From positions 928,001 through 992,000 of the forward strand of contig CBDCUI010000009.1 in assembly GCA_965222615.1 (NCBI GenBank): DNA of 64,000 bases, given 5' to 3'. Within the stretch, counting starts at the first letter, position 1, and every line of letters begins with the position of its first letter. The notes under the pieces were generated by a model that saw nothing but the letters and a program-made list of their open reading frames with translations, was not told the DNA's origin and made no database searches. This DNA comes from Gammaproteobacteria bacterium (lineage in GTDB: Bacteria; Pseudomonadota; Gammaproteobacteria; UBA4575). The position numbers were made by a program, and so were the translations under genes. This document shows positions 1 through 64,000 of the stretch, piece after piece.

Positions 1-801
1 AACTGCGCCTCCTGAAGATATACCACAAAAGATCCCTTCTTCTTTACCGAGCCGTCGCATCATGTCTTCGGCTTCCTGCTGGGTCACTTCCATGACTTGA
101 TCAACCGCCTTCGCATCAAATATTTTCGGAATATATTCTTCAGGCCATTTACGTATGCCTGGAATCTTAGAGCCCTCTGATGGCTCCACACCAATGATTT
201 GAATCTTGGGATTTACTTCCTTTAAATATTTCGATGTACCCATTATCGTACCCGTGGTTCCCATTGAACTTACAAAGTGAGTAATCTTTCCATCCGTGTC
301 TCGCCAAATTTCAGGACCGGTTGTTTGATAATGTGCTAGTGGGTTATCCGGATTGGCAAATTGATCTAACACTTTACCTTTACCGTCTGCTTGCATTTGT
401 AGAGCCAAATCACGTGCACCTTCCATGCCTTCTTCGGCAGTAACTAATATTAATTCTGCACCAAAGGCTTGCATGGATTGACGACGTTCAAGGCTCATAT
501 TTTCTGGCATAATTAGTTTTAAGTTAAAGCCTTTCATTGCCGCTACCATTGCGAGTGCAATTCCGGTGTTACCACTAGTCGCTTCGATTAAATTATCTCC
601 AGGTTTAATATCACCGCGTTTCTCTGCCTCAACAATCATGCTTAAAGCCGGTCGATCTTTCACCGATCCCGCAGGATTATTGCCTTCTAACTTTCCCAAT
701 ACCAAATTAGAAGTTTTTCCTGGAAGACGTTGCAAGCGCACAAGCGGTGTATTGCCAACGAATTTTTCAATAGTTGGGACCTCTATAGTAGGAACACTCA
801 T
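1..801 (-). CDS. cysM: Cysteine synthase B (3' end runs off the window)
   Basis: Manual translation from ATG at 801: MSVPTIEVPTIEKFVGNTPLVRLQ...KLEGNNPAGSVKDR (PLP Lys)...EATSGNTG...DQFAN...MGTTGT; not in the ORF track because it is truncated. Confidence 0.9.
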   Translation of the reverse strand, partial: MSVPTIEVPTIEKFVGNTPLVRLQRLPGKTSNLVLGKLEGNNPAGSVKDRPALSMIVEAEKRGDIKPGDNLIEATSGNTGIALAMVAAMKGFNLKLIMPENMSLERRQSMQAFGAELILVTAEEGMEGARDLALQMQADGKGKVLDQFANPDNPLAHYQTTGPEIWRDTDGKITHFVSSMGTTGTIMGTSKYLKEVNPKIQIIGVEPSEGSKIPGIRKWPEEYIPKIFDAKAVDQVMEVTQQEAEDMMRRLGKEEGIFCGISSGGAV

Positions 802-803
802 TT

Positions 804-1190
804 TCATTCCTCCAGTTTAATTATTAATGCCTGTGCTACAGCGTAATTTTTTTCATCTGAAATACTAATATGTATATCTAAATTATCTGCCTCAATTTCT
901 TCGGCAAATTCACTTGTAAATGCTAGCGATGGCTTGCCATGTTCATCATGCCGAACATACATATTACGCCAATTTACTTCACCTCGTATACCGGTTCCCA
1001 ATGCTTTTACAAAAGCTTCTTTTACTGCAAATCGTTTTGCAATAAATGCCACAGTATCATATGAATTCTCTAACTCTTTTAATTCTTCGTCATGCAAAAT
1101 CTTTGCTGCAAATTTACTTTCATAGCGATTATAGGTTTTTTCAATACGCGCTATTTCAACAATATCAATTCCAGTACCAATTATTTTCAT
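804..1190 (-). CDS. acpS: Holo-[acyl-carrier-protein] synthase
   Basis: GIDIVEI and AKRFAVKEAFVKALGTG motifs; follows pdxJ. Confidence 0.96.
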   Translation of the reverse strand: MKIIGTGIDIVEIARIEKTYNRYESKFAAKILHDEELKELENSYDTVAFIAKRFAVKEAFVKALGTGIRGEVNWRNMYVRHDEHGKPSLAFTSEFAEEIEADNLDIHISISDEKNYAVAQALIIKLEE

Positions 1191-1191
1191 A

Positions 1192-1926
1192 TTAGTTAAT
1201 CGTTTCTATTGTTTTTTTCATTTTTCTAACTGCTTCTTCTAATCCAACATATAATGCGTGTGCCACAATTGAATGGCCAATATTGAGTTCATACATGTTT
1301 TTTATACTTGCAATTGGTAATACATTTTCGTAATGCAGCCCGTGACCAGCATTTACCACCATACCTAGTGAATGTGCATACTTTGCCGCTTCTTTAATCC
1401 TATTCAATTCCTGTTGTTGATCGTTATTCATTGCGCTAGCATAAGTTCCCGTATGCAATTCTACAACTGTCGCGCCGGTTGCAGCAGAGGTTTCTACCAC
1501 TTTTTTATCAGGCTCAATGAACAGTGATACTGCGATGCCCGCTTCTTTTAATGCGACAACTAAATCCTTTAATCGAGCTTGATGCTTGATCACATCTAAG
1601 CCACCTTCAGTTGTAAGCTCTTGTCTTTTTTCAGGAACGATACAACAATTTTCAGGTTTGACATACAATGCAATATCACGCATCTCATCAGTTGCTGCCA
1701 TTTCTAAATTCATACTACTTTGAATTACCTGTTTAGCTAGATAAACATCTTCATCTTGAATATGCCGACGATCTTCACGTAAGTGCATCGTGATGCCATC
1801 GGCACCTGCACGTTCCGATAGTTCAATTGCTTGTTTTAAATCTGGGTAGGGAGTGAAACGAGCCTGACGAATTGTCATCACATGGTCGAGATTGACACCA
1901 AGCCTCACTTTAGGTTGAGCAGACAT
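1192..1926 (-). CDS. pdxJ: Pyridoxine 5'-phosphate synthase
   Basis: LGVNLDH, HLREDRRHIQ, NAGHGL, ELNIGHSI motifs. Confidence 0.97.
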   Translation of the reverse strand: MSAQPKVRLGVNLDHVMTIRQARFTPYPDLKQAIELSERAGADGITMHLREDRRHIQDEDVYLAKQVIQSSMNLEMAATDEMRDIALYVKPENCCIVPEKRQELTTEGGLDVIKHQARLKDLVVALKEAGIAVSLFIEPDKKVVETSAATGATVVELHTGTYASAMNNDQQQELNRIKEAAKYAHSLGMVVNAGHGLHYENVLPIASIKNMYELNIGHSIVAHALYVGLEEAVRKMKKTIETIN

Positions 1927-1961
1927 GTTATAAACAATGCTTTTAATTTCAATTGACAGAA

Positions 1962-2663
1962 TTATGTTTGCATAAATTGCAAGATTTCTCGACTATGTAA
2001 AGGTCTATTATTAAGATGCCAGTTTATAACCCCGCGCATTAGCCGCTTTGCTTCAACTAAACAAGATGCATCCATATTCATAGGAGATCGCAAGCCAAGC
2101 AAGGTAGCACCTTTGATTACATTCCAAGCTGAACTTTCTTGTTGTACTCTTGCAGGACCCAAACCCATATCATAGCGATAGACTTTATCTTTTTGAATTG
2201 GTGTTTCATGATCAACTTCCTTATCCAAAGAAAGGCCATGTCCCACTAAACCAAGTAATTCAATCTCAAATAAGCGCAATAATTTTTCTTGCTTATCGTC
2301 GTTATCAAGTGAGTGAAGAATATTTTCGTATAAGTCGAAAATCTCCCTGCTAGGAGATGACTTAGGAACAAGTTTGAGTATTAGCTCATTTAAATACAGC
2401 CCAAGAATATACATGTTTGGCAAGTTAATATGTTTTGCGCCTGCTGTTTCAATATTAGTAAGAGTAAAAAGATCGCCTTTGCCTCCCCATGAAATCAGCA
2501 AAGGTGTAAAAACTATTCCCATAGCTCCACTATTTTTCTTCTTAGACCCTCGAAACACACAGGAAATCAAACCATGCTCTGGGGTGAGCATCTCCATAAT
2601 CTGACTTGTTTCACGATATTGCCTGCTATGTATGCAATAAGCTTGTTCTAATTGTACTCTCAT
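1962..2663 (-). CDS. recO: DNA repair protein RecO
   Basis: HSRQYRETS, LYLNELI, LRLFEIELL; era-recO-pdxJ synteny. Confidence 0.93.
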   Translation of the reverse strand: MRVQLEQAYCIHSRQYRETSQIMEMLTPEHGLISCVFRGSKKKNSGAMGIVFTPLLISWGGKGDLFTLTNIETAGAKHINLPNMYILGLYLNELILKLVPKSSPSREIFDLYENILHSLDNDDKQEKLLRLFEIELLGLVGHGLSLDKEVDHETPIQKDKVYRYDMGLGPARVQQESSAWNVIKGATLLGLRSPMNMDASCLVEAKRLMRGVINWHLNNRPLHSREILQFMQT

Positions 2664-2678
2664 ATTCTTTTAAAACTT

Positions 2679-3566
2679 TTATTGCTCAAACTGAGCCACA
2701 ATATTTTGTTGATCCTGCCAATTCTGTTTAACCTTAACCCAAGTTTTGAGCATAACTTTTTTATTAAAAATTTTTTCTAATTTTCTACGTGAATGTTCGC
2801 CAATAGCCTTCAATTTCGAACCTTTTTTACCGATGACAATGGCCTTCTGACTTTCCTTTTCCACCCAAATAATTACACTTGTTGTTAACATATTCTTCTC
2901 GAATTCAAGCTCTTCTACTTCAGTGTAAATTGCATAGGGTAATTCTTTTTGTAGTTGCAACATTGCAGCTCCACGTACCACTTCACTTACTATAAACGAA
3001 TCATCTCGATCCCATTTAATATCTTTAGGAAACAAAAATTCTGAATCTGGACAATATTTTGATAGTTCATCTACAAGCATGTTTAAATCGCTATCATACA
3101 TAGCAGAGAGAGGGATAATGCTTGCAAAATTATGGCGAGCTTTTACTTTATCTAAAATAGGTAACAACTGAGATTTTTGTTTTAGCTTGTCTACTTTGTT
3201 AACTATCAGAATAACAGGTAGATTTGTTTGTTTTACGTGTTCTAATAAATACTCATCCTCTTCAGTCCAGAAATCTAATTCAACCAACATCAAAATAACA
3301 TCGACGTCTTGTATAGATGAGAGCGCATTGCGTACTAAAACTTTATTCATTAAACGCTTGTTACCCAGCTGAACCCCTGGCGTATCTACTAAAATTATTT
3401 GACATTTATCTAGGGTTAAAATCCCTCGAATAGTATGACGCGTAGTTTGCGGCTTGTGTGTCGTTATAGATAGCTGCTCATCAAGCAATTTATTGAACAA
3501 AGTAGACTTACCAACATTTGCACGTCCGATGATTGCGACAAAACCACACTTTGTTTTGTTAGCCAT
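2679..3566 (-). CDS. era: GTPase Era
   Basis: GRANVGKS, PQTTR, DTPG, NKVD and KH-domain VIGKKG. Confidence 0.97.
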   Translation of the reverse strand: MANKTKCGFVAIIGRANVGKSTLFNKLLDEQLSITTHKPQTTRHTIRGILTLDKCQIILVDTPGVQLGNKRLMNKVLVRNALSSIQDVDVILMLVELDFWTEEDEYLLEHVKQTNLPVILIVNKVDKLKQKSQLLPILDKVKARHNFASIIPLSAMYDSDLNMLVDELSKYCPDSEFLFPKDIKWDRDDSFIVSEVVRGAAMLQLQKELPYAIYTEVEELEFEKNMLTTSVIIWVEKESQKAIVIGKKGSKLKAIGEHSRRKLEKIFNKKVMLKTWVKVKQNWQDQQNIVAQFEQ

Positions 3567-3574
3567 TAAAAGTA

Positions 3575-4246
3575 TTAAAAAGATTTTTGACTAACCACAT
3601 AGGTATACGCCTTTTCTGCAGCATCTTGTTCTGCTCGACGTCGACTTTTCCCTGAACCCTCAAATTTACTCTCACAATTTTCAATAATACATTCTACAGT
3701 AAACGTCTCATTACCTGATTTGCCTAGCTTACCTTGTAGTACATATTTTGGTAATGCCACTCCCTTTGACTGCAAAAATTCTTGTAGTCGAGTCTTGGCA
3801 TCTTTGAGTTCATCAACTGTAGGAATATTCCGCAAACGTTCAGAATAAATAGCTTGTATAAATTTCTTCGCTACATCAAGACCTTCAGATAAATACAAAG
3901 CACCAATTAAAGCTTCCAGAGCATCTGCCAAAATGGAATCACGTTGATTCCCACCTGATTTCAGCTCTCCTGGACCTAATACAATTAGCTCATTAAGATC
4001 CTGCTCAAGTGCAATTTCCGCAAGGGTTTCCTTTCTTACTAAATGGGCTCGCAAACGCGTGAGATCGCCCTCTGGATAATCTGGGTAATTACTAAATAAC
4101 CACTCAGCAATAAAAAACCCCAACAATGAATCACCAAGATATTCTAAGCGTTCATTGTTTTGTGAACTGACGCTACGATGAGTAAGCGCTTGGCGATAAT
4201 AATCTGAATCTAAGAAGTGGTTACCTAATTGCTTAACAAGACCCAA
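3575..4246 (-). CDS. rnc: Ribonuclease III (TTG start)
   Basis: NERLEYLGDS signature, DALEALIGA, C-terminal dsRBD. Confidence 0.97.
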   Translation of the reverse strand: MGLVKQLGNHFLDSDYYRQALTHRSVSSQNNERLEYLGDSLLGFFIAEWLFSNYPDYPEGDLTRLRAHLVRKETLAEIALEQDLNELIVLGPGELKSGGNQRDSILADALEALIGALYLSEGLDVAKKFIQAIYSERLRNIPTVDELKDAKTRLQEFLQSKGVALPKYVLQGKLGKSGNETFTVECIIENCESKFEGSGKSRRRAEQDAAEKAYTYVVSQKSF

Positions 4247-4250
4247 GGTA

Positions 4251-4628
4251 TTATTTTTTTGTATTTATAGCTTGGCGTTGATCAAAATTCACGACGGCAT
4301 CAAGATTAGCAATAATCGGCACACGAAACTCGTAATCTAACCCAAAATTAACTACTCCTTGCTTCCCTTTTTCATAAACAAAAGCTTCCTTCCCTACGCC
4401 GTAAATACTATTAATGTTGAGACGTTTATCAATAGCATCCCATAACTGACTTTTTGTCGGCTTTTTGCCTTGCATTTCTGCTGCTATGTCTTCGACAATT
4501 TTTTCTGTAGCAAAGCCCTTATAATAGACGGGAAATAACTTTATCCCAATCATAATAAGAAAACCGATCAAAGCTAAAAAGAATACCCAGAATACAAATG
4601 ATGCGCCCTGCTGTTTTTTAAAATTCAT
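4251..4628 (-). CDS. DUF4845-like pilin-like membrane protein
   Basis: ATG at 4628 with AAGGGAG SD; KKQQG followed by a hydrophobic helix; usual position between lepB and rnc. Confidence 0.8.
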   Translation of the reverse strand: MNFKKQQGASFVFWVFFLALIGFLIMIGIKLFPVYYKGFATEKIVEDIAAEMQGKKPTKSQLWDAIDKRLNINSIYGVGKEAFVYEKGKQGVVNFGLDYEFRVPIIANLDAVVNFDQRQAINTKK

Positions 4629-4647
4629 AATATGATCTCCCTTAACT

Positions 4648-5493
4648 CTAAATAATTTTCTTACCAATTCGTTTAAAGTTATACTTTTTACCCTTAAAAT
4701 CAGCATTCATCCACACTAAAAATGCGCGGCCAACTAAATTCTCTTCTGGAACAAACCCCCAAATACGACTATCACTACTATGATCTCGGTTATCACCCAT
4801 CACAAAATAATGATTATCAGGGACACTAAATTCACCCGGTGTGTTGTAACGTGTTTGCTTGATTAATATATCATGTAACACAGTTTCTAAATCTTCCTTC
4901 AAAATAATGGCACCATTCATTACACTATTTGCTCCCGAACCTTTATAGATACCATTTTTTTGCTGCCCAATTTGTTTGCCGTTAATATATAAGGTCTTAT
5001 CTTTATATGTAATGCGATCACCAGGCAGACCGATAACGCGCTTAATATAGTCGTCCGATGGGTCTTTTGGAAAACGAAATACAGCTACATCCCCACGCTG
5101 AGGGGATCCTGTATCGAGTATTTTTGTATGCAATACAGGCAGCCTCACTCCATAGGAAAACTTGTTCACTAAAATAAAATCACCATGCAACAATGTTGGC
5201 ATCATGGAACCGGACGGTATACGAAAAGGCTCTGCAATAAAGGAACGAAGTATTAGTACTACTAACAATATCGGAAAAAAAGATTTACATATCTCAATAT
5301 ACCAGGGCTCTCTATAGGTTTTATTAGATTTGCGAACATCACCTTGCCCATGACTTGCGTTATAGGATTTTTCCAAAGCCCGTTTCCTGCGTTTATCTCC
5401 TAAAAACATTTTATCCGCTAACCAGATCAACCCAGTTAAGACTGTACCTAAAACCAAGAACAGCTCGAGATCAAAATGAAAATTAAATTGCAT
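4648..5493 (-). CDS. lepB: Signal peptidase I
   Basis: EPFRIPSGSMMPTL (catalytic Ser), YIKRVIGLPGD (Lys), GDNRDHSSDSR. Confidence 0.97.
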   Translation of the reverse strand: MQFNFHFDLELFLVLGTVLTGLIWLADKMFLGDKRRKRALEKSYNASHGQGDVRKSNKTYREPWYIEICKSFFPILLVVLILRSFIAEPFRIPSGSMMPTLLHGDFILVNKFSYGVRLPVLHTKILDTGSPQRGDVAVFRFPKDPSDDYIKRVIGLPGDRITYKDKTLYINGKQIGQQKNGIYKGSGANSVMNGAIILKEDLETVLHDILIKQTRYNTPGEFSVPDNHYFVMGDNRDHSSDSRIWGFVPEENLVGRAFLVWMNADFKGKKYNFKRIGKKII

Positions 5494-5982
5494 GATTAGA
5501 TTTCAACGATAATAAGTTTTGACAAGACATCCCTGCCCACTGATTTGTACGATATTCAACCGAAATAAGTAAATATTTTAGACCCTGATTCACTCGGGGC
5601 CCAAGTATAGAAGCTAAATCTCGCCAGTGCGAGCTTACTTTCGACTATTCGTAATATATTTTAACCAGGATGACACCTTGCGCATACGTATTATGGACAA
5701 AACTAAGCATAGTGTAGCTATTTGGATGACCCAATGTACATAATCCTCCATATATTGTTCCTAACGTAACTCATATGGCCTTGGTTCTGACTCGACTCTG
5801 CCAGCCTTATCTTTAAACATGCTTCAGCATTGCAATCTCCCTCTCAGCTCATTTCAGCTTTACCACTAGGCTGACCTTTAAAAATTTACCTTAAAATCGC
5901 TTACCCCCCTACACTATGACATCTGTAGGCCATACTTTACCGTTAACCGATAGAAGGTAACATATATAAATAGATTCTTTGT

Positions 5983-7536
5983 TTATAGAATTTTTAAAAA
6001 CTCAACTAATTCATCAATTTCTTGTTCAGAGAGTTCAAGGGCTGGTAATTCGTGAGGTACTTTGTTTGTATCAGGCGGATTATTATAAAACTTGACGACT
6101 TCCTTTAACGTTTTAAATCTACCATCATGCATATAAGGCGAGGTTAATAAAACATTGCGCAATGATGGCACTTTAAACGCACCTGCAGCAGTAGATGGTA
6201 AATTTACTTTCTTGCCAAACTCTACATGTTCACACTTATTCGACGCATCACTAAATTTACCACTGCAGTTGAACACATCATATGCAACGGCTTGTATTCC
6301 AAACAAGTACCCATAATCAAAGTTGTTATCCGAGTCGGGACCCGTTCCTATATTATGAAATCCATGATTTGTGAATAAAGGTCCGTTATGGCAGCGAAGA
6401 CAATGTGTTTTTTCAACATCAAAAAATAAACGCAGTCCATTATATTGTTGTACGGTTAAATTAGTGTTTTTATTTTTACGTATTAAATAGACAGCATCAT
6501 CAAATTCAGATGGAGTATGCTGGATTGTTGTTAAGTAAGCAGCAAGTGATTTTCCTATTAAAACAAAAACAGAGTTAATTGCAATTTTCTGTTCTTCAGT
6601 CAAATTATGCCAATTTGCTTTTTCTGTCTTATTACCAAAAGGTGATGCATCTTTTGGAAAGCTAACAAATTCTGACTCATCAAACGTGTTATCTAACTCC
6701 TTAAGCAAGGATCGATAATTTCCATTAGACAATAGATAATGGACAACAGCTGCACGATTGTTATCCATTTCACCTTGAGTCTCTATCGGTGTCACGGCTT
6801 GAGCCCAAAGTGAGTCACGCCTACCATCCCAGTAATACCACTGAGAATGGGATATACCAGTTAATGCAGGGGCATGGCGTTTTGTTTCAGCGGTGCCAAA
6901 AGATTTCTTGCGACCATCACTAAAGCCAAGTTTTGGCTTGTGGCAAGTAGAACAGCTCACCGTATTAGAACGACTCAGTTTGGTATCAAAAAAAAGTTTC
7001 TGCCCGAGTGATATAGCTGCTTGATGGTAAAGATATTTATTGGTGGGGTCTTGTGTAGCTTCAACTTGATCGATATGCATAGAAGATACTAATGCTTGAT
7101 CAATCGCATTTTTTTCTGAGAAAGCTTTATGATTTTGGACCTCAAGAGGGAAAATTACGGTATCGAGACCTTCAGGCCCAGTAAAGGTGAGTCGAATCTC
7201 CCACTCGCCCCTCATATTAAAAAGCACACCACTTAAAAGTAGCTTGCCTTTGTCTATTGCACGCGTGAACCTGGGCTCACTTGGTAGTCCATGACCATGT
7301 GCAGGCATTCCACCATCAATAGATACTTGTCCAGGTATAAAAAGTTTCCCATTTTTTGTTTTAAAACTTACATACCAATTGTGCATAACACGTAAAGGAA
7401 TATAAGTTTGCTCATTAGTAAATGTAAGTGTGTATACATCTCTTTCAGATGTAATAACTTTCTGATAAGCAATACTATTAAGAGGAAATAGTAAAAAAAT
7501 CACACCCACACAAATAAGTGTATTTTTCATAAGCAT
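5983..7536 (-). CDS. Secreted di-heme cytochrome c peroxidase/MauG-family protein with N-terminal YtkA/FixH-like domain
   Basis: Signal peptide; GGMPAHGHGLP...FNMRGEW; CSTCH and CLRCH heme motifs; WDGRRDSLWAQA; FKVPSLRNV..TSPYMHDG. Confidence 0.85.
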   Translation of the reverse strand: MLMKNTLICVGVIFLLFPLNSIAYQKVITSERDVYTLTFTNEQTYIPLRVMHNWYVSFKTKNGKLFIPGQVSIDGGMPAHGHGLPSEPRFTRAIDKGKLLLSGVLFNMRGEWEIRLTFTGPEGLDTVIFPLEVQNHKAFSEKNAIDQALVSSMHIDQVEATQDPTNKYLYHQAAISLGQKLFFDTKLSRSNTVSCSTCHKPKLGFSDGRKKSFGTAETKRHAPALTGISHSQWYYWDGRRDSLWAQAVTPIETQGEMDNNRAAVVHYLLSNGNYRSLLKELDNTFDESEFVSFPKDASPFGNKTEKANWHNLTEEQKIAINSVFVLIGKSLAAYLTTIQHTPSEFDDAVYLIRKNKNTNLTVQQYNGLRLFFDVEKTHCLRCHNGPLFTNHGFHNIGTGPDSDNNFDYGYLFGIQAVAYDVFNCSGKFSDASNKCEHVEFGKKVNLPSTAAGAFKVPSLRNVLLTSPYMHDGRFKTLKEVVKFYNNPPDTNKVPHELPALELSEQEIDELVEFLKIL

Positions 7537-7685
7537 TTTAAAACCATGTAAAACTTCATGTGGTGCAGTTAACAGTTATGCAATTATAGAGTAGTTCTTG
7601 TTTGTTTCGTTTGTTAAGTTCACAAAATAGGAAGGAGAGTAATACCTAACGGGTATTACAAAAAATAATTGCAAAGGAATGCATT

Positions 7686-10600
7686 ATGGGGAACTACGTT
7701 TCTAATAAGCTATACAGCTTTACAAAATTACCAACAAATTTTCTTTTAGCTTGCATACTCTTTTTATTTTTCATTACTCAGTCATATGTGCTTGCCGGTC
7801 CGGAAGATCCACAAGATGGAGGTGCATGGGGACCGATAACGAGTTGGCCGATGATTCCTGTTTCTGCGGCCAACTTACCTGATGGGCGAATTATTGCCTG
7901 GGCATCCAATGAACGTACTACATTTCCTTCTTCAGTAAATAATGAGTCAACTTATACTGCCGTTTGGGATCCCCAAAGTAATTCTTTTATTGAAATACCT
8001 CACCCCAGTCATGACATGTTTTGCTCTCATCATGTCATGCTTGAGGATGGGAACGTGTTTGTAAGTGGTGGTCGGAATCAAGGTAACACTCCTTTTACAA
8101 GTATATTCAATCATCAAACTAATCAATGGGAACAACTTGCAAATATGAACCGTGGCCGCTGGTATCCCACATCCGTTGCCCTGGCTGATGGCACAATCAT
8201 GACAGCGATTGGTTCCGGCGGAGGCAACACTGCAGAGCTATGGGATGGTACTTCAAGTTGGAATTTATTAGGCGGTCTTAACTTCGATGTTCCAATACTC
8301 AATTATGGCCATGGCGAAAGAGACTGGTGGCCATTATTGCATCTAGCACCAGATGGGCAAATCTTTCATTCCGGACCAACTCCAGACATGCATATGATTA
8401 ATACTTCTGGTAACGGTTCAATTACGCAAACCAATACCCATACGGATTGGTATCCAAAACACGGTGCTACAGTGATGTATGACGAAGGGAAATTGTTAAC
8501 TGCTGGCGGCTGGGTTGGCGCAAATAATGTTTCAAGTTCTAATCAAGCGATGGTAATCGACTTGAACGGTCCTAGCCCACAAATCACACCCATCGCTTCC
8601 ATGCATCATGCACGTAAATTTCAAAATGGCGTTACCTTACCCAATGGCGAAGTATTAATTGTCGGCGGTAATACTTCAGGTCTTAAATTTGATGATTCAG
8701 GCACAATTTACTCAGTAGAGATTTGGAATCCTGACACTCAATTATGGCGTGAAGGCGCATCGATGGATGTACCTAGAAACTACCATTCTGTCGCACTGTT
8801 AATGTTAGATGGAAGAGTGTATTCAGCCGGAGGCGGATTATGTGGCTGTAGTGCTGATCATCAAGATCACCAGATTTATTCTCCACCCTATTTATTTAAT
8901 GCGGATGGATCACATGCATCGCGTCCCGTAATTCTTCAAGTTCCCGGAGTTGTTGAAGCAGGTCAGACTATAAGCGTAGCAGCAACTGCAGGGTTAGCAG
9001 AATTTTCTTTAGTGAAAATGTCCTCCACCACACATGCAATTAATACTGACTTGCGTTATTTGCCTGTCACCATGAACGAGGTTACACCAGGCAATTATCA
9101 ATTAAACTTACATGCAAATACGAACGTGTTGACTCCCGGTTATTGGATGTTATTTGCTTTGAATGCACAAGGCACACCATCAATTGCCAAAGCAATTCGT
9201 GTCTCAACACAAGGTTTGCAATCTGGCCCGCCAACAATTAAACAAATGAGCGATCTTGCAAATCGCATACAGGAAACGGTTAACTTAACTTTAGTAACTA
9301 GTGATCCCGATGGTGAAGCATTAACATTCACGGCTACAAATTTACCACCAGGTCTCACACTCAATTCACTCAGTGGAACGATTACCGGTGCACCGAACCA
9401 AGCCGGGACCTACAACACTACGATTACGGTTGCCGATAGTTCTGGTGGAACGGATGCAACGAGCTTTACTTGGAATGTTCTAGCTGGCGCTGGACAGCAA
9501 GGTGTGCGCTATGAATATTACCAAGGCGACTGGAATACTTTACCTAATTTTGATCAATTGCAGCCTATATCGACAGGTATCATTCCAAACTTCAGTATTT
9601 CTCCAGCTGCACAGGCAGATTACTTTGGATTCCGTTATAGCAGTCAAATAACCATTACTACTGCTGGAAATTATACTTTTTATACCAACTCAGATGATGG
9701 CAGCCAATTATTTATTAATGATCAACTTGTCGTAGACAATAACGGCTTGCATGCCCCTCAAGAACGATCGGGTTCAATTACTTTGGCTGCGGGCAACCAT
9801 GATATTCGAGTTACTTTTTTTGAAAAAACAGGTGGTGCTAATTTAGTAGTCAGCTACGCCGGCCCAAACATAGCTAAACAAACAATACCCAATTCGGTTC
9901 TTTTTGTCCCTACCTTTCAAGGTGTTCAATCGACAAGATACGTACGCCTTACGGCATTGTCGGAAATCAATGCAAAACCTTGGACATCTGCTGCGGAAAT
10001 TAATTTATTAGATACTAATGGACAAGCACTAACGAGATCAGCATGGACCGTAAGCGCAAGCAGCATGGAATTGACCGGAGAAAACGGAGCGGCTTCGAAT
10101 GCCATCGATGGAGATGTAAATACGATTTGGCATACGGAATGGTTCAGCCAAGCAGGTGATGACAATGATCCAGCGCATCCACATCATTTTATAATTGATT
10201 TGGGTGCCGTAAATGATATTTCTGGACTTACTTACTTACCAAGACCCGGCGCAGGTAATGGCACAATCAAAGCCTATGAAATTTATGTGAGCGGCGATGG
10301 AATAAACTGGGGCACACCTATCCATGTCGGTGAATTCACATCGACAGGTTTAAATACGGTGACCTTTGTGGATGAACCACAACCAACTAACAATGCTCCT
10401 ACAATTGTCAATCCTGGCACACAAAATAATTCAAGCGGTGACACGATTGCGCTATCAATAAGTGCAGCGGACAGTGATGGTGATATTCTTACTTACAGTG
10501 CTACTGGTTTGCCAACTGGCTTGTCGGTTAACTCAGCTACCGGCTTGATTTCGGGAACAGTAACAACGGCACAAACTTTTAATACCACGATTACCGTATC

Positions 10601-13600
10601 GGATGGACAAGCAAGTGCAAACGCCAACTTTAGTTGGCAGGTACTTTCATCAAATAGTGCCCCTGTGGTTACCTCACCGGGCGATCAAAACAACCAAGTG
10701 GATGACACGATATCACTCACAATTACAGCTACGGATATTGATAACGACCCACTGACTTATCAAGCAACGGGCTTACCGACAGGCTTAGTCATTAACGCCA
10801 GCACTGGTGTAATTAGCGGTACGCTTACAGAAGTGGGACAGTACACCACACAAGTCAGTGTGAGTGATGGACAAGAGGCGACAGTAATACAATTTACTTG
10901 GTCTGTACTAGTTAATAATTTACCGCCAACACTAGACCCAATTGCAAATCAAAATAATGTAGTGGGCGATAGCATATCTTTACAATTATCTGCAACAGAT
11001 CCGAATAACGACCCCATCGCCTATAGCGCCACCGGCTTACCAGATGGATTAAACCTGAATACACAAACAGGATTGATAAGCGGGCAAACATCGCTTGCCA
11101 ATGTATTTAATGTAAGCGTTTCCGTTAGTGACGGAGAATTAGCTAGTAACCGTAGTTTTACTTGGACCGTCACTGCAGCACCGGAGCCTATCGTAATTAA
11201 TCCACTGTCTTCTGCACCAGTAGAGACAGGAGTCACGCAGAACTATGTCGGCTCCGCACAAGGTGATGGAGTACTTGAATATAGTTGGTTATTTGGTGAC
11301 GGTAGTCCGGCCACCAGCTTTTCAACCGATTCAAGTGCTTCGCATGTGTTTAATGCACCCGGTCGTTATCTGGTTACCTTAACGGTGAGAAACCAAACCT
11401 CACAGGCCAGCACGACATTCACGCAAGCGGTACATTTGCCTCTAGCAAATGGTACAGCAAGTGGCGATGCAACAATTGTCTATGAAGATACTACAGGGGT
11501 TGCGCGAGTTTGGGCCGTGAATCCAGATAATGACACCGTTACTGTTATCAATGTTGCTACTCAAACAAAAATTACGGAAATTGCAACTGGTACAAAACCG
11601 GTTTCCTTAGTGCTTGATGCGGCAAATAATGAACTGCTTGTTGTTAATAAAAAATCAGCTTCTATTACACGCATATCATTGGCAACTTTAGCTTTAGTCG
11701 ATGAAATAAGCTTACCTAGAGGATCGCAACCGCATGGTATCGCGATAAATGCAGGAACTGGATATATTTATGTAGCTTTAGAAGCATTAAAGCAAGTTAT
11801 TCAAATTGATTCGATTACTAATCAAATTGTCAATACTCTAAACTTATCCAACAACATCCGGCATTTAACACTATCGCCTGATGGATCGGTTTTGTATGCA
11901 CCATTATTTAAAACCCCTAAAATTCCAGGAGAAGATACTTCCTCTCCATCTGTACTCGACGGCAATAATCAAATCGTCGGTGGCATAGTTAATCGTATTT
12001 TGACCGACAGTTTCACACTGGATAGTCCTATTGTCTTACCTCATAGTGATGCACTTGTCTCGGAGCATTCGGGACCCGGTCTACCAAACTATCTACGCAA
12101 TTTGTCGATTTCCCCAGATGGAATTAATGCCTATGTTCCATCCAAACAAGATAATATTTTAGCCGGAACCGCACGCAGCTCGACATTACTTGATCATGAT
12201 CACACAGTACGTGCCATTGTTTCTCAAGTTGATTTAGTTAATGCCATGGCTTTGTTAAATAACCGAGTCGACATTGACAATTCCAGTGTTGCTTCTGCAG
12301 CAGCTTATGGCCCATTTGGAAATTATTTATTTGTTGCACTTGAAGGAAACCGCATGGTGTCTATTGTAGATGCCTATCGAGGCGAAGAATTGTTTAGATT
12401 TGTAACAGGTCGCGCACCGCAAGGATTAGTGACTAGCCCAGATGGCACTATGTTGTTTGTACATAACTTTTTAGATCGTACGGTGAGTATTCATGATATA
12501 TCAAAAATTACTCTTGAAGGTGTCAACCAACTAACTAATGTTGCTTCGATTCCCTTAGTCGCGAATGAAAAATTGTCACCAACAGTTTTACTTGGTAAGC
12601 AACATTTCTACGATGCACTAGATCCACGTTTAACTCTGGAAGTCTATATGAGTTGTGCAAGCTGTCATAACGATGGTGATGACGACGGACGCATTTGGGA
12701 CTTCACTCAATTTGGTGAAGGCTTGAGAAGTACAATCAGTCTGATTGGTCAAGCAGGTGCTTTACATGGCCCGGTACACTGGACCGGTAACTTTGATGAG
12801 ATTCAGGATTTTGAAGGACAAATTCGATCTTTCGCCGGTGGATTGGGACTAATGGATGATGTCGACTTTAATCAAGGTACTCGTTCGCAACCATTGGGAG
12901 ATACAAAGGCCGGAGTTAGTCCAAACTTAGATGCACTGGCGGCGTACTTGGAATCTCTATCCACTGTGGAACCCAGCCCTTATCGCGAAAGTGATGGTGA
13001 ACTCACCGCGAATGCACAAGCCGGTAAACAATTATTTGCCGATAATAACTGTGCCGATTGTCATAACGGTAGTCGCTTTAGCGATAGCGCACTGGATACA
13101 CGCCATGATGTAGGAACCCTAGATGCGGATAGCGGACAACGTTTGGGAGGCTTGTTGGATGGTTTGGATACCCCAACCCTTAGAGGTTTATGGATGAGCG
13201 CCCCTTACTTACACGATGGTTCGCAAGATACTCTTGAAGGCGCTATTCTTTCGCATACCACTTTGAACATCAGCACATCTGATGCTGCCTTAATCGCTGA
13301 ATATCTATTGCAGCTGGACGAAGAAGAAATTGCGCCTACAACACAAGAAACTTTATTGCAATCAATTTCAATACCCGCTGTTGGTACAGATTGGGTACCG
13401 GTAACGGTTACCGGATCTTACACCGACATGGTTGTCGTCTGTTCCATTGTGCAAACAAATAACTTTGTGCCACAAATCACACGTGTACGCGTAACTGCAA
13501 ATAATCAATTCGAAGTAAGACTACAAAGTCCATCTAATAATATTTTGTTAAATGAAAGAGTAGACTGTGTAGTTGCCGAGCAAGGCAATTGGTTATTACC

Positions 13601-14207
13601 TAATGGTGATCAATTTGAAGCGAGGCTGTATCAAAGTTCGATTACGGATAGAAAAGGTTCATGGATAGGTGAGCAACAAAACTACTTAAATAGCTACATT
13701 AATCCGGTAGTGATTGGCCAAGTCATGTCTTATAACGATTCGAATTGGTCAACATTTTGGAACCAAGGTTCTGCGCGTAGAAATATTCCATCCAATACAG
13801 TGATAAAAACAGGCAAGATGGTAGGTGAAGATCCAAATACAACGCGTAGTACCGAGACAATCGGCTATATGGTGTTTGAGCGCAATTCAGGAACGATAAA
13901 TGGAATTGAATTCGAAACAGCGGTTGGAACCGATAGCATACGAGGATGGAATAATTCTGCATCTGGAAATACTTATAGCCTACTCAATTCATATGCAACC
14001 ACATCGATTTCAATTGCATCGATCACAGCCATGGATGGCAATAATGGTGGTTGGTCTACAATAAGAGGACCGGTTTTTGGCAATCAATTAACTATAAGCA
14101 TCGATGAAGACCAAGTGTTGGATACAGAAAGAAATCATACCACGGAGCAAGTTAGTTATTTAATAATGAGTGAAAGCGGAGTGGTACCTCTTACAAAAGT
14201 GGAGTAA
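7686..14207 (+). CDS. 2173-aa secreted multidomain protein: galactose-oxidase-like (AA5) copper-radical oxidase + Ig-like (He_PIG) x4 + PA14 + F5/8C (CBM32-like) + PKD + YVTN-type beta-propeller + di-heme cytochrome c + C-terminal beta-rich repeats
   Basis: HDMFC113, RWY160P, RNY366H367S, GGGLCG, STTH450; four LPxGLx(L/V/I)N..TG.I(S/T)G repeats; SDDGSQLFIND; AIDGD.NTIWH; WLFGDG; VWAVNPDNDTVTVI; CASCH and CADCH; TPTLRG..APYLHDGS. Confidence 0.88.
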   Translation: MGNYVSNKLYSFTKLPTNFLLACILFLFFITQSYVLAGPEDPQDGGAWGPITSWPMIPVSAANLPDGRIIAWASNERTTFPSSVNNESTYTAVWDPQSNSFIEIPHPSHDMFCSHHVMLEDGNVFVSGGRNQGNTPFTSIFNHQTNQWEQLANMNRGRWYPTSVALADGTIMTAIGSGGGNTAELWDGTSSWNLLGGLNFDVPILNYGHGERDWWPLLHLAPDGQIFHSGPTPDMHMINTSGNGSITQTNTHTDWYPKHGATVMYDEGKLLTAGGWVGANNVSSSNQAMVIDLNGPSPQITPIASMHHARKFQNGVTLPNGEVLIVGGNTSGLKFDDSGTIYSVEIWNPDTQLWREGASMDVPRNYHSVALLMLDGRVYSAGGGLCGCSADHQDHQIYSPPYLFNADGSHASRPVILQVPGVVEAGQTISVAATAGLAEFSLVKMSSTTHAINTDLRYLPVTMNEVTPGNYQLNLHANTNVLTPGYWMLFALNAQGTPSIAKAIRVSTQGLQSGPPTIKQMSDLANRIQETVNLTLVTSDPDGEALTFTATNLPPGLTLNSLSGTITGAPNQAGTYNTTITVADSSGGTDATSFTWNVLAGAGQQGVRYEYYQGDWNTLPNFDQLQPISTGIIPNFSISPAAQADYFGFRYSSQITITTAGNYTFYTNSDDGSQLFINDQLVVDNNGLHAPQERSGSITLAAGNHDIRVTFFEKTGGANLVVSYAGPNIAKQTIPNSVLFVPTFQGVQSTRYVRLTALSEINAKPWTSAAEINLLDTNGQALTRSAWTVSASSMELTGENGAASNAIDGDVNTIWHTEWFSQAGDDNDPAHPHHFIIDLGAVNDISGLTYLPRPGAGNGTIKAYEIYVSGDGINWGTPIHVGEFTSTGLNTVTFVDEPQPTNNAPTIVNPGTQNNSSGDTIALSISAADSDGDILTYSATGLPTGLSVNSATGLISGTVTTAQTFNTTITVSDGQASANANFSWQVLSSNSAPVVTSPGDQNNQVDDTISLTITATDIDNDPLTYQATGLPTGLVINASTGVISGTLTEVGQYTTQVSVSDGQEATVIQFTWSVLVNNLPPTLDPIANQNNVVGDSISLQLSATDPNNDPIAYSATGLPDGLNLNTQTGLISGQTSLANVFNVSVSVSDGELASNRSFTWTVTAAPEPIVINPLSSAPVETGVTQNYVGSAQGDGVLEYSWLFGDGSPATSFSTDSSASHVFNAPGRYLVTLTVRNQTSQASTTFTQAVHLPLANGTASGDATIVYEDTTGVARVWAVNPDNDTVTVINVATQTKITEIATGTKPVSLVLDAANNELLVVNKKSASITRISLATLALVDEISLPRGSQPHGIAINAGTGYIYVALEALKQVIQIDSITNQIVNTLNLSNNIRHLTLSPDGSVLYAPLFKTPKIPGEDTSSPSVLDGNNQIVGGIVNRILTDSFTLDSPIVLPHSDALVSEHSGPGLPNYLRNLSISPDGINAYVPSKQDNILAGTARSSTLLDHDHTVRAIVSQVDLVNAMALLNNRVDIDNSSVASAAAYGPFGNYLFVALEGNRMVSIVDAYRGEELFRFVTGRAPQGLVTSPDGTMLFVHNFLDRTVSIHDISKITLEGVNQLTNVASIPLVANEKLSPTVLLGKQHFYDALDPRLTLEVYMSCASCHNDGDDDGRIWDFTQFGEGLRSTISLIGQAGALHGPVHWTGNFDEIQDFEGQIRSFAGGLGLMDDVDFNQGTRSQPLGDTKAGVSPNLDALAAYLESLSTVEPSPYRESDGELTANAQAGKQLFADNNCADCHNGSRFSDSALDTRHDVGTLDADSGQRLGGLLDGLDTPTLRGLWMSAPYLHDGSQDTLEGAILSHTTLNISTSDAALIAEYLLQLDEEEIAPTTQETLLQSISIPAVGTDWVPVTVTGSYTDMVVVCSIVQTNNFVPQITRVRVTANNQFEVRLQSPSNNILLNERVDCVVAEQGNWLLPNGDQFEARLYQSSITDRKGSWIGEQQNYLNSYINPVVIGQVMSYNDSNWSTFWNQGSARRNIPSNTVIKTGKMVGEDPNTTRSTETIGYMVFERNSGTINGIEFETAVGTDSIRGWNNSASGNTYSLLNSYATTSISIASITAMDGNNGGWSTIRGPVFGNQLTISIDEDQVLDTERNHTTEQVSYLIMSESGVVPLTKVE

Positions 14208-14217
14208 TACTCGTTAT

Positions 14218-14433
14218 ATGGCTTCGCCATTATTAAACGGTTCGTATCTTCCCTGATGCGGGCTCTCACTCGTGTATCCTTACACTCGCCCGGCGATTTT
14301 GTGAACCTCTGTTCGGCTCCACTCTATCCCCACCAACGTCTTTAAAAAAGAAACTTCACTTTTGGTGAAAGCTTCTTTTCATAAATAGAGAATGGCTTCG
14401 CCATGCTTAACTTGCGACTAATACCCAGTCGCA
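14218..14433. repeat. Two copies of the hairpin+TTAA(C/T)TTGCG-type repeat (14218-14236, 14392-14433) flanking a GC-richer multi-hairpin segment
   Basis: ATGGC-TTC-GCCAT hairpin twice; 14218-14236 is the exact reverse complement of 34296-34314. Confidence 0.7.
14344..14379. terminator. Probable bidirectional intrinsic terminator between the giant ORF and tRNA-Pro
   Basis: AAAAGAAACTTCAC-TTTTG-GTGAAAGCTTCTTTT imperfect stem with A and T tracts, between convergent genes. Confidence 0.5.
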
Positions 14434-14437
14434 TGTG

Positions 14438-14514
14438 TGGTCGGGGTGAGAGGATTTGAACCTCCGACCACCGCAACCCCATTGCGGTGCGCTACCAGGC
14501 TGCGCTACACCCCG
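14438..14514 (-). tRNA. tRNA-Pro(GGG)
   Basis: Reverse complement CGGGGTGTAGCGCAGCCTGGTAGCGCA-CCGCA-ATGGGGT-TGCGG-...GGTTCAAATCC...CCGACCA, 77 nt; usual site after ihfA-merR. Confidence 0.96.
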
Positions 14515-14555
14515 ATATTAGAAAAAACCGAATATGAATTAAATTATAGAGTGAT

Positions 14556-14915
14556 TTATTGACGTTTTAAAACTTGCAGCAAGTCTTCTAGTTCTACGCG
14601 CATCTGATGAACAAGTTGCTGACTTTGATTGTTATCTTCTTTTGCTGAAGATCCAGCGAGCTTAAGTCTCGCACCACCAATAGTGTAGCCTTGCTCATAC
14701 AAGAGACTACGAATTTGGCGAATTAGAATGACATCATGACGTTGGTAATAACGACGGTTGCCACGTCTTTTTACTGGCTTTAATGAAGGGAATTCTTGTT
14801 CCCAATACCGCAACACATGTGGTTTAACCCCACATAACTCACTCACTTCACCAATTGTAAAATAGCGCTTCCCAGGAATCGCCGGCAATTCATTATTGTT
14901 ATTAATTTCCAGCAT
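14556..14915 (-). CDS. MerR-family regulator (ihfA-linked)
   Basis: [25 protein letters not shown]; conserved position after ihfA. Confidence 0.93.
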
Positions 14916-15195
14916 ATGCCTCAACTCTTGCTTTTAATTTTTGCCCAGGACGAAAAGTTACTACACGTCGTGCTGAAATAGGAATCTCTTCTCCAGTTTT
15001 CGGATTTCGGCCAGGTCGTTGATTTTTGTCCCGCAAAATAAAATTCCCAAAACCTGAAAGTTTAACTTCATGGCCTTGCTCCAATGCGAGCCGAACCTCC
15101 TCAAAGAATATTTCGACTAATTCTTTTGCTTCTCGCTTGTTGAGGCCTAACTCCTCAAACAAGTTTTCTGCCATTTCAGCTTTGGTTAGCGCCAT
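14902..15195 (-). CDS. ihfA: Integration host factor alpha
   Basis: [10 protein letters not shown]...[27 protein letters not shown]. Confidence 0.98.
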
Positions 15196-15200
15196 TGCAG

Positions 15201-17588
15201 TTATGTTCTTATTTCCGCTCCAACTTTATTACTAAGTTGAGAAATAATTAATGAGATTGTTTGTTCTATTTCTTTATCCGTAAGGGTGCGTGAAAACTCT
15301 TGCAAAATCAAGCCTAAAGAGACGCTTTTCTTAGAATCTGCTACACCTTTACCCGTATAAATACTGAAAATTTCGATGTTTTGGAGACATGAAATTTCCA
15401 TTTGTTCAATGTTTGTGCAAATTTCTTCGGCACTGATTGTTTCATCAACAATTAAAGTGATATCCCGACGGATCGAAGGGTATTTAGACAAGGACTGAAA
15501 TACAATCTCAGCAGATTCTCCCAGCAAATTATTTAACTGTAATTCAAATAAGAAAATGGGCTGGTCAATATCTAGCTTGGATTGAATACGTGGGTGCAAC
15601 TTACCAATTCGGCCAATAATTTGATTATCTACAATAACTTTAGCAGCTTGGCCAGGATGCAATGCCGGATCATTTAAAATTTCAAAATTAACCTTGCTGG
15701 TTGGCAAGAAAGCTATATCCAAGATTCGTTCTACATCACCCTTTAAGTCATAAAAATCTACTACTCTAGCTTCCTCCGACCATTGCTGCGGGTAATTTAA
15801 ACCTGTCACTAATCCAGCAAGAATCGGTGTTTGTTTTAGCCCCTGCTTAGTCTGCAGAAACTGTAGTCCATGCTCAAAAAATCGAATGCGGGTTTGTTGG
15901 CGATTCAAATTATATTGTGCCGCCTTAATCAAACCTGGCCATATACTGCTGCGCATCACCGCAAGCTCTTGAGAAATCGGATTCGCTAATACTTTAGACT
16001 TATGTTCAGGGTTCAACATGGATTCTATGCCCTGATCGACAAAGCTAAATGAAATGATTTCATGGTAACCAGATGTAACCAAAGCGCGTTTGATCAAAGT
16101 CAGCTTGTCAAAATTTGATGTTGCAGCTTTGTTTTGATAGGAAATATCATTTACTTGACCAGGTATGTTTTCATACCCTACCAGACGCACCACTTCTTCA
16201 ATCAAATCAACATCCATAGTTAAATCAAAACGAAAGCTTGGTGGAATAACTTGCAAACTATTGCCTGTTACTTGTACATCACAGCCTAAGCGCTTTAACA
16301 AATTCTCTACTTCTTCAATTGATATTTTTATACCCAGTAGTGATTCAACTTTAGAATGATCTAGTTTAATTTTGACAGGCCCCGTTACTGCAGCACCATT
16401 TTCTTCAAGAATTACCGGACCCGCCGTACCGCCAACCAATTCAAGTATTAGCTGGGTAGCTCTTTCTATTGCAAGTGGACTTAATTTAGGATCAACTCCA
16501 CGCTCAAAACGATGCGATGAATCCGTATGCAAACCATAGCGTCTTGCTTTACCAGAAATTGTCTCTGGCTTAAACGATGCACTTTCTAAAAAAATATCGG
16601 TAGTTTGATCATCAACTGCAGTACTACTTCCCCCCATAATACCTGCCAGAGCAATAGGTTGTTTTGCATCGGCGATTAGCAAATCATCACTTGCCAGCTC
16701 AACTACTTGACCATCAAGTAACTCTAGTTTTTCAGAGGCATCAGCAAATCGTACTGTGATCCCTTCTTCAAGTTTATTTAAATCAAACGCATGCATGGGT
16801 TGACCCAGTTCTAGCATTACGTAATTGGTTATATCAATGATGGCATTTAAGGACCGCAATCCAGCGCGTCGCAGTTTTTCCTGCATCCACATCGGACTTT
16901 GCGCTGATCCGGAAATACCTTCAATCACTCTACCCACATAGCGTGGACAATCCTGTTCAGTACGGATTGATACTGGAAAAATTGTTTGGCTGACACTATC
17001 TATCACGGCTGCAGGAATCGGGTTGTGTAAAGAAGTATCTAGCAGCGCAGAGACTTCCCTCGCCACGCCTTGAATACTTAAACAATCAGATCGATTTGGG
17101 GTTAAATCGATATCAATGATTGAGTCATCAAGTAAAAGAGCTTCGTACAACTCTGTTCCTAACGGATACTCGTTTGGCAATTCCATAATCCCTTGCGAAG
17201 ATTCAACCAAACCTAATTCCGATGCGGAACACAACATGCCAAAAGATTCAACACCACGTATTGTTTTTGCTTTAATTTTAAAGTTATCTAGAAGAACTGC
17301 ACCAACTTTTGCATAGGCAACTATAAGCCCTTTGCGTACATTAGCAGCACCACAAATTACTTTATGCGTTTCTCCCTGGCCGTCATCCACATCACATACA
17401 TACAATTTTTCAGCATCTGGGTGTTTTTCTGCGCTTAGTACCTTAGCTACCACCACACCTGAAAATTTAAGTGCTGCAGGCTCTACACTATCGACTTCCA
17501 ACCCAGCCATAGTCAAGCTATCTGCTAATTGCTGTGTGTTGACTTTGGGGCTTACCCATTCACGTAACCAGTTTTCACTTACACGCAT
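15201..17588 (-). CDS. pheT: Phenylalanine-tRNA ligase beta subunit
   Basis: [35 protein letters not shown]. Confidence 0.98.
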
Positions 17589-17598
17589 AACCCATACC

Positions 17599-18606
<1,008 letters not shown>

Positions 18607-18657
18607 CTAACTAAAGCTATTTTTGTATGCTTTGAATTATTCATCGATTTTTCAAAC

Positions 18658-18689
18658 AAAAAAGGGAAAGGCATCGCCTCTCCCTTTTT
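18658..18689 (-). terminator. Intrinsic terminator between rplT and pheS
   Basis: Reverse complement AAAAAGGGAGAGGC-GAT-GCCTTTCCCTTTTTT stem-loop with U tract. Confidence 0.75.
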
Positions 18690-18740
18690 AAACTAAATTT
18701 TAATATTTTGCGCTGCAATTAATATGTAACGAATTTATTT

Positions 18741-18859
18741 TGAAGTTCTGATTTGATTTGAGACGAGGCAAAAAATATTGAAAAAGCGGAGTTTACACGT
18801 TAGTAAATGAGTATTTTGAAATATTTTTTAACAAAGTATCAAATCGAATCAGAGCTTCA
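18741..18859. repeat. ~119-bp palindromic MITE-like element
   Basis: 24-bp terminal inverted repeats (TGAAGTTCTGATTTGATTTGAGAC / GTATCAAATCGAATCAGAGCTTCA, 3 mismatches); core GGAGTTTACACGTTAGTAAATGAG. Confidence 0.75.
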
Positions 18860-19219
18860 GGAACTTGATAAGCTGGCTTTTGCTTGTTCTGCAATCTTAC
18901 CAAATGTATCGATGTCGTTAACCGCTAAGTCAGCTAATACCTTGCGATCAATTTCAATAGAGGCCTTGTTCAAACCATTCATTAAACGACTATAGGATAA
19001 ACCAAACTGTCTTGCAGCCGCGTTGATACGTACGATCCATAAAGATCGAAATTGGCGTTTGCGTTGGCGTCGATCACGGTATGCATACTGACCCGCTTTA
19101 ATTACTGCCTGCTTGGCAACACGGTACACATTTTTGCGTGCGCCATAATAGCCTTTGGCCTTTGCACGTACTTTTTTATGCTTAGCATGCGCAACTACTG
19201 ATCGTTTAGCTCTTGGCAT
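18857..19219 (-). CDS. rplT: 50S ribosomal protein L20
   Basis: [34 protein letters not shown]. Confidence 0.98.
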
Positions 19220-19246
19220 TTATTCTCTCCAAATTCTTTTCATTAC

Positions 19247-19444
19247 TTACGCATAGGGAAGCATTTGCTTCACAGACTTATTATCCGATTCTGCAATTAA
19301 AGCACTCGAACGCAACTGTCTTTTACGTTTGGTACTTTTCTTAGTGAGGATATGTCTTCCATGTGATTGAATACGTTTAAAACCACCTTTGGCAGTTTTT
19401 TTAAAACGCTTTGCAGCACCTCGATTAGTCTTTAATTTCGGCAT
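19247..19444 (-). CDS. rpmI: 50S ribosomal protein L35
   Basis: [17 protein letters not shown]...[15 protein letters not shown]. Confidence 0.98.
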
Positions 19445-19455
19445 TAGTATTCCAA

Positions 19456-19977
19456 TTACTTTTTACGTAAAGGTGCAAATACCATAACTAGCTGTCGCCC
19501 TTCAAGTTTTGGTCTTTGCTCTACTTCACCATATTCTTTTAAATCATCTTCTATTCGATCAAGTAATCTAGCACCAAGTTCTTGATGCATCATTTCTCGA
19601 CCTCTAAATCGGATCGTTACTTTGGTTTTATTATTATTCGTTAAAAATTCAATAATCTTTTTTAGTTTTACCTGGTAGTCACTTTCTTCAGTTCCCGGAC
19701 GAAATTTAATTTCTTTAACATGAATTGTTTTTTGTCTTTTGCGCGCTACTTGAGCTTTTTTACTTTGTTCAAACTTAAATTTGCCATAATCCATCACTCG
19801 GCAAACTGGTGGACTGGCATTGGGAACAATTTCTACTAAATCAAGATCAGCATCTATTGCTATTTGTTGAGCTTGATCGATATCTACTACCCCAACATTT
19901 TCTCCATCACTTCCGATCAGGCGTACTTCCCGATCAGTAATTTCTTCATTTAAACGGTTCTCTTTCGCTGCGCTGAT
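19456..19977 (-). CDS. infC: Translation initiation factor IF-3 with non-canonical ATC start
   Basis: Frame stays open upstream of the track ORF (RLNEEIT.REVRLI...[21 protein letters not shown]); GGAGGAATAGGAT precedes ATC at 19977; 174 codons. Confidence 0.93.
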
Positions 19978-20000
19978 ATCCTATTCCTCCAAACAAAAAA

Positions 20001-21911
20001 CTAATGGCCGCGGTGCGCGCTTTCTTCGATAAACATTTGAGTAATAGTACTCATATCCATCGATCCCAGGTCTTTACCACTGCGCGTACGAACGGCCAAC
20101 TGATTCGCGGTGACTTCACGATCACCTGCCACTAACATATAAGGTATATGGGCAAGTGTGTGCTCGCGAATCTTAAAGCCAATCTTCTCATTTCTCAAGT
20201 CAGAAATGACTCTGAACCCTTGATTTTTAAGCGTTTCTTGCATCGAACCGACATAATCCGCTTGTCGATCGGTAATATTAAGCAAAACGGCTTGCGTCGG
20301 AGCAAGCCAAAACGGCAAGTCACCCGCATAGTTTTCAATAAGAATCCCAATAAATCGCTCCAATGAACCCAAAATGGCGCGGTGGATCATTACTGGAACT
20401 TGACGCGTTCCATCCTCAGCAACATAAGTGGCATCCAAGCGCCCAGGCATGGAAAAATCAACTTGGATAGTCCCACATTGCCATATACGCCCAATGCAAT
20501 CATGTAGCGTGAATTCAATCTTAGGACCGTAAAACGCACCTTCACCAGGTTGTAATTTGTATTCGAGACCTTGGTTTTTAAAGGCCATCTCTAGAGCTTC
20601 TTCGGCCTCATCCCAAAGCTTATCTTCTCCAACACGTTGTTCAGGTCTGGTTGAAAGCGCAAGCTCAATATCTTTGAAACCAAAATCATTATATACATCG
20701 AAAGTAAGTTGAATCAGTTCCGCTACTTCTTGTTGTAACTGTTCGCGCGTACAAAATATATGCGCATCATCTTGTACAAAGCGACGACAGCGCATCAAAC
20801 CATGCAATGTGCCTGAGGGTTCGTTGCGATGCACCAAGCCAAATTCAGAAAGCTTAAGGGGCAAATCGCGATAACTTTTTAAGCCTTGATTATAAATTTG
20901 CACATGCCCTGGACAGTTCATAGGTTTAATTGCGTACTCACGATTTTCAGATTGCGTAGCAAAAATCATGTCACCAAATTTATCCCAGTGACCAGATTTC
21001 TCCCATAATTTACGATCAAGTACTTGCGGAGTTAACACCTCTTGATAACCATGTTCGCGTATCTTATTACGTATATAGGTTTCAACTAGCCGATACAATG
21101 TAAACCCGCGGTCATGCCAAAATACCATTCCAGGCGCTTCATCCTGAAAATGAAACAAATCCATTTGCTTACCCAATTTTCGATGATCACGTTTTTCCGC
21201 TTCTTCTAACTGAGTTAAATAGGCCTTAAGTTGTTTTTTATCTGCCCAAGCTGTGCCATAAATACGCTGCAACATTTTGTTATTGGAATCACCGCGCCAA
21301 TAGGCGCCAGCAAGCTTGGTTAACTTAAAAGCACGCAAGTGCTTAGTGTTAGGGACATGTGGTCCTCGACACATGTCGGTGTATTCTTGATGATGATATA
21401 ACGCAATGATTTCATCATCTGGAATCTCAGATGCAATTTCGACTTTGTAATCTTCATCGCGGCCTTTGAATGTATCTACGGCTTTTTCTCGACTAACCAC
21501 TTCACGAATCACATCATAATCTTGCTTAATCAATTCCTGCATGCGTTTTTCAATAGCTTCTAAATCCTCTGGCGTAAAGGGACGTTCATATTCAATGTCA
21601 TAATAAAATCCATTTTCAATGACCGGGCCGATGGCCATCTTGGCAGTAGGATAAAGTTGCTTAATGGCATGCCCCATTAAATGCGCAAAAGAGTGGCGAA
21701 TAATATCGACCCCATCAGGATCCTTATTAGTAACGATCTCAACATTGGCATCGTCGGTGATATCGACACAGGCATCGGCAAGTTGGCCATTGATGCGCCC
21801 AGCAATAGTCGCCTTGGCAAGCCCAGGACCAATGGATTCCGCAACTTGTTGGATGGTTACAGGATGAGAAAATTCTTTTTGAGTTCCGTCAGGGAGGGTA
21901 ATGGTTGGCAT
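20001..21911 (-). CDS. thrS: Threonine-tRNA ligase
   Basis: TGS domain [39 protein letters not shown]. Confidence 0.98.
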
Positions 21912-21930
21912 TCTATTTCCTTTGTCAGTG

Positions 21931-21951
21931 GTGACCTATACCAAGGGCCAC
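21931..21951 (-). promoter_or_regulatory. thrS translational operator (tRNA-Thr anticodon-arm mimic)
   Basis: mRNA GUGGCC-C-UUGGUAU-A-GGUCAC just upstream of the SD; GGU Thr-anticodon-like triplet in the loop, same layout as the E. coli thrS operator. Confidence 0.75.
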
Positions 21952-22082
21952 ATGTCAGAATGTCTCTTTTGTTCTAATACGGCATTGCAGTTATTTTTGT
22001 GAAGCTCATTTACCTACTTGTAAACTTCACTTCCTAAAAATTCCCGCGCCTTGTATAGGAACAAACAAACTATTCTGATAAT
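21952..22082. repeat. Second, more degenerate palindromic MITE-like element of the 18741 family, opposite orientation
   Basis: Core GCTCATTTACCTACTTGTAAACTTC is the reverse complement of the (G)AGTTTAC..GTAAATGAG core; imperfect terminal IRs TCAGAAT..TTGTTC / GAACAA..ATTCTGA. Confidence 0.6.
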
Positions 22083-22250
22083 TAGTCAAAAAAGTTGGTG
22101 CAATTGTAAAGCTTCGGTTGCGAACACTCCACCCCATTCACCCGTTGAATGTCCATTACCAGCTGCCAAAAGCAGACTTTTGATTAATTTTATGAGCGCA
22201 AACTGATCATACCCTGGTTTGGTGGAGTCCAAGAAAGAGGATGGTTTAGT

Positions 22251-23114
22251 TTAACTGCTTGCATGTTGTCGTTCAAATTGTACAGGTGTTAAGTAATTCA
22301 AGTAACTGTGTCTACGCTGTCGATTGTAAAAAATCTCTATATATTCAAAGATACTGCGTTTAGCTTGTTCGCGTGTTTTATACTGACAATGATGAGTCAG
22401 CTCTGTCTTTAGTGTATGAAAGAAACTCTCCATCGCTGCATTATCTAAACAATTGCCTTTACGGCTCATACTACAAGTCATGCGATGGTCTTTCAGTAGT
22501 TGATGATATTCAGAGGTGCGATATTCCATGCCTTGATCCGAGTGAATCAGTAAGTCTCGTTTGCGTGAGCGTTGACTTAAAGCCATCCTAAGCGCATCCA
22601 ACGTTAAGTGTTTATTACGTTTGTCTGACATCGACCAACCAATGATTTTTCTAGAAAATAAATCCATAATCACTGCGACATATAACCAACCGGCCCGAGT
22701 GGGCACATAGGTGTAATCGGATACCCAGCGTTGATTCGTGTGTTGCGCAGAGAAGTCACGTTGCAATTGATTGGTTTCTATATGTTCAAACGTCTTACCT
22801 CGCTTGCTTCGCTCCCATAAACATTTCATGCGCGTCTTTAACCCGGCTTGCTTCATCAAGCGTGCCACACGATGTTTGCCACATGGAACACCTGAGGCGT
22901 TCAGCTCAGCATGAATTCTAGGATAACCGTATGTCTGTCTTGAAGATTGATGAATATCGATAATCAGCTTCAGCAATTGTCGATTGGCTTTAGTACGCGC
23001 ACTCATCGGCCGATCTCGCCATGCATAGTAACCACTCTCAGAGACTTGCAGTGCACGACATATCCAAGCAATTGGATAATCATGGCGATGCTGATGAACC
23101 CACTCAAACTTCAT
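22251..23114 (-). CDS. IS3 OrfB DDE transposase
   Basis: WVSDYTY, IMDLFSRKIIGW, HSDQG, DNAAMESFF.TLK.E. Confidence 0.95.
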   Translation of the reverse strand: MKFEWVHQHRHDYPIAWICRALQVSESGYYAWRDRPMSARTKANRQLLKLIIDIHQSSRQTYGYPRIHAELNASGVPCGKHRVARLMKQAGLKTRMKCLWERSKRGKTFEHIETNQLQRDFSAQHTNQRWVSDYTYVPTRAGWLYVAVIMDLFSRKIIGWSMSDKRNKHLTLDALRMALSQRSRKRDLLIHSDQGMEYRTSEYHQLLKDHRMTCSMSRKGNCLDNAAMESFFHTLKTELTHHCQYKTREQAKRSIFEYIEIFYNRQRRHSYLNYLTPVQFERQHASS

Positions 23115-23407
23115 TCCGATAGCTTGGTGAAGTGGTGGGTCGCTTTTTTTAAAATCTCATTCTCTGCACGCAAACGTTCGTTCTCTTTACGCAGTTTCGT
23201 TAATTGCGCAGCTTCACCACTTTGTTGACCTTTACCAGGAAAGGAATCTTCGCCTTTAATGGCCAATTGCTCTTTCCATTTGTATATTTGATTGACGCGA
23301 ATACCAAGTTCACGCGCCACTTGAGTGACTGATTGGTCACTTTCTTCCGCTAATCGAATCGCTTCTAACTTAAATTCTTTTGTGTATTGACGATATTGTC
23401 GTGGCAT
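23111..23407 (-). CDS. IS3 OrfA (HTH + leucine zipper)
   Basis: YTKEFKLEAI...VARELGI...LRKENERLRAENEILKKA; A7G slippery site near the end. Confidence 0.95.
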   Translation of the reverse strand: MPRQYRQYTKEFKLEAIRLAEESDQSVTQVARELGIRVNQIYKWKEQLAIKGEDSFPGKGQQSGEAAQLTKLRKENERLRAENEILKKATHHFTKLSE

Positions 23408-23482
23408 TGAGTTCTCCTTATCAGGGTAGTTTAACCCCTTTCAAGAACTCCATTAAACCGGGGGAAGATCAAACACTTGCTC

Positions 23483-23890
23483 TCATATAAATAAACTCAA
23501 ATATTCACTCTTCTCTCCATAAACGACTTTTATCAATTTCAAGCTAATATCACTCACACCTTTAATATAAGGTCTTTTTACCATGCTCTCAATTTCGTGT
23601 CTGCTTACAAACGGCCGCAATAAAAGTAATCCAATTAAAGTGCCAAAAATCATCCCAATAATGAATATAAAAAGAACGATGGGAAGTAGAACAAATAACT
23701 CAAAAAAACTTGGTTGATGTGGTTCTTCAATGGGTATTCCAATTATTGGCTCTATGACAAAAAAGATAAAAAGAAGCATTAATAATGTTCCAAATAATAT
23801 TGCACAAGAAAGTAATATCCATTTTGCTAGGCTTTCTTTTTTTTCATAACTCATTCTTGTGAAACTAACTGTCGTCTTTGCATCATCCAT
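23483..23890 (-). CDS. Hypothetical membrane protein (two TM helices)
   Basis: 135-aa ORF with two long hydrophobic stretches; no family recognised. Confidence 0.55.
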   Translation of the reverse strand: MDDAKTTVSFTRMSYEKKESLAKWILLSCAILFGTLLMLLFIFFVIEPIIGIPIEEPHQPSFFELFVLLPIVLFIFIIGMIFGTLIGLLLLRPFVSRHEIESMVKRPYIKGVSDISLKLIKVVYGEKSEYLSLFI

Positions 23891-23918
23891 GATGTTGTTT
23901 TAAGGGTATCTATTATGT

Positions 23919-24050
23919 GTAGCTGCGCTACCATTAATTTGCGGGTAATAGCCACCCGCATTGTATAGCTTACGCTATTCTTAATTTGCGTAAGAATATA
24001 TACACGGAATTGCTATGCAATACTCAATCTGCGTGTAGTACCTACACGCA
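23919..24050. repeat. Tandem array of three hairpin+TTAATTTGCG-type units (period 44-46 bp)
   Basis: GTAGC-TGC-GCTAC-CATTAATTTGCG; ATAGC-TTAC-GCTAT-TCTTAATTTGCG; ATTGC-TAT-GCAAT-ACTCAATCTGCG. Confidence 0.7.
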
Positions 24051-24069
24051 AAGGTCCCACACGCAAGGG

Positions 24070-24162
24070 TGGTAGGCGCGATCGGTGAGAACCGTGAGGC
24101 TGCAGGCTAATAAAAAATATTATATCACTCAGGCCTCGCACACTTTACCTCTACCATGTCAA
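24070..24162 (-). repeat. Interrupted duplicate of the tRNA-Val 3' half (att-like site)
   Basis: TGGTAGGCGCGATCGG (24070-24085) and ACCTCTACCATGTCAA (24147-24162) each match the tRNA-Val gene exactly; separated by a 61-bp insert. Confidence 0.85.
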
Positions 24163-24220
24163 AATTGCGCTTGGAATCGCGCATGAATTTGAATTCTATC
24201 AACTTTCATCTAAAACACTA

Positions 24221-24263
24221 TGTGTGATTTTGAGTGATTATGAGTGATTTTGGATGACTTTGA
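24221..24263. repeat. Tandem 10-bp repeats next to the att-like site
   Basis: TGTGTGATTT TGAGTGATTA TGAGTGATTT TGGATGACTT. Confidence 0.6.
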
Positions 24264-24323
24264 TATAAATTAACTTAAACAATTTTAAGATTGTTTCGGG
24301 CCACATTAATAGCCATTAATAAT

Positions 24324-26105
24324 TTATTTTTGACTAAATTGCGTAGTTAGATAACCACCTAGTTTTTTTACAAAATCCCAGACATCATTTTGCTGCACAT
24401 TATTCTCACGGATATATCGAGCAGCTTCATTTGCCCATGCCCATTTATTCTTTTTCTTTGATGCACTAATACCACATCCTACCAACCATTCTTCAAGTTC
24501 CCCAAATGGGACCATAAATATTCCATGATTTTGAAGTTCCACAAGTAACTTCTCTAACGGATCTTTGATATGTTTAGGTAGAGATAATATTCCACCATCT
24601 TTTAAAGCTCTCATTCCATTTAATGAATTACTTAAGCTGTTAAGCTCTGGTCTGAGTGTTTTATCATTACCTTCACTCCAGTCGTAATTCTGATCAGCTA
24701 ACTCTTTTAGTTTTGCAACTGTTTCTTGTTCACTGATCGTTGGCGGTAGTAACCTTATTTGCTCGCTAATTTCATTTATTCTTTTAATGTAGCCATCCAC
24801 AACTTGTGTATCATCACAGAGACTTTTAAGAATCCGTTTTATTTTCTCTTTATCAACAAGAACATCTAAGTCAGCAATGATTGCAACTGGAATACCAAGA
24901 ACTCGATAAAGTTGGCATGTATCAGCTATCCCTCCCGTTCCACCAACTGTGGCAAAATGTATATCAAAATTATTTTCCGCTCCAACCTTATCCCAAGTGG
25001 CTTGATATACAATTCGATCTCCATCTCCTTCCACGATAGTAACTGCTTGAGAGAAAATACCATCGAGAACTGTTTCTGCTCTAACTGTTGGCTTCTTCAT
25101 AGCATCCATAAGCACATCAGAATCTACGAGTTTTGCATCAAATACATTTGTAACTTTAGAAAGTCTTACTATCTTTAATTTATCAGCAGTTTGGATGACA
25201 CCGCGGAGCACATGACTACTATGTGTCGCAACAAAAGTGGCAGTATCTAAAGATGTTGCATGTTCACCAATAAATTGGCCAAGACTGTAGGCCTGAGGTG
25301 GATGAAGACACATTTCAGGTTCGTCAATTACACATACAGGTCGACGGCCAAGTAAAATTGAAATGCATGTAGCAACATACGATTTCATTCCATCACCTTC
25401 ATCTTCTATTGTCCTAAATTTAGACATCTTTTTTACAGAGTGGCGATCTTCTGCGCTAGGTAATTCATTTTCTTGACCTATGCGCAAACATAAAATACTT
25501 CCTCTAGAAATATCAGACCAAATTGCTTTAGAGAAAGCGCGTTTAATTTCTTTAGTTAAAGATTCGCGAGCCAAGTCATTTAGATGCAATGCATGAAGAT
25601 CTTGTTGTGGTGGTTGTTGCTGATAATCAATATTGTTTACTGATTTAAGAGCTGTTAATCGATTTTCTAGAAATAGAGCAGAAACAAGAAATGGTGAATA
25701 CCAGTTAAGCAACTCATTCCTTCGCTTTCCTCGTGATGGTTGCCTAAAAGTAGTATTCCATTGCTCTGCTTGATTAGACTGGATATTTTGTCCTGGTTGC
25801 CCCATACCTAATAAAGGCGTCTGTGGAATATACTGCTCTTGATCATTATCGTCGAAGAAACTGGATATATGGCCTTCCGCTTTGAGACAACTAATAAATG
25901 GTTGAAGCTCTGGTGCCTCTATTTCTATATCTGTTGCTACAACTAAATCCCTTATTTCACCAGCAACTCGAGCTTTGATATCACGGAGAAGCTGAGTCTT
26001 TCCAGATGAGTTAGAACCAACAATTACTGTCAAACCAGAACAGTCTAATTCTCCCAAGCCAGGTATCACTACTCGTTTAAGTGGTTTGAAATCGTTTAAT
26101 TTCAT
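24324..26105 (-). CDS. OLD-family ABC-ATPase/TOPRIM nuclease (stand-alone)
   Basis: Walker A GSNSSGKT, Walker B VIDEPEMCLHP, H-loop ATHS, TOPRIM IVEGDGD and IADLD. Confidence 0.85.
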   Translation of the reverse strand: MKLNDFKPLKRVVIPGLGELDCSGLTVIVGSNSSGKTQLLRDIKARVAGEIRDLVVATDIEIEAPELQPFISCLKAEGHISSFFDDNDQEQYIPQTPLLGMGQPGQNIQSNQAEQWNTTFRQPSRGKRRNELLNWYSPFLVSALFLENRLTALKSVNNIDYQQQPPQQDLHALHLNDLARESLTKEIKRAFSKAIWSDISRGSILCLRIGQENELPSAEDRHSVKKMSKFRTIEDEGDGMKSYVATCISILLGRRPVCVIDEPEMCLHPPQAYSLGQFIGEHATSLDTATFVATHSSHVLRGVIQTADKLKIVRLSKVTNVFDAKLVDSDVLMDAMKKPTVRAETVLDGIFSQAVTIVEGDGDRIVYQATWDKVGAENNFDIHFATVGGTGGIADTCQLYRVLGIPVAIIADLDVLVDKEKIKRILKSLCDDTQVVDGYIKRINEISEQIRLLPPTISEQETVAKLKELADQNYDWSEGNDKTLRPELNSLSNSLNGMRALKDGGILSLPKHIKDPLEKLLVELQNHGIFMVPFGELEEWLVGCGISASKKKNKWAWANEAARYIRENNVQQNDVWDFVKKLGGYLTTQFSQK

Positions 26106-26395
26106 TTATCAGCTTTGGTGTGGATGGAACATATAAATTCAGACTTTATTAGCTAAACATTATCTTCATAAATCTTACATTATCGAACAGTAGGTTAGGG
26201 GATTTCTGGCATGAATAGTTTTCAAGGTGGCGCTCTTCTTAGTTTCTCATTTAATTTGCATTAGCGTAAATGTAAGACATTGAAAATTAAGAGGGCTAAA
26301 GTCTGAAGGCTTACAGACTTTTTTATGTAGACACAAATGTTGTGTCCACTCGTTTTATGTAAGGTTTTTTAATCTATTGAATAAATTGAAGTTAC

Positions 26396-26472
<77 letters not shown>

Positions 26473-26534
26473 ACTAAAGTACAACAAATTATCATAGTTC
26501 CGATTAACGTGGTACCACGAAGCTTCTCTTGAAA

Positions 26535-26735
26535 CCCCATCCAACTTGGTGAGTAACATCGAAAGCAACGGCAGGTAAAACAACCAGGGATGGTTGTTTT
26601 AGACATGTTGCGCCTGGATGGCGTCATCATGCCGACCAACGTTGTTCGCTGTTGCGAACGTATCTGCAGGACAAGTTGGTAGGGTGTCTTTTCTTTTGGT
26701 TCGTTTTCTTTGGACAAGCAAAGAAAATGAACAAC
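26535..26735. repeat. Multi-hairpin intergenic element (MITE- or ncRNA-like)
   Basis: CCAACTTG...CAAGTTGG enclosing AAAACAACC-AGGGAT-GGTTGTTTT, CGCC-TGGAT-GGCG and GTTCGC-TGTT-GCGAAC; followed by TTTTCTTTG-GACAAG-CAAAGAAAA. Confidence 0.55.
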
Positions 26736-26770
26736 TTAACCTGATGAATTCTAATCAATGAACTGAACGT

Positions 26771-27007
26771 TCATTTCTTGCGGGAATCAATTTTATGACT
26801 TTTCATTAATTCAAAAATTCCATATGCAATTATTAGTATCCCAATTAATATTGATATTAGATGAAAAGATCCAAATGCACCTTCCGAAGAAAATTTATCT
26901 CCCCATAGATAGTTCGATTCTCGCCAATTTTCAACTGTAAAATAAATCAAAATAAAACCTATGAAAATAATCACCCAAGGCTTAATCATTACAAAAACTT
27001 CTTTCAC
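26771..27007 (-). CDS. Small hypothetical membrane protein
   Basis: 78-aa ORF with two hydrophobic segments, directly after uvrB. Confidence 0.5.
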   Translation of the reverse strand: MKEVFVMIKPWVIIFIGFILIYFTVENWRESNYLWGDKFSSEGAFGSFHLISILIGILIIAYGIFELMKSHKIDSRKK

Positions 27008-27019
27008 TTTTACTGCGGA

Positions 27020-29050
27020 TTAACTAACTTTCGTCTCCGGCTTACCTAATATTATGTCTTTCAAACGAATAATCTCATCACGAATCTTAGCCGCTTCTTC
27101 AAACTCTAAATTCTTGGCATGTTCATACATTTTTTGTTCTAACTGTTTTACTTTTTTCATGCCATGTTCTGGACTCATTCGTGAGTATTCAATGACATCT
27201 TCTGCCACTTTGGCTCGTGATTTCCCCATGTCATATTCATAAGGTGTTCTTCTTGCACCTTCCATAATATCTGCAACTTTCTTTTTGATTCCTTTAGGTG
27301 TGATGTCGTGTTCTTTGTTGAACGTTATTTGTTTTTCACGACGACGATTGGTTTCTTCAATAGCGCGTTGCATAGAACCTGTGATTTGATCTGCATACAT
27401 GATGGCTTTGCCATTTAGATGGCGCGCGGCACGACCTACCGTTTGTATGAGCGAACGTTCTGAACGTAGAAAACCTTCTTTATCAGCATCTAAGATTGCC
27501 ACCAGTGATACTTCTGGAATATCTAAGCCCTCGCGCAATAAATTAATACCAACTAACACATCAAAATCGGCTTTGCGTAAACCTCGAATAATTTCTACAC
27601 GTTCAACTGTATCGATATCGGAATGCAAATAACGTACTCGCACATTATGGTCAGCCAAATACTCAGTAAGATCTTCTGCCATGCGTTTTGTCAGTGTCGT
27701 GACTAATACCCGTTCACCCAGTGCGACACGGTCATTAATCTCAGAAAGCAGATCATCAACTTGAGAAGTGACAGGACGTACTTCGATTTCTGGATCGACC
27801 AAACCGGTGGGGCGCACTACTTGCTCGGCAACGGCATCCGATTTTTCGGTCTCATAAGGACCCGGAGTTGCCGAGACATAAATCATCTGAGGTGCAAGTG
27901 CCTCAAATTCTTCAAACTTCAAAGGGCGATTATCTAATGCCGAAGGCAAACGAAACCCATATTCAACTAGAGTTTCCTTACGCGAGCGATCACCACGATA
28001 CATGCCACCAAATTGCGGTGCGGATACATGACTTTCATCCATCACCATAAGGGCATTGCTTGGCAAATAATCTAATAAACAAGGTGGAGGTTCGCCTGCA
28101 GCACGTCCTGATAAATAGCGCGAATAATTTTCTATACCGGCACAGTAGCCAATTTCTTGAATCATTTCTAAATCAAAACGCGTGCGTTGTTCCAGACGTT
28201 GTGCCTCGACTAAACGATTTGCGTTATTCAGTTCTTCAAGCCGTTCTTTTAACTCTTCTTTAATTTGCTCAATGGCATTTAATAGAATTTCTCTGGGAGT
28301 TACATAGTGCGTCTTTGGGTAGATCGTCAGTCGTGGAACGCGCCGAATTAGCTCACCTGTTAATGGATCAAAGTAACTTAGATTTTCAATTTCATCGTCA
28401 AACAGCTCTATACGAATACCTTCACGTTCGGATTCTGCCGGGTGCACATCGATGACTTCGCCATGCACTCGAAAGGTGCCACGCCGTAATTCAAAATCAT
28501 TGCGGCTGTATTGCAGTTCGGCCAGTCGTCTTAACAATTTTCGCTGATCTACACGGTCTCCACGATCCAAATGCATCACCATACCGAGGTAGGCTTTGGG
28601 GTCGCCCAGCCCATAAATAGCCGAAACCGTCGCCACAATGATAGTATCTGGTCGTTCAAATAATGCTTTAGTAGCGGATAGACGCATTTGCTCGATGTGA
28701 TCATTTACTGAGGCATCTTTTTCGATAAAGGTATCGCTAGAGGGTACATAGGCCTCGGGCTGGTAATAGTCGTAATACGAAACAAAATACTCCACCGCAT
28801 TACTTGGGAAAAACTCCTTCATCTCTCCATATAATTGGGCAGCTAGAGTTTTATTGGGCGCCAAAATTATGGTTGGTCGCTGCACTTGTTCAATCACGTT
28901 AGCAATTGTGAAAGTCTTGCCCGATCCTGTGACACCTAACAAGGTTTGATGGGCCAGACCATCATTGAGTCCTTCTACTAGTGTTTGAATGGCGGTGGGT
29001 TGGTCTCCTGCCGGTGCAAACTTTGTATTAATTTGAAAATTTTCCACCAT
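27020..29050 (-). CDS. uvrB: Excinuclease ABC subunit B
   Basis: [36 protein letters not shown]-terminal UVR domain; likely start ATG 29050. Confidence 0.98.
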
Positions 29051-29157
29051 ATCTATCTCTTTTTGGCTTATCTCTTTTAGCAAATTCCCGTATGATAGCC
29101 CGCCGCTGTAGAGTAGCCATTATCAAATCATCCAATAACTAACTAGGGAAAACTTCT

Positions 29158-30336
29158 TTGAAAAGTTCATTAGCGGATCGTGTCTCACGCATCAAGCCAT
29201 CTGTCACTTTAGCCATAACTGCTAGAGCAAATCAAATTCGCGCAGACGGCGGTGATATTTTGAATTTGGCGGCTGGCGAACCCGATTTTGACACCCCTGA
29301 ATTTATAAAAGAGGGCGCCCATGCAGCAATGCAAGCGGGTAAAACCAAATATACACCTGTACCGGGCACCGCTACATTAAAGCAAGCAGTTATTGAAAAA
29401 TTCAAGCGAGACAATCAACTCAATTATGAACCAGATGAAGTGATGGTATCCAATGGCGGTAAACAAATATTTTATAATTTATGCCAAGCACTGCTGAATC
29501 AAGGTGATGAAGTATTAATCCCTGCGCCCTATTGGGTATCTTACCCTGATATGGCACTACTAGCTGATGGCAAACCGGTGATCATCCCTAGTAAAAATGA
29601 AAATCGATGCAAAATCACGGCAGATGATTTAGAAAAGCACATTACAGATAAAAGTAAGTTATTTGTAATAAATAGCCCTTCCAATCCATCTGGAATTGCT
29701 TATAGCCATGAGGAGTTAGATCAACTTGGTTCAGTACTTGAGAAACATGATCATGTTTATGTGATAACTGACGATATTTACGAACACATCATGTTCGGTG
29801 GTCAAAAATTTGTAAATATTCTCAATACGACGCCATCATTAAAGGACCGCACTATCATTTTAAATGGTGTTTCTAAAGTCTACTCCATGACCGGATGGCG
29901 AATTGGTTATGCCGCAGGGCCGAGTGATCTTATAAAAGCCATGACCAAGATTCAGTCACAAAGTACCTCAAACCCAAGCTCAATTTCTCAAGCTGCAGCA
30001 GAAGCCGCTTTGACAGGGGACCAAGCGTGCGTAAGTACCATGTGTAAAGCTTTTGAGGAGCGCCATGAGTATATCGTTAAGGCCTTAAACGAAATCGACG
30101 GAATTCACTGCTTATCCTGTGACGGAACTTTTTATTGCTTCCCAAATATTGAAGGCTTGATCAATAGAATTGATGGCGTATCGAATGACGTTGAGTTTGC
30201 TGAATATTTGCTTAATGAAACAGGCATGGCAGTAGTACCTGGGACAGCTTTTGGTTCACCCGGGCACATGCGTATTTCATTTGCCACCAGCATGGATGTA
30301 CTCAAAGAATCAGTTAGTCGCTTTAATAAACTTTAA
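29158..30336 (+). CDS. Class I PLP-dependent (aspartate) aminotransferase
   Basis: GEPDF, NSPSNPSG, DDIY, SKVYSMTGWRIG; divergent from uvrB. Confidence 0.93.
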   Translation: MKSSLADRVSRIKPSVTLAITARANQIRADGGDILNLAAGEPDFDTPEFIKEGAHAAMQAGKTKYTPVPGTATLKQAVIEKFKRDNQLNYEPDEVMVSNGGKQIFYNLCQALLNQGDEVLIPAPYWVSYPDMALLADGKPVIIPSKNENRCKITADDLEKHITDKSKLFVINSPSNPSGIAYSHEELDQLGSVLEKHDHVYVITDDIYEHIMFGGQKFVNILNTTPSLKDRTIILNGVSKVYSMTGWRIGYAAGPSDLIKAMTKIQSQSTSNPSSISQAAAEAALTGDQACVSTMCKAFEERHEYIVKALNEIDGIHCLSCDGTFYCFPNIEGLINRIDGVSNDVEFAEYLLNETGMAVVPGTAFGSPGHMRISFATSMDVLKESVSRFNKL

Positions 30337-30416
30337 CTATAAAAATTCAACACGCGCAAAATCGATCCCAGCACCAACTAGAATCGATTTAGTTATTTCT
30401 AAGAAGTATTGGCTAT

Positions 30417-30806
30417 CTAGCCTTGGCTCGCACGCATGGTAGGTGAACTACCATTAGAAAGGTTTGGCAAAACTTCGCGCTGAACATGTTGTTTAAAACG
30501 TTGAATATCGATACTGTCAGAGATACGTAACATTTTATGCATGCCATCTTCCGACAAAATCATCATATCGATCCAGGGATTTTTAGGGTTTTCTGGTGTA
30601 TCGATACGGTATTTACGTTTTTGCTCATCGCTAAGCTCACGTGTTGCTACGGTAACATTGGGCTTACCTGTGCGTTTATTGATTGCTAAACCAAGACAAC
30701 GACAAATATCCGCCGCAACAAACCACGGCTCACCGGTCTCTTCCTTGACGATCCTTATCTTGTAGCCGCCATAATCAAATAGCGATATATTTCCCACTTG
30801 TGTCAC
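30417..30806 (-). CDS. BRO-N domain protein (phage antirepressor-like)
   Basis: FDY..IRIV...GEPWFVAADICRCLGL...ILSEDGM...FK..V.REVLP. Confidence 0.8.
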   Translation of the reverse strand: MTQVGNISLFDYGGYKIRIVKEETGEPWFVAADICRCLGLAINKRTGKPNVTVATRELSDEQKRKYRIDTPENPKNPWIDMMILSEDGMHKMLRISDSIDIQRFKQHVQREVLPNLSNGSSPTMRASQG

Positions 30807-31100
30807 TCCTTGTTTTCATACACGACACACTGCCGCGCTCGAGGAATATTTATAGTGCGATCAAAGACCTACAGACGATGCTTGCCGCTTATTGGTACTA
30901 TCAGCCAGACGATCTGGAAGCAGATATTTAATTCACCTTAAAATCTGCAACTCATGCCCCAAATCCAGATAGATTAGATTGAGCCTAGCGAAAGCCGAAA
31001 AAAATCGAATTTGGCACTAGTGGTAGAAATTACGAGCCAAGTGGCTAGATATAGATTTGGCTCTAAATTTTCTGATTTTTTGAAAAATCGGCTCTATTTA

Positions 31101-31136
31101 TTGACCGACTTTATGAGGATCGTTACCATCTCCCGC
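31101..31136 (+). promoter_or_regulatory. Sigma70 promoter of tRNA-Asn
   Basis: TTGACC-17 bp-TACCAT followed by a GC-rich discriminator CTCCCGC. Confidence 0.7.
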
Positions 31137-31146
31137 TCCCTTTAAT

Positions 31147-31222
31147 TCCCCGGTAGCTCAGTTGGTAGAGCGGGTGACTGTTAATCACTAGGTCGGCGGT
31201 TCGAGCCCGTCCCGGGGAGCCA
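31147..31222 (+). tRNA. tRNA-Asn(GTT)
   Basis: TCCCCGGTAGCTCAGTTGGTAGAGCG-GGTGA-CTGTTAA-TCACT-AGGTCGGCGGTTCGAGCCCGTCCCGGGGAGCCA, 76 nt. Confidence 0.97.
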
Positions 31223-31617
31223 TAAATTCAATCACTTATCAATTTAGCTAAAGATTGTATTTTCTGTGTAGACATTTTGTAGACACATATTTCCCACTAA
31301 AAATAATATAGATTAATTTTAAATTTGTAGACAATTTTAAGATTAAAATGACAGTCAGAGTGAATTTTTGAATAAAACGTCGATTTGCTACTATTTATAT
31401 GTCGCTATTCATTGAAAACCCCTGTAAGGTGTTTCTAGATTAGAATTTCCTATTCCGACATTCTTCCAGAGTTTCATTTCTCCGCCAGTTTTCGGCAATC
31501 AGTTCTAACTATCGATTCTGTTGATCATATGTCAATGGAGCACTAATACACGTGCAAAAAGATTGAAAACCGGGAATGCGCACAATACAGCTCAAGCATC
31601 GAGCAAGGACTTAAATT

Positions 31618-31872
31618 ATGAAACTATATGTAGGTAATTTGCCTTGGAGTGTTACTGAATCGGATCTAAAAGAACTTTTTAGTGAGGTTGGCGAAGTTGT
31701 CAGTGCCACGCTTATCACTGACCGAAATTCTGGACAATCCCGCGGGTTCGGATTTATAGAAATGGCTAAAGAGGCGGGTCAACAAGCGATTAAAAAATTC
31801 AGCGGGCATGTAATTGACAACCGTGCATTACGTGTTAACGAAGCTATAGAGAAAAAATCTCGTCGCGCCTAG
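31618..31872 (+). CDS. RRM (RNP-1) RNA-binding protein
   Basis: RNP2 LYVGNL, RNP1 RGFGFIEM, LRVNEA. Confidence 0.92.
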   Translation: MKLYVGNLPWSVTESDLKELFSEVGEVVSATLITDRNSGQSRGFGFIEMAKEAGQQAIKKFSGHVIDNRALRVNEAIEKKSRRA

Positions 31873-31906
31873 AGTGGTTTATTAACTTAGGTATGGGCAA
31901 GAGACA

Positions 31907-31934
31907 CTCGAGCGGCATATTTGTGCTGCTCGAG
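31907..31934 (+). terminator. Stem-loop after the RRM gene (terminator or stabiliser)
   Basis: CTCGAGCGGCATATTTGTGCTGCTCGAG inverted repeat; weak U tract. Confidence 0.4.
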
Positions 31935-31966
31935 GTCCTTATGTTTCTTACAAAGGAGTTACTTAA

Positions 31967-32114
31967 ATGACCGAAGAAGACAAAGAAGTTGATGGATCAA
32001 TACAGGATTATATTCCAGCAAAAAATGGTGTATCTCTATAATGGGCACAAATATGACAATCTTAAAGATGCGATGAGCTTTGCCAAATTAGATATGAAAT
32101 CAAATAAAAATTAG
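31967..32114 (+). pseudogene. Small ORF, apparently frameshifted near codon 7
   Basis: AAGGAG SD + ATG 31967; removing one base joins MTEEDK to KLMDQYRIIFQQKMVYLYNGHKYDNLKDAMSFAKLDMKSNKN*. Confidence 0.45.
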
Positions 32115-32147
32115 AAAGTTCTTGAAAGGCATACTAAAGGGGACATT

Positions 32148-32537
32148 ATGGAGCATATCAAAGATATTAAAATCAAAGGACTAGACCCAAAAAGAAAACC
32201 CACGCTTAAAAATAAGAACTATGTAGATATAATTTTTGAGTTATCTCAAAAAGCCCCTCGAGATTGGTGTGCGGATTTCAATGTACTGGCTTCAAAAGAG
32301 AGTCTTAATGCGAAAATTGATCCTAATGAGGGACTCTATGTTGAAACATGGGTGAGAAATATTAACGATATCCCACAAGAACTTGAACTTATTAAACAAC
32401 TAATCATTATCTGTAGTAACTGCTTTATTGAACAGAAACAAGAAGAAGAACTAGCTTGGCAACAATCTGAAAGCACAAAAACCAATAGCCGAAGTGATGA
32501 GTTGGAAACAATACTAGCAAGTCTTTCCTATGACTAA
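32148..32537 (+). CDS. Hypothetical protein
   Basis: 129-aa ORF with AAGGGG SD; stop overlaps the next gene's start. Confidence 0.65.
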   Translation: MEHIKDIKIKGLDPKRKPTLKNKNYVDIIFELSQKAPRDWCADFNVLASKESLNAKIDPNEGLYVETWVRNINDIPQELELIKQLIIICSNCFIEQKQEEELAWQQSESTKTNSRSDELETILASLSYD

Positions 32538-32784
32538 TAATGCCTTGGGAAATTTTCAGCCTTATAGGCTTGTATCAATACAGAACACAGCTCCTCCAGC
32601 CGGTGCATCAGGAAGCAATTGGTACTTTTATGAGATTGCTCAGGGCGCCAATCTCATTCATGGCTATCGGCAAGGAAGTCTGAAGGCTGTAACGATGTTG
32701 GTGGAAGAAAATATTGCGTTGTTAAATCAACGCCAATTAGGAAAACGTGGGAATGACCATTTAAGGCAAAATTCTAAAAAGTAA
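32530..32784 (+). CDS. Hypothetical protein
   Basis: 84-aa ORF overlapping the end of the previous gene. Confidence 0.6.
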   Translation: MTNNALGNFQPYRLVSIQNTAPPAGASGSNWYFYEIAQGANLIHGYRQGSLKAVTMLVEENIALLNQRQLGKRGNDHLRQNSKK

Positions 32785-32831
32785 TTTTGAAACTGACAGC
32801 TTCTATTAAATAACCGTATATGGCCTCCCTC

Positions 32832-33078
32832 ATAATGCAAGTAAAATATTGTTTGGCAAAGCAGGGTCGACTGCACACGTATATTCGGCCTCAATGGTTA
32901 GCATACGTTGATGCTGGGCCATGATGGTGTATTCGCGCGCAAGCTCTCAATCGCTATTACGTACTGTACCGTACACGGACATTCTCGAGTTTCACTTGCA
33001 CCGGTTCAACCGGTTTACCATCTAATAGATTACTTCGCAATCGTGATGTGAATTTCCTTAAGTATCGTTATTTTGTTT
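32832..33078 (-). ncRNA. Probable IS1111 seekRNA/bridge RNA region
   Basis: ~250-nt non-coding segment between the transposase stop and the IR, where IS1111-group elements encode their guide RNA; boundaries not determined. Confidence 0.6.
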
Positions 33079-34113
33079 TTAGGTTACTGCCAACGCAGGA
33101 TCATAATCGGTTCCATTACGTAGCATGGCAAATGCCATGCGTACAGTTTTATTCGCCAGTGCCACCGCGGCCACATTCGTATGTTTTTGCTCTGCAAGAT
33201 TAGTCCCCCAGCGACTTAAACGATCCTCTTTATGTTTGGCTTGCGAGACCACAGCACGTGCTCCATGGATGAGTAAGGTGCGTAGATAGGCATCGCCACG
33301 TTTACTGATGCCGAGTAAATGTTCTTTGTTGCCTGAGCTATGTTGTCTGGGCGTTAACCCTAAAGATGCGGCCATCTGACGACTATTTCTATATTGTTTT
33401 GCATCCCCGACAGTTGCAATCAAAGCGGTGGCTACCATTGGTCCTACGCCACGTAATTGCTGTAACCGGGTTGTTACTTCGTTTTGTTTCGCGAAGTGTT
33501 CGATCGCTTGATCTAATTCTTGTACACGCTGATGTAATCCGATGAAATCATTCCACAGCCCTTGCAATAAAGACCGAAAACAATCCGTTAAACCATTCTC
33601 AGCATCTTCCAACCAAGTGGGAATTGTTTTGCGTAAGGTATGCAGTTGTTGTGGTGCGACCAGGCCGTATTCACTCACCAAGCCGCGTATTTGATTGGCT
33701 TTGGCGGTACGTTGTTGCACTAAAGTACTGCGAACACGATGCATGGCTTGAAGGTCTTGTTGTTCAATGCTCTTCATGGTTACAAATCGCATGTTAGGAC
33801 GACTCATGGCTTCACAGATCGCTTCAGCATCCTTGGCATCATTCTTGTTGCTTTTTACATAGGGCTTTACAAACTGGGGAGCAATGAGTTTTACGACATA
33901 GCCACGTTGTTTTAATATCCGTGCCCAGTGATGCGCACCGCTACAGGCTTCCATCCCAATCTCACAATCCGATTCGGCTGCAGCACACAACGTATCGATC
34001 CACTTACTTCGACTCAAGCGTCGTTTAAAAACACACTTTCCCGTGCGATCTACGCCGTGTAATTGAAAAACATTCTTTGCCAAATCGACACCCATGCGTG
34101 TAACCTTGTTCAT
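33079..34113 (-). CDS. IS110-family (DEDD) transposase/recombinase
   Basis: GVDLAK, GMEACS, KNDAKDAEAI; C-terminal LGLTPRQHSSG, ISKRGDAYLR. Confidence 0.96.
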   Translation of the reverse strand: MNKVTRMGVDLAKNVFQLHGVDRTGKCVFKRRLSRSKWIDTLCAAAESDCEIGMEACSGAHHWARILKQRGYVVKLIAPQFVKPYVKSNKNDAKDAEAICEAMSRPNMRFVTMKSIEQQDLQAMHRVRSTLVQQRTAKANQIRGLVSEYGLVAPQQLHTLRKTIPTWLEDAENGLTDCFRSLLQGLWNDFIGLHQRVQELDQAIEHFAKQNEVTTRLQQLRGVGPMVATALIATVGDAKQYRNSRQMAASLGLTPRQHSSGNKEHLLGISKRGDAYLRTLLIHGARAVVSQAKHKEDRLSRWGTNLAEQKHTNVAAVALANKTVRMAFAMLRNGTDYDPALAVT

Positions 34114-34253
34114 TGTATGGTCTCCTTCTTTTACTGACTGGTTATAATCGCTTCCAGTTTGGGCACATTGCGATGCCGTTTAAAGTAGAGGGAGGCCATA
34201 CCATTGCTATTGGCCGAATGCAGTCATAATTCAAGACAAAACCTGGTGTTATG

Positions 34254-34314
34254 CGCAAATGAATAGTGACGAAGTCACACAACTAGTTTTGCAAATTAAT
34301 AATGGCGAAGCCAT
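34254..34314. repeat. Two more hairpin+TTAATTTGCG-type units, reverse orientation
   Basis: CGCAAATGAATA-GTGAC-GAA-GTCAC and TGCAAATTAATA-ATGGC-GAA-GCCAT. Confidence 0.7.
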
Positions 34315-34468
34315 GTATATTTGATGGCACAACGGATGATAGGTCACATGTCACTTCGTAGTTATGATAACCACCATGGATGTGACCTGATACTACTCAA
34401 TTAACCGCTTGTAATTCGATTTTTAAATAAGAGCCTTGACCACTTTTGCTAGTAGTTTTTCAAATAAA

Positions 34469-34765
34469 TCAATAAGTAGTTTCTACTTGATTAGATACTT
34501 GTTTATCTTCTTCGACCTCTACAACTTCTAGTCTATATAATTTTTGATCCCAGACATCACCATGGTAGCTATTGACACTGTGCATAAGTTCATTACTACG
34601 TAAAAATACGTAGTCAATTCTGTCATTAGTCGAGTTTACGTACTCCATTAAGCCATCCATTTTAGAGTTCATTTCTTTTATCTTACTATTCAAATTCAGG
34701 TAAGGAAGAAATGCGCCAAAAGCAAAAGCAATAACTGCCACAAGAATTGTGTGTTTGTTTTTCAT
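34469..34765 (-). CDS. Hypothetical membrane-anchored protein
   Basis: N-terminal hydrophobic helix followed by a heptad-like segment. Confidence 0.55.
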   Translation of the reverse strand: MKNKHTILVAVIAFAFGAFLPYLNLNSKIKEMNSKMDGLMEYVNSTNDRIDYVFLRSNELMHSVNSYHGDVWDQKLYRLEVVEVEEDKQVSNQVETTY

Positions 34766-35094
34766 AATACTAATCCCTATTACGACCCACCGAACAGGTA
34801 AAAGAACCTGTAGACTATAAATTATTTTTAACCAAGGTTTTTATAAATTAGGTATAGAGTTATTCTACAACCCAACCTGGAGCAGGTATTCTACGCCTTA
34901 ATTAAAAAAAGTGGAATACGTATCATCTCGAAAATAAAAAAATTATTCTGAATATATTTTTTATTCTTTCTGTTATCCACTGCATCATTGCCAAAAAGGA
35001 TAATTGTCTCTTATAACTTTTTTTAATAGTTAATTAACTTTTGAATTTTAGATCTCAACTCACTAGTTAATCAGTATTTTGTAAGCTAGGTATT

Positions 35095-36051
35095 TTAAAT
35101 ATTAAACTCAGCCCATAAAGGACGATGATCGCTTAAATAGTAGCGCAGATATGCATTGAATTGCGCTTTTGACTTATTTTCCCACAAGGTTTTAAAAACA
35201 CCCCCATCAAAATCGAATACACCAATATTTCCTGTGAATTCTTCATCTGTTTTACCTGGTAAAAACATGATTTGATCGTACTCCGCATCCGTTGCAATAC
35301 TGGAAGCAATCTGCGTGGAGTGTGGCGGGCGTTGCAACCCTCTTTTGCGTAAAGCCGCATAGATCTTGTCACCCGGCTCTACTTTCGGAATATTAAAATC
35401 CCCCAAAACAATGATGTCTTCCACATAGGCGTTTTTACTTCTGCACCGCAAATCTGCCCATCGCGAGACCGCATAGGCTTCCAATGCCCTACGTTCTCGG
35501 TCTTTCTTTGAATCTTCCCCGAAAAACAAATGCACATTAACTAAAACAAATTCAAAAGTACCTGCACCAAAAGCCACCAAATAAGGGTTACGATCAAAGC
35601 CTTTAAATTTGCGTCGTATGCTCGGAAGTTTAATATAGTCTATATCTTTTGGAGCAACTGCAACCTCGCCAACCTTTTCCAACTGAGCGATTTTATTGCT
35701 ATCGTATAAATAGGCCATGCGCTCATCATTTCCTCCCTTATCCGAAAATGTAGCGTAATAGCTGTTAGGTAAATGTTTTTGAATACCACGTAGGCCGCTC
35801 AAATTATCTTTGACCTCTTGAAGCGCTATGATGTCGAACCAGCTAAGGATTTCTGCCAATAGTCGATAGTCTTTATCGCGGCGCTTTTGTTCACCAAGAT
35901 TGGCGATATTCCATGTGGCGATCAACAGTTTCTTGGTGGTCTTTTTGGGAATACTTCTCCCTGGTTTGGTATCCCGATAGTGACGTAATCTTTGAATTTC
36001 GATAGATGTCCTATAATTAAACCTAAAAGATGGTTTAGGAAAGGACGGCAT
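35095..36051 (-). CDS. Endonuclease/exonuclease/phosphatase (EEP, DNase I-like) protein
   Basis: IATWNI, ALQEV, VNVHL, LGDFN, YDQI, SDHRP. Confidence 0.9.
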   Translation of the reverse strand: MPSFPKPSFRFNYRTSIEIQRLRHYRDTKPGRSIPKKTTKKLLIATWNIANLGEQKRRDKDYRLLAEILSWFDIIALQEVKDNLSGLRGIQKHLPNSYYATFSDKGGNDERMAYLYDSNKIAQLEKVGEVAVAPKDIDYIKLPSIRRKFKGFDRNPYLVAFGAGTFEFVLVNVHLFFGEDSKKDRERRALEAYAVSRWADLRCRSKNAYVEDIIVLGDFNIPKVEPGDKIYAALRKRGLQRPPHSTQIASSIATDAEYDQIMFLPGKTDEEFTGNIGVFDFDGGVFKTLWENKSKAQFNAYLRYYLSDHRPLWAEFNI

Positions 36052-36105
36052 ACTTTTAGAGAACTAAATTCGACATGAGTATGCAGTAACTTGATATGAG
36101 CTATT

Positions 36106-36981
36106 TCAATCTAATCTAAGTTTACTTAAATATTCCTTAAAATCCTTACCTACTCTTGGATGTCTTAGGGCATATTCAACCGTGGCTTCTAAATAACCTT
36201 CCTTACTTCCACAGTCGTAACGCTTGCCTTTAAATTGATACGCCAATAGCTTTTCTTTTTTAGCTTGTTCGGCAAGTGCATCAGTCAATTGAATTTCTCC
36301 TCCTGCGCCTTTTTGCGTATTTTCCAAAATATCAAAAATCGACGGCTCTAAAATGTATCTTCCGACTACAGCTACATTCGAGGGGGCATCTTTCGGATCA
36401 GGCTTTTCAACAAAGGTATCTACATTCCATAAGTCATCGCTGATCTTTTCGCCAGAAATTACACCATAACTCTTAACTTCTTCTTGCTTCACCACTTGCA
36501 CTCCAACGACACCACAATCTTCTTTTTCATACACGTCTACCATTTGCGACAAACATCCAGAATTGTGATCATGTATAAGGTCATCTGCAAGTATCACTGC
36601 GAACGGATATTTGCCCACCACTGGTCTAGCACAATGCACCGCGTGACCCAAGCCTAATGGTTGAGACTGACGGATATATATGCAATTTACTTCGCTTGGC
36701 AAAACATTTTGCACCATCCCCAACATAGTATCTTTGCCATCTGCTTTGAGTTCAGACTCTAGCTCATAGGCCTTATCAAAATGATCTTCAATAGAACGCT
36801 TATTACGTCCAGTAATAAAAATCAACGTATCAATGCCTGCAGACACTGCCTCTTCAGCCGCATACTGAATGAGCGGCTTATCGACAACCGCAAGCATTTC
36901 TTTAGGATTGGCCTTTGTAGCAGGTAGAAAACGTGTTCCCATTCCAGCGACAGGAAATACAGCTTTACGGATTCTTTTCAC
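36106..36981 (-). CDS. galU: UTP-glucose-1-phosphate uridylyltransferase
   Basis: AVFPVAGMGTRFLPATKANPKEML, GLGHA, VEKP, EIQLTDA. Confidence 0.96.
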   Translation of the reverse strand: MKRIRKAVFPVAGMGTRFLPATKANPKEMLAVVDKPLIQYAAEEAVSAGIDTLIFITGRNKRSIEDHFDKAYELESELKADGKDTMLGMVQNVLPSEVNCIYIRQSQPLGLGHAVHCARPVVGKYPFAVILADDLIHDHNSGCLSQMVDVYEKEDCGVVGVQVVKQEEVKSYGVISGEKISDDLWNVDTFVEKPDPKDAPSNVAVVGRYILEPSIFDILENTQKGAGGEIQLTDALAEQAKKEKLLAYQFKGKRYDCGSKEGYLEATVEYALRHPRVGKDFKEYLSKLRLD

Positions 36982-37115
36982 GGTTTATTATTTTTTTATC
37001 TACGAAATTAATAGTTTAACACTGATATATAAACAAATAATTACAGCATTTATATACCATTACAACACTATTATCTGTGTAATTCGTCAAGGACGTGTAT
37101 TTAGCAGACGGCCTG

Positions 37116-37373
37116 TTAATCTCGTACGAGAATATCTTTTTGGTTCTTTTCTAGGGTTTTTGGACCAATTCCTTTCACTTTTGTAATCTCTTCAGGACTA
37201 AAAAAGGGACCATTGATCTTTCTATACTCGATGATAGCCAAAGCTTTTTTTGGGCCGACACCATGCAGATTTTGCTCAAGCTCTTCTGCACTTGCAGTAT
37301 TGATATTTACAGGATCCGCAAATACCTTAACCGCTATGAAAAAAAGTATGCTTGCAAGGATTATACGAAACAC
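37116..37373 (-). CDS. comEA: ComEA-family helix-hairpin-helix DNA-binding protein
   Basis: Signal peptide; VNINTASAEEL..L.GVGPKKA..I..YR..GPF...VKGIG. Confidence 0.88.
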   Translation of the reverse strand: MFRIILASILFFIAVKVFADPVNINTASAEELEQNLHGVGPKKALAIIEYRKINGPFFSPEEITKVKGIGPKTLEKNQKDILVRD

Positions 37374-37495
37374 CTAAGACACCCCAACTCACAAAATATT
37401 CTTTAAAACAAGAATATTATAAAGATTAATGATCGTGAAGCTACAGCCTAATCATGGCTAGTCTAGAATTTCTTGCAGTCTTATTACTTCATAAC

Positions 37496-38203
37496 TTAGG
37501 AATTACTAGAGCTCCAACTAGCAAGATATTGATTGATTGCAAAAATTGGGTCCTTTGCTTGGGTGATAGGCCGTCCTACAACAATATAATTTGCGCCTAA
37601 TTTTTGTGCCTGCTGCGGATTCGCCACTTGACTTTGGTCATTGTTAGTGTCATCGCTTAAACGTATCCCCGGTGTAACAATGATAGGAACATTGCCCCAT
37701 TTGCTCCTCACTGCTTGTGCCTCGTGTACAGAACACACTACTCCATCCATTTTTGCTTGCAGTGCAAGAGTTACAAGTCGCAGCACATAGTCTTTGCTTG
37801 ACTGTTGTATACCCATCATATCAATTTGCTGCTGATCTAACGAAGTTAACATGGTGACTGCAATCAACTTGGTTTGAGAACTTTCGGCTGACATTACATC
37901 ACGTGCGGCCTCTAACATTTTAGTTCCACCTGATGCATGTAAGGTCATCATCCATACGCCCAAGCTTGCAGCAGATTTACAAGCCGAGGCCACGGTATTG
38001 GGAATATCGTGAAGTTTAAGATCGAGAAAAACTTGATGGCCATCTTTCACAAGCTTTTCGACAAAGCCTGGCCCTTCAGAGATAAACAATTCGAGACCGA
38101 CTTTCAGTTTACAAGTTTGGCCTTGTATGCGTTCTAGAAATGTATTGGTTAATTTTGCATCTGGGAAATCGAGCGCAATGATGATAGGGGAATCTTCAGA
38201 CAT
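37496..38203 (-). CDS. pyrF: Orotidine-5'-phosphate decarboxylase
   Basis: IIALD, FLDLKLHDIPNT, TPGIR, VVGRPI. Confidence 0.97.
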   Translation of the reverse strand: MSEDSPIIIALDFPDAKLTNTFLERIQGQTCKLKVGLELFISEGPGFVEKLVKDGHQVFLDLKLHDIPNTVASACKSAASLGVWMMTLHASGGTKMLEAARDVMSAESSQTKLIAVTMLTSLDQQQIDMMGIQQSSKDYVLRLVTLALQAKMDGVVCSVHEAQAVRSKWGNVPIIVTPGIRLSDDTNNDQSQVANPQQAQKLGANYIVVGRPITQAKDPIFAINQYLASWSSSNS

Positions 38204-38233
38204 AATAGTATTTACCAGAACCAGAGACCTCTG

Positions 38234-39391
38234 CTAATTTAAGCTGGGCATAATGGGAACTACCGTCCCCCAATAGTGACAACTTGGACATTGCCAGTAC
38301 AGCGCCTTCCCATGAAACCCACATTGCTTACATTGGTGGGAGGCTCGCCCTCGAATAAAATTCTCCACACTGCTTTGCACCTTAGAAAGACCTAGCTCGC
38401 TAAGCGATTCATTTTTCACTTGTTTGTTTTTTAAAAACGCATTAACTTCAAGCAATGATAACTCTGATTTTTCCAGCAACCAATCTAAGATCATTTTCTT
38501 TTCTGTATCGTTATCAGAAAGGTTAGTTAAAAGTGCAGAAAGTGATATACCACTCAATTCTGAATCTTTAATGCTTGTTAGAAATTCTTTAAATCCAATG
38601 TAATCATTTTGGCGTAAAAAAGCCTCGCGCAGCTTCATAAATACTTCTGGCAAATATTCCGGGTTTTGTCTAGAAACTGCCTTATAGTGTTTGATTGCAG
38701 ACTTATAATTCCCTTCATGTATAGCAAAATTACCAAGCAATACATTTGCTCTAGCACAATTTTTATCATAAGCAAGGGCTTTTTTTGCCAATTTATTGGC
38801 GGAAATAATTCCATTATTTGGATCTTTGAATGCTAACTCGCTCAACTCGCAATAGTAATGAGCTGTGATCTGATTCATTTTCTTTCCACTTACTCTTTCT
38901 ATTTTTTTGGTGGTTTCAATCGCCTTTTCCCACTCTTTTTCTTGCTCATACAAACTTAGCAATAACGGATAAGCCTCATCTGTCTGTATACCTATTTCGA
39001 TTACGTCTTTAAATAGAGACTCTGCACGGTCAAGTAATCCAGCTTTGAGGTAGTCTTTAGCCAATTCAAGCAAAGCAGTAGATTTATATGTCGAATCTAG
39101 CGCCGGTCTAGCAATAAGATTCTGATGAATACGGATCGCTCTATCCACTTCTCCTCTACGACGAAACATATTACCCAAGACAAGATGGGTTTCAATTGTC
39201 TCAGAATCGACATCCACCAATTCTATAAATACTTCCAGTGCCTTATCTGGCTGTTCATTAAGTAAGTAATTTAAGCCTTTGAGATATTCACCAGGAATTT
39301 TTGGCTCAGACTTATTTTTATAAAAGATATAAGCGAGATACCAGCCGGCAGCTCCTGCCAATAGCAGTAGCAACCAATATATTTCAGGCAT
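38234..39391 (-). CDS. lapB: LPS assembly protein B
   Basis: TM anchor, TPRs (RGEVDRAIRIHQNL), rubredoxin-like CKQCGF...WQCPSC. Confidence 0.95.
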   Translation of the reverse strand: MPEIYWLLLLLAGAAGWYLAYIFYKNKSEPKIPGEYLKGLNYLLNEQPDKALEVFIELVDVDSETIETHLVLGNMFRRRGEVDRAIRIHQNLIARPALDSTYKSTALLELAKDYLKAGLLDRAESLFKDVIEIGIQTDEAYPLLLSLYEQEKEWEKAIETTKKIERVSGKKMNQITAHYYCELSELAFKDPNNGIISANKLAKKALAYDKNCARANVLLGNFAIHEGNYKSAIKHYKAVSRQNPEYLPEVFMKLREAFLRQNDYIGFKEFLTSIKDSELSGISLSALLTNLSDNDTEKKMILDWLLEKSELSLLEVNAFLKNKQVKNESLSELGLSKVQSSVENFIRGRASHQCKQCGFHGKALYWQCPSCHYWGTVVPIMPSLN

Positions 39392-39684
39392 TAGTGAGAA
39401 CTCTTAATCGGCAATTGTCGCAAATTGGCAACTTCCTGCTCAGCAACAGCAACTTTTTTAGCCAATGTCTTTGCACGTCTTTTATTCTTCAGTGCTAATT
39501 TAATACTAAAGAAAACGCCAACCACTGCACCCAATATAAAACTGACCATCAGCGCTACACTTAATGGTATTTGTACATTTTGTACAAGGAAATTAACTGT
39601 TATTGGCTCAAGATTTTCTAAAGAAAATACAAAGATAAGTAGAACAAGCGCAAGTGTTGCAATAAATATTAAAAAACGGAGCAT
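39391..39684 (-). CDS. lapA: LPS assembly protein A
   Basis: Two TM helices plus basic coiled coil; ihfB-lapA-lapB-pyrF synteny. Confidence 0.88.
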   Translation of the reverse strand: MLRFLIFIATLALVLLIFVFSLENLEPITVNFLVQNVQIPLSVALMVSFILGAVVGVFFSIKLALKNKRRAKTLAKKVAVAEQEVANLRQLPIKSSH

Positions 39685-39736
39685 CTAATTTTTATTGAGC
39701 AACTGCTGCCGCTGTTTACCCATGTTTCGTATCGTA

Positions 39737-40057
39737 TTACTGGCTGGTTAATGTTCTATTTACTCGCTCGCGCAACTCTTTGCCTGGTTTAAAGTGTGGC
39801 ACATGTTTGCCTGGTAATGATACAGCATCTCCAGTTTTTGGATTTCGCCCTATGCGTGGAGGTCTAAAATGTAGTGAAAAACTCCCAAAACCTCGAATTT
39901 CAATGCGATCCCCTTTAGACAATGACGTACTCATTTGCTCAATAATACTTTTAATTGATAACTCAATGTCTTTATGAGCAAGATGATTTTGCTTAAGTGA
40001 GATTTTTTCAATTAGTTCCGATTTAGTAATCATGCTTTTGTTTATTTCTATACTCAT
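39737..40057 (-). CDS. ihfB: Integration host factor beta (start may be 40033)
   Basis: TKSELIE...[10 protein letters not shown]...GRNPKTG...[13 protein letters not shown]. Confidence 0.97.
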
Positions 40058-40081
40058 GACATCCTCTTAATTGAAAGTAAT

Positions 40082-41767
40082 TTATTCGGCAGAATCTTCT
40101 TTATTTTCTTCGATAGATTCTTTCAATATATCTCCTAAACTCATAGAAGCAGACTCATTCCTGCTGTAATCCTGAACTGCTTCTGCCTCTTCTTGATATT
40201 CTTTTGCTTTGATGGACAACGACACCATTCTAGACTTTTTATCTACACCAATAAATTTAGCTTCAATTTGCTCTCCCTCTTTTAAGACACTGCGAATGTC
40301 TTCAACGCGATCACGAGCCATCTCCGAAGCTTTCAAAATCCCTTCTATGCCCTCAGCGAGGGTTATGGTTGCTGATTTTGCATCCAGTTCGCTAACTGTT
40401 CCGGTAACAATACTACCTTTAGGATGCTCTGCAAGATAGGCCGAAAACGGATCTTTTTCTAACTGCTTAACACCAAGCGATATGCGTTCACGTTCTGCAT
40501 CAACTGACAATACCATAGCGCGAAGTTCATCACCTTTTTTATAACTGCGTACAGCTTCTTCACCTGTCACATTCCAGGCCAAATCAGATAGATGCACTAA
40601 ACCATCAATGCCACCTTCCAGGCCAACAAAAATTCCAAAGTCGGTAATAGATTTGATGACTCCGGTAACTTCACTACCTTTATCATAGCTACTTGCAAAA
40701 TCATCCCAAGGATTAGGTTGACATTGCTTCATTCCCAATGAAATTCTGCGACGTTCTTCGTCAATATCCAGAATCATTACTTCGACTTCATCTCCTAACG
40801 ATACGATCTTTGCAGGGCTAACATTCTTGTTGGTCCAATCCATCTCCGACACATGCACTAGCCCTTCAATGCCCTCTTCAATTTCTACAAAACAACCATA
40901 ATCTGCGATATTAGTAACTTTACCGAAGATGCGTGCACCTTCAGGATAACGACGGTTTATGTCGCCCCATGGATCATCATCCAACTGTTTTAAACCAAGT
41001 GACACTCGTGTTTTTTCTTTATCAAATTTGAGTACTCGCACATTGATTTCGTCCCCTATCGACACAATCTCAGATGGATGCTTTACACGTTTCCAAGCCA
41101 TATCGGTAATGTGCAGCAGCCCATCCACACCACCAAGATCCAAGAATGCGCCGTAGTCAGTCAAGTTCTTTACAATACCTTTAACTACAGCACCTTCATT
41201 TAAAGTATTGATTAACTCTTCTCGTTCCGCGCTGTACTCAGACTCAACTACAGCACGACGCGAAACCACGACATTATTTCGCTTAAGATCGATTTTGATT
41301 ACTTTGAATTCCAGCTCTTTACCTTCGAGATAAGCCGTATCTCGAACTGGACGGACGTCCACTAAAGAACCTGGCAAAAATGCACGCAAATCCCCTAACT
41401 CAACGGTAAACCCACCTTTCACTCTGCCGGTGATAACGCCAGTTATGGTTTCACCCGATTCATGAATATGTTCCAGTTCAGTCCAAGCTCGTGCACGCCG
41501 TGCTTTTTCACGTGATAAAACGGTTTCCCCATAACCATCCTCAAGGGCATCTAAGGCAACTTCAACCGTATCACCCACCTCAACTTCAAGTTCGCCCTTA
41601 TCGGTTTTGAACTGGTCAATTGGAATAATGCCTTCGGATTTTAGTCCAGCATTAACAATCACGGCATCTTTACTGATATCAACCACGGTACCATTGATAA
41701 TACTACCCGGTTGCGTATTGATATTATTTACACTCTCTTCAAAGAGCTCGGCAAAACTTTCACCCAT
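40082..41767 (-). CDS. rpsA: 30S ribosomal protein S1
   Basis: [10 protein letters not shown] and repeated S1 domains ([22 protein letters not shown]). Confidence 0.98.
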
Positions 41768-41785
41768 ATTATAATTTAATAGTTC

Positions 41786-42478
41786 CTATGGCTTATGGTT
41801 CTCTGCATCGACTAACGCGACAACACATTGCACTACTTCTTCTATCGATAAATCGGTCGAATCTACAAGTACAGCGTCTGCGGCAGGACGTAGAGGTGAG
41901 ATGGCACGACTCTCATCACGGGAATCTCGCGCTTCTATCTCTTTCAAAAGGTGGTCAAGGCTAGCACTAATACCTTGTTTCTTCAACTGTTTCTGCCTTC
42001 TGATTGCACGCTCCTGCGCACTGGCGGTGAGGTAAATCTTACACTGAGCGTCAGGAAAAACTACTGTCCCCATATCACGTCCTTCCGCTACTAATCCTGG
42101 CATCATTCGAAATGCATGCTGTTTTTCTAGCAATGCGGACCGGACTTCTGGTAATGCAGCCAATTTGGAAGCACGTGCCGCACATTCTTCTGTGCGTAAA
42201 TCCTCAGAAACATCCCTTTGATCAACAAATACGCGCACATTCTCGTTCAAGTCAGTCACTTCAAAACGTATCTGCACACGTTTACACATGGAAATTAAAC
42301 TATCCAAGTCATCAACAGCAATATTCTGCCATTGGCTGCAACAAGCCAGAACTCGATATAAGGCACCACTATCTAAATAGTGATATCCCAAGTTTTCTGC
42401 CAAATGCCTAGCAACAGTACCTTTGCCAGTACCAGCTGGCCCATCAATGGTGACAACTGAAATTACTTTGTCATTCAT
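41786..42478 (-). CDS. cmk: Cytidylate kinase
   Basis: IDGPAGTGKGT, LDSGALYR, EGRDMGTVVFPDA. Confidence 0.97.
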   Translation of the reverse strand: MNDKVISVVTIDGPAGTGKGTVARHLAENLGYHYLDSGALYRVLACCSQWQNIAVDDLDSLISMCKRVQIRFEVTDLNENVRVFVDQRDVSEDLRTEECAARASKLAALPEVRSALLEKQHAFRMMPGLVAEGRDMGTVVFPDAQCKIYLTASAQERAIRRQKQLKKQGISASLDHLLKEIEARDSRDESRAISPLRPAADAVLVDSTDLSIEEVVQCVVALVDAENHKP

Positions 42479-42491
42479 AAACGCACAGGTG

Positions 42492-43799
42492 TTAGCGAAA
42501 CTTTATTCCTAACTGTGTAGCAGTTTGCACAAAATTCGGAAACGAAGTTGCCACATTTTCAACATTTTGAATACGAATTAACTTATTTGCAGCCAACGAA
42601 GCAATAACAAACGACATCGCTACACGATGATCATCACTACTTTCGACTTCTCCCCCCTGTATTTGTCCTCCTACGATATTAAGACCATCTGGTTTTTCCT
42701 CAACAACAATACCTATTTTTTGTAACCCGACTGCCATGGTATGTATACGGTCTGATTCTTTTACACGCAATTCTTCAGCACCGCGTAGTTTTGTCTCACC
42801 TGTAGCACAAGCTGCAGCAATAAATATAATTGGGAGTTCATCAATAGACTTTGTAATTAACGAATTTGGAATTTCTATACCATGTAAACGACTATTCTTT
42901 ATAAAAAGATCTGCAACAGGTTCAGTACCATATGTTCTATGGTTTTTCACTTCGATATTTGCACCCATCATTTGCAAAATTTCAATTACTCCATTACGTG
43001 TTGGATTAATTCCAACGTTTTCAATTACAAGCTCTGCAGATTTTGATATTAATGCACCGACAATGAAAAATGCTGCTGAAGAAATATCTCCAGGAACATC
43101 AAGCTGAGTTGCGAACAACCTATGCTCACCAGTTACACATACTGTATTGTTTTCTATTGTTATTGGATAGGAAAATGCTTGCAACATTCGCTCAGTATGA
43201 TCGCGTGTTTTAATACTTTCTTCTACACAAGTTTTGCCTTGTGCGTACAGACCTGCCAGCAACACACAAGATTTCACCTGCGCACTTGCAATCGGAAGTT
43301 GATAATGAATATCACACAGAAATTTTGCCGGCCGAATATCAATCGGTGGTGTACCTTCATCACTTAAGGCTATAGCAGCTCCCATTTTTTGTAACGGCTG
43401 CTGAATTCTGCGCATGGGGCGCGCAGATAACGATGCATCTCCAATCAATGTTGCAGCAAATTTTTGTCCGGACAAAATTCCTGTCATAAGCCTCATAGCA
43501 GTACCAGAATTCCCCATATCTAATTTGGATTGTGGTGCCTGTAAGCCGTGCAGACCTACTCCATGAACCATGATCTGATTTGACTGGGATTGCTCAATTT
43601 GCACACCCATGTCTCGGAAAGCTTCAATCGTCGCAATGCAATCAGCTGAAGCAAGAAACCCTTTAATTTCTGTAACCCCTTCCGCTACTGCCGCCAACAT
43701 CACTGCACGGTGCGAAATAGATTTATCACCAGGAACGCGAATAGTTCCTCTACATTGGCCGAGCGGCTCAAGTTGATAATCAGAAATGTCCATAGACAA
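42492..43799 (-). CDS. aroA: EPSP synthase
   Basis: PGDKSISHR, GNSGTAMR, ASAQVKS, RVKESDR, DHRVAMSF. Confidence 0.97.
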   Translation of the reverse strand: MSMDISDYQLEPLGQCRGTIRVPGDKSISHRAVMLAAVAEGVTEIKGFLASADCIATIEAFRDMGVQIEQSQSNQIMVHGVGLHGLQAPQSKLDMGNSGTAMRLMTGILSGQKFAATLIGDASLSARPMRRIQQPLQKMGAAIALSDEGTPPIDIRPAKFLCDIHYQLPIASAQVKSCVLLAGLYAQGKTCVEESIKTRDHTERMLQAFSYPITIENNTVCVTGEHRLFATQLDVPGDISSAAFFIVGALISKSAELVIENVGINPTRNGVIEILQMMGANIEVKNHRTYGTEPVADLFIKNSRLHGIEIPNSLITKSIDELPIIFIAAACATGETKLRGAEELRVKESDRIHTMAVGLQKIGIVVEEKPDGLNIVGGQIQGGEVESSDDHRVAMSFVIASLAANKLIRIQNVENVATSFPNFVQTATQLGIKFR

Positions 43800-43816
43800 A
43801 GATAGCAGCGAAAAAA

Positions 43817-44680
43817 CTACGACTTTAAAAGCTTTTCATCGCGCAAACATTTAGCTTGCTTAAACAAATTATAGATCGCTTCTTCGTCTTGCCGCTTAAT
43901 TGCAGTATATAATTTCTCTAGGCAATCTCTAAAACCTTCTATGGATTGTAAAAGCTTTTCTTGATTAGCAATACAAATATCTGCCCACATTGCGGGATCA
44001 CTAGATGCAATGCGCGTAAAGTCTTTAAAACCTCCTGCTGCATAAGCAAATATGCTGTTTGCTTCAGGTCTTTCTCCTAAATAATTTACCAATGTATAGG
44101 CCACAATATGTGGTAAATGGCTAGTTGCTGATAAAATTGCGTCATGCTGTGTTGCCGTCATTTCATCTACTTTTGCTCCAACAGACATCCACATTTTGAT
44201 AATAGCTTCGACTGCTACACGATCAGTTTCGTTAGTTGGAGTTAAAATAACTTTTCTATCCTTAAACAAATTTTCTTGCGCATGTTCAAAACCACTTTGC
44301 TCACTACCTGCAATGGGATGAGCTGGCACATATTTCGAAGGCACTTCACCAAAAACTCTTTCGGCATCATCAAGTATACTGGACTTGGTGCTACCTACAT
44401 CGGTAAGTACAGTATCGGAAGACAAAGTTGATTTGAGTGACACAAATGCTTCTCTCATTTTTTGCACCGGCACTCCAAGCACAACCAAATCGGCATCCGC
44501 TACATTGCAATCTTGTAACAACAGGTATTCATCAATAATTTCCAATGACTGCGCTTGCTTCAATCGTTGTGGGTCTCTACCAATTCCTACAATAGTGTTT
44601 GCAAGCCGTAGACGTTTAAGATCTTTAGCAAGAGAAGCATTAATCAAGCCTACGCCGACAAGACAAACCTTATTAAACAT
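43817..44680 (-). CDS. tyrA: Prephenate/arogenate dehydrogenase
   Basis: GVGLI, TDVGSTK, HPIAGSE, SHLPH, GGFKDFTRIASS. Confidence 0.92.
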   Translation of the reverse strand: MFNKVCLVGVGLINASLAKDLKRLRLANTIVGIGRDPQRLKQAQSLEIIDEYLLLQDCNVADADLVVLGVPVQKMREAFVSLKSTLSSDTVLTDVGSTKSSILDDAERVFGEVPSKYVPAHPIAGSEQSGFEHAQENLFKDRKVILTPTNETDRVAVEAIIKMWMSVGAKVDEMTATQHDAILSATSHLPHIVAYTLVNYLGERPEANSIFAYAAGGFKDFTRIASSDPAMWADICIANQEKLLQSIEGFRDCLEKLYTAIKRQDEEAIYNLFKQAKCLRDEKLLKS

Positions 44681-44685
44681 GTTTA

Positions 44686-45768
44686 CTATAGCGCTGCTCT
44701 TGGATAGGAGCCCAATACTTTAAACAAATCGGCCTCTGCCTTTAACTCTTCAAGTGACGCTTGTATCGCTTTACTTTGGGCATGCCCTTCTAGATCTAGA
44801 AAGAAAACATATTCCCAATTAACACAGTGTGATGGCCTAGACTCAATACGAGTCATGCTCACATTATTTTTTGCCAATGGCTGTAACAAGCTGTAAAGCG
44901 CACCTGGTTTATTACGTGCAGAGATCAGTAATGTCGTTTTATCATCACCTGTTTGCTGCACTTCTTGCTTGCCAATAATTAAAAACCTAGTTGTGTTGTC
45001 TGGCGAGTCTTCTATATTTTTTTTGCACATTACAAGATTATATTCTTGCGCTGCCGTTTCACTAGCGATAGCTGCACTGTTGTCTTCATTACATGCACGT
45101 TGGGCTGCGTCCGCATTACTACTAACCGGCACACGCTTGACACCAGGAAGATTTGCCTCCAACCATTTTTTACACTGAGCTAAGGATTGTTGATGAGAAT
45201 ATAAAACTTGAATGTTGTTTAATTTTTTAACATTGCTTAACAAATGTTGGTGTACACGCAATTCCACTTCACCAACAATTTTTAAAGTCGATTCAAGAAA
45301 CATATCAAGTGTGCTATTCACAATTCCCTGTGTAGAGTTTTCAATCGGCACTACGCCATAATCGGCATTATCGGACTCTACTTCACGAAACACTTCATCT
45401 ATAGAATTTGCCGAAAGCGTACGGATTGAATGCCCAAAATGTTTATAAGCGGCTTCTTCCGTGAAGGTGCCTGCCGGCCCAAGGAATGCCACCTGTAAAC
45501 GCTGCTCCAAGGCCAAACATGCCGACATAATCTCTCTTACCAGCCGCGCCATCTCTTGATTTGAAAGTGGTCCATTATTATGCTCAATCACACGTTTTAA
45601 AATGCTAGCTTCACGATCAGGACGATAGAATTTCGTTGCATCCTGTTCATCCGCCTTCACAGCGGCAACTTTTTGTGCGATTTCCGCGCGTTTACTAATC
45701 AACTGCATTAGCTGTTGATCAATCGAATCAATCTCAGTGCGCAAGGATTCGAGTAATTTTTTATCCAC
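44686..45768 (-). CDS. pheA: Chorismate mutase/prephenate dehydratase (P-protein)
   Basis: LRTEIDSID, LGPAGTF, VPIENS, NTTRF, IESRP. Confidence 0.96.
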   Translation of the reverse strand: MDKKLLESLRTEIDSIDQQLMQLISKRAEIAQKVAAVKADEQDATKFYRPDREASILKRVIEHNNGPLSNQEMARLVREIMSACLALEQRLQVAFLGPAGTFTEEAAYKHFGHSIRTLSANSIDEVFREVESDNADYGVVPIENSTQGIVNSTLDMFLESTLKIVGEVELRVHQHLLSNVKKLNNIQVLYSHQQSLAQCKKWLEANLPGVKRVPVSSNADAAQRACNEDNSAAIASETAAQEYNLVMCKKNIEDSPDNTTRFLIIGKQEVQQTGDDKTTLLISARNKPGALYSLLQPLAKNNVSMTRIESRPSHCVNWEYVFFLDLEGHAQSKAIQASLEELKAEADLFKVLGSYPRAAL

Positions 45769-46062
45769 TTTTAAATTTGAAAATGTAGCTTAAGTATAGA
45801 AATTTTTCAGGCCTAAAATATCACTAATATTTTCGTTGCTAGTATTGTATCTTTGAAGTCTATTTAACGCATAAATTCAATTTTGTCACGCGATGAATAG
45901 GACTATTTCATAAATAGTTTAAGAAATCCCTTTATACAAATGGTTAATAGCATCTCATTTGAGAATATTGTAACAGCATCTATTACTTATGACTTAAGGG
46001 CCATAATGCTATTCTCTATTGTTGCATTTGTCTCGCTTTTAATGAATATGCAAAATGAACAC

Positions 46063-47028
46063 TCAGGCATAAAACTCATCAATAATTTTAAACCTGTCTC
46101 TAGACTCAACACTTTCTAAGTGATCTCGCATGCTAACTAATTGATAATGTTTTTGCAGACTATCAATTACATAATCTAACATCTTTATTTTATGCTCTCG
46201 GCTTAAATCCATTGCTGGGAAAAAAGCCAAGTCTTTATCGTCCTCCGCACCCAAAAAATCTAGTGGATGCAGCAGCATCGATGGTGCTGTATTTGTGAAT
46301 CTATATAGAGCTAGTGCAAAATTAAAATACAATCGAGCAAGAAAATTTGAATATTTACTTAGATAAAGTACGTAACTAACATGAGTGGGTATTTTAATAA
46401 TTGGCATGGTCGTAACAGGAATCTCGAATAAATTACACTCACCCAAATTCCACTGAAAAGGTTTATTTGGTCGTTTACAATCTCGCCAATTCCCAAATAG
46501 CTGTGAGCGCTTTTGCTTTTCTTCTTTACTGAGATCACTTTTCGAAAAGAAATATATTCTTGCCAATGAATTTAATAAGTTTGGAAATACTGAAGCGTCA
46601 TACTTATAACCCAATTCATCCAATACATGTAAAGTATCCTCAGAAAAACTAAATCCAGGTCCTCTGAACCCAATTGGTTTAACGCCTACGGACTGTTGTA
46701 TGCATTGATCCGCTAAAGACAAATCACGTAACAGCTCATTTTTATTATAAGTTTGCAACCAAGGATCATGCATGTAGCTGTGACTACCTATTTCATGTCC
46801 AGCGTCGACAATCATTTTAAGATATTTTTGGTTGTCTACTATTTCTGCGTCTTTACCGACAATGAAAAATGAAATTTTCAAGCTTTTCTTATCAAGATAT
46901 TCTAGAATCCTTGGCACGACAATGTCGAAATAACTTGGGAAACTTTCCCACCTTTTGTCTCCAAGGGTTTTCAGATAACTCCATTTATTATCCAAATCTA
47001 GTGACAGGCTGGCGTAATTTTGCTCCAT
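46063..47028 (-). CDS. Polysaccharide deacetylase (CE4-like)
   Basis: SLDLD, GHEIGSHSYMH, GFRGPGF, YDAS, LLHPLD. Confidence 0.85.
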   Translation of the reverse strand: MEQNYASLSLDLDNKWSYLKTLGDKRWESFPSYFDIVVPRILEYLDKKSLKISFFIVGKDAEIVDNQKYLKMIVDAGHEIGSHSYMHDPWLQTYNKNELLRDLSLADQCIQQSVGVKPIGFRGPGFSFSEDTLHVLDELGYKYDASVFPNLLNSLARIYFFSKSDLSKEEKQKRSQLFGNWRDCKRPNKPFQWNLGECNLFEIPVTTMPIIKIPTHVSYVLYLSKYSNFLARLYFNFALALYRFTNTAPSMLLHPLDFLGAEDDKDLAFFPAMDLSREHKIKMLDYVIDSLQKHYQLVSMRDHLESVESRDRFKIIDEFYA

Positions 47029-48047
47029 TATTTTTCGATTTTAATCGGCATGCCACTACTATTAAGTGATTTTTGCGCTGCATCCAACACCTTTAAAACA
47101 CGCATTCCATCTAAGCCATCTGTCAGAGGCGCTTGGCGTGTCTTCACACAATTCAAGAAATGCTCTGTTTCTATACTTAACGGTTCATGCATTTGAATAT
47201 GAGGTATAGTCACATCACCAAATCGAAGATTTACATACTCAGCATAGGTGTCATATTCCGTATTTGAGTCTGCGCCTTTATCATAAATTCTAAGTTTTTC
47301 ATTCGCGCTAGTATCTTCAAATACCGCCATTTTTTTACTGCCTACCAAAGTAAGACGCCTGACTTTATGTGGATCTAGCCAACTTACATGAATGTGTGCC
47401 AATGATTTTCCATTAAAGTTAAGAGTGGTAAACACAACATCCTCTACACCACTTTGCAAATAGGCTTGACCTGTAGAAGTTACCTCAGTCGGTTCTTCAC
47501 CAAGTAGATACAACACTACCGAAATATCATGCGGAGCAAAGCTCCATAAAGCATTCTCATCACCTCGCACTTTCCCAAGATTTAACCTCTGGCAATAAAA
47601 ATAATAAATATCACCAAACTCATCTTGTTGTATATATTCTTTAAGTTTATTTACAACTGGATGATATTCTAACAAGTGCCCAACCATTAAGATTTGGTCA
47701 TGGTTTTTCGCAAGACTAACTAACTCAGCACCTTCTTCAAGATTTAACACAAAGGGTTTTTCTATATACACATCTTTTCCAGCTAGTATGGCAGATTTCG
47801 CTAAGTCAAAATGAGTTGTTGCTGTAGTAGCAATTACGATAGCCTGTACCGATTCATCATCAAGAATTGTTTGATAATTAAGAGTAAATTGAACGTCCTT
47901 GTATGTTTCACTAAGCGAGATGACTAATTGATCATCTAAATCACAAATATATTTTAAATTTGCATTAGGCGACTGATAGTAATTGCGCACTAAGTTTTTC
48001 CCCCAACCACCAGCACCAATTATTGCAATATTAACTAAATCAGACAT
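47028..48047 (-). CDS. Gfo/Idh/MocA oxidoreductase (WbpB-like candidate)
   Basis: IGAGGWG, VYIEKP, MVGH, APHD. Confidence 0.85.
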   Translation of the reverse strand: MSDLVNIAIIGAGGWGKNLVRNYYQSPNANLKYICDLDDQLVISLSETYKDVQFTLNYQTILDDESVQAIVIATTATTHFDLAKSAILAGKDVYIEKPFVLNLEEGAELVSLAKNHDQILMVGHLLEYHPVVNKLKEYIQQDEFGDIYYFYCQRLNLGKVRGDENALWSFAPHDISVVLYLLGEEPTEVTSTGQAYLQSGVEDVVFTTLNFNGKSLAHIHVSWLDPHKVRRLTLVGSKKMAVFEDTSANEKLRIYDKGADSNTEYDTYAEYVNLRFGDVTIPHIQMHEPLSIETEHFLNCVKTRQAPLTDGLDGMRVLKVLDAAQKSLNSSGMPIKIEK

Positions 48048-48078
48048 TTTATTTATAAATTATGTTTTAAATTACTTG

Positions 48079-49197
48079 TTAAACACTAGCTAGAATTTCT
48101 ACAATTTTCTTTGCCGCTGTCCCATCACCAAAATATTTCTTCGCCTTTAAAACTTTATTATTATTGCATTGCGAATTATCAAAATTAAGTCTATCCATAA
48201 CCTGGAAGACATAATCACAATCTATTCCTGTTAAAGTATTTGCCCCTGCCTCAACTGTCTCTATCCACTCTGTCTCATCACGTAAGGTAATGCAAGGAGT
48301 TCCAACAAAGAACGCTTCTTTCTGAACTCCACCTGAATCCGTTATCACGACACAAGCTTCAGTCAGTAAATTAAGCATGGTTCCATAACTTACCGGGTCA
48401 ATTATTTTTAAGCGATCTAATTGATCTAAATCGATTAACTTTAGCTCATTAACCTTGGCCAAAGTTCTTGGATGCATAGGAAATAGTACCGGTATAAACT
48501 TTTTACTAAATTCGCCCAGAAGTTGAAGAATTTTTCTAAGCTCATCTGTTTGTGTATTAGCAGCTCGATGCACTGTAGCAAGACAATACTCCTGTGGCCT
48601 TACACCGTAATTCTTAAATAAATCAAAATCAGACTTATTTGTATTTTGAAAATTCAACACTGCATCAAGCATTACATCACCAACGAGTTCAGCACGACTT
48701 TCTAGATTTTCATCCTCAAGATTTTGCATAGCATTTTCAGTTGGCGCAAAAAGAATTTCTGAAGTATGATCCGCCACTACCCTATTAACTTCTTCTGGCA
48801 TGTCACGATTAAAACTTCTTAAGCCTGCCTCAATATGAGCAGATGGAATGCTCAACTTTGCAGCAACCAAAGCCCCAGCTAAAGTTGAGTTTGTATCCCC
48901 GTAGGTAAGCACAATATCTGGATGAATTTGTTCAACATATTTCTCAATTTCTATTAACATCTTTGCTGTTTGCTCAGCATGGCTACCAGATCCAACACCC
49001 AAATTAATATCTGGATTTGGCATATCTAATTCATCAAAAAATATTTTTGACATGTTGTCGTCATAATGTTGGCCTGTGTGCAAGACCACACCATGCAACT
49101 TAGTAGAATTATTGTTGTTATATTCTAAAATGGATTTAGAGACTGGGGCCAACTTCACAAACTGTGGTCTTGCCCCAACTATGTGTAAAAGCTTCAT
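48079..49197 (-). CDS. wecB: Non-hydrolysing UDP-N-acetylhexosamine 2-epimerase (WecB/WbpI-like)
   Basis: GARPQFVK, HTGQHY, GDTNST, HIEAGLRS, TDSGGVQKEA. Confidence 0.88.
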   Translation of the reverse strand: MKLLHIVGARPQFVKLAPVSKSILEYNNNNSTKLHGVVLHTGQHYDDNMSKIFFDELDMPNPDINLGVGSGSHAEQTAKMLIEIEKYVEQIHPDIVLTYGDTNSTLAGALVAAKLSIPSAHIEAGLRSFNRDMPEEVNRVVADHTSEILFAPTENAMQNLEDENLESRAELVGDVMLDAVLNFQNTNKSDFDLFKNYGVRPQEYCLATVHRAANTQTDELRKILQLLGEFSKKFIPVLFPMHPRTLAKVNELKLIDLDQLDRLKIIDPVSYGTMLNLLTEACVVITDSGGVQKEAFFVGTPCITLRDETEWIETVEAGANTLTGIDCDYVFQVMDRLNFDNSQCNNNKVLKAKKYFGDGTAAKKIVEILASV

Positions 49198-49325
49198 TAA
49201 TCAAATTTGTTTGGTTGATATTAATTATGATTATTAAATTTAATTAGCAACTGTATCTTTAACCTGAAATTTACAATAGAAGGTTAACTTATAATATATT
49301 AATTGTTTAAATTAATAATTAGATG

Positions 49326-49883
49326 CTAAATTTTTTTAACTTGATCATTTATTTTTTGATAAGTCTTTCCACAATCACAATTAGCAATTTCCTTACTAAA
49401 TATAATTTTACAACCACATTCGCAGATCCAACCTTGCACTCTAGCCGGATTGCCAAATACAACTGCAAAATCAGGTACGTCTTTTGTTACCACCGCACCT
49501 GCTCCTATAAAACAATACCGACCCAAATTTATGCCACATAAAATAGTCGCATTTGCGCCAATCGATGCACCTTTTTTCACCAATGTGCGCTTGTACTCAT
49601 CACGACGAGATACATGACTTCTAGGGTTAATTACATTGGTAAAAACCATGCTCGGCCCACAAAAGACATCGTCTTCCAATTCAACACCCGTATAGACCGA
49701 TACATTATTTTGAATTTTTACATTACTACCCAATTTACAACCAGTAGATATAACAACGTTTTGACCTATATTACAATTCTTACCTATAACACAATCTCGC
49801 ATAATATGTGAAAAATGCCAGACCTTTGTACCTTCACCAATTTCGCAAGGTTCGTCTATGTACGATGACTCATGAATAAACAT
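49326..49883 (-). CDS. Hexapeptide-repeat N-acetyltransferase (WbpD-like)
   Basis: [13 protein letters not shown]...KIQNNVSVY...[14 protein letters not shown]...GNPAR..GWICECG. Confidence 0.88.
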
Positions 49884-49899
49884 AAATACTATTCATTAA

Positions 49900-51210
49900 C
49901 TAATTACTAAAATTAGATTGGATAAATGTTTTAACATTCCTAATTACTTCATTGTTATTTAATGTGTTACTGGTAAATTGAGAAGTATTTAATACCAAAA
50001 AATCTGGATGGCTAGTTCCCACCTTCGGAACATAATCCGAGAAATTTAATACTTGCAATGGTTGTACGTATCTTGCTCTATTTATATAAATTTCATCAAC
50101 ATCATCTATAGGATAAGTAGGAAACATCATCCCTAACCCTTTCAAAAATTGATCTTTTATCACCTGGTCACTTGAGTTAAATAATTGGTCACTGGAATGA
50201 ATATATTTAGGAAAGTAGGTTAAATACTGTCCATTCGTCTCACTCACATCTACTACAGTACTCATCCCAATTACACCAGTAAACGGTATCTCTTCATCCG
50301 CTATATTTGTAACATAAAAATCGACAATAGGTGTTTTAGAAATTGTTACCATGCATATCACCCCAAGATATTCTACAAGCTGTCCAGTTTTATAAGTTTC
50401 GACTAATTCTTGTGAAACAACCTTCTGCATTAATTGGGTAGGTGCTGTAAAAATTACTTTGTCAAACTTCTGCTCATGATGTTCTTTTATCGAATTTTCA
50501 TACTTAATAGATATTGCTTGATTATTTTGAAATATCTTTTCAACAGAAGTATCGGTAAGGAGGCTTCCACCTGCAGAGCATATGAGATCTTCTAATCGAT
50601 TGAATACTGTTTTGTAACCACCTTGAACGTGACCTAATTGTTCTTTGCCTATGGAAGGATCGCGCGCTGAAAAAAGACGTCTTATATAAGTCCAAATAAA
50701 TACGGCTGACACACGTTTGTAATTCTCACCAAGTTTAGCAAGTAATAATGGCATCCAAAATTTTTGTAAAGCCTCTTCACCTGTATATTTACGTAACCAT
50801 GCCTCTACTGGTATAGATTCTAACTTCTTCCAATTTTTAATACGTGTGCAATAAAGTATTCCTAAGACAAGTCTGAATTTCGACCACCAACTAAGCAATG
50901 GAAAAAACAGAAATTCGATATTATTGCTCAAGCTGTACATCTTTTTATTTACAAAATAACCAGTCCTGGTATTTTGCCAATGTAAATTATTCTCTAATCC
51001 TATTTCTTTTATATATGTAATTAAATAACGATCAGAAGGTAAAATCACATGATAAAAACGATCCCAATAAAAATTTCCAAATCGTTGATAGGTGGCAAGC
51101 CCGCCAAGCTGATTCGCACGCTCAAAAACGGTTACTTTATGCCCCATACTTACTAATTGTTCCGCCAATGCCAGGCCAGTTAATCCACCACCCACGATTC
51201 CTATTTCCAT
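49900..51210 (-). CDS. FAD-dependent oxidoreductase (protoporphyrinogen oxidase/mutase-like fold)
   Basis: MEIGIVGGGLTGL...VFER...GGLA...WDRFYHVIL; start placed at ATG 51210 to remove the overlap. Confidence 0.8.
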   Translation of the reverse strand: MEIGIVGGGLTGLALAEQLVSMGHKVTVFERANQLGGLATYQRFGNFYWDRFYHVILPSDRYLITYIKEIGLENNLHWQNTRTGYFVNKKMYSLSNNIEFLFFPLLSWWSKFRLVLGILYCTRIKNWKKLESIPVEAWLRKYTGEEALQKFWMPLLLAKLGENYKRVSAVFIWTYIRRLFSARDPSIGKEQLGHVQGGYKTVFNRLEDLICSAGGSLLTDTSVEKIFQNNQAISIKYENSIKEHHEQKFDKVIFTAPTQLMQKVVSQELVETYKTGQLVEYLGVICMVTISKTPIVDFYVTNIADEEIPFTGVIGMSTVVDVSETNGQYLTYFPKYIHSSDQLFNSSDQVIKDQFLKGLGMMFPTYPIDDVDEIYINRARYVQPLQVLNFSDYVPKVGTSHPDFLVLNTSQFTSNTLNNNEVIRNVKTFIQSNFSN

Positions 51211-51241
51211 TTTTTTCTTTGCCAATCTAAAGTGGCCTACA

Positions 51242-52252
51242 TCAACTTGGGGGATACTGAAATTTTCGACCTCGTTTTTCTTGCTCACGTTGCCATGCGA
51301 TGGTTTTCATCAACCCGTCTTCTAAAGAAGTCTCAGCCTTTACTCCTAACAAGCTTTCACATTTAGTAATATCTGGAACGCGTCGCATGACATCTTCATA
51401 TTTCTTCCCTGTAAATGATTTGTACGGAATTAGACGGTATTTTAGCTCTCCATCTGTTCCACTTAGCTTTTTTATCAACTTGGCTAACTCTAAAATTGAT
51501 ATCTCTGCATTACTACCAATATTAATAATCTCGCCACTCGCCTCATCCTTTACTGAAGCAAAATAGATTCCTTCCACTGTGTCGTCGACATAAGTAAAAC
51601 TCCTGGTCTGACTACCATCCCCATGAATAGGGATTTCTTCGTCTCGCAACACTGCATTGATAAATACGGGCGGTGGCCCTCCCCACCAACTAAGTGGTTG
51701 ATTGGGTCCATATGACCCAAAGAAACGTAATAAAACTACTGGAATTCTATACTCGGCTTGATAGGCAAGAGCAAGATGCTCGTCAAATAACTTAGATACT
51801 GCGTAGGCCCAACGTGGAGACAAAGAAGATCCAATTACACAATCCGATTGATCCTCACTAAATGGCAAGTTGGGATTACGTCCATATACATCTGAAGTTG
51901 AAGCCAAAACACATTTAGCTTTATTTTTAACTGAAAAATCTAGTACGTTTTCTGTGCCACTGTAATTAATCTTAAGTGTTGCAAGAGCATTACCATATCT
52001 AGGTATTTTAAATGCTGCCAAATGAACAACTAAATCTACCTTTTCATCTATAGTATCCAATACATTTTTATCTGTGATGTCACCTTTTATAAAATGAAAA
52101 TTATCATGTTCCAGCTTTCCTTCAAGATTATCCAAGCTACCCATTGATAAGTTATCCACACCAAAAACTTGGTAACCATTCGTTAAATATTTTGCAACAA
52201 GATTAGAACCAAGGAAACCTGCAACACCAGTAATTAAAATATTTTTTTCCAA
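51242..52252 (-). CDS. NAD-dependent nucleotide-sugar epimerase/dehydratase/decarboxylase (SDR)
   Basis: TGVAGFLG, ASTSDVYG, YAVSK, GDGSQTRSFTYVDD, RRVPDI. Confidence 0.88.
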   Translation of the reverse strand: MEKNILITGVAGFLGSNLVAKYLTNGYQVFGVDNLSMGSLDNLEGKLEHDNFHFIKGDITDKNVLDTIDEKVDLVVHLAAFKIPRYGNALATLKINYSGTENVLDFSVKNKAKCVLASTSDVYGRNPNLPFSEDQSDCVIGSSLSPRWAYAVSKLFDEHLALAYQAEYRIPVVLLRFFGSYGPNQPLSWWGGPPPVFINAVLRDEEIPIHGDGSQTRSFTYVDDTVEGIYFASVKDEASGEIINIGSNAEISILELAKLIKKLSGTDGELKYRLIPYKSFTGKKYEDVMRRVPDITKCESLLGVKAETSLEDGLMKTIAWQREQEKRGRKFQYPPS

Positions 52253-52283
52253 ACTTTACCCTCAATTAATAGAAACCTAATTG

Positions 52284-53378
52284 TTACTGGATTTTTTTGT
52301 TAATCAAATTCCCAAGAGAAAAAAGCTCTTCAAAATATTTTTTATTTTGCAGAGATAAAATACCTAAACTTATAAATTGAATAGATAAGACGAAAGATAC
52401 TAAACAAACAATAAATGTGTGTGGGCTATTAGCATATGACAAGGCAAGAGATTCAGTAATTATATTTGCTGCCGTCCCCTTAAGCTGAGCATATGCCTGC
52501 AAATAATGATAGAACATCCAATACGCGGAATATAGTGCAAACATGGCCATAAACAAGCCTGGTGCTATAAAAAATACAAACGGTCGAAAAACGAATCCGG
52601 AAACAAAGGTTGCCTTTATTTGCCTTAAAACTTTCATGCTGGACGTTCTTGTTCCACTATGTTCCAGACAAGGCGCCCAATTCAAATGGGCTGGTACTTG
52701 GGCAATCATCCCGCGTAGCACCATAGTTTTATATATGGCTTCAGGCATAAAATCCATGCCACGATTTCGAAATGATATTGATTTAAAAAACTTTAGATCA
52801 TATGCCCGAACCATACAGGTTAATGTAGAGATGCGGCCACGACTTAGTAATGATAAAAACTTATTTGCCCCCAAACTTAAAATTTTTCTAAAAAACGGCA
52901 CATTGGACATATGACCATTTTTCATATAAGGCGAAGCTAGAACTAATTTCGCATTTGATGTCGTTATCTTATCGAGTAGCTTTTTAATATGGTCGACGGA
53001 ATAACTAAGATCAATATCAAGAACTATAAGAAAATCATCATCTACTTCTGTATTATCAATAGCAAATTGGTGAGCTTGGCCTAGGCCAAAATTTTTAAAA
53101 AAATGATAAACATCAACATTAGAGTAGTTAGATTTTATTTCATTAGCGATGTCTTTAGTTTGATCTTTACTGCCATCGTTGATAATTAATATTCTCCAGT
53201 CATATTGACTGCTCAATGACCCCATATACTCATAGACAGTGTGAAAATTTTCTCGAAGAATTGCTTCTTCGTTATATACTGGCAAGGCAATTACCACCTT
53301 TGGCCGATGTATATCCGTTACGAAATTAACTCTTTTTGACCGAATATGCCTAATATTAGAACTTTGTTGCATCACCAC
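52284..53378 (-). CDS. GT2 glycosyltransferase, polyprenyl-phosphate (DPM/ArnC-like) type
   Basis: LPVYNEE, INDGSKD, LDIDLSY, two C-terminal TM helices. Confidence 0.85.
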   Translation of the reverse strand: MVMQQSSNIRHIRSKRVNFVTDIHRPKVVIALPVYNEEAILRENFHTVYEYMGSLSSQYDWRILIINDGSKDQTKDIANEIKSNYSNVDVYHFFKNFGLGQAHQFAIDNTEVDDDFLIVLDIDLSYSVDHIKKLLDKITTSNAKLVLASPYMKNGHMSNVPFFRKILSLGANKFLSLLSRGRISTLTCMVRAYDLKFFKSISFRNRGMDFMPEAIYKTMVLRGMIAQVPAHLNWAPCLEHSGTRTSSMKVLRQIKATFVSGFVFRPFVFFIAPGLFMAMFALYSAYWMFYHYLQAYAQLKGTAANIITESLALSYANSPHTFIVCLVSFVLSIQFISLGILSLQNKKYFEELFSLGNLINKKIQ

Positions 53379-53789
53379 ACTTATTAATTCCCCAGTTATA
53401 GGTCGGTTAAATATAGCTATATGTATTTAGAAAACATGCTTTTTATGCAAAAGCTTAGTTTCAACTAGTTGAAAGAAGCACGCTTGAGGTATTTACATAC
53501 TCATGCAGCATTAAAGCAATCACAATTAATGGGACTAAAACTATTACAATTCTTTTCATTCAAAAAATAAAGGAATCTTATCGCATTTTTGACTACTATT
53601 AATATAAGTTTTAACCACGTCACAATACAAATGAATGTAGATTAAACTAAGAATTTAGTAGACAAACCAACATTATACAGCTTAATTTTGATGCTGAATT
53701 TATTTATTAAGTACAAGTTACACTTGATAACTAATAGCCATAAAGCAATAACAATATTTCTTAAAGGACAATTAATTTAGGGTAATATC

Positions 53790-55019
53790 TTGAAAAACTA
53801 TGACCCATTAGAACAGTTTCGACGTAACAACAATTCCTTGTGTATAGGGGATTTTACACTTGGTGATATTAATAAGCTTGGATATTCAACACCTATGTAT
53901 ATTTACTCTAAAGGAGTAATAAAAAACAAAATTAAATTACTTCGAGATCTACTCACACCTGAATTCAAAATTTATTACTCGATTAAAGCCAATCCTTTCA
54001 AAGATCTTATTACTTACTTACGACAATATTTAGATGGATTTGATGTTTCTTCGCTACAAGAATTAGACCTTACACTAGAGGCTGGAATAACCGGGGGAAA
54101 TATATGCTATACAGGCCCAGGAAAAAATAATATAGAGCTACAAGAAGCAATAAAGTCAAATGTTTTAATAAGTGCTGAATCGAGATTAGAAATCGAAAAA
54201 ATTATAAAGCTAGGAACCGATTTAAATATACTGCCAAGAATATTAATACGCATAAACCCTAACTATACTCAGCGTCGTGCTGGCATGAAAATGGCTAGCG
54301 GATCTAGCCCGTTTGGAATTGATGAAGAATTTTTACCTGATTTAATTACTTGGTTGGATACAACAACAATCCAGCTCGAAGGTTTTCACATTTATACGGG
54401 ATCGCAAATTTTAGATGCGGATGCAATCAATGATGCTCAAAAGCATACATTTAAATTGCTAAGCAACCTTGCTGGCATTACAAATCAACCCGTTAAGATC
54501 ATCAATGTTGGTGGTGGTTTTGGTATACCTTATTTTTCAAAACATAATCCACTCGATATCAGTTCTGTAACTGATAACCTGAAACACCTTAGATCCAAAC
54601 TGAGTACTAAAATATTTTCAGACAAACTTGAAACCATCCTTGAATTGGGTCGCTATATTGTGGGTGAAAGTGGTATTTATTTATGCAAGATAATAGATAA
54701 AAAAGTTTCTCGTGGAAAAACATACGTAATTACAGATGGAGGAATGCACCACCATCTTGCAGCTAGTGGAAACTTAGGACAAAAGGTTCGCAAAAATTTT
54801 CCTGTTTATGTTGCGAATAGAATACACTCGAAAAAAAAGGAAAAGGTTACCGTTGTCGGTAAACTTTGCACTCCCTTAGACATACTGGCTGACGATGTTG
54901 AATTAAGTGAATGCTATGTAGGTGATTATATAGCTATTATGAATTCTGGGGCCTATTCGCTTTCCGCCAGCCCGATCAACTTTTTAGGACACCCTGTTGC
55001 CCAAGAAATATTGCTATAG
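53790..55019 (+). CDS. PLP-dependent decarboxylase (LysA fold), resembling the exosortase-A-associated type
   Basis: YSIKANP, GPGK, HIYTGSQ, GGGFG, ELGRY, DGGMHHHLAASGNLGQ.VRKNFP, GKLCTPLD. Confidence 0.82.
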   Translation: MKNYDPLEQFRRNNNSLCIGDFTLGDINKLGYSTPMYIYSKGVIKNKIKLLRDLLTPEFKIYYSIKANPFKDLITYLRQYLDGFDVSSLQELDLTLEAGITGGNICYTGPGKNNIELQEAIKSNVLISAESRLEIEKIIKLGTDLNILPRILIRINPNYTQRRAGMKMASGSSPFGIDEEFLPDLITWLDTTTIQLEGFHIYTGSQILDADAINDAQKHTFKLLSNLAGITNQPVKIINVGGGFGIPYFSKHNPLDISSVTDNLKHLRSKLSTKIFSDKLETILELGRYIVGESGIYLCKIIDKKVSRGKTYVITDGGMHHHLAASGNLGQKVRKNFPVYVANRIHSKKKEKVTVVGKLCTPLDILADDVELSECYVGDYIAIMNSGAYSLSASPINFLGHPVAQEILL

Positions 55020-55186
55020 TGATTTTTTTATATCGAGATCAAATTTCTATAATCTATGCGACTTAATTCGCACTTTGTCTAATTTAATTCCATTTTAATC
55101 GCTAAATAATAATAAATATGTATAAGATGTAATAGAGTACCTTATCTTGTATTCAGTACATTTTTTTTCAAAAAACTATAAATCTA

Positions 55187-56464
55187 ATGACAGACCTTCA
55201 AAATACACAAATTGGCATAATCGGCCTTGGCTATGTCGGCTTACCCCTGGCAGTTGAATTTGGAAAAGTTTTGCCAACATTAGGGTTTGACGTTGATAAC
55301 AGAAGAATTGAAGAAGTAAAAAGCGGGCATGACCGAACGCTAGAAGTTAGCAAAGAGGAAATTGAAGAATCATCTCAGTTGAGTCTCACTAATAATTCTC
55401 AAGATCTAAAAAGCTGTAACATATATATCGTTACTGTACCTACCCCAATCGACGACCACAAAACTCCAGATCTAACAGTCATAAAAAAAGCCTCAAAAAT
55501 TGTTGGCACCGTATTAACAAAGGACGATATCGTAATCTATGAATCCACCGTATATCCAGGAGTCACTGAAGAAGTTTGCGTGCCCATCTTGGAACATGAA
55601 TCAGGTCTAAAGTTTAATACCGATTTTTATGTGGGCTATAGCCCAGAACGCATTAACCCTGGGGATAAAAAACATCGTTTGATAAATATCAAAAAAGTAA
55701 CCTCAGGCTCTACACCTGAAATTGCAGAAACTGTAGACCAGTTATATCAGCAGATCATTCAAGCTGGAACGCATAAAGCCAGCAACATAAAAGTAGCAGA
55801 AGCCGCAAAAGTAATTGAAAACACTCAACGTGACATCAATATTGCATTGATCAATGAATTATCATTAATTTTTTCTCGAATGGATATCGATACTCATGAA
55901 GTTTTAGAAGCGGCTGGCACAAAATGGAACTTTTTACCTTTCCGCCCTGGATTAGTCGGTGGACACTGTATCGGTGTAGATCCTTACTACCTTACTCATA
56001 AGGCTCAAGAAGTTGGATACAATCCAGAAATTATTTTATCTGGGCGAAGAATTAATGATGGTATGGGGCCATATGTGGCAGAAAGTGTAATCAAGTTAAT
56101 GACCAAGAAAAAAATTCATGTGGTAAATTCCAAAATTCTTATTTTAGGGTTTACCTTTAAAGAAAATTGTCCAGATACACGAAACACCCGCGTAATTGAT
56201 ATTGTGCGGGAATTTGATAGTTATCACGCATTGGTGGAGATCTACGATCCATGGATAGATATTAACGATACAAAAAAAGAATATAACGCCTCTTTTTTAA
56301 ATGAACTACCATCAACCAAATACGAAGCTATCATACTTGCCGTAAATCATGATCAATTTAAACAAATGGGAGCAGAACAAATCCATGCGCTCGGTAACGA
56401 AAATCATGTGCTTTATGATGTTAAGAATGTACTTCCCAAACACGAAGTTGACGGAAGGCTTTAA
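55187..56464 (+). CDS. UDP-N-acetylhexosamine C6 dehydrogenase (TviB/WbpO/WbpA family)
   Basis: [46 protein letters not shown]. Confidence 0.92.
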
Positions 56465-56492
56465 ACGTTAAATCAATAAGGGCATAGCCATC

Positions 56493-57500
56493 ATGAAAGT
56501 AGTAGTCACTGGATCAGCTGGGTTTATCGGCTCAGCAGTTTCACTTTCTTTACTAAATCGAGGAGATGAAGTATTAGGCATAGACAATGTCAATGATTAC
56601 TACGACGTAAATCTTAAACTTGCGAGACTGGAAAGAACTCAAGCTTACGAGAAATTCACCGAAGCTCGTATTAATTTAGAAGATAAGGATGCATTGTTCA
56701 CAGCAATATCAGAATTCAAACCCGAACGTGTAATAAACCTAGCCGCACAAGCTGGGGTTCGTTATTCGATTAAAAATCCTTTCTCCTATGTGAATACCAA
56801 TCTTGTTGGTTTTATTAATCTATTAGAAGCTTGTCGACATAACCATGTTGAACACTTGGTTTATGCGTCAAGCAGCTCCGTCTATGGGGCAAACACAAAA
56901 ATGCCTTTTTCAGTTCACGATAATGTCGACCATCCAATAAGTATGTACGCTGCAACAAAAAAGGCCAATGAATTAATGGCCCATACCTATAGTAATTTAT
57001 ATCAACTACCAACTACGGGATTACGTTTTTTCACGGTATATGGTCCCTGGGGTCGACCCGACATGGCCTTGTTTTTATTTACCAAAAATATTTTAGCGGG
57101 GAAACCCATTGACGTTTTTAATTACGGAAATCATCGCAGAGACTTCACTTATATCGATGATATTGTAGAGGGTGTAATTCGAACACTAGACCATATCCCC
57201 CAGCCTAATGCTAATTGGTCGGGTGATAATCCTGACAGCGCGACCAGTTTTGCCCCCTATCGACTTTACAATATTGGCAACAACCAACCTGTAGAGCTCA
57301 AATATTACATTCAGGTGCTGGAAGACAACCTTGGCAAAAAGGCACAACAAAACTTACTACCATTACAGGCTGGTGATGTACCTGATACCTATGCAGATGT
57401 AGAAGCACTCGTCCAAGATGTCGGCTATAAACCTAATACAAGCATAGAAATAGGCATTAAGAACTTTGTAGACTGGTATCGTGAATTTTACAAAATATGA
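56493..57500 (+). CDS. UDP-hexuronate 4-epimerase (CapI/WcaG-like)
   Basis: [39 protein letters not shown]. Confidence 0.92.
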
Positions 57501-57686
57501 CGCTGAATTGACGCTCATTTACCCCTGAATTGTACATTCAACTGTTGCTTGAAATCAGTGAGTTATGTATTATTCCCTATAATTCATAATACTAATAATC
57601 ATAGCCTCTTGATTTATATGGGATTTAGCTTAAAAAAGCTGAATAAGTCAAGAAACTACTAAGCACACAAGACAAGGAGCAATTAT

Positions 57687-57956
57687 ATGCAACTTGTAAA
57701 CGTACTTTTGTCCATGGGATTAATTATTTTAATTCTTGGCATCACCGTGTTGTCTGCTTGTACACTCACCGCCTCTTCACACGGTATAAATTTCTTAGGC
57801 CTCAGATCACTAAAACAACCCACAAAAAAGGAAAAACGTAAATACGAGCGACGCCAATTAGAAAATTATTCATTCCCATTCAGCTGTACGGATGGCACCA
57901 CAGTTTATCTAGATAGGCGTAGAGGCAAAGACAGACGAACTCATTTTTCTACCTAG
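57687..57956 (+). CDS. Small membrane-anchored protein with ERR/DRR motifs
   Basis: AAGGAG SD; N-terminal TM helix; YERRQ...FPF...DG..VYLDRRRGKDRR. Confidence 0.65.
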   Translation: MQLVNVLLSMGLIILILGITVLSACTLTASSHGINFLGLRSLKQPTKKEKRKYERRQLENYSFPFSCTDGTTVYLDRRRGKDRRTHFST

Positions 57957-57981
57957 GGGAGCTTTGATTTATTAGCTGCGC

Positions 57982-59061
57982 TCATAAACTCAATTCAAAT
58001 TCACGCATAAACTCAACCAAAGCCTCCACCCCAGCTTGTGGTATAGCATTGTATAAACTGACTCGTACCCCACCAACTGTCTTATGTCCAGTTAAGCCAA
58101 GCAACTTATTCGACACTGCTTGTTTTAAAAAATTTTTTTGCAAAGTCTCATCTTGAAAAAAAAACGGAATATTAATTTTTGAACGACATTCATTAATTAC
58201 TATATTTTCATATAAATTACTATTATCAATTACGTCATATACTAAAGCAGAATTCTGTTTGCTTCTGCGATGCATCTCTTTGAGCCCACCTTCTTTTTTA
58301 AGCCAGTCGAGTATTAAAGATAAAACATAAATTGCAAATGTTGGAGGTGTATTGGTAAGTGATGCATTATCAGCACACAATTTATAATCATATAAACGTG
58401 GCACATTACTGCTAGTTTGACTTAATAGTTCTTTGTTAATAATCACAATACAAAGACCTGCAATACCCAAGTTTTTTTGCGCACTGGCATAAATTAAATC
58501 AAACTTATTAATATCAATTGGGTGCATAAGAATAGAAGATGTCATGTCACACACAAGTGGAACACCTTTTGTATTCGGTATCTGATCTAAGGCGATACCA
58601 ATAATCGTTTCATTATCGCAATAGTGCACATAAGATGCCTTTGAGTTTAAATTCCAAGCTTCTATAGGTACAATAGACAAATACCCACCATCATGTAATG
58701 CATCAATCGCCTTAACTTCAGCGAAACGCCGCGCTTCATCATAGGCTTTCCAAGACCACAACCCGGTACACACATAATCAGCGGTTTTACCTTCTCCAAG
58801 GAAATTCAAAGGCAGCATGGAGAACTGGCTAGTCGCACCTCCATGCATGAATAACACTGCGTAATCATCTGGAACCTGTAAGAGCTCCCGTAATAGCCTC
58901 TCGGCACAATCTCTAATCTTACGAAATTCATCACTTCGGTGGGCAAGTTCAAGAACGGATAAACTGGTATCGTTGTAATCTAAAAGCTCGCTTCGAATTT
59001 TTTCTAATACGGGCTTGGGAAGTGACGCTGGGCCTGCCCCAAAATAGTAAGTTGTTTGCAT
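57982..59061 (-). CDS. serC: Phosphoserine aminotransferase
   Basis: FGAGPASLP, ELAHRS, DMTSS, ASAQKNLG, NTPPTF, GH..VGGVRVSLYNA; likely ATG 59061. Confidence 0.95.
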   Translation of the reverse strand: MQTTYYFGAGPASLPKPVLEKIRSELLDYNDTSLSVLELAHRSDEFRKIRDCAERLLRELLQVPDDYAVLFMHGGATSQFSMLPLNFLGEGKTADYVCTGLWSWKAYDEARRFAEVKAIDALHDGGYLSIVPIEAWNLNSKASYVHYCDNETIIGIALDQIPNTKGVPLVCDMTSSILMHPIDINKFDLIYASAQKNLGIAGLCIVIINKELLSQTSSNVPRLYDYKLCADNASLTNTPPTFAIYVLSLILDWLKKEGGLKEMHRRSKQNSALVYDVIDNSNLYENIVINECRSKINIPFFFQDETLQKNFLKQAVSNKLLGLTGHKTVGGVRVSLYNAIPQAGVEALVEFMREFELSL

Positions 59062-59143
59062 AAAGTAGATTTCAAAAGATAGACAGGTCAAATAAGTTTA
59101 GACCCATAAGAGACACTTTGAAAACTAAGACAGACGTATAAGT

Positions 59144-61702
59144 TTAATTATCCGTACTAGATAAGTTTTCAATCCTTTCCACTTCGACTAATTTTTCTTC
59201 TTCTGATAAACGTATCAGACGGACACCCTGAGTATTACGCCCCATTTGTGATACATCTTTTACTGGAGTTCTTACCAAAGTTCCACTGTCCGTAATTAGC
59301 ATAATTTCATCATCTTCCGATATCGCGACAGCTCCAACTACTTTTCCATTTCTTCCTGTCGTTTGAATTGCAATAACACCCTGACCGCCACGGTTTTGTT
59401 GTGGATAATCTTCTATTTTTGTTCTTTTACCATAGCCATTTTCAGTGGCTACTAAGATATCCGTTGCATGCATAGTTGGTGTAATCGTTATTAAGCCAAT
59501 TACTTTTTGGCTCTCTGTTAGCTTAATTCCTCGTACACCGGTAGCGTTACGGCCCATCGCGCGAACACCTTCTTCATTAAAGCGAATGGCCTTGCCCGCA
59601 TCACTGACCATTAAAATATCAGTATCTCCATTGGTAATGGCAACATCAATCAGGTAATCACCTTCACGCAAATCAACAGCAATGATGCCACTGGAACGAG
59701 GACGAGAAAACTCAATAAGACGCGTCTTTTTAACGGTACCGCTACTGGCAACCATGACGATATAGGCATCCTCGCTATATTCTTTTACCGGTAAAACTGC
59801 ATTAATTCGCTCGCCTTCTTGTAACGGTAAGAGGTTTACAATTGGTTTGCCGCGTGCAGTACGACCTGCTTGCGGTAGCTCATAGACCTTAAGCCAATAA
59901 ACCTTACCGAGACTGGAAAAACATAAAATCGTGTCGTGCGTGTTAGCTACAAACAACTGATCAACAAAGTCTTCAGCCTTAACTGAAGTAGCCGCCTTGC
60001 CTCGACCGCCACGACGTTGGGCTCGATACGTATCCAAAGGCTGAGATTTTGCATAACCTGCATGCGATAAGGTGACCACTACATCTTCTTCTGGAATGAG
60101 ATCTTCCATAGTGAGATCAACTTGTGCCTCAGAAATTTCAGTGCGTCGTTCATCACCATATTGTTCGCGTATGACTTCGAGTTCTTCTCGAATCACCCGC
60201 ATTAATCGGTCAGGGTCTTGTAATATATTCAGCAAATCAATTATCTTATCCAGCAATTCGCCATAGTCATTGACAATTTTGTCTTGTTCTAAACCCGTCA
60301 ATCGATGTAACCGCAAATCTAAGATGGCTTGTGCCTGTGCAGGCGAAAGATGATATTCACCATTGTGCATACCATATTCTGGAGCCAAATCTTCAGGACG
60401 TGATGAATCTGCACCAGCGCGCTTTAACATCTTTGTTACCACACCGGGTTTCCAAGATTTTGCAATTAGCTTTTCCTTAGCAACTGCTGGACTCTCGGAT
60501 TTTTTAATTAATGCAATAATTTCATCAATATTTGTGAGAGCAACGGCTTGGCCTTCGAGAATATGTGCACGCTCTCGCGCTTTACGTAATTCAAAAATAG
60601 TACGGCGTGTAACGACATCACGACGGTGCCGGATAAACGATTGCAATATTTGCTTTAAATTGAGCAATCGTGGTTGACCATCAACCAATGCCACCATATT
60701 CATTCCAAACACACTCTGCATAGGAGTGTGCTTGTAGAGATTGTTTAAAATAACTTCGCTGACTTCACCACGACGTAATTCAATAACGATGCGCATACCA
60801 TCTTTATCGGATTCATCACGCAAACCGTCGCTGGCAATCCCTTCTAGTCGCTTCTCTTTGACTAAATCAGCTATCTTGATAATTAAATTGGCTTTATTAA
60901 CTTGATAAGGTAGTTCAGTAACAACTATACGTTCACGTCCACTTTTCTCATCTTTCTCAATATGTGTTCGTGCTCGCATATGTACACGTCCGCGACCTGT
61001 TCGATAGGCGGCAACAATACCTTGTCGACCATTAATAATTGCGGCAGTTGGAAAATCTGGACCGGGTAAATACTCCATCAATTCTTGATAGTCTGCTTCG
61101 GGATTTTCAATTAATGCGATACTGGCATTAATCACTTCAGTTAAATTATGTGGCGGTATGTTTGTGGCCATCCCCACAGCAATCCCAGACGAACCATTGA
61201 CAAGTAAGTTTGGAATACGCGTAGGGAAAACCGTAGGTTCTGTTTCTGAATTGTCGTAGTTAGGAACAAAATCGACCGTTTCTTTCTCAAGATCAGCGAG
61301 AATCTCATGTGCAATCTTGGCCATTCGCACTTCGGTATAGCGCATTGCAGCCGGCGCATCACCATCTACCGAACCAAAGTTGCCTTGGCCATCTACCAAC
61401 ATATAGCGCATGGAAAAAGGTTGCGCCATGCGCACAATGGTGTCGTACACAGCCGACTCACCATGCGGATGATATTTACCTATGACATCACCCACTACAC
61501 GTGCTGACTTTTTATAGGGCTTGTTCCAGTCATTGCCAAGCTCATGCATGGCATATAAAACACGTCGGTGTACAGGTTTTAGTCCATCTCTAACATCAGG
61601 TAAGGCACGACCCACGATTACGCTCATTGCGTAATCGAGATACGATTGCCGCATCTCATCTTCGAGATTTACAGATAAAATTTCTTTGGCAATTGCAGCC
61701 AT
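59144..61702 (-). CDS. gyrA: DNA gyrase subunit A
   Basis: [20 protein letters not shown], GyrA-box QRRGGRG. Confidence 0.98.
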
Positions 61703-61889
61703 GATTTATGAATTTATGGCGATTTAATGAGGATTAGAAATTCGTTCTAGGAGCATTAAGTATAACACAAGTCCCCAACAAAGGGTTGCTAAAAAAAGCA
61801 TTTAAAATTGAGTTGAATGCCTTAAAATAAATTTTACTATGATATAAGTTATATTTTTTCTATTGCCTAAGGCAAAATTGCAAAAATTC

Positions 61890-62930
61890 CTAATTTTGCA
61901 TTAGTGCTTCAATTTTACTTCGGTTAGGCACCTCAACCACACCTTTTTCCGTCACTAAGGCGGTTACAAATTGCGCCGGCGTGATATCAAAAACTGGATT
62001 CCAGACCTGTGCATTTTGTGGGCCAAATGAGTAATCACAGTACTGAGTTAATTCATTCGCAGAGCGTTCTTCTATAGCGATTTCGTCTCCAGTGCTAATT
62101 TCCATGTCGATAGTACTGGTAGGAGCCGCAACCATGAACTTCACCCCATGCTGTTTTGCCATGACTGCTAATGAGTATGTGCCAATTTTATTTGCGACAT
62201 CACCATTGCTGGCAACACGATCGGCTCCTACAATAATCCAGGCAATTTGCTTTTGGCGCATTAACGTTGCTGCAGCACTGTCACAAATGATGGTGACTGG
62301 AATATTATCCTGTAGAAGTTCCCAAGCAGTAAGTCTTGTACCTTGAAACCAAGGTCGGGTTTCATCCGCATAAATTTTGTTAATTTTATTTTCCACAAAA
62401 GCACTACGTATGACGCCAAGCGCTGTTCCATAACCACCTGTAGCCAGTGCACCCGCATTACAATGTGTCAATACAGAAGAATCATTCTGAATAAGTCGAG
62501 CTCCATACTCGCCTAGTGTTTTATTAATTTGAACATCATCTTGATGAATCTCTAGCGCTAGCTGCAATAATTCTTCCACTGGATCACCCGATTGAATCGT
62601 GCCAATGGCGTGACGCATGCGTTGAATCGCCCATTGTAAATTCACTGCCGTGGGACGTGCTGATGATAAATCTCTAAGATCTTTTTCTAGACATTCTTGC
62701 CAATGAGTAGGCGACTTTGCGTAACAGGCTCTTGCAGCCAGTACTACGCCATAAGCTGCGGTAACGCCAATGGCAGGCGCACCTCGAACCACCATATCCT
62801 TGATGGCAGTGGCCACTTCTTCTACTTTGGAATATTTAATAAATTGTATTTCATTAGGCAACTTGCGCTGATCTAGCAGCACAAGTTGATCGTCTTGCCA
62901 AACGATAGCTTGATCGGCCAATGAAGTCAT
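61890..62930 (-). CDS. mtnA: Methylthioribose-1-phosphate isomerase
   Basis: LLDQRKLP, MVVRGAPAIG, RPTAVNL, THCNAG, DETRP, ANKIGTY. Confidence 0.95.
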   Translation of the reverse strand: MTSLADQAIVWQDDQLVLLDQRKLPNEIQFIKYSKVEEVATAIKDMVVRGAPAIGVTAAYGVVLAARACYAKSPTHWQECLEKDLRDLSSARPTAVNLQWAIQRMRHAIGTIQSGDPVEELLQLALEIHQDDVQINKTLGEYGARLIQNDSSVLTHCNAGALATGGYGTALGVIRSAFVENKINKIYADETRPWFQGTRLTAWELLQDNIPVTIICDSAAATLMRQKQIAWIIVGADRVASNGDVANKIGTYSLAVMAKQHGVKFMVAAPTSTIDMEISTGDEIAIEERSANELTQYCDYSFGPQNAQVWNPVFDITPAQFVTALVTEKGVVEVPNRSKIEALMQN

Positions 62931-63095
62931 AAATAATACAGCTACTATTAGAACCTATCTCAAAATGACTAAATATTCTTTAAGCGATATGTGCAAGATA
63001 AACAGGCAAAGCATATTTGCTTCGGGCCAGGTAGTCATAGCACAATCGCTACTCTATATGTCTTTAATAGCTACCAATCACTCTCAGGTCACTCT

Positions 63096-64000
63096 ATGAC
63101 ACATGTCCAAAGCCTCATTCATGCAAAATATATTGTTCCCATGGATGCAAAGGCACGAGTATTAGATGATCACTGCATTGCGATCCAAGATGGGCGTATT
63201 TTGGATATTCTGCCGCATTCGGATGCAACAAATAAATACACCTGCGATATAAATTATGACTATGGTCATCACATAATTATACCTGGCTTAATCAACACTC
63301 ATACCCATGCGGCAATGTCGCTATTTCGTGGTTTGGCAAATGACATGACGCTTATGGATTGGTTACAAAATCACATTTGGCCAGCCGAACAAAAGTGGGT
63401 AAAAGAAGATTTTGTAGAAATCGGATCACAGCTGGCGATAGCCGAAATGATTCGCAGTGGTGTAACTTGTTTCAACGATATGTATTTTTATGCCGAGAGC
63501 ACCGCAAAAGTTGCGGCCGATACAGGCATCCGCGCACGCATCGGCATGATTTTATTAGATTTTCCAACCCAATATGCCAACTCCCCTGATGAATACTTCG
63601 CTAAGGGCCTTGCCATACATGACACCTACAAATCACACCCCTTAGTGAATTGCGCCTTTGCACCCCATGCACCTTATACTGTTTCTGATACCCCACTAGA
63701 GCGTGTGGCCATGCTGTCTAATGAACTGGAATTACCTATACACATCCATTTGCATGAAACCGAAGACGAAATTAATACGAGTCTAGATCAATATAAGATG
63801 CGACCTATACAACGCTTGAATCAACTCGGTCTTATTAATAGCAACCTGGTTGCGGTTCATATGACTCAACTACAAGATGATGAAATAAATTTATTATCGA
63901 AAACTAAGTCGAACGTTGTACATTGTCCGCAGTCAAATTTAAAACTTGCCAGTGGTTTTTGCCCTGTACAGCAATTATATGAGCAAGGCATCAATATTGC
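63096..64000 (+). CDS. TRZ/ATZ-family amidohydrolase (MTA/SAH deaminase-like), 3' end off window
   Basis: Manual translation from ATG 63096: ...PGLINTHTHAAMSLFRG...WLQNHIWPAE...APHAPYTVSD...HIHLHET...VHCPQSNLKLASG. Confidence 0.9.
   Translation, partial: MTHVQSLIHAKYIVPMDAKARVLDDHCIAIQDGRILDILPHSDATNKYTCDINYDYGHHIIIPGLINTHTHAAMSLFRGLANDMTLMDWLQNHIWPAEQKWVKEDFVEIGSQLAIAEMIRSGVTCFNDMYFYAESTAKVAADTGIRARIGMILLDFPTQYANSPDEYFAKGLAIHDTYKSHPLVNCAFAPHAPYTVSDTPLERVAMLSNELELPIHIHLHETEDEINTSLDQYKMRPIQRLNQLGLINSNLVAVHMTQLQDDEINLLSKTKSNVVHCPQSNLKLASGFCPVQQLYEQGINI

Follow-up and report, generated by a model that had tools for sequence, protein, structure and literature searches.

Copper-radical oxidases are valued biocatalysts, and the cofactor of galactose oxidase forms autocatalytically with copper and O2. 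To our knowledge, the loading and activation of a bacterial copper-radical oxidase are known only for GlxA of Streptomyces. According to the available text of PMC4736821, GlxA of Streptomyces lividans needs the copper chaperone Sco and the DyP-type peroxidase DtpA. Fungi encode tandem Perox–AlcOx pairs of an AA5_2 alcohol oxidase and a haem peroxidase, as described in an excerpt of PMC9770985. Two further lines of work concern copper proteins: in MbnP/MbnH, a Trp of a copper-binding protein is converted to kynurenine by a MauG-like di-haem enzyme (excerpt of PMC11951088; title of PDB 6e1c), and in B. subtilis the assembly of CuA involves the YtkA family (excerpt of PMC13344008). Here we analyse a gene pair, P0001 and P0002, that combines features of these systems. 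It lies in a 64,000-nucleotide stretch of a Gammaproteobacteria bacterium genome (GCA_965222615.1, contig CBDCUI010000009.1), hereafter the window.

A preliminary description of the locus had proposed two secreted proteins transcribed divergently from a 149-bp gap, and both points hold: the open reading frames are as described (Table 1), and hydrophobic signal-like N-termini, read directly from the sequence, are present on both proteins. P0001 and P0002 together form an insertion of about 8.4 kb that is bordered by a tRNA gene; the same site lacks the pair in 4/4 relatives compared. No direct or inverted repeats of at least 10 nt were common to both island borders, and inside each border a repeat search turned up only a pair of 19-nt repeats (14218 and 14392). 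Between positions 5400 and 14700, scans for promoters and terminators gave no more sites than shuffled sequences did.

Table 1 Features of the two-gene island and its border, in window coordinates
Feature	Position	Strand	Details
P0001	5983..7536	−	517 aa: signal-like N-terminus, YtkA-like beta-sandwich, MauG-type di-haem domain
Di-haem CCP/MauG domain	5986..7059	−	aa 160-517; CSTCH 6940-6954, CLRCH 6388-6402, Tyr484 6085-6087
YtkA-like domain	7132..7464	−	aa 25-135; predicted beta-sandwich; invariant Trp54, Met77, His80, His82, Met108, Trp112
MPAHGHG motif	7288..7308	−	aa 77-83; Met77, His80, His82 in 117/117 family members
Divergent intergenic region	7537..7685		149 bp between P0001 and P0002
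Inverted repeat TAATACC-n5-GGTATTA	near 7641-7659		in the 149-bp gap; found by eye
P0002	7686..14207	+	2173-aa multidomain protein, putatively exported (signal-like N-terminus)
AA5 galactose-oxidase-type copper-radical oxidase domain	7803..9206	+	aa 40-507; Cys113, Tyr160, Tyr366, His367, His450
He_PIG, PA14, F5/8 type C (discoidin), three He_PIG, PKD	9228..11426	+	aa 515-1247; Pfam
YVTN-type beta-propeller	11448..12560	+	aa 1255-~1625; best fold match hydrazine synthase beta, 5c2v_B
In-cis di-haem cytochrome c module	12561..13340	+	aa ~1626-1885; CASCH 12654-12668, CADCH 13050-13064
C-terminal 288 aa	13341..14204	+	no Pfam match; possibly H-type-lectin-like, a tentative lead from language-model features
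tRNA-Pro(GGG)	14438..14514	−	borders the inserted two-gene island

The oxidase domain of P0002 is an AA5 copper-radical oxidase domain of the galactose-oxidase type, for which sequence predicts both alcohol oxidase activity and a cross-linked Cys-Tyr radical. Residues 41-507 matched galactose oxidases in the PDB with E values from 3.3e-101 to 2.7e-70 (best match 9g8h, 'Galactose oxidase'), and Pfam recognized a Kelch propeller with a C-terminal E-set (GO-like_E_set, 64.6 bits; Glyoxal_oxid_N, 44.8 bits; Kelch_6, 49.3 bits). The motifs HDMFC, GRWY, PRNYHS and STTH of P0002 have aligned counterparts in 9g8h and contain Cys113, Tyr160, Tyr366, His367 and His450; all five residues are invariant in 67/67 aligned oxidase domains. 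From the galactose oxidase literature, we take them to be the thioether-forming Cys and Tyr, the axial Tyr and the two His copper ligands, respectively. A literature search for papers naming PDB entries 9g8h or 9g43 returned only unrelated matches.

The preliminary description had also given the oxidase two CXXCH motifs of its own. These are present, at aa 1657 and 1789, but the protein is more than an oxidase domain with two such motifs: it is a multidomain protein of 2173 aa, and the motifs belong to a propeller and di-haem module resembling hydrazine synthase beta/gamma. This module best matched hydrazine synthase beta in a fold search (5c2v_B, E 9.8e-19) and matched 5c2v_C by sequence (E 9.3e-12); an invariant His1857 occupies the position of MauG Tyr294. 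Identity with hydrazine synthase was rejected, as the NCBIfam beta-gamma fusion model scored 59.3 bits against a cut-off of 1250.

P0001 carries the proposed fusion of a His/Met motif, MPAHGHG, to a two-CXXCH CcP/MauG-family domain. The C-terminal part scored 121.3 bits against Pfam CCP_MauG (PF03150; cut-off 25.6), and its best fold matches were MauG chains (E 5.1e-13). Both haem-binding motifs, CSTCH (aa 195) and CLRCH (aa 379), are invariant in 117/117 members of the partner family, as are the peroxidatic haem pocket residues Trp236, Gln246, Pro250, Glu256 and Met257 and a Tyr at position 484, which aligns with MauG Tyr294. These features place the domain in the MauG-type subgroup (MauG, BthA, MbnH), with Tyr484 as the predicted sixth ligand of the second haem. 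An excerpt of PMC6405878 reports that exchange of this Tyr for His in BthA and MauG abolished the bis-Fe(IV) signature and left H2O2 reduction in place. P0001 scored 130.8 bits against MauG proper (TIGR03791; cut-off 443.85) and 133.3 bits against MbnH (TIGR04039; cut-off 362.85); because both scores fall below the cut-offs, we regard its family (1844 proteins at E <= 0.001) as a separate subfamily.

The N-terminal domain of P0001 scored 18.2 bits (E 0.0041) against Pfam YtkA (PF13115), which falls short of the cut-off (25.9), and all 18 of the 18 aligned homologous domains matched YtkA at E <= 0.01 (best 2.4e-14). Its structural model is a beta-sandwich with pLDDT of about 87-98. Trp54, Met77, His80, His82, Met108 and Trp112 are all present in 103/103 domains, one gap excepted. 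Pfam MbnP was not matched by P0001, and the only PDB lead for the YtkA-domain profile, 9ll2 ('Copper resistance protein'), was non-significant (E 0.76). Taken together, the sequence features support a partner protein that unites a predicted copper-binding domain with a predicted MauG-type oxidant.

We determined how often the P0002-type giants (1211 proteins) occur beside a partner, defined as a YtkA plus di-haem gene, fused or split. Because peptide patterns served to select the loci, these samples are non-random, and the thresholds of our own HMMs were arbitrary. Among the best 80 of 131 oxidase-domain matches, a partner directly adjoined the giant in 23/79 genome loci. Within this same set of best matches, 43 of the 79 loci were assessable (at least 2 kb on both sides); an adjacent partner was found in 16/43 and was absent in 27/43. 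Linked partners, which may be upstream or downstream of the giant or divergent from it, were found in Pseudomonadota, Myxococcota and Gemmatimonadota, and neighbour clustering identified the partner as the only widely common neighbour family (16 loci versus 4 for the runner-up). Seen from the partner, a giant was adjacent in 15/80 metagenome loci (best 80 of at least 587). Among 61 related genomes, five encode the oxidase domain and four have a YtkA/CCP gene next to it; one genome (G007) has both, unlinked. When 400 genomes were sampled from the class without bias, 14 had the oxidase domain and 20 had a member of the partner family, and the five genomes with giants of at least 1700 aa were exactly those with the five best partner scores. 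Two genomes with a giant but no adjoining partner encode one elsewhere. The genes are also co-inherited, with oxidase and partner trees clustering the same loci together, the unlinked G007 pair included. This conserved neighbourhood takes the pairing far beyond chance, and it supports the view that the pair has been conserved as a functional unit.

The two-gene module proposed in the preliminary description is supported by linkage across phyla and by co-occurrence, but its head-to-head arrangement is not the conserved feature: of the 22 linked genome loci whose oxidase gene was scored (among the best 80 of 131 matches), 20 are co-directional, and divergent order is seen in the window and at two other loci (L029 and L039). 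Nor is the pairing obligatory. A 22-row clade of giants from Methylococcaceae, Chloroflexota and Acidobacteriota has no adjoining partner, and three genomes of this clade contained no member of the partner family anywhere, from which we conclude that the oxidase can work without it. Conversely, one genome (G147) encodes a fused partner, yet no oxidase domain at E <= 1e-40, and three loci with high partner scores and long flanks (L109, L125 and L129) have no giant. Co-folding of the oxidase domain with P0001 (alignment A2 against P0001 aa 24-517, A3) gave scores of 0.00 and 0.00, a result that speaks neither for nor against the pairing.

Members of the partner family also occur in cytochrome c oxidase operons, in 7/8 paralog loci and in 35/80 metagenome partner loci (best 80 of at least 587). 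Beside a Verrucomicrobial giant (L083), a fusion of MbnP with an MbnH-like enzyme occupies the position of the partner, and an HMBD protein comes next after three giants of Acidobacteriota. We conclude that what oxidase giants and cytochrome oxidase have in common is copper, and not the in-cis module.

We propose, at about even chances, that P0001 is a dedicated periplasmic copper-loading and oxidative-activation module for the oxidase. P0002 would be an exported, glycan-binding oxidase that turns a primary alcohol of the sugar polymer to which it binds into an aldehyde, with H2O2 as the second product, and its propeller and di-haem module would most likely consume the H2O2 made by its own oxidase domain. 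The YtkA-like domain of P0001 would bind copper at Met77, His80, His82 and Met108, flanked by Trp54 and Trp112, and pass it to the apo-oxidase. The MauG-type domain, with a His/Tyr-ligated second haem, would spend H2O2 on an oxidative step, which may be (a) modification of its own copper-binding domain, as MbnH acts on MbnP, or (b) oxidation of the Cu/Cys-Tyr site to the active radical, as for DtpA or the fungal peroxidases. Against this reading weigh the loci and genomes that lack a partner, the sub-threshold YtkA score of the window's own domain and the autocatalytic formation of the galactose oxidase cofactor. More tentatively, YtkA-like and MauG-type di-haem domains might constitute a widespread periplasmic copper-insertion machine, a non-homologous analogue of MbnP/MbnH, in which the di-haem enzyme either converts a protein residue, such as Trp112 or Trp54, into a ligand or oxidizes the target site; paralogues would serve CuA and the Cys-Tyr copper site of the giants, whose hydrazine-synthase-like haem module would recycle their own H2O2.

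Other roles for the partner can be weighed against the same observations. Copper-radical oxidases produce H2O2 (excerpt of PMC11611005), and P0001 could be a scavenger that reduces it to water with respiratory electrons, protecting the periplasm, with the YtkA-like domain as a site of electron entry or docking. The intact peroxidatic pocket in all 117 family members and the CCP_MauG affiliation fit this reading, which we nevertheless consider unlikely: the giant already has a di-haem module, the partner has the Tyr ligand of MauG and BthA where classical peroxidases have His/Met, cytochrome oxidase operons contain the same module and encode no H2O2 source, and an MbnP–MbnH copper module substitutes for it in L083. 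Scavenging would also give the invariant Met/His site no explanation. Still less probable is an electron relay in which the oxidase acts as a dehydrogenase and feeds the respiratory chain through the in-cis module and P0001. Fusion of an oxidoreductase to c-type haems and the partner relatives in cytochrome c oxidase operons speak for a relay; against it, spacers of 700-1200 lectin/Ig residues separate the oxidase domain from the haems in giants, the haem module resembles catalytic hydrazine-synthase gamma and peroxidases and not simple electron carriers, and giants without a partner retain the in-cis module. We also know of no precedent for a haem-coupled copper-radical oxidase.

An equally improbable role for P0001 would be to serve the propeller and di-haem module or the substrate instead of the copper site, for instance in maturation of the module or oxidation of the polymer. 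Every partner-linked giant readable over its full length has two CXXCH motifs about 130 residues apart, and MauG-type enzymes act on protein substrates (excerpt of PMC11951088). However, giants of the clade that lacks the partner have the module just the same, one partner (L107) lies beside an oxidase domain that ends its protein and has no CXXCH in the readable part, and it is copper that the giants share with cytochrome oxidase. That the two genes are neighbours by accident, with no functional relation, is very improbable; unrelated housekeeping operons do flank the pair in the window, but adjacency recurs in several phyla and in three arrangements, and the partner is present in all five giant-bearing genomes of the 400, against 20 of 400 overall.

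Loading and activation of the copper site by P0001 thus remains our preferred reading. That the pairing recurs across bacterial phyla suggests that a copper enzyme can be loaded or activated by a route not described so far. The locus points to a different solution, one that takes few genes and is present in three or more phyla, and to a link between an uncharacterized MauG-type subfamily and the handling of copper for two unrelated enzymes. It further brings to light over 1000 giant oxidase–haem fusion proteins, a family with no described function. The system had been put forward as uncharacterized, and the literature searched, which covered few subscription journals, held no description of it; the bacterial precedent of GlxA/Sco/DtpA, set out in the available text of PMC4736821, had been overlooked.

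Known systems resemble the pair in part. Like hydrazine synthase beta/gamma of anammox bacteria (PDB 5c2v), P0002 places a CCP-like di-haem domain after a propeller; its module lacks an alpha subunit and is fused to oxidase and lectin domains, and the resemblance is at the level of the fold only. The fungal Perox–AlcOx tandems, as excerpted, likewise encode a copper-radical oxidase beside a haem peroxidase, but in eukaryotic hosts, with no copper-binding domain and with a class II-type peroxidase; the proposal that the bacterial partner belongs to a different peroxidase class is confirmed by its place in the CCP_MauG family, and divergent order is the minority arrangement in bacteria. CtaK (YtkA) and the YtkA domain of YcnJ in B. 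subtilis share an extracytoplasmic YtkA fold implicated in CuA loading (excerpt of PMC13344008). CtaK is a lipoprotein for which that excerpt describes no di-haem partner, whereas the proposed target here is a copper-radical oxidase. MbnP/MbnH couples a small beta-rich copper-binding protein that has His/Met ligands and a conserved Trp to a MauG-like di-haem enzyme, much as is predicted for P0001; the P0001 domain is YtkA-like and not MbnP, and the modification known for MbnP would be an extrapolation here. P0002 is not GlxA itself (NCBIfam GlxA, 168 bits against a cut-off of 800), and Sco and DyP families were absent from P0001 and from the scanned window neighbours. By analogy, however, P0001/P0002 may work like the GlxA/Sco/DtpA system without being a member of it: both would comprise a bacterial glycan-acting copper-radical oxidase matured by a chaperone and a haem peroxidase, with a YtkA-like domain here in place of Sco, a MauG-type di-haem c domain in place of DyP, and the two fused or paired beside a 2173-aa oxidase with a haem module of its own.

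The two-gene arrangement in the preliminary description was borne out: the gene for the partner protein P0001 and that for the giant oxidase-haem protein P0002 lie head to head across a 149-bp gap. The motifs and domains named there were right, but the account was incomplete, as further P0002 domains had not been listed. Here, partner denotes a YtkA-like domain plus a MauG-type di-haem domain, fused as in P0001 or split between two genes. The gap contains an inverted repeat, TAATACC-n5-GGTATTA, that is possibly an operator or 5′ hairpin.

Coordinates of features in the window and in the loci compared with it
Feature	Location	Strand	Details
Partner gene (P0001)	5983-7536	-	517 aa
Giant gene (P0002)	7686-14207	+	2173 aa
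MPAHGHG motif	P0001 aa 77-83		CSTCH at aa 195; CLRCH at aa 379
Galactose-oxidase domain	P0002 aa 40-507		PDB 9g8h, E 3.3e-101; classical galactose oxidase 1gof, E 2.7e-70
He_PIG, PA14, F5/8 type C, three more He_PIG, PKD	P0002, after galactose-oxidase domain		Pfam
YVTN propeller, then di-haem cytochrome c part	P0002		CASCH at aa 1657; CADCH at aa 1789
C-terminal tail, 288 aa	window 13341-14204		no Pfam match
Inverted repeat	window ~7641-7659		~27 nt before giant start codon
19-nt element, two copies	14218-14236 and 14392-14410		between giant stop codon and tRNA
Border stretches of insertion	5494-5982 and 14208-14437
tRNA-Pro(GGG)	14438-14514	-	borders two-gene insertion
Cytochrome c oxidase operon	L028 (G000:C7:262000-277000), 222-9017
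MbnP + MbnH-like di-haem fusion	L083:8024-9823		Verrucomicrobiales record
326-aa protein, N-terminal heavy-metal-binding domain	L063:11654-12634		also L061, L070; directly 3′ of giant
888-aa glucose/sorbosone-dehydrogenase + PKD + NPCBM protein	L079:6908-9574		also L072, L073, L077; upstream of giant
169-aa ORF	L034:7026-7535		also L031, L032; just upstream of YtkA gene

P0001 has a signal-like hydrophobic N terminus and matches Pfam CCP_MauG with 121 bits. In its AlphaFold2 model, which is confident (pLDDT 87.9, pTM 0.87), an eight-stranded β-sandwich (aa 25-133) precedes a helical di-haem domain. The best fold matches were MauG chains (E 5.1e-13); BthA and MbnH (PDB 6e1c, whose title includes the words 'associated with microbial copper homeostasis') were also listed. 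Tyr484 aligns with MauG Tyr294 and is kept in 117/117 family members, as are five residues of the pocket that binds peroxide (Trp236, Gln246, Pro250, Glu256 and Met257). One study reports that changing this Tyr to His in BthA and MauG abolishes the bis-Fe(IV) signature and retains H2O2 reduction (PMC6405878). MauG and MbnH were rejected as identities for P0001, and we treat its family as a separate subfamily because scores fell below both NCBIfam cut-offs. The N-terminal domain gave a weak Pfam YtkA match, and 18 of 18 aligned homologous domains matched YtkA. Met77, His80 and His82 are kept in all 117 members; with Trp54, Met108 and Trp112 they recur, one gap aside, in 103/103 domains from both gene contexts, that is, beside giants and beside cytochrome oxidase genes. 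In Bacillus subtilis, assembly of CuA is aided by YtkA (CtaK) and by the YtkA domain that YcnJ carries (PMC13344008).

The N terminus of P0002 carries a signal-like stretch. The motifs holding Cys113, Tyr160, Tyr366, His367 and His450 align with the same motifs in the solved galactose oxidase, and these residues, which we take from the galactose oxidase literature to be the thioether pair and the copper ligands, are invariant in 67/67 aligned oxidase domains from many phyla. Judged by sequence, the oxidase domain looks catalytically competent. Language-model features place the 288-aa tail near H-type lectin clusters (score 0.96), a lead only. The giant family comprises 1211 proteins at E ≤ 0.001, and by our count 101 of the 120 listed have a CCP_MauG or RoxA-like haem domain. 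Three loci (L068, L076 and L088) each carry a tandem pair of giant oxidase genes.

In almost every complete giant there are exactly two CXXCH motifs, separated by 128-138 residues (52 ORFs passed this criterion), and 48 aligned in-cis haem modules were 56% identical per column. The module was modelled confidently (pLDDT 91.3, pTM 0.92); its propeller best matched the fold of hydrazine synthase β (5c2v_B, E 9.8e-19), and its haem part matched hydrazine synthase γ and bacterial peroxidases by sequence. Scores far below the NCBIfam cut-offs led us to reject the module as a hydrazine synthase. In a profile-profile alignment, its invariant His1857 stands opposite Tyr484 of the partner. By analogy with the Tyr-to-His variants of BthA and MauG, the in-cis module would reduce H2O2 without forming bis-Fe(IV), which suggests a division of labour: peroxide would be consumed in cis, and the oxidative chemistry would fall to the partner in trans.

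The pair sits between housekeeping operons, lepB-rnc-era-recO-pdxJ-acpS on one flank and MerR-ihfA-pheTS-rplT-infC-thrS on the other. We regard it as an insertion of ~8.4 kb beside a tRNA gene because pheT and lepB are 9.7 kb apart in the window, whereas they are separated by about 1.0-1.3 kb in 4/4 relatives checked (G001, G002, G006 and G007). The G+C content of the two genes is somewhat above that of the left flank, and the insertion borders showed no integrase and no border repeats. The 19-nt element found in two copies is itself palindromic (ATGGC-TTC-GCCAT).

Among 61 related genomes, five carry the oxidase domain. The partner adjoins the giant divergently in the window's own genome (G000) and in G022, in G020 and G035 the giant is immediately preceded, on its own strand, by separate YtkA (139 aa) and di-haem (about 410 aa) genes, and G007 has both genes on different contigs. 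An oxidase-domain alignment used to scan a genome collection found 131 relatives, and 79 loci from these were retained; ORFs of all six frames were then searched for partners with HMMs and thresholds of our own. A YtkA and/or di-haem gene lay directly beside the giant in 23/79 loci, a non-random sample chosen by two peptide patterns in which L029, a duplicate of the G022 contig, was counted once. Where at least 2 kb was readable on each side, the figure was 16/43. Clustering of all flanking ORFs left the partner as the only widely common neighbour family (16 loci versus 4 for the next best). Linked loci came, by record title, from Gammaproteobacteria (Woeseiaceae, Lysobacterales, Cellvibrionales and Methylococcales), Myxococcota and one Gemmatimonadota. 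Head-to-head order proved not to be a conserved feature: in the 22 linked loci with a scored oxidase gene, the partner was upstream in 9 (7 same strand, 2 divergent) and downstream in 13, with 14 fused and 8 split forms. The 169-aa ORF of three Woeseiaceae-type loci had no family match.

Of 400 genomes of the class, sampled without bias, 14 (G075 among them) carried the oxidase domain and 20 the partner family. Giants of at least 1700 aa occurred in five (G000, G007, G297, G326 and G124), exactly the genomes with the five best partner scores, although kin in this sample are not independent; the two genes were adjacent in G000, G297 and G124. Two further genomes with a giant lacking an adjacent partner encode one elsewhere (G435, E 4.5e-200; G436, E 6.5e-153). 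Quick trees of oxidase domains and partner di-haem domains grouped the same locus sets, and the unlinked G007 pair grouped with the linked G022 pair in both.

The partner family also has a second setting. When metagenomes were scanned with a partner alignment, at least 587 relatives came up and 80 loci were kept, with a giant adjacent in 15, a cytochrome c oxidase context in 35 and neither in 30, many of these last being short contigs; L115, L116, L117 and L137 repeat a single arrangement almost unchanged and are not independent. G000 itself carries a paralogous split pair (YtkA, 144 aa; di-haem gene, 426 aa) in an operon, where it follows genes for haem O synthase, a CoxB extended by a di-haem c part, CtaD, two COX3, COX4 and an ORF of 215 aa that matches no family. 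A 147-aa ORF after the di-haem gene ends this operon. The order COX4-orf215-YtkA-di-haem recurred in 7/8 paralog loci of relatives and in 35/80 metagenome loci. Pairs in this context were split in 35/35 cases; fused forms occurred only beside giants or in unassigned contexts. Copper is common to cytochrome c oxidase and copper-radical oxidase. Two more neighbours also point to copper. In L083, the gene that stops one base short of the giant encodes an MbnP domain (Pfam E 1.4e-21) fused to an MbnH-like di-haem domain in which the Tyr is kept; MbnH makes the site (His, Met and kynurenine) of the copper-binding protein MbnP (PMC11951088). Three Acidobacteriota loci encode a heavy-metal-binding-domain protein directly after the giant. 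Four Acidobacteriota loci carry the 888-aa protein upstream of the giant.

Several results speak against the linkage. An adjacent partner was lacking in 27/43 assessable loci and throughout a 22-row clade of giants in the oxidase-domain tree (Methylococcaceae, Chloroflexota and Acidobacteriota); three genomes of this clade contained no member of the partner family. Oxidase proteins of Rhodothermales, Entotheonella and Trueperaceae lack both partner and haem module, no oxidase domain passed the threshold in G147, which has a fused partner, and at L109, L125 and L129 the long flanks of a high-scoring partner contain no giant. Because many giants lack a partner and some partners lack a giant, we consider the partner an accessory that is common but tied to particular lineages, and that not every giant requires. 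Given the linkage and co-inheritance, we nevertheless hold that the two genes are very probably functionally linked, and chance neighbours are a most improbable reading.

Architecture, residues, linkage and co-inheritance were observed in this analysis; every chemical step of the scheme that follows is one we infer. With its PA14, discoidin and lectin-like domains the giant would attach to a glycan, its oxidase domain would oxidize a primary alcohol and release H2O2, and its own haem module would use that H2O2. The partner's YtkA-like domain would bind copper and, in the periplasm, transfer it to the oxidase in its apo form. With H2O2, the MauG-type haems might build or alter the YtkA-like copper site, as in the MbnPH route, or alternatively oxidize the copper/Cys-Tyr site of the oxidase, as in the DtpA or fungal peroxidase route. 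We give copper loading or activation of the oxidase by the partner, the role proposed in the preliminary description, an even chance. The conserved peroxide pocket would also suit a partner that scavenges peroxide, a role that the in-cis module might itself fill; we think this unlikely. An electron relay formed by the pair is improbable, and so, to the same degree, is a partner dedicated to the haem module or to the substrate.

Copper loading or activation is directly testable; the giant family is large, and the partner subfamily would connect MauG-type chemistry with the handling of copper in two enzymes. Full-text searches of a literature collection that covers few subscription journals gave nothing relevant on the combined system, which does not prove its absence from print, and term searches of two reviews or papers on copper-radical oxidases found no mention of cytochromes. 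Of the described systems, the nearest that the pair would resemble in its working are Streptomyces GlxA together with Sco and DtpA (PMC4736821), MbnP/MbnH, the fungal Perox-AlcOx pair (PMC9770985) and B. subtilis CtaK, but it is a member of none of these systems.

Follow-up and report, generated by a model that had tools for sequence, protein, structure and literature searches.

BIMEs are extragenic elements composed of two small hairpins and a conserved linker, and REPs, which typically flank a RAYT (Y1 transposase) gene, carry a GTAG head. Integron attC sites conserve structure over sequence, are strand-specific, have breakpoints at a fixed point of the fold, and share an R''/R' box consensus. 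The RtT repeats (RF00391) of the E. coli tyrT operon, ~130-180 nt with tRNA 3' fragments, are linked to tRNAs and transcribed with them. REPs have been characterized as short imperfect extragenic palindromes, usually with >100 copies per genome (PMC2817692). At a single locus, the leuZ 3'ETS, a trailer with a base-pairing seed, is reported to be freed by RNase E cleavage at an AU-rich position and to be stable enough to act (PMC5222698). In Methanopyrus kandleri, the palindrome CGTTA(N)9TAACG is described as lying ~10 bp behind about half of the tRNA genes, and its authors guessed at a 3'-maturation signal (PMC5217627).

The repeat examined here shares traits with each of these systems. It resembles REP/BIME elements in being a short extragenic hairpin repeat, often clustered, whose stems are kept by compensatory change, in its 3' untranslated location co-oriented with the upstream gene, and in its two hairpins joined by a conserved linker. 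Its copies are extragenic and palindromic, but number only 47 against the usual >100 of REPs; the repeat also lacks the GTAG head, begins at a fixed distance from a tRNA CCA, is mostly in one orientation without near-identical copies, and has no RAYT gene or Y1 co-occurrence that we could find. As in attC sites, sequence varies over a conserved structure, one strand is specified and breaks recur at one set place in the fold; unlike them, the consensus lacks an R''/R' box, the copies are tied to tRNAs, and neither an integron integrase (among the PF00589 genes surveyed) nor gene cassettes between copies were found. Linkage to tRNAs and, by prediction, transcription with them are shared with RtT, but sequence and fold differ, and the repeat starts after the CCA. 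RtT-like units do occur in this genome as sub-threshold matches (37 and 28.6 bits, cut-off 45); each closes with a duplicate of a tRNA 3' end, CCA included, and the repeat comes after it in the way it comes after real tRNAs. The leuZ 3'ETS is likewise a trailer behind a tRNA, whereas here one structured module is reused behind many tRNAs in several genera. The M. kandleri palindrome is also lineage-specific and at a fixed distance behind tRNA genes, but belongs to an archaeon and is a single hairpin of unrelated sequence, with no second hairpin or conserved linker; its role is likewise putative. The repeat is most likely a lineage-specific transcribed 3' trailer or inter-tRNA spacer placed behind the CCA of tRNAs and tRNA-like 3' ends.

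Anatomy of the repeat unit

A preliminary description of the window (the whole stretch of DNA analysed, 64,000 nt) had listed seven copies of a hairpin with a 12-nt tail: 14218-14242 (partial), 14392-14416, 23919-23943, 23965-23990 and 24009-24033 in (+), and 34254-34278 and 34290-34314 in (-). All seven lie where they had been placed, but hairpin and tail are only a piece of a ~56-nt two-hairpin module that includes the CCA junction. The features are as follows, with the units in tRNA-sense orientation (CM, covariance model).

14218..14242, minus: partial degenerate copy, recognized by sequence
14341..14385, minus: canonical terminator, hairpin and U-run, 12 nt 3' of the tRNA-Pro copy
14389..14444, minus: full copy directly behind tRNA-Pro(GGG) (CM 69.4 bits, E 8e-17; sequence)
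14438..14514, minus: tRNA-Pro(GGG) (ARAGORN; Rfam)
23916..23970, minus: full copy, third of the array (CM 56.2 bits)
23963..23991, minus: partial copy, linker and hairpin 1 only (nhmmer E = 0.044; sequence)
24006..24061, minus: full copy, first of the array behind the displaced tRNA-Val remnant (CM 61.7 bits; sequence)
24070..24162, minus: displaced tRNA-Val remnant, with the 3' end including CCA at 24070-24093 and an anticodon-arm piece at 24147-24162
26396..26472, minus: intact tRNA-Val(GAC) (ARAGORN)
32809..34227, minus: IS110-family insertion sequence, 1419 bp, not part of the repeat (Pfam PF01548/PF02371)
34233..34281, plus: long-variant copy (CM 25.3 bits; aligned with 7 other long variants; IS boundary)
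34289..34314, plus: partial copy, linker and hairpin 1 (CM 19 bits, E 0.06; sequence)
34341..34389, plus: long hairpin AGGTCACATG...ATGTGACCT, a second degenerate long-variant unit (sequence; alignment)

Read in the tRNA sense, the unit starts with CCA-CAC, its model positions 5-7 being the CCA of the tRNA, and continues into hairpin 2 (UUGCG-NNN, a 7-nt loop GGGUAUU, NNN-CGCAA; 7-8 bp). A conserved, single-stranded linker AAAUUAA-NN separates this from hairpin 1, the last part of the unit, which has 5 bp and a C(GNA)G triloop. Linker positions A32, A33, T35 and A38 are at least 90% conserved, and conserved loop and linker flank freely covarying stems. The spacing to the CCA is fixed, and every copy has a CCA or CCA-like triplet before it.

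Behind tRNA-Pro(GGG), model positions 5-7 are the tRNA's CCA at 14438-14440, and RNA folding yields both hairpin 2 (14413-14433) and hairpin 1 (14392-14404). As had been noted, hairpin 2 ends 4 nt before the TGG that is the CCA complement, and the second hairpins seen at 14413-14433, 23940-23960 and 24030-24050 are genuine parts of the unit. A promoter scan placed a promoter-like site for this tRNA at 14571-14543. Folding of 14335-14441(-) gave -31 kcal/mol (z = -4.4), with a third hairpin followed by UUUUUU. Since this terminator lies 3' of the copy, the repeat is inside the transcription unit, upstream of the real terminator. In the degenerate copy at 14218..14242, hairpin 1 is identical to that of the full copy and the linker has decayed; nhmmer gave only E = 2.6, and the CM missed it at E <= 0.1.

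The triple array ends, as first described, 19 nt before the tRNA-Val 3' fragment. Ahead of its copy at 24006..24061, 14 nt from the 5' portion of the unit are present a second time as a partial duplicate (24056-24069). The remnant was recognized by an exact 16-nt match to the intact tRNA-Val and the shared GATCGCGCCTACCA; its two pieces are 53 nt apart, with the CCA complement at 24070-24072. The copy placed at 34254-34278 is present but belongs to a longer variant (34233..34281) that retains loop, 3' arm, linker and hairpin 1, and in which the end of a long hairpin replaces the hairpin-2 5' arm. The long hairpin is cut by the IS110 element (transposase ORF 33079-34113), which inserted into the long-variant unit. 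IS110 was also considered as the repeat's partner and rejected: its second copy (contig C7:813541-814959, 99.7% identical) has different, unrelated flanks.

The tRNA-sense consensus contains no U-run. Rfam 15 at gathering score matched only the 3 tRNAs in the whole window, no match at E <= 1 overlapped a repeat copy at 20 loci, and none was obtained at E <= 10 within 14150-14450. The repeat is thus none of the Rfam families, RtT RF00391 included. Nor does it look like an intrinsic terminator, given the missing U-run, a copy that lies between tRNA-Tyr and tRNA-Gly, and the canonical terminator behind the tRNA-Pro copy.

Distribution, covariation and strand

Scanning the genome and its relatives with a covariance model, as the preliminary description had proposed, revealed 47 copies in the 3.1-Mb genome (E-values down to 7e-19) and enrichment near tRNAs. 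Within 3.1 kb of a tRNA gene, a zone covering 6.5% of the genome, lay 40 of the 47 copies and 21 of the 25 copy clusters (binomial 1e-21 for the clusters). Closer in, 33 of the 47 CM hits were within 500 nt of a tRNA (1.4% of the genome), and 11 started within 10 nt of a tRNA 3' end (0.2%); in all, 11 of the 65 tRNAs carry a unit directly after the CCA. Most of the remaining copies are preceded by tRNA 3' fragments or RtT-like units ending in NCCA, three sit in a prophage-like tRNA array, and three tRNA-distant clusters occupy convergent intergenic regions, co-oriented with the upstream gene. Stop-free frames of at least 120 aa contain 2 of the 47 copies, compared to 87% of random positions.

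A copy shares the strand of its nearest tRNA in 38 of 47 cases. The fixed polarity reported for the window holds throughout: 14389-14444(-) with Pro(-), 23916-24061(-) with Val(-), and 34233-34314(+) with Asn(+). Linkage to all three tRNAs, also claimed, holds for Pro and Val. No tRNA-Asn fragment was found between 31223 and 36000 at up to 4 mismatches in 20 nt, and so, lacking a tRNA-Asn 3' fragment beside them, the 34.2-kb copies have no established link to that tRNA. Arrays are head-to-tail, with few inverted pairs (e.g. C7:503272/503326), and copies within clusters are spaced 40-250 nt apart with no ORFs between. In two inverted copies the flanks consist of duplicated tRNA segments, running from the T-loop to the CCA, plus 20-38 nt. 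Pairwise identity among 30 full copies has a median of 71% and a maximum of 94%, with no pair at or above 95%, and pairing is nonetheless kept. The absence of near-identical copies at unrelated loci indicates no recent burst, and the copies are probably old.

The stems covary, as had been proposed. In a 30-copy alignment that left out two irregular copies, 95.4% of cells were paired, compared to 80.4% in shuffles, and none of 500 shuffles was as high; the covariation score was 0.488 versus 0.192 in shuffles, and both sides had changed in 7 of 13 pairs. Among relatives, 91.5% were paired, with both-sided change in 11 of 13 pairs. Wobble pairs are asymmetric between the strands: in the own genome the tRNA-sense strand has 11 G·U and 0 A·C (p ~0.001), and in relatives the asymmetry is weaker, at 32 versus 15, a count biased by the model that found the hits. 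The suggestion of a structure-plus-sequence signal read on one strand is borne out by the strong covariation and by G·U pairs on one strand only. Strand-biased C-to-T mutation in a transcribed region, rather than RNA selection, could also lie behind the G·U asymmetry.

Beyond this genome, the repeat turned up in 26 of 55 further members of its taxonomic family, a little-known gammaproteobacterial group, and in none of 24 genomes from other families. Among the relatives' hits examined, 28 of 65 begin exactly 5-6 nt ahead of a tRNA 3' end on the same strand, which puts the CCA at model positions 5-7. Conservation at orthologous tRNAs extends over several genera, with recurrent copies following tRNA-Tyr, Val(GAC), Leu(CAA), His, Met and Arg(CCT). 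Copy number within the family ranges from 0 to 47, with none in the complete same-genus genome G001 and none in 13 of 13 genomes of genus g3. The repeat is therefore dispensable.

A possible role in tRNA precursors

The reading that we favor, at a probability of about 0.5, is that the repeat serves as an RNA processing or protection module of tRNA precursors. An RNA processing signal was one of two functions suggested earlier; the other, a recombinase or HUH site for islets, has lost ground to the tRNA-Val remnant found at the islet boundary and to the failure of any such enzyme to co-occur. In one case the repeat takes up the 59-nt spacer that separates tRNA-Tyr from tRNA-Gly; downstream come tRNA-Thr and an ORF starting MSKEKFERTKPHVNVG, which we take to be EF-Tu, the operon presumably being the tuf operon. 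Transcription of this polycistronic tRNA operon must consequently read through the repeat. The arrangement recurs in two relatives, and further copies lie between the tRNAs of an array. Together with the canonical terminator downstream of the tRNA-Pro copy, these placements put the repeat inside tRNA transcription units.

As RNA on the tRNA-sense strand, the repeat would punctuate tRNA precursors. Its two hairpins would keep the AU-rich linker open and so give access to an RNase E-type endonuclease, because AA↓AUU fits the RN↓WUU motif (cut at the arrow), and would block 3'-5' exonucleases on either side of the cut. RNase E is described as recognizing RN↓WUU with a dominant U at +2 and as cutting near tRNA 3' ends (PMC5222698), and RNase E/G genes are present in the genome (3 matches). 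We infer that the repeat is transcribed, that RNase E would be the enzyme, and that processing or protection would be the benefit.

Several observations argue against this reading. The repeat is dispensable and stands behind only 11 of the 65 tRNAs. With a stable hairpin 3 nt past the CCA, exonucleolytic trimming of the 3' end should be hindered rather than helped. Breaks in truncated and nested copies fall in the hairpin-2 loop, in the nested ones after its GGG, and some copies have hybrid, unmatched arms (e.g. L063:690-746), which hints at recombination at that loop. Finally, at the orthologous tRNA-Pro(GGG) locus G000 has an intact repeat, G007 a decayed one, and G001, G006, G014 and G020 have none, a turnover that would be more typical of REP-like repeats.

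Alternative readings

The main rival to RNA processing is a REP/BIME-like repeat acting at the DNA level. A transposase or recombinase would recognize its folded single strand, or gene conversion would propagate the copies; the NCCA tRNA end would be the preferred target, and any RNA effect secondary. We consider this possible but unlikely. The BIME-like architecture, the range of 0 to 47 copies with 0 in a same-genus genome, the lability at the tRNA-Pro locus, the tandem arrays with partial copies, the hybrid arms and recurrent hairpin-2-loop breakpoints, and the two inverted copies between T-loop-to-CCA duplications all point in its direction, and a CCA or CCA-like triplet before every copy is expected of target-specific insertion. 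The expected enzymes, however, are missing or misplaced. No RAYT was found in the genome, the single Y1_Tnp (Y1/HUH) match (C8:549505) is 50 kb from the nearest copy, and none of the 6 tyrosine recombinase genes (PF00589) lies within 18 kb of a copy cluster. Among family genomes, Y1 genes occur in 3 of 8 with the repeat and in 2 of 15 without it; the searches found none in G007, G011, G019 and G022, where the repeat has 6-30 copies. The search for a co-occurring tyrosine recombinase, RAYT or Y1 gene, along the lines first proposed, found none. The mostly single orientation without alternating REPIN-like pairs, the ceiling of 94% identity between loci, and the presence of the repeat on the same tRNAs across genera also stand against it.

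It is quite unlikely, in our estimate, that the repeat is a non-autonomous, CCA-end-seeking module that colonises the position behind the CCA of tRNA and tRNA-like genes and recombines with other copies at the hairpin-2 loop through a host enzyme or an unrecognised one acting on the folded strand. The CCA-like triplets, GGG breaks, hybrid arms, flanking T-loop-to-CCA duplications, copies in the prophage-like array and patchy occurrence are consistent with such a module. Such a mini-element, if real, would be of a new, target-specific kind that is addressed to the tRNA 3' end.

The excised trailer could instead act in trans as a small-RNA family whose loop GGGUAUU and linker bind a common protein or RNA partner, which we regard as improbable. 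A conserved single-stranded loop and linker beside covarying stems would suit this role, the hairpins would stabilise a released fragment, and the leuZ 3'ETS, described as freed by RNase E 15 nt behind its tRNA (PMC5222698), offers a precedent. Against it, 47 near-equivalent copies are hard to square with a specific regulator, and the distribution of RRM_1 genes does not track the repeat: they occur in 19 of 22 family genomes, repeat-free ones included, and the RRM-protein gene of the neighbouring islet is untied to it.

Equally improbable is a non-canonical terminator or insulator, in which hairpin 1 with UUAAUUU on the opposite strand would stop tRNA-ward transcription, or both hairpins would stop the tRNA transcript. 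A simple scan calls hairpin 1 terminator-like, once per orientation, and the tRNA-distant copies do occupy convergent intergenic regions. In the 160 nt that follow the tRNA-adjacent copies, a simple scan mostly detected no canonical terminator: of 11 copies it flagged a weak candidate at 1, and it overlooked the one that folding reveals at tRNA-Pro(GGG). The stem has only 5 bp, however, only this hairpin 1 passes the loose scan, and the tRNA-sense consensus has no U-run. The G·U pairs of the tRNA sense would become A·C mismatches on the opposite strand, in a 5-bp stem. Termination by the copies in the tRNA-Tyr/tRNA-Gly spacer and between array tRNAs would cut off downstream genes, and the genome has canonical terminators, one of them right behind the tRNA-Pro copy.

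We consider it highly improbable that a recombinase or HUH enzyme, acting in trans, uses the repeat as its recognition site to assemble integrase-less islets beside tRNAs. The tRNA-Val and tRNA-Asn islets do lack an integrase gene, copies do lie at the far edge of the tRNA-Val islet, and breakpoints do recur in the hairpin-2 loop. But the islet boundary is the displaced tRNA-Val remnant with the repeats outside, 11 tRNAs carry the repeat without any islet, and no co-occurring Y1, integrase or IS110 gene was found. Nor are genes framed by copies, of which 2 of 47 overlap long open frames and whose spacings are 40-250 nt. Our searches yielded neither an islet with the repeat at both ends and same-base crossovers nor a recombinase tracking it, which weighs heavily against this reading.

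The neighbouring islets are ordinary tRNA-integrated islands, whose integration pushed aside the former 3' part of the tRNA along with the repeat copies behind it. The OLD-nuclease islet (24.1-26.4 kb; OLD-family ORF 24324-26105) lies between the intact tRNA-Val and the displaced remnant, which forms its outer boundary. Its att-like direct repeat is the remnant itself (24070-24093 and 24147-24162), and the repeats beyond it mark the flank of the old tRNA.

Anatomy and covariation of the two-hairpin element

All seven repeat positions reported in the preliminary description were confirmed in the window sequence. The second hairpin is present in three copies, as had been seen there, but it belongs to the unit and is not an optional addition. 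A scan for the tail with the loop motif behind it revealed about 32 well-formed copies of one plan in the assembly of the window's own genome (G000; 9 contigs, 3.10 Mb, 39% G+C). On the strand first described, the plan consists of hairpin 1 (5 bp, TNC loop), NN, TTAATTTGCG, NNN, AATACCC, NNN, CGCA and NGTGTGG, and in many copies the terminal TGG is the reverse complement of the tRNA CCA.

Thirty full copies were aligned in the tRNA sense: 29 of the 31 full-length nhmmer matches plus the window copy at 23914-23969, with two irregular matches excluded (a long variant at C8:474183 and an inverted copy at C8:497590). The alignment has the consensus nGnACCACACTTGCGnGTGGGTATTACnCGCAAATTAAnnATnGCGAAGCnATTCn. 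The structure that was scored, named by the authors, has 8 pairs in hairpin 2 and 5 in hairpin 1. Standard pairs occupy 95.4% of 389 cells as compared to 80.4% after shuffling, a level reached by none of 500 shuffles; both partners change at 7 of the 13 pairs, and the covariation score is 0.488 versus 0.192 in shuffles. Pairing falls to 15-48% when the partner is shifted by 1-3 columns. In hairpin 2, the outermost pair forms in just half of the cases. Among the other 12 pairs, all 11 one-sided departures are G·U on the tRNA-sense strand; A·C, the form that a G·U of the opposite strand would take, does not occur (binomial about 0.001, for copies that are non-independent).

A covariance model built from these copies (R1) gave 47 matches in the same genome at E <= 0.1, including the 30 used for building it. 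Full copies in G000 are diverged, with no identity of 95% or more between any two (maximum 94%, median 71%), and no Rfam 15 family matches any copy in the window or the loci searched.

Placement behind tRNA 3' ends

The window contains three tRNA genes.

tRNA genes of the window (ARAGORN)
14438-14514 (-), tRNA-Pro(GGG)
26396-26472 (-), tRNA-Val(GAC)
31147-31222 (+), tRNA-Asn(GTT)

Distance of R1 matches from tRNA genes in the whole genome
10 nt or less from an ARAGORN tRNA: 11 of 47 matches; zone, 0.2% of the genome
500 nt or less: 33 of 47 matches; zone, 1.4% of the genome
3.1 kb or less: 40 of 47 matches; zone, 6.5% of the genome

Counted as clusters, 21 of 25 lie within 3.1 kb of a tRNA, against 6.5% of the genome (binomial 1e-21). 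The strand is that of the nearest tRNA in 38 of 47 copies, and the midpoint falls within a stop-free frame of at least 120 aa in only 2 of 47, as compared to 87% of random positions. Read in the sense direction, a CCA or CCA-like triplet precedes every copy in this genome. Real tRNAs precede 11 of the copies (Leu-CAA twice, Leu-TAG, Leu-CAG, Glu, Pro-CGG, Pro-GGG, Thr-CGT, Tyr, Arg-TCT and Met). Others come after tRNA 3' fragments or pseudo-tRNAs, for example at C8:474402, C8:831670, C9:723458 and the tRNA-Val remnant of the window; further copies come after RtT-like units, which terminate in a duplicate of a tRNA 3' end, and the remainder stand behind other copies in tandem arrays. Three clusters distant from tRNAs occupy convergent intergenic regions, in the orientation of the upstream gene.

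Several tRNAs (Ser, Arg, Lys, Thr) have RtT-like units downstream, which are sub-threshold matches to RF00391 (37 and 28.6 bits; cut-off 45). These units have a GGTTCGACAAAATCG-like start and end in a copy of the last ~19 nt of the tRNA plus CCA. Examples are L002:171-309(+), equal to G000:C8:818170-818308, and L013:1255-1400(-), both in fetched loci, and by eye 14243-14330(-) in the window, a stretch with no Rfam match.

Two arrangements bear on transcription. The copy behind tRNA-Tyr occupies the entire 59-nt spacer that separates it from tRNA-Gly; tRNA-Thr and an ORF that opens with MSKEKFERTKPHVNVG, which we take to be the start of EF-Tu, come downstream. The element thus lies inside a polycistronic operon. 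At tRNA-Pro(GGG) of the window, the tRNA is followed by the element, 12 nt, and a canonical hairpin with a U-run (-31 kcal/mol, z = -4.4), and since this terminator lies past the copy, the element itself is not the terminator. Copies are also found between the tRNAs of a 26-tRNA array. This locus, outside the window (L006, G000:C7:345976-350286), holds about 26 tRNA genes, three of which carry the repeat, and a GOLLD RNA match (RF02032, 155.8 bits; gathering score 150) at L006:3094-3581(-) with a tRNA within; it resembles a tRNA/GOLLD block of the prophage type, here in a gammaproteobacterium.

Function, rival readings and distribution among relatives

We favor, with a probability of about 0.5, the reading that the element acts as RNA co-transcribed with the tRNA. 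The two hairpins would flank a conserved single-stranded AAAUUAA that could serve as an RNase E entry site. A32, A33, T35 and A38 are each at least 90% conserved in the 30-copy alignment, and an RNase E-type cut between columns 33 and 34 would put the conserved U at +2. Three RNase E/G-family matches are present in the genome. A published study (PMC5222698) reports an RN|WUU motif with a dominant U at +2, and RNase E cleavage both close to the 3' ends of tRNAs and where the leuZ 3'ETS begins. The hairpins would protect both cleavage products against 3'-5' exonucleases and would part adjacent tRNAs in operons. A look-up of window 14000-15300 gave no RNA run that contains this DNA.

Several observations run counter to an RNA role, and on their account a REP-like element acting at the DNA level survives as a possible, albeit improbable, explanation. 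Only 11 of the 65 tRNAs in G000 carry the element, which is absent from entire genera and from a genome of the same genus, and a hairpin 3 nt past the CCA is expected to slow final trimming. Truncated and nested copies break at the loop of hairpin 2, and there are hybrid copies with unmatched arms, such as L063:690-746, which combines the 3' arm of the orthologous copy in relative G007 with a new 5' arm. Inverted copies exist at C7:348598 and C8:497590, the latter kept in two relatives, with flanks that are duplicated T-loop-to-CCA segments plus 20-38 nt. The G·U asymmetry, moreover, may come from C-to-T change that favors one strand of a transcribed region. Both REPs and BIMEs, structured repeats that follow genes, and regulatory trailers of tRNAs are known kinds of sequence. 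The element has its architecture in common with REP/BIME repeats and its position in common with tRNA 3' spacers, but it shows neither the RAYT association nor the alternating orientation of REPs. The terminator test was negative as well.

Other likenesses were set aside: TGCGCATAAT, found in copies with the variable triplet CAT and similar to the XerC arm of dif, because the triplet varies freely in other copies; the loop GGGTATTAC, which resembles the rolling-circle nonanucleotide, because its AC covaries as stem and the breakpoints lie elsewhere; a boxA/boxB likeness of the linker and hairpin 1, with only 7 of 10 bases matching; and a promoter, given poor hexamers and no promoter-like site called within copies.

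Among relatives, R1 at E <= 0.001 detected the element in 15 of 36 same-family genomes and in none of the 24 genomes that represent 24 further families in the class; at E <= 1e-6 it is present in 26 of 55 other family genomes, which with G000 makes 27 carriers and 29 non-carriers among 56. The genomes G007, G014 and G028 are complete, a hint that isolates are available.

R1 matches by genus within the family
g7: 12 of 15 genomes
g8: 12 of 16 genomes
g11: 1 of 1 genome
g2: 1 of 1 genome
g3: 0 of 13 genomes
g5: 0 of 3 genomes
g10: 0 of 2 genomes
g4, g6 and g9: 0 of 1 genome each
same genus as the window (G001): 0 of 1 genome

Of 65 distinct matches in 51 loci, 28 start within a same-strand tRNA, 5-6 nt short of its 3' end; these tRNAs include Met, Leu (CAA, TAA, GAG), His, Lys, Pro, Val(GAC), Tyr, Cys, Phe, Thr, Arg and Asn. 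Different genera carry the element behind the same tRNAs, and shared peculiarities of the tRNA-Tyr copies (GAC for CAC; GGC for GGG in the loop) mark those copies as orthologous. The relatives' alignment has 91.5% paired cells and both-sided change at 11 of 13 pairs, with 32 G·U versus 15 A·C in a set picked by a model tolerant of G·U. When species genomes were scanned for the exact pattern, 8 loci emerged in 4 metagenome-assembled genomes, labeled only Gammaproteobacteria or Pseudomonadota; metagenome contigs gave 3 matches and viral contigs none. These loci, too, are preceded by tRNA or NCCA ends. At the orthologous tRNA-Pro(GGG) locus beside ihfA, G000 has an intact copy and G007 a decayed one; G001, G006, G014 and G020 have none. 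The element is old yet losable. At its position behind tRNA-Pro(GGG), G001 has ~107-nt tandem repeats (L081, G001:C1:404298-407588), each ending in a tRNA-Pro 3' fragment, CCCCGACCA.

Neither Rfam nor the openly available full-text literature searched yielded one covarying two-hairpin module that keeps the same distance to the CCA of many different tRNAs. The nearest printed analogue found, in Methanopyrus kandleri (PMC5217627), is a palindrome located ~10 bp behind tRNA genes, likewise unexplained, and single where two hairpins occur here. The element has been retained in several genera of a gammaproteobacterial family that has hardly been studied. Should it be a processing or protection signal, it would show that a dedicated 3' punctuation element can be common to entire sets of tRNA genes, and it would offer a clean natural substrate for work on the presentation of endonuclease entry sites between hairpins. 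Should it be mobile, its address would be the tRNA 3' end, with a bearing on the reasons why tRNA genes are hot spots of genome change. For annotation, R1 tells the ancestral tRNA flank from inserted islands and thereby marks island boundaries.

Islets, insertion sequences and the long variant

The proposal that the repeat is the site at which a recombinase or HUH enzyme builds the islets beside tRNA-Val and tRNA-Asn is not supported: the repeats lie beyond the tRNA-Val remnant and Y1 and tyrosine recombinase genes do not track them. Downstream of intact tRNA-Val, a 2.3-kb stretch holds one OLD-family gene alone (24324-26105, -; ATPase/TOPRIM nuclease, AAA_21 and OLD-like_TOPRIM), likely a defence gene remaining from a decayed island. 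Beyond it, the tRNA-Val remnant comprises a 16-nt exact anticodon-arm match (24147-24162) and a 3' end with CCA (24070-24093), and only past this remnant do the repeats start. The islet is the usual scar of a tRNA-integrated island, and the repeats are the former flank of tRNA-Val, moved with its displaced 3' part. A search of 31223-36000 gave no tRNA-Asn fragment, and the starts of the two islets have weak homology over about the first 30 nt only.

The sole Y1_Tnp gene in G000 lies 50 kb from the nearest copy. Among G000-G022, Y1 genes occur in 3 of the 8 genomes with the repeat and in 2 of the 15 without it, and RAYT/Y1 was rejected as the agent for lack of co-occurrence. Tyrosine recombinases were likewise rejected, with six genes in G000, the nearest 18 kb from a cluster. 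An RRM-domain partner from the tRNA-Asn islet was dismissed, RRM_1 being present in 19 of 22 family genomes, repeat-free ones included; here tRNA-Asn is flanked by the gene of a small RNA-binding RRM_1 protein at 31618-31872(+) and a BRO-N domain gene at 30417-30806(-). An identical 50-nt stretch, ATACATTAATGTAT..., occurs three times (G000:C7:251044, C8:548452, C9:660232); as one lies ~1 kb from the Y1_Tnp gene, these are probably ends of an IS200/IS605-type element.

The window copies at 34.2 kb belong to a longer variant (~135 nt, 8 copies in G000), with a long hairpin, AGGTC...GACCT, instead of the hairpin 2 5' arm. The unit, often tandem, has the conserved start CTAnnGATGATAGGTC, then the covarying long hairpin and the 3' half of the 56-nt element; it is found at window 34233-34440(+), G000:C8:818357-818700, C9:741295-741750, C8:474183-474300 and C8:499035-499200, and has no Rfam match. 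One copy is interrupted by an IS110 element, inserted 18 nt within the long hairpin and outside the repeat core. IS110 was rejected as agent or targeter: the window element (32809-34227, -; 1419 bp; subterminal inverted repeats GGCCTCCCTC/GAGGGAGGCC) adjoins a copy, but a second, 99.7% identical one at C7:813541-814959 has unrelated flanks. G000 has 11 IS110-type transposase matches of three sizes. An IS3-type element (22251-23407, -; HTH_Tnp_1 ORF and rve ORF) separates thrS from the repeat array, and the ORF at 7686-14207(+) encodes 2173 aa with galactose/glyoxal-oxidase-like Kelch, He_PIG, PA14, F5/8-C and PKD domains and C-terminal cytochrome c/MauG-like motifs.
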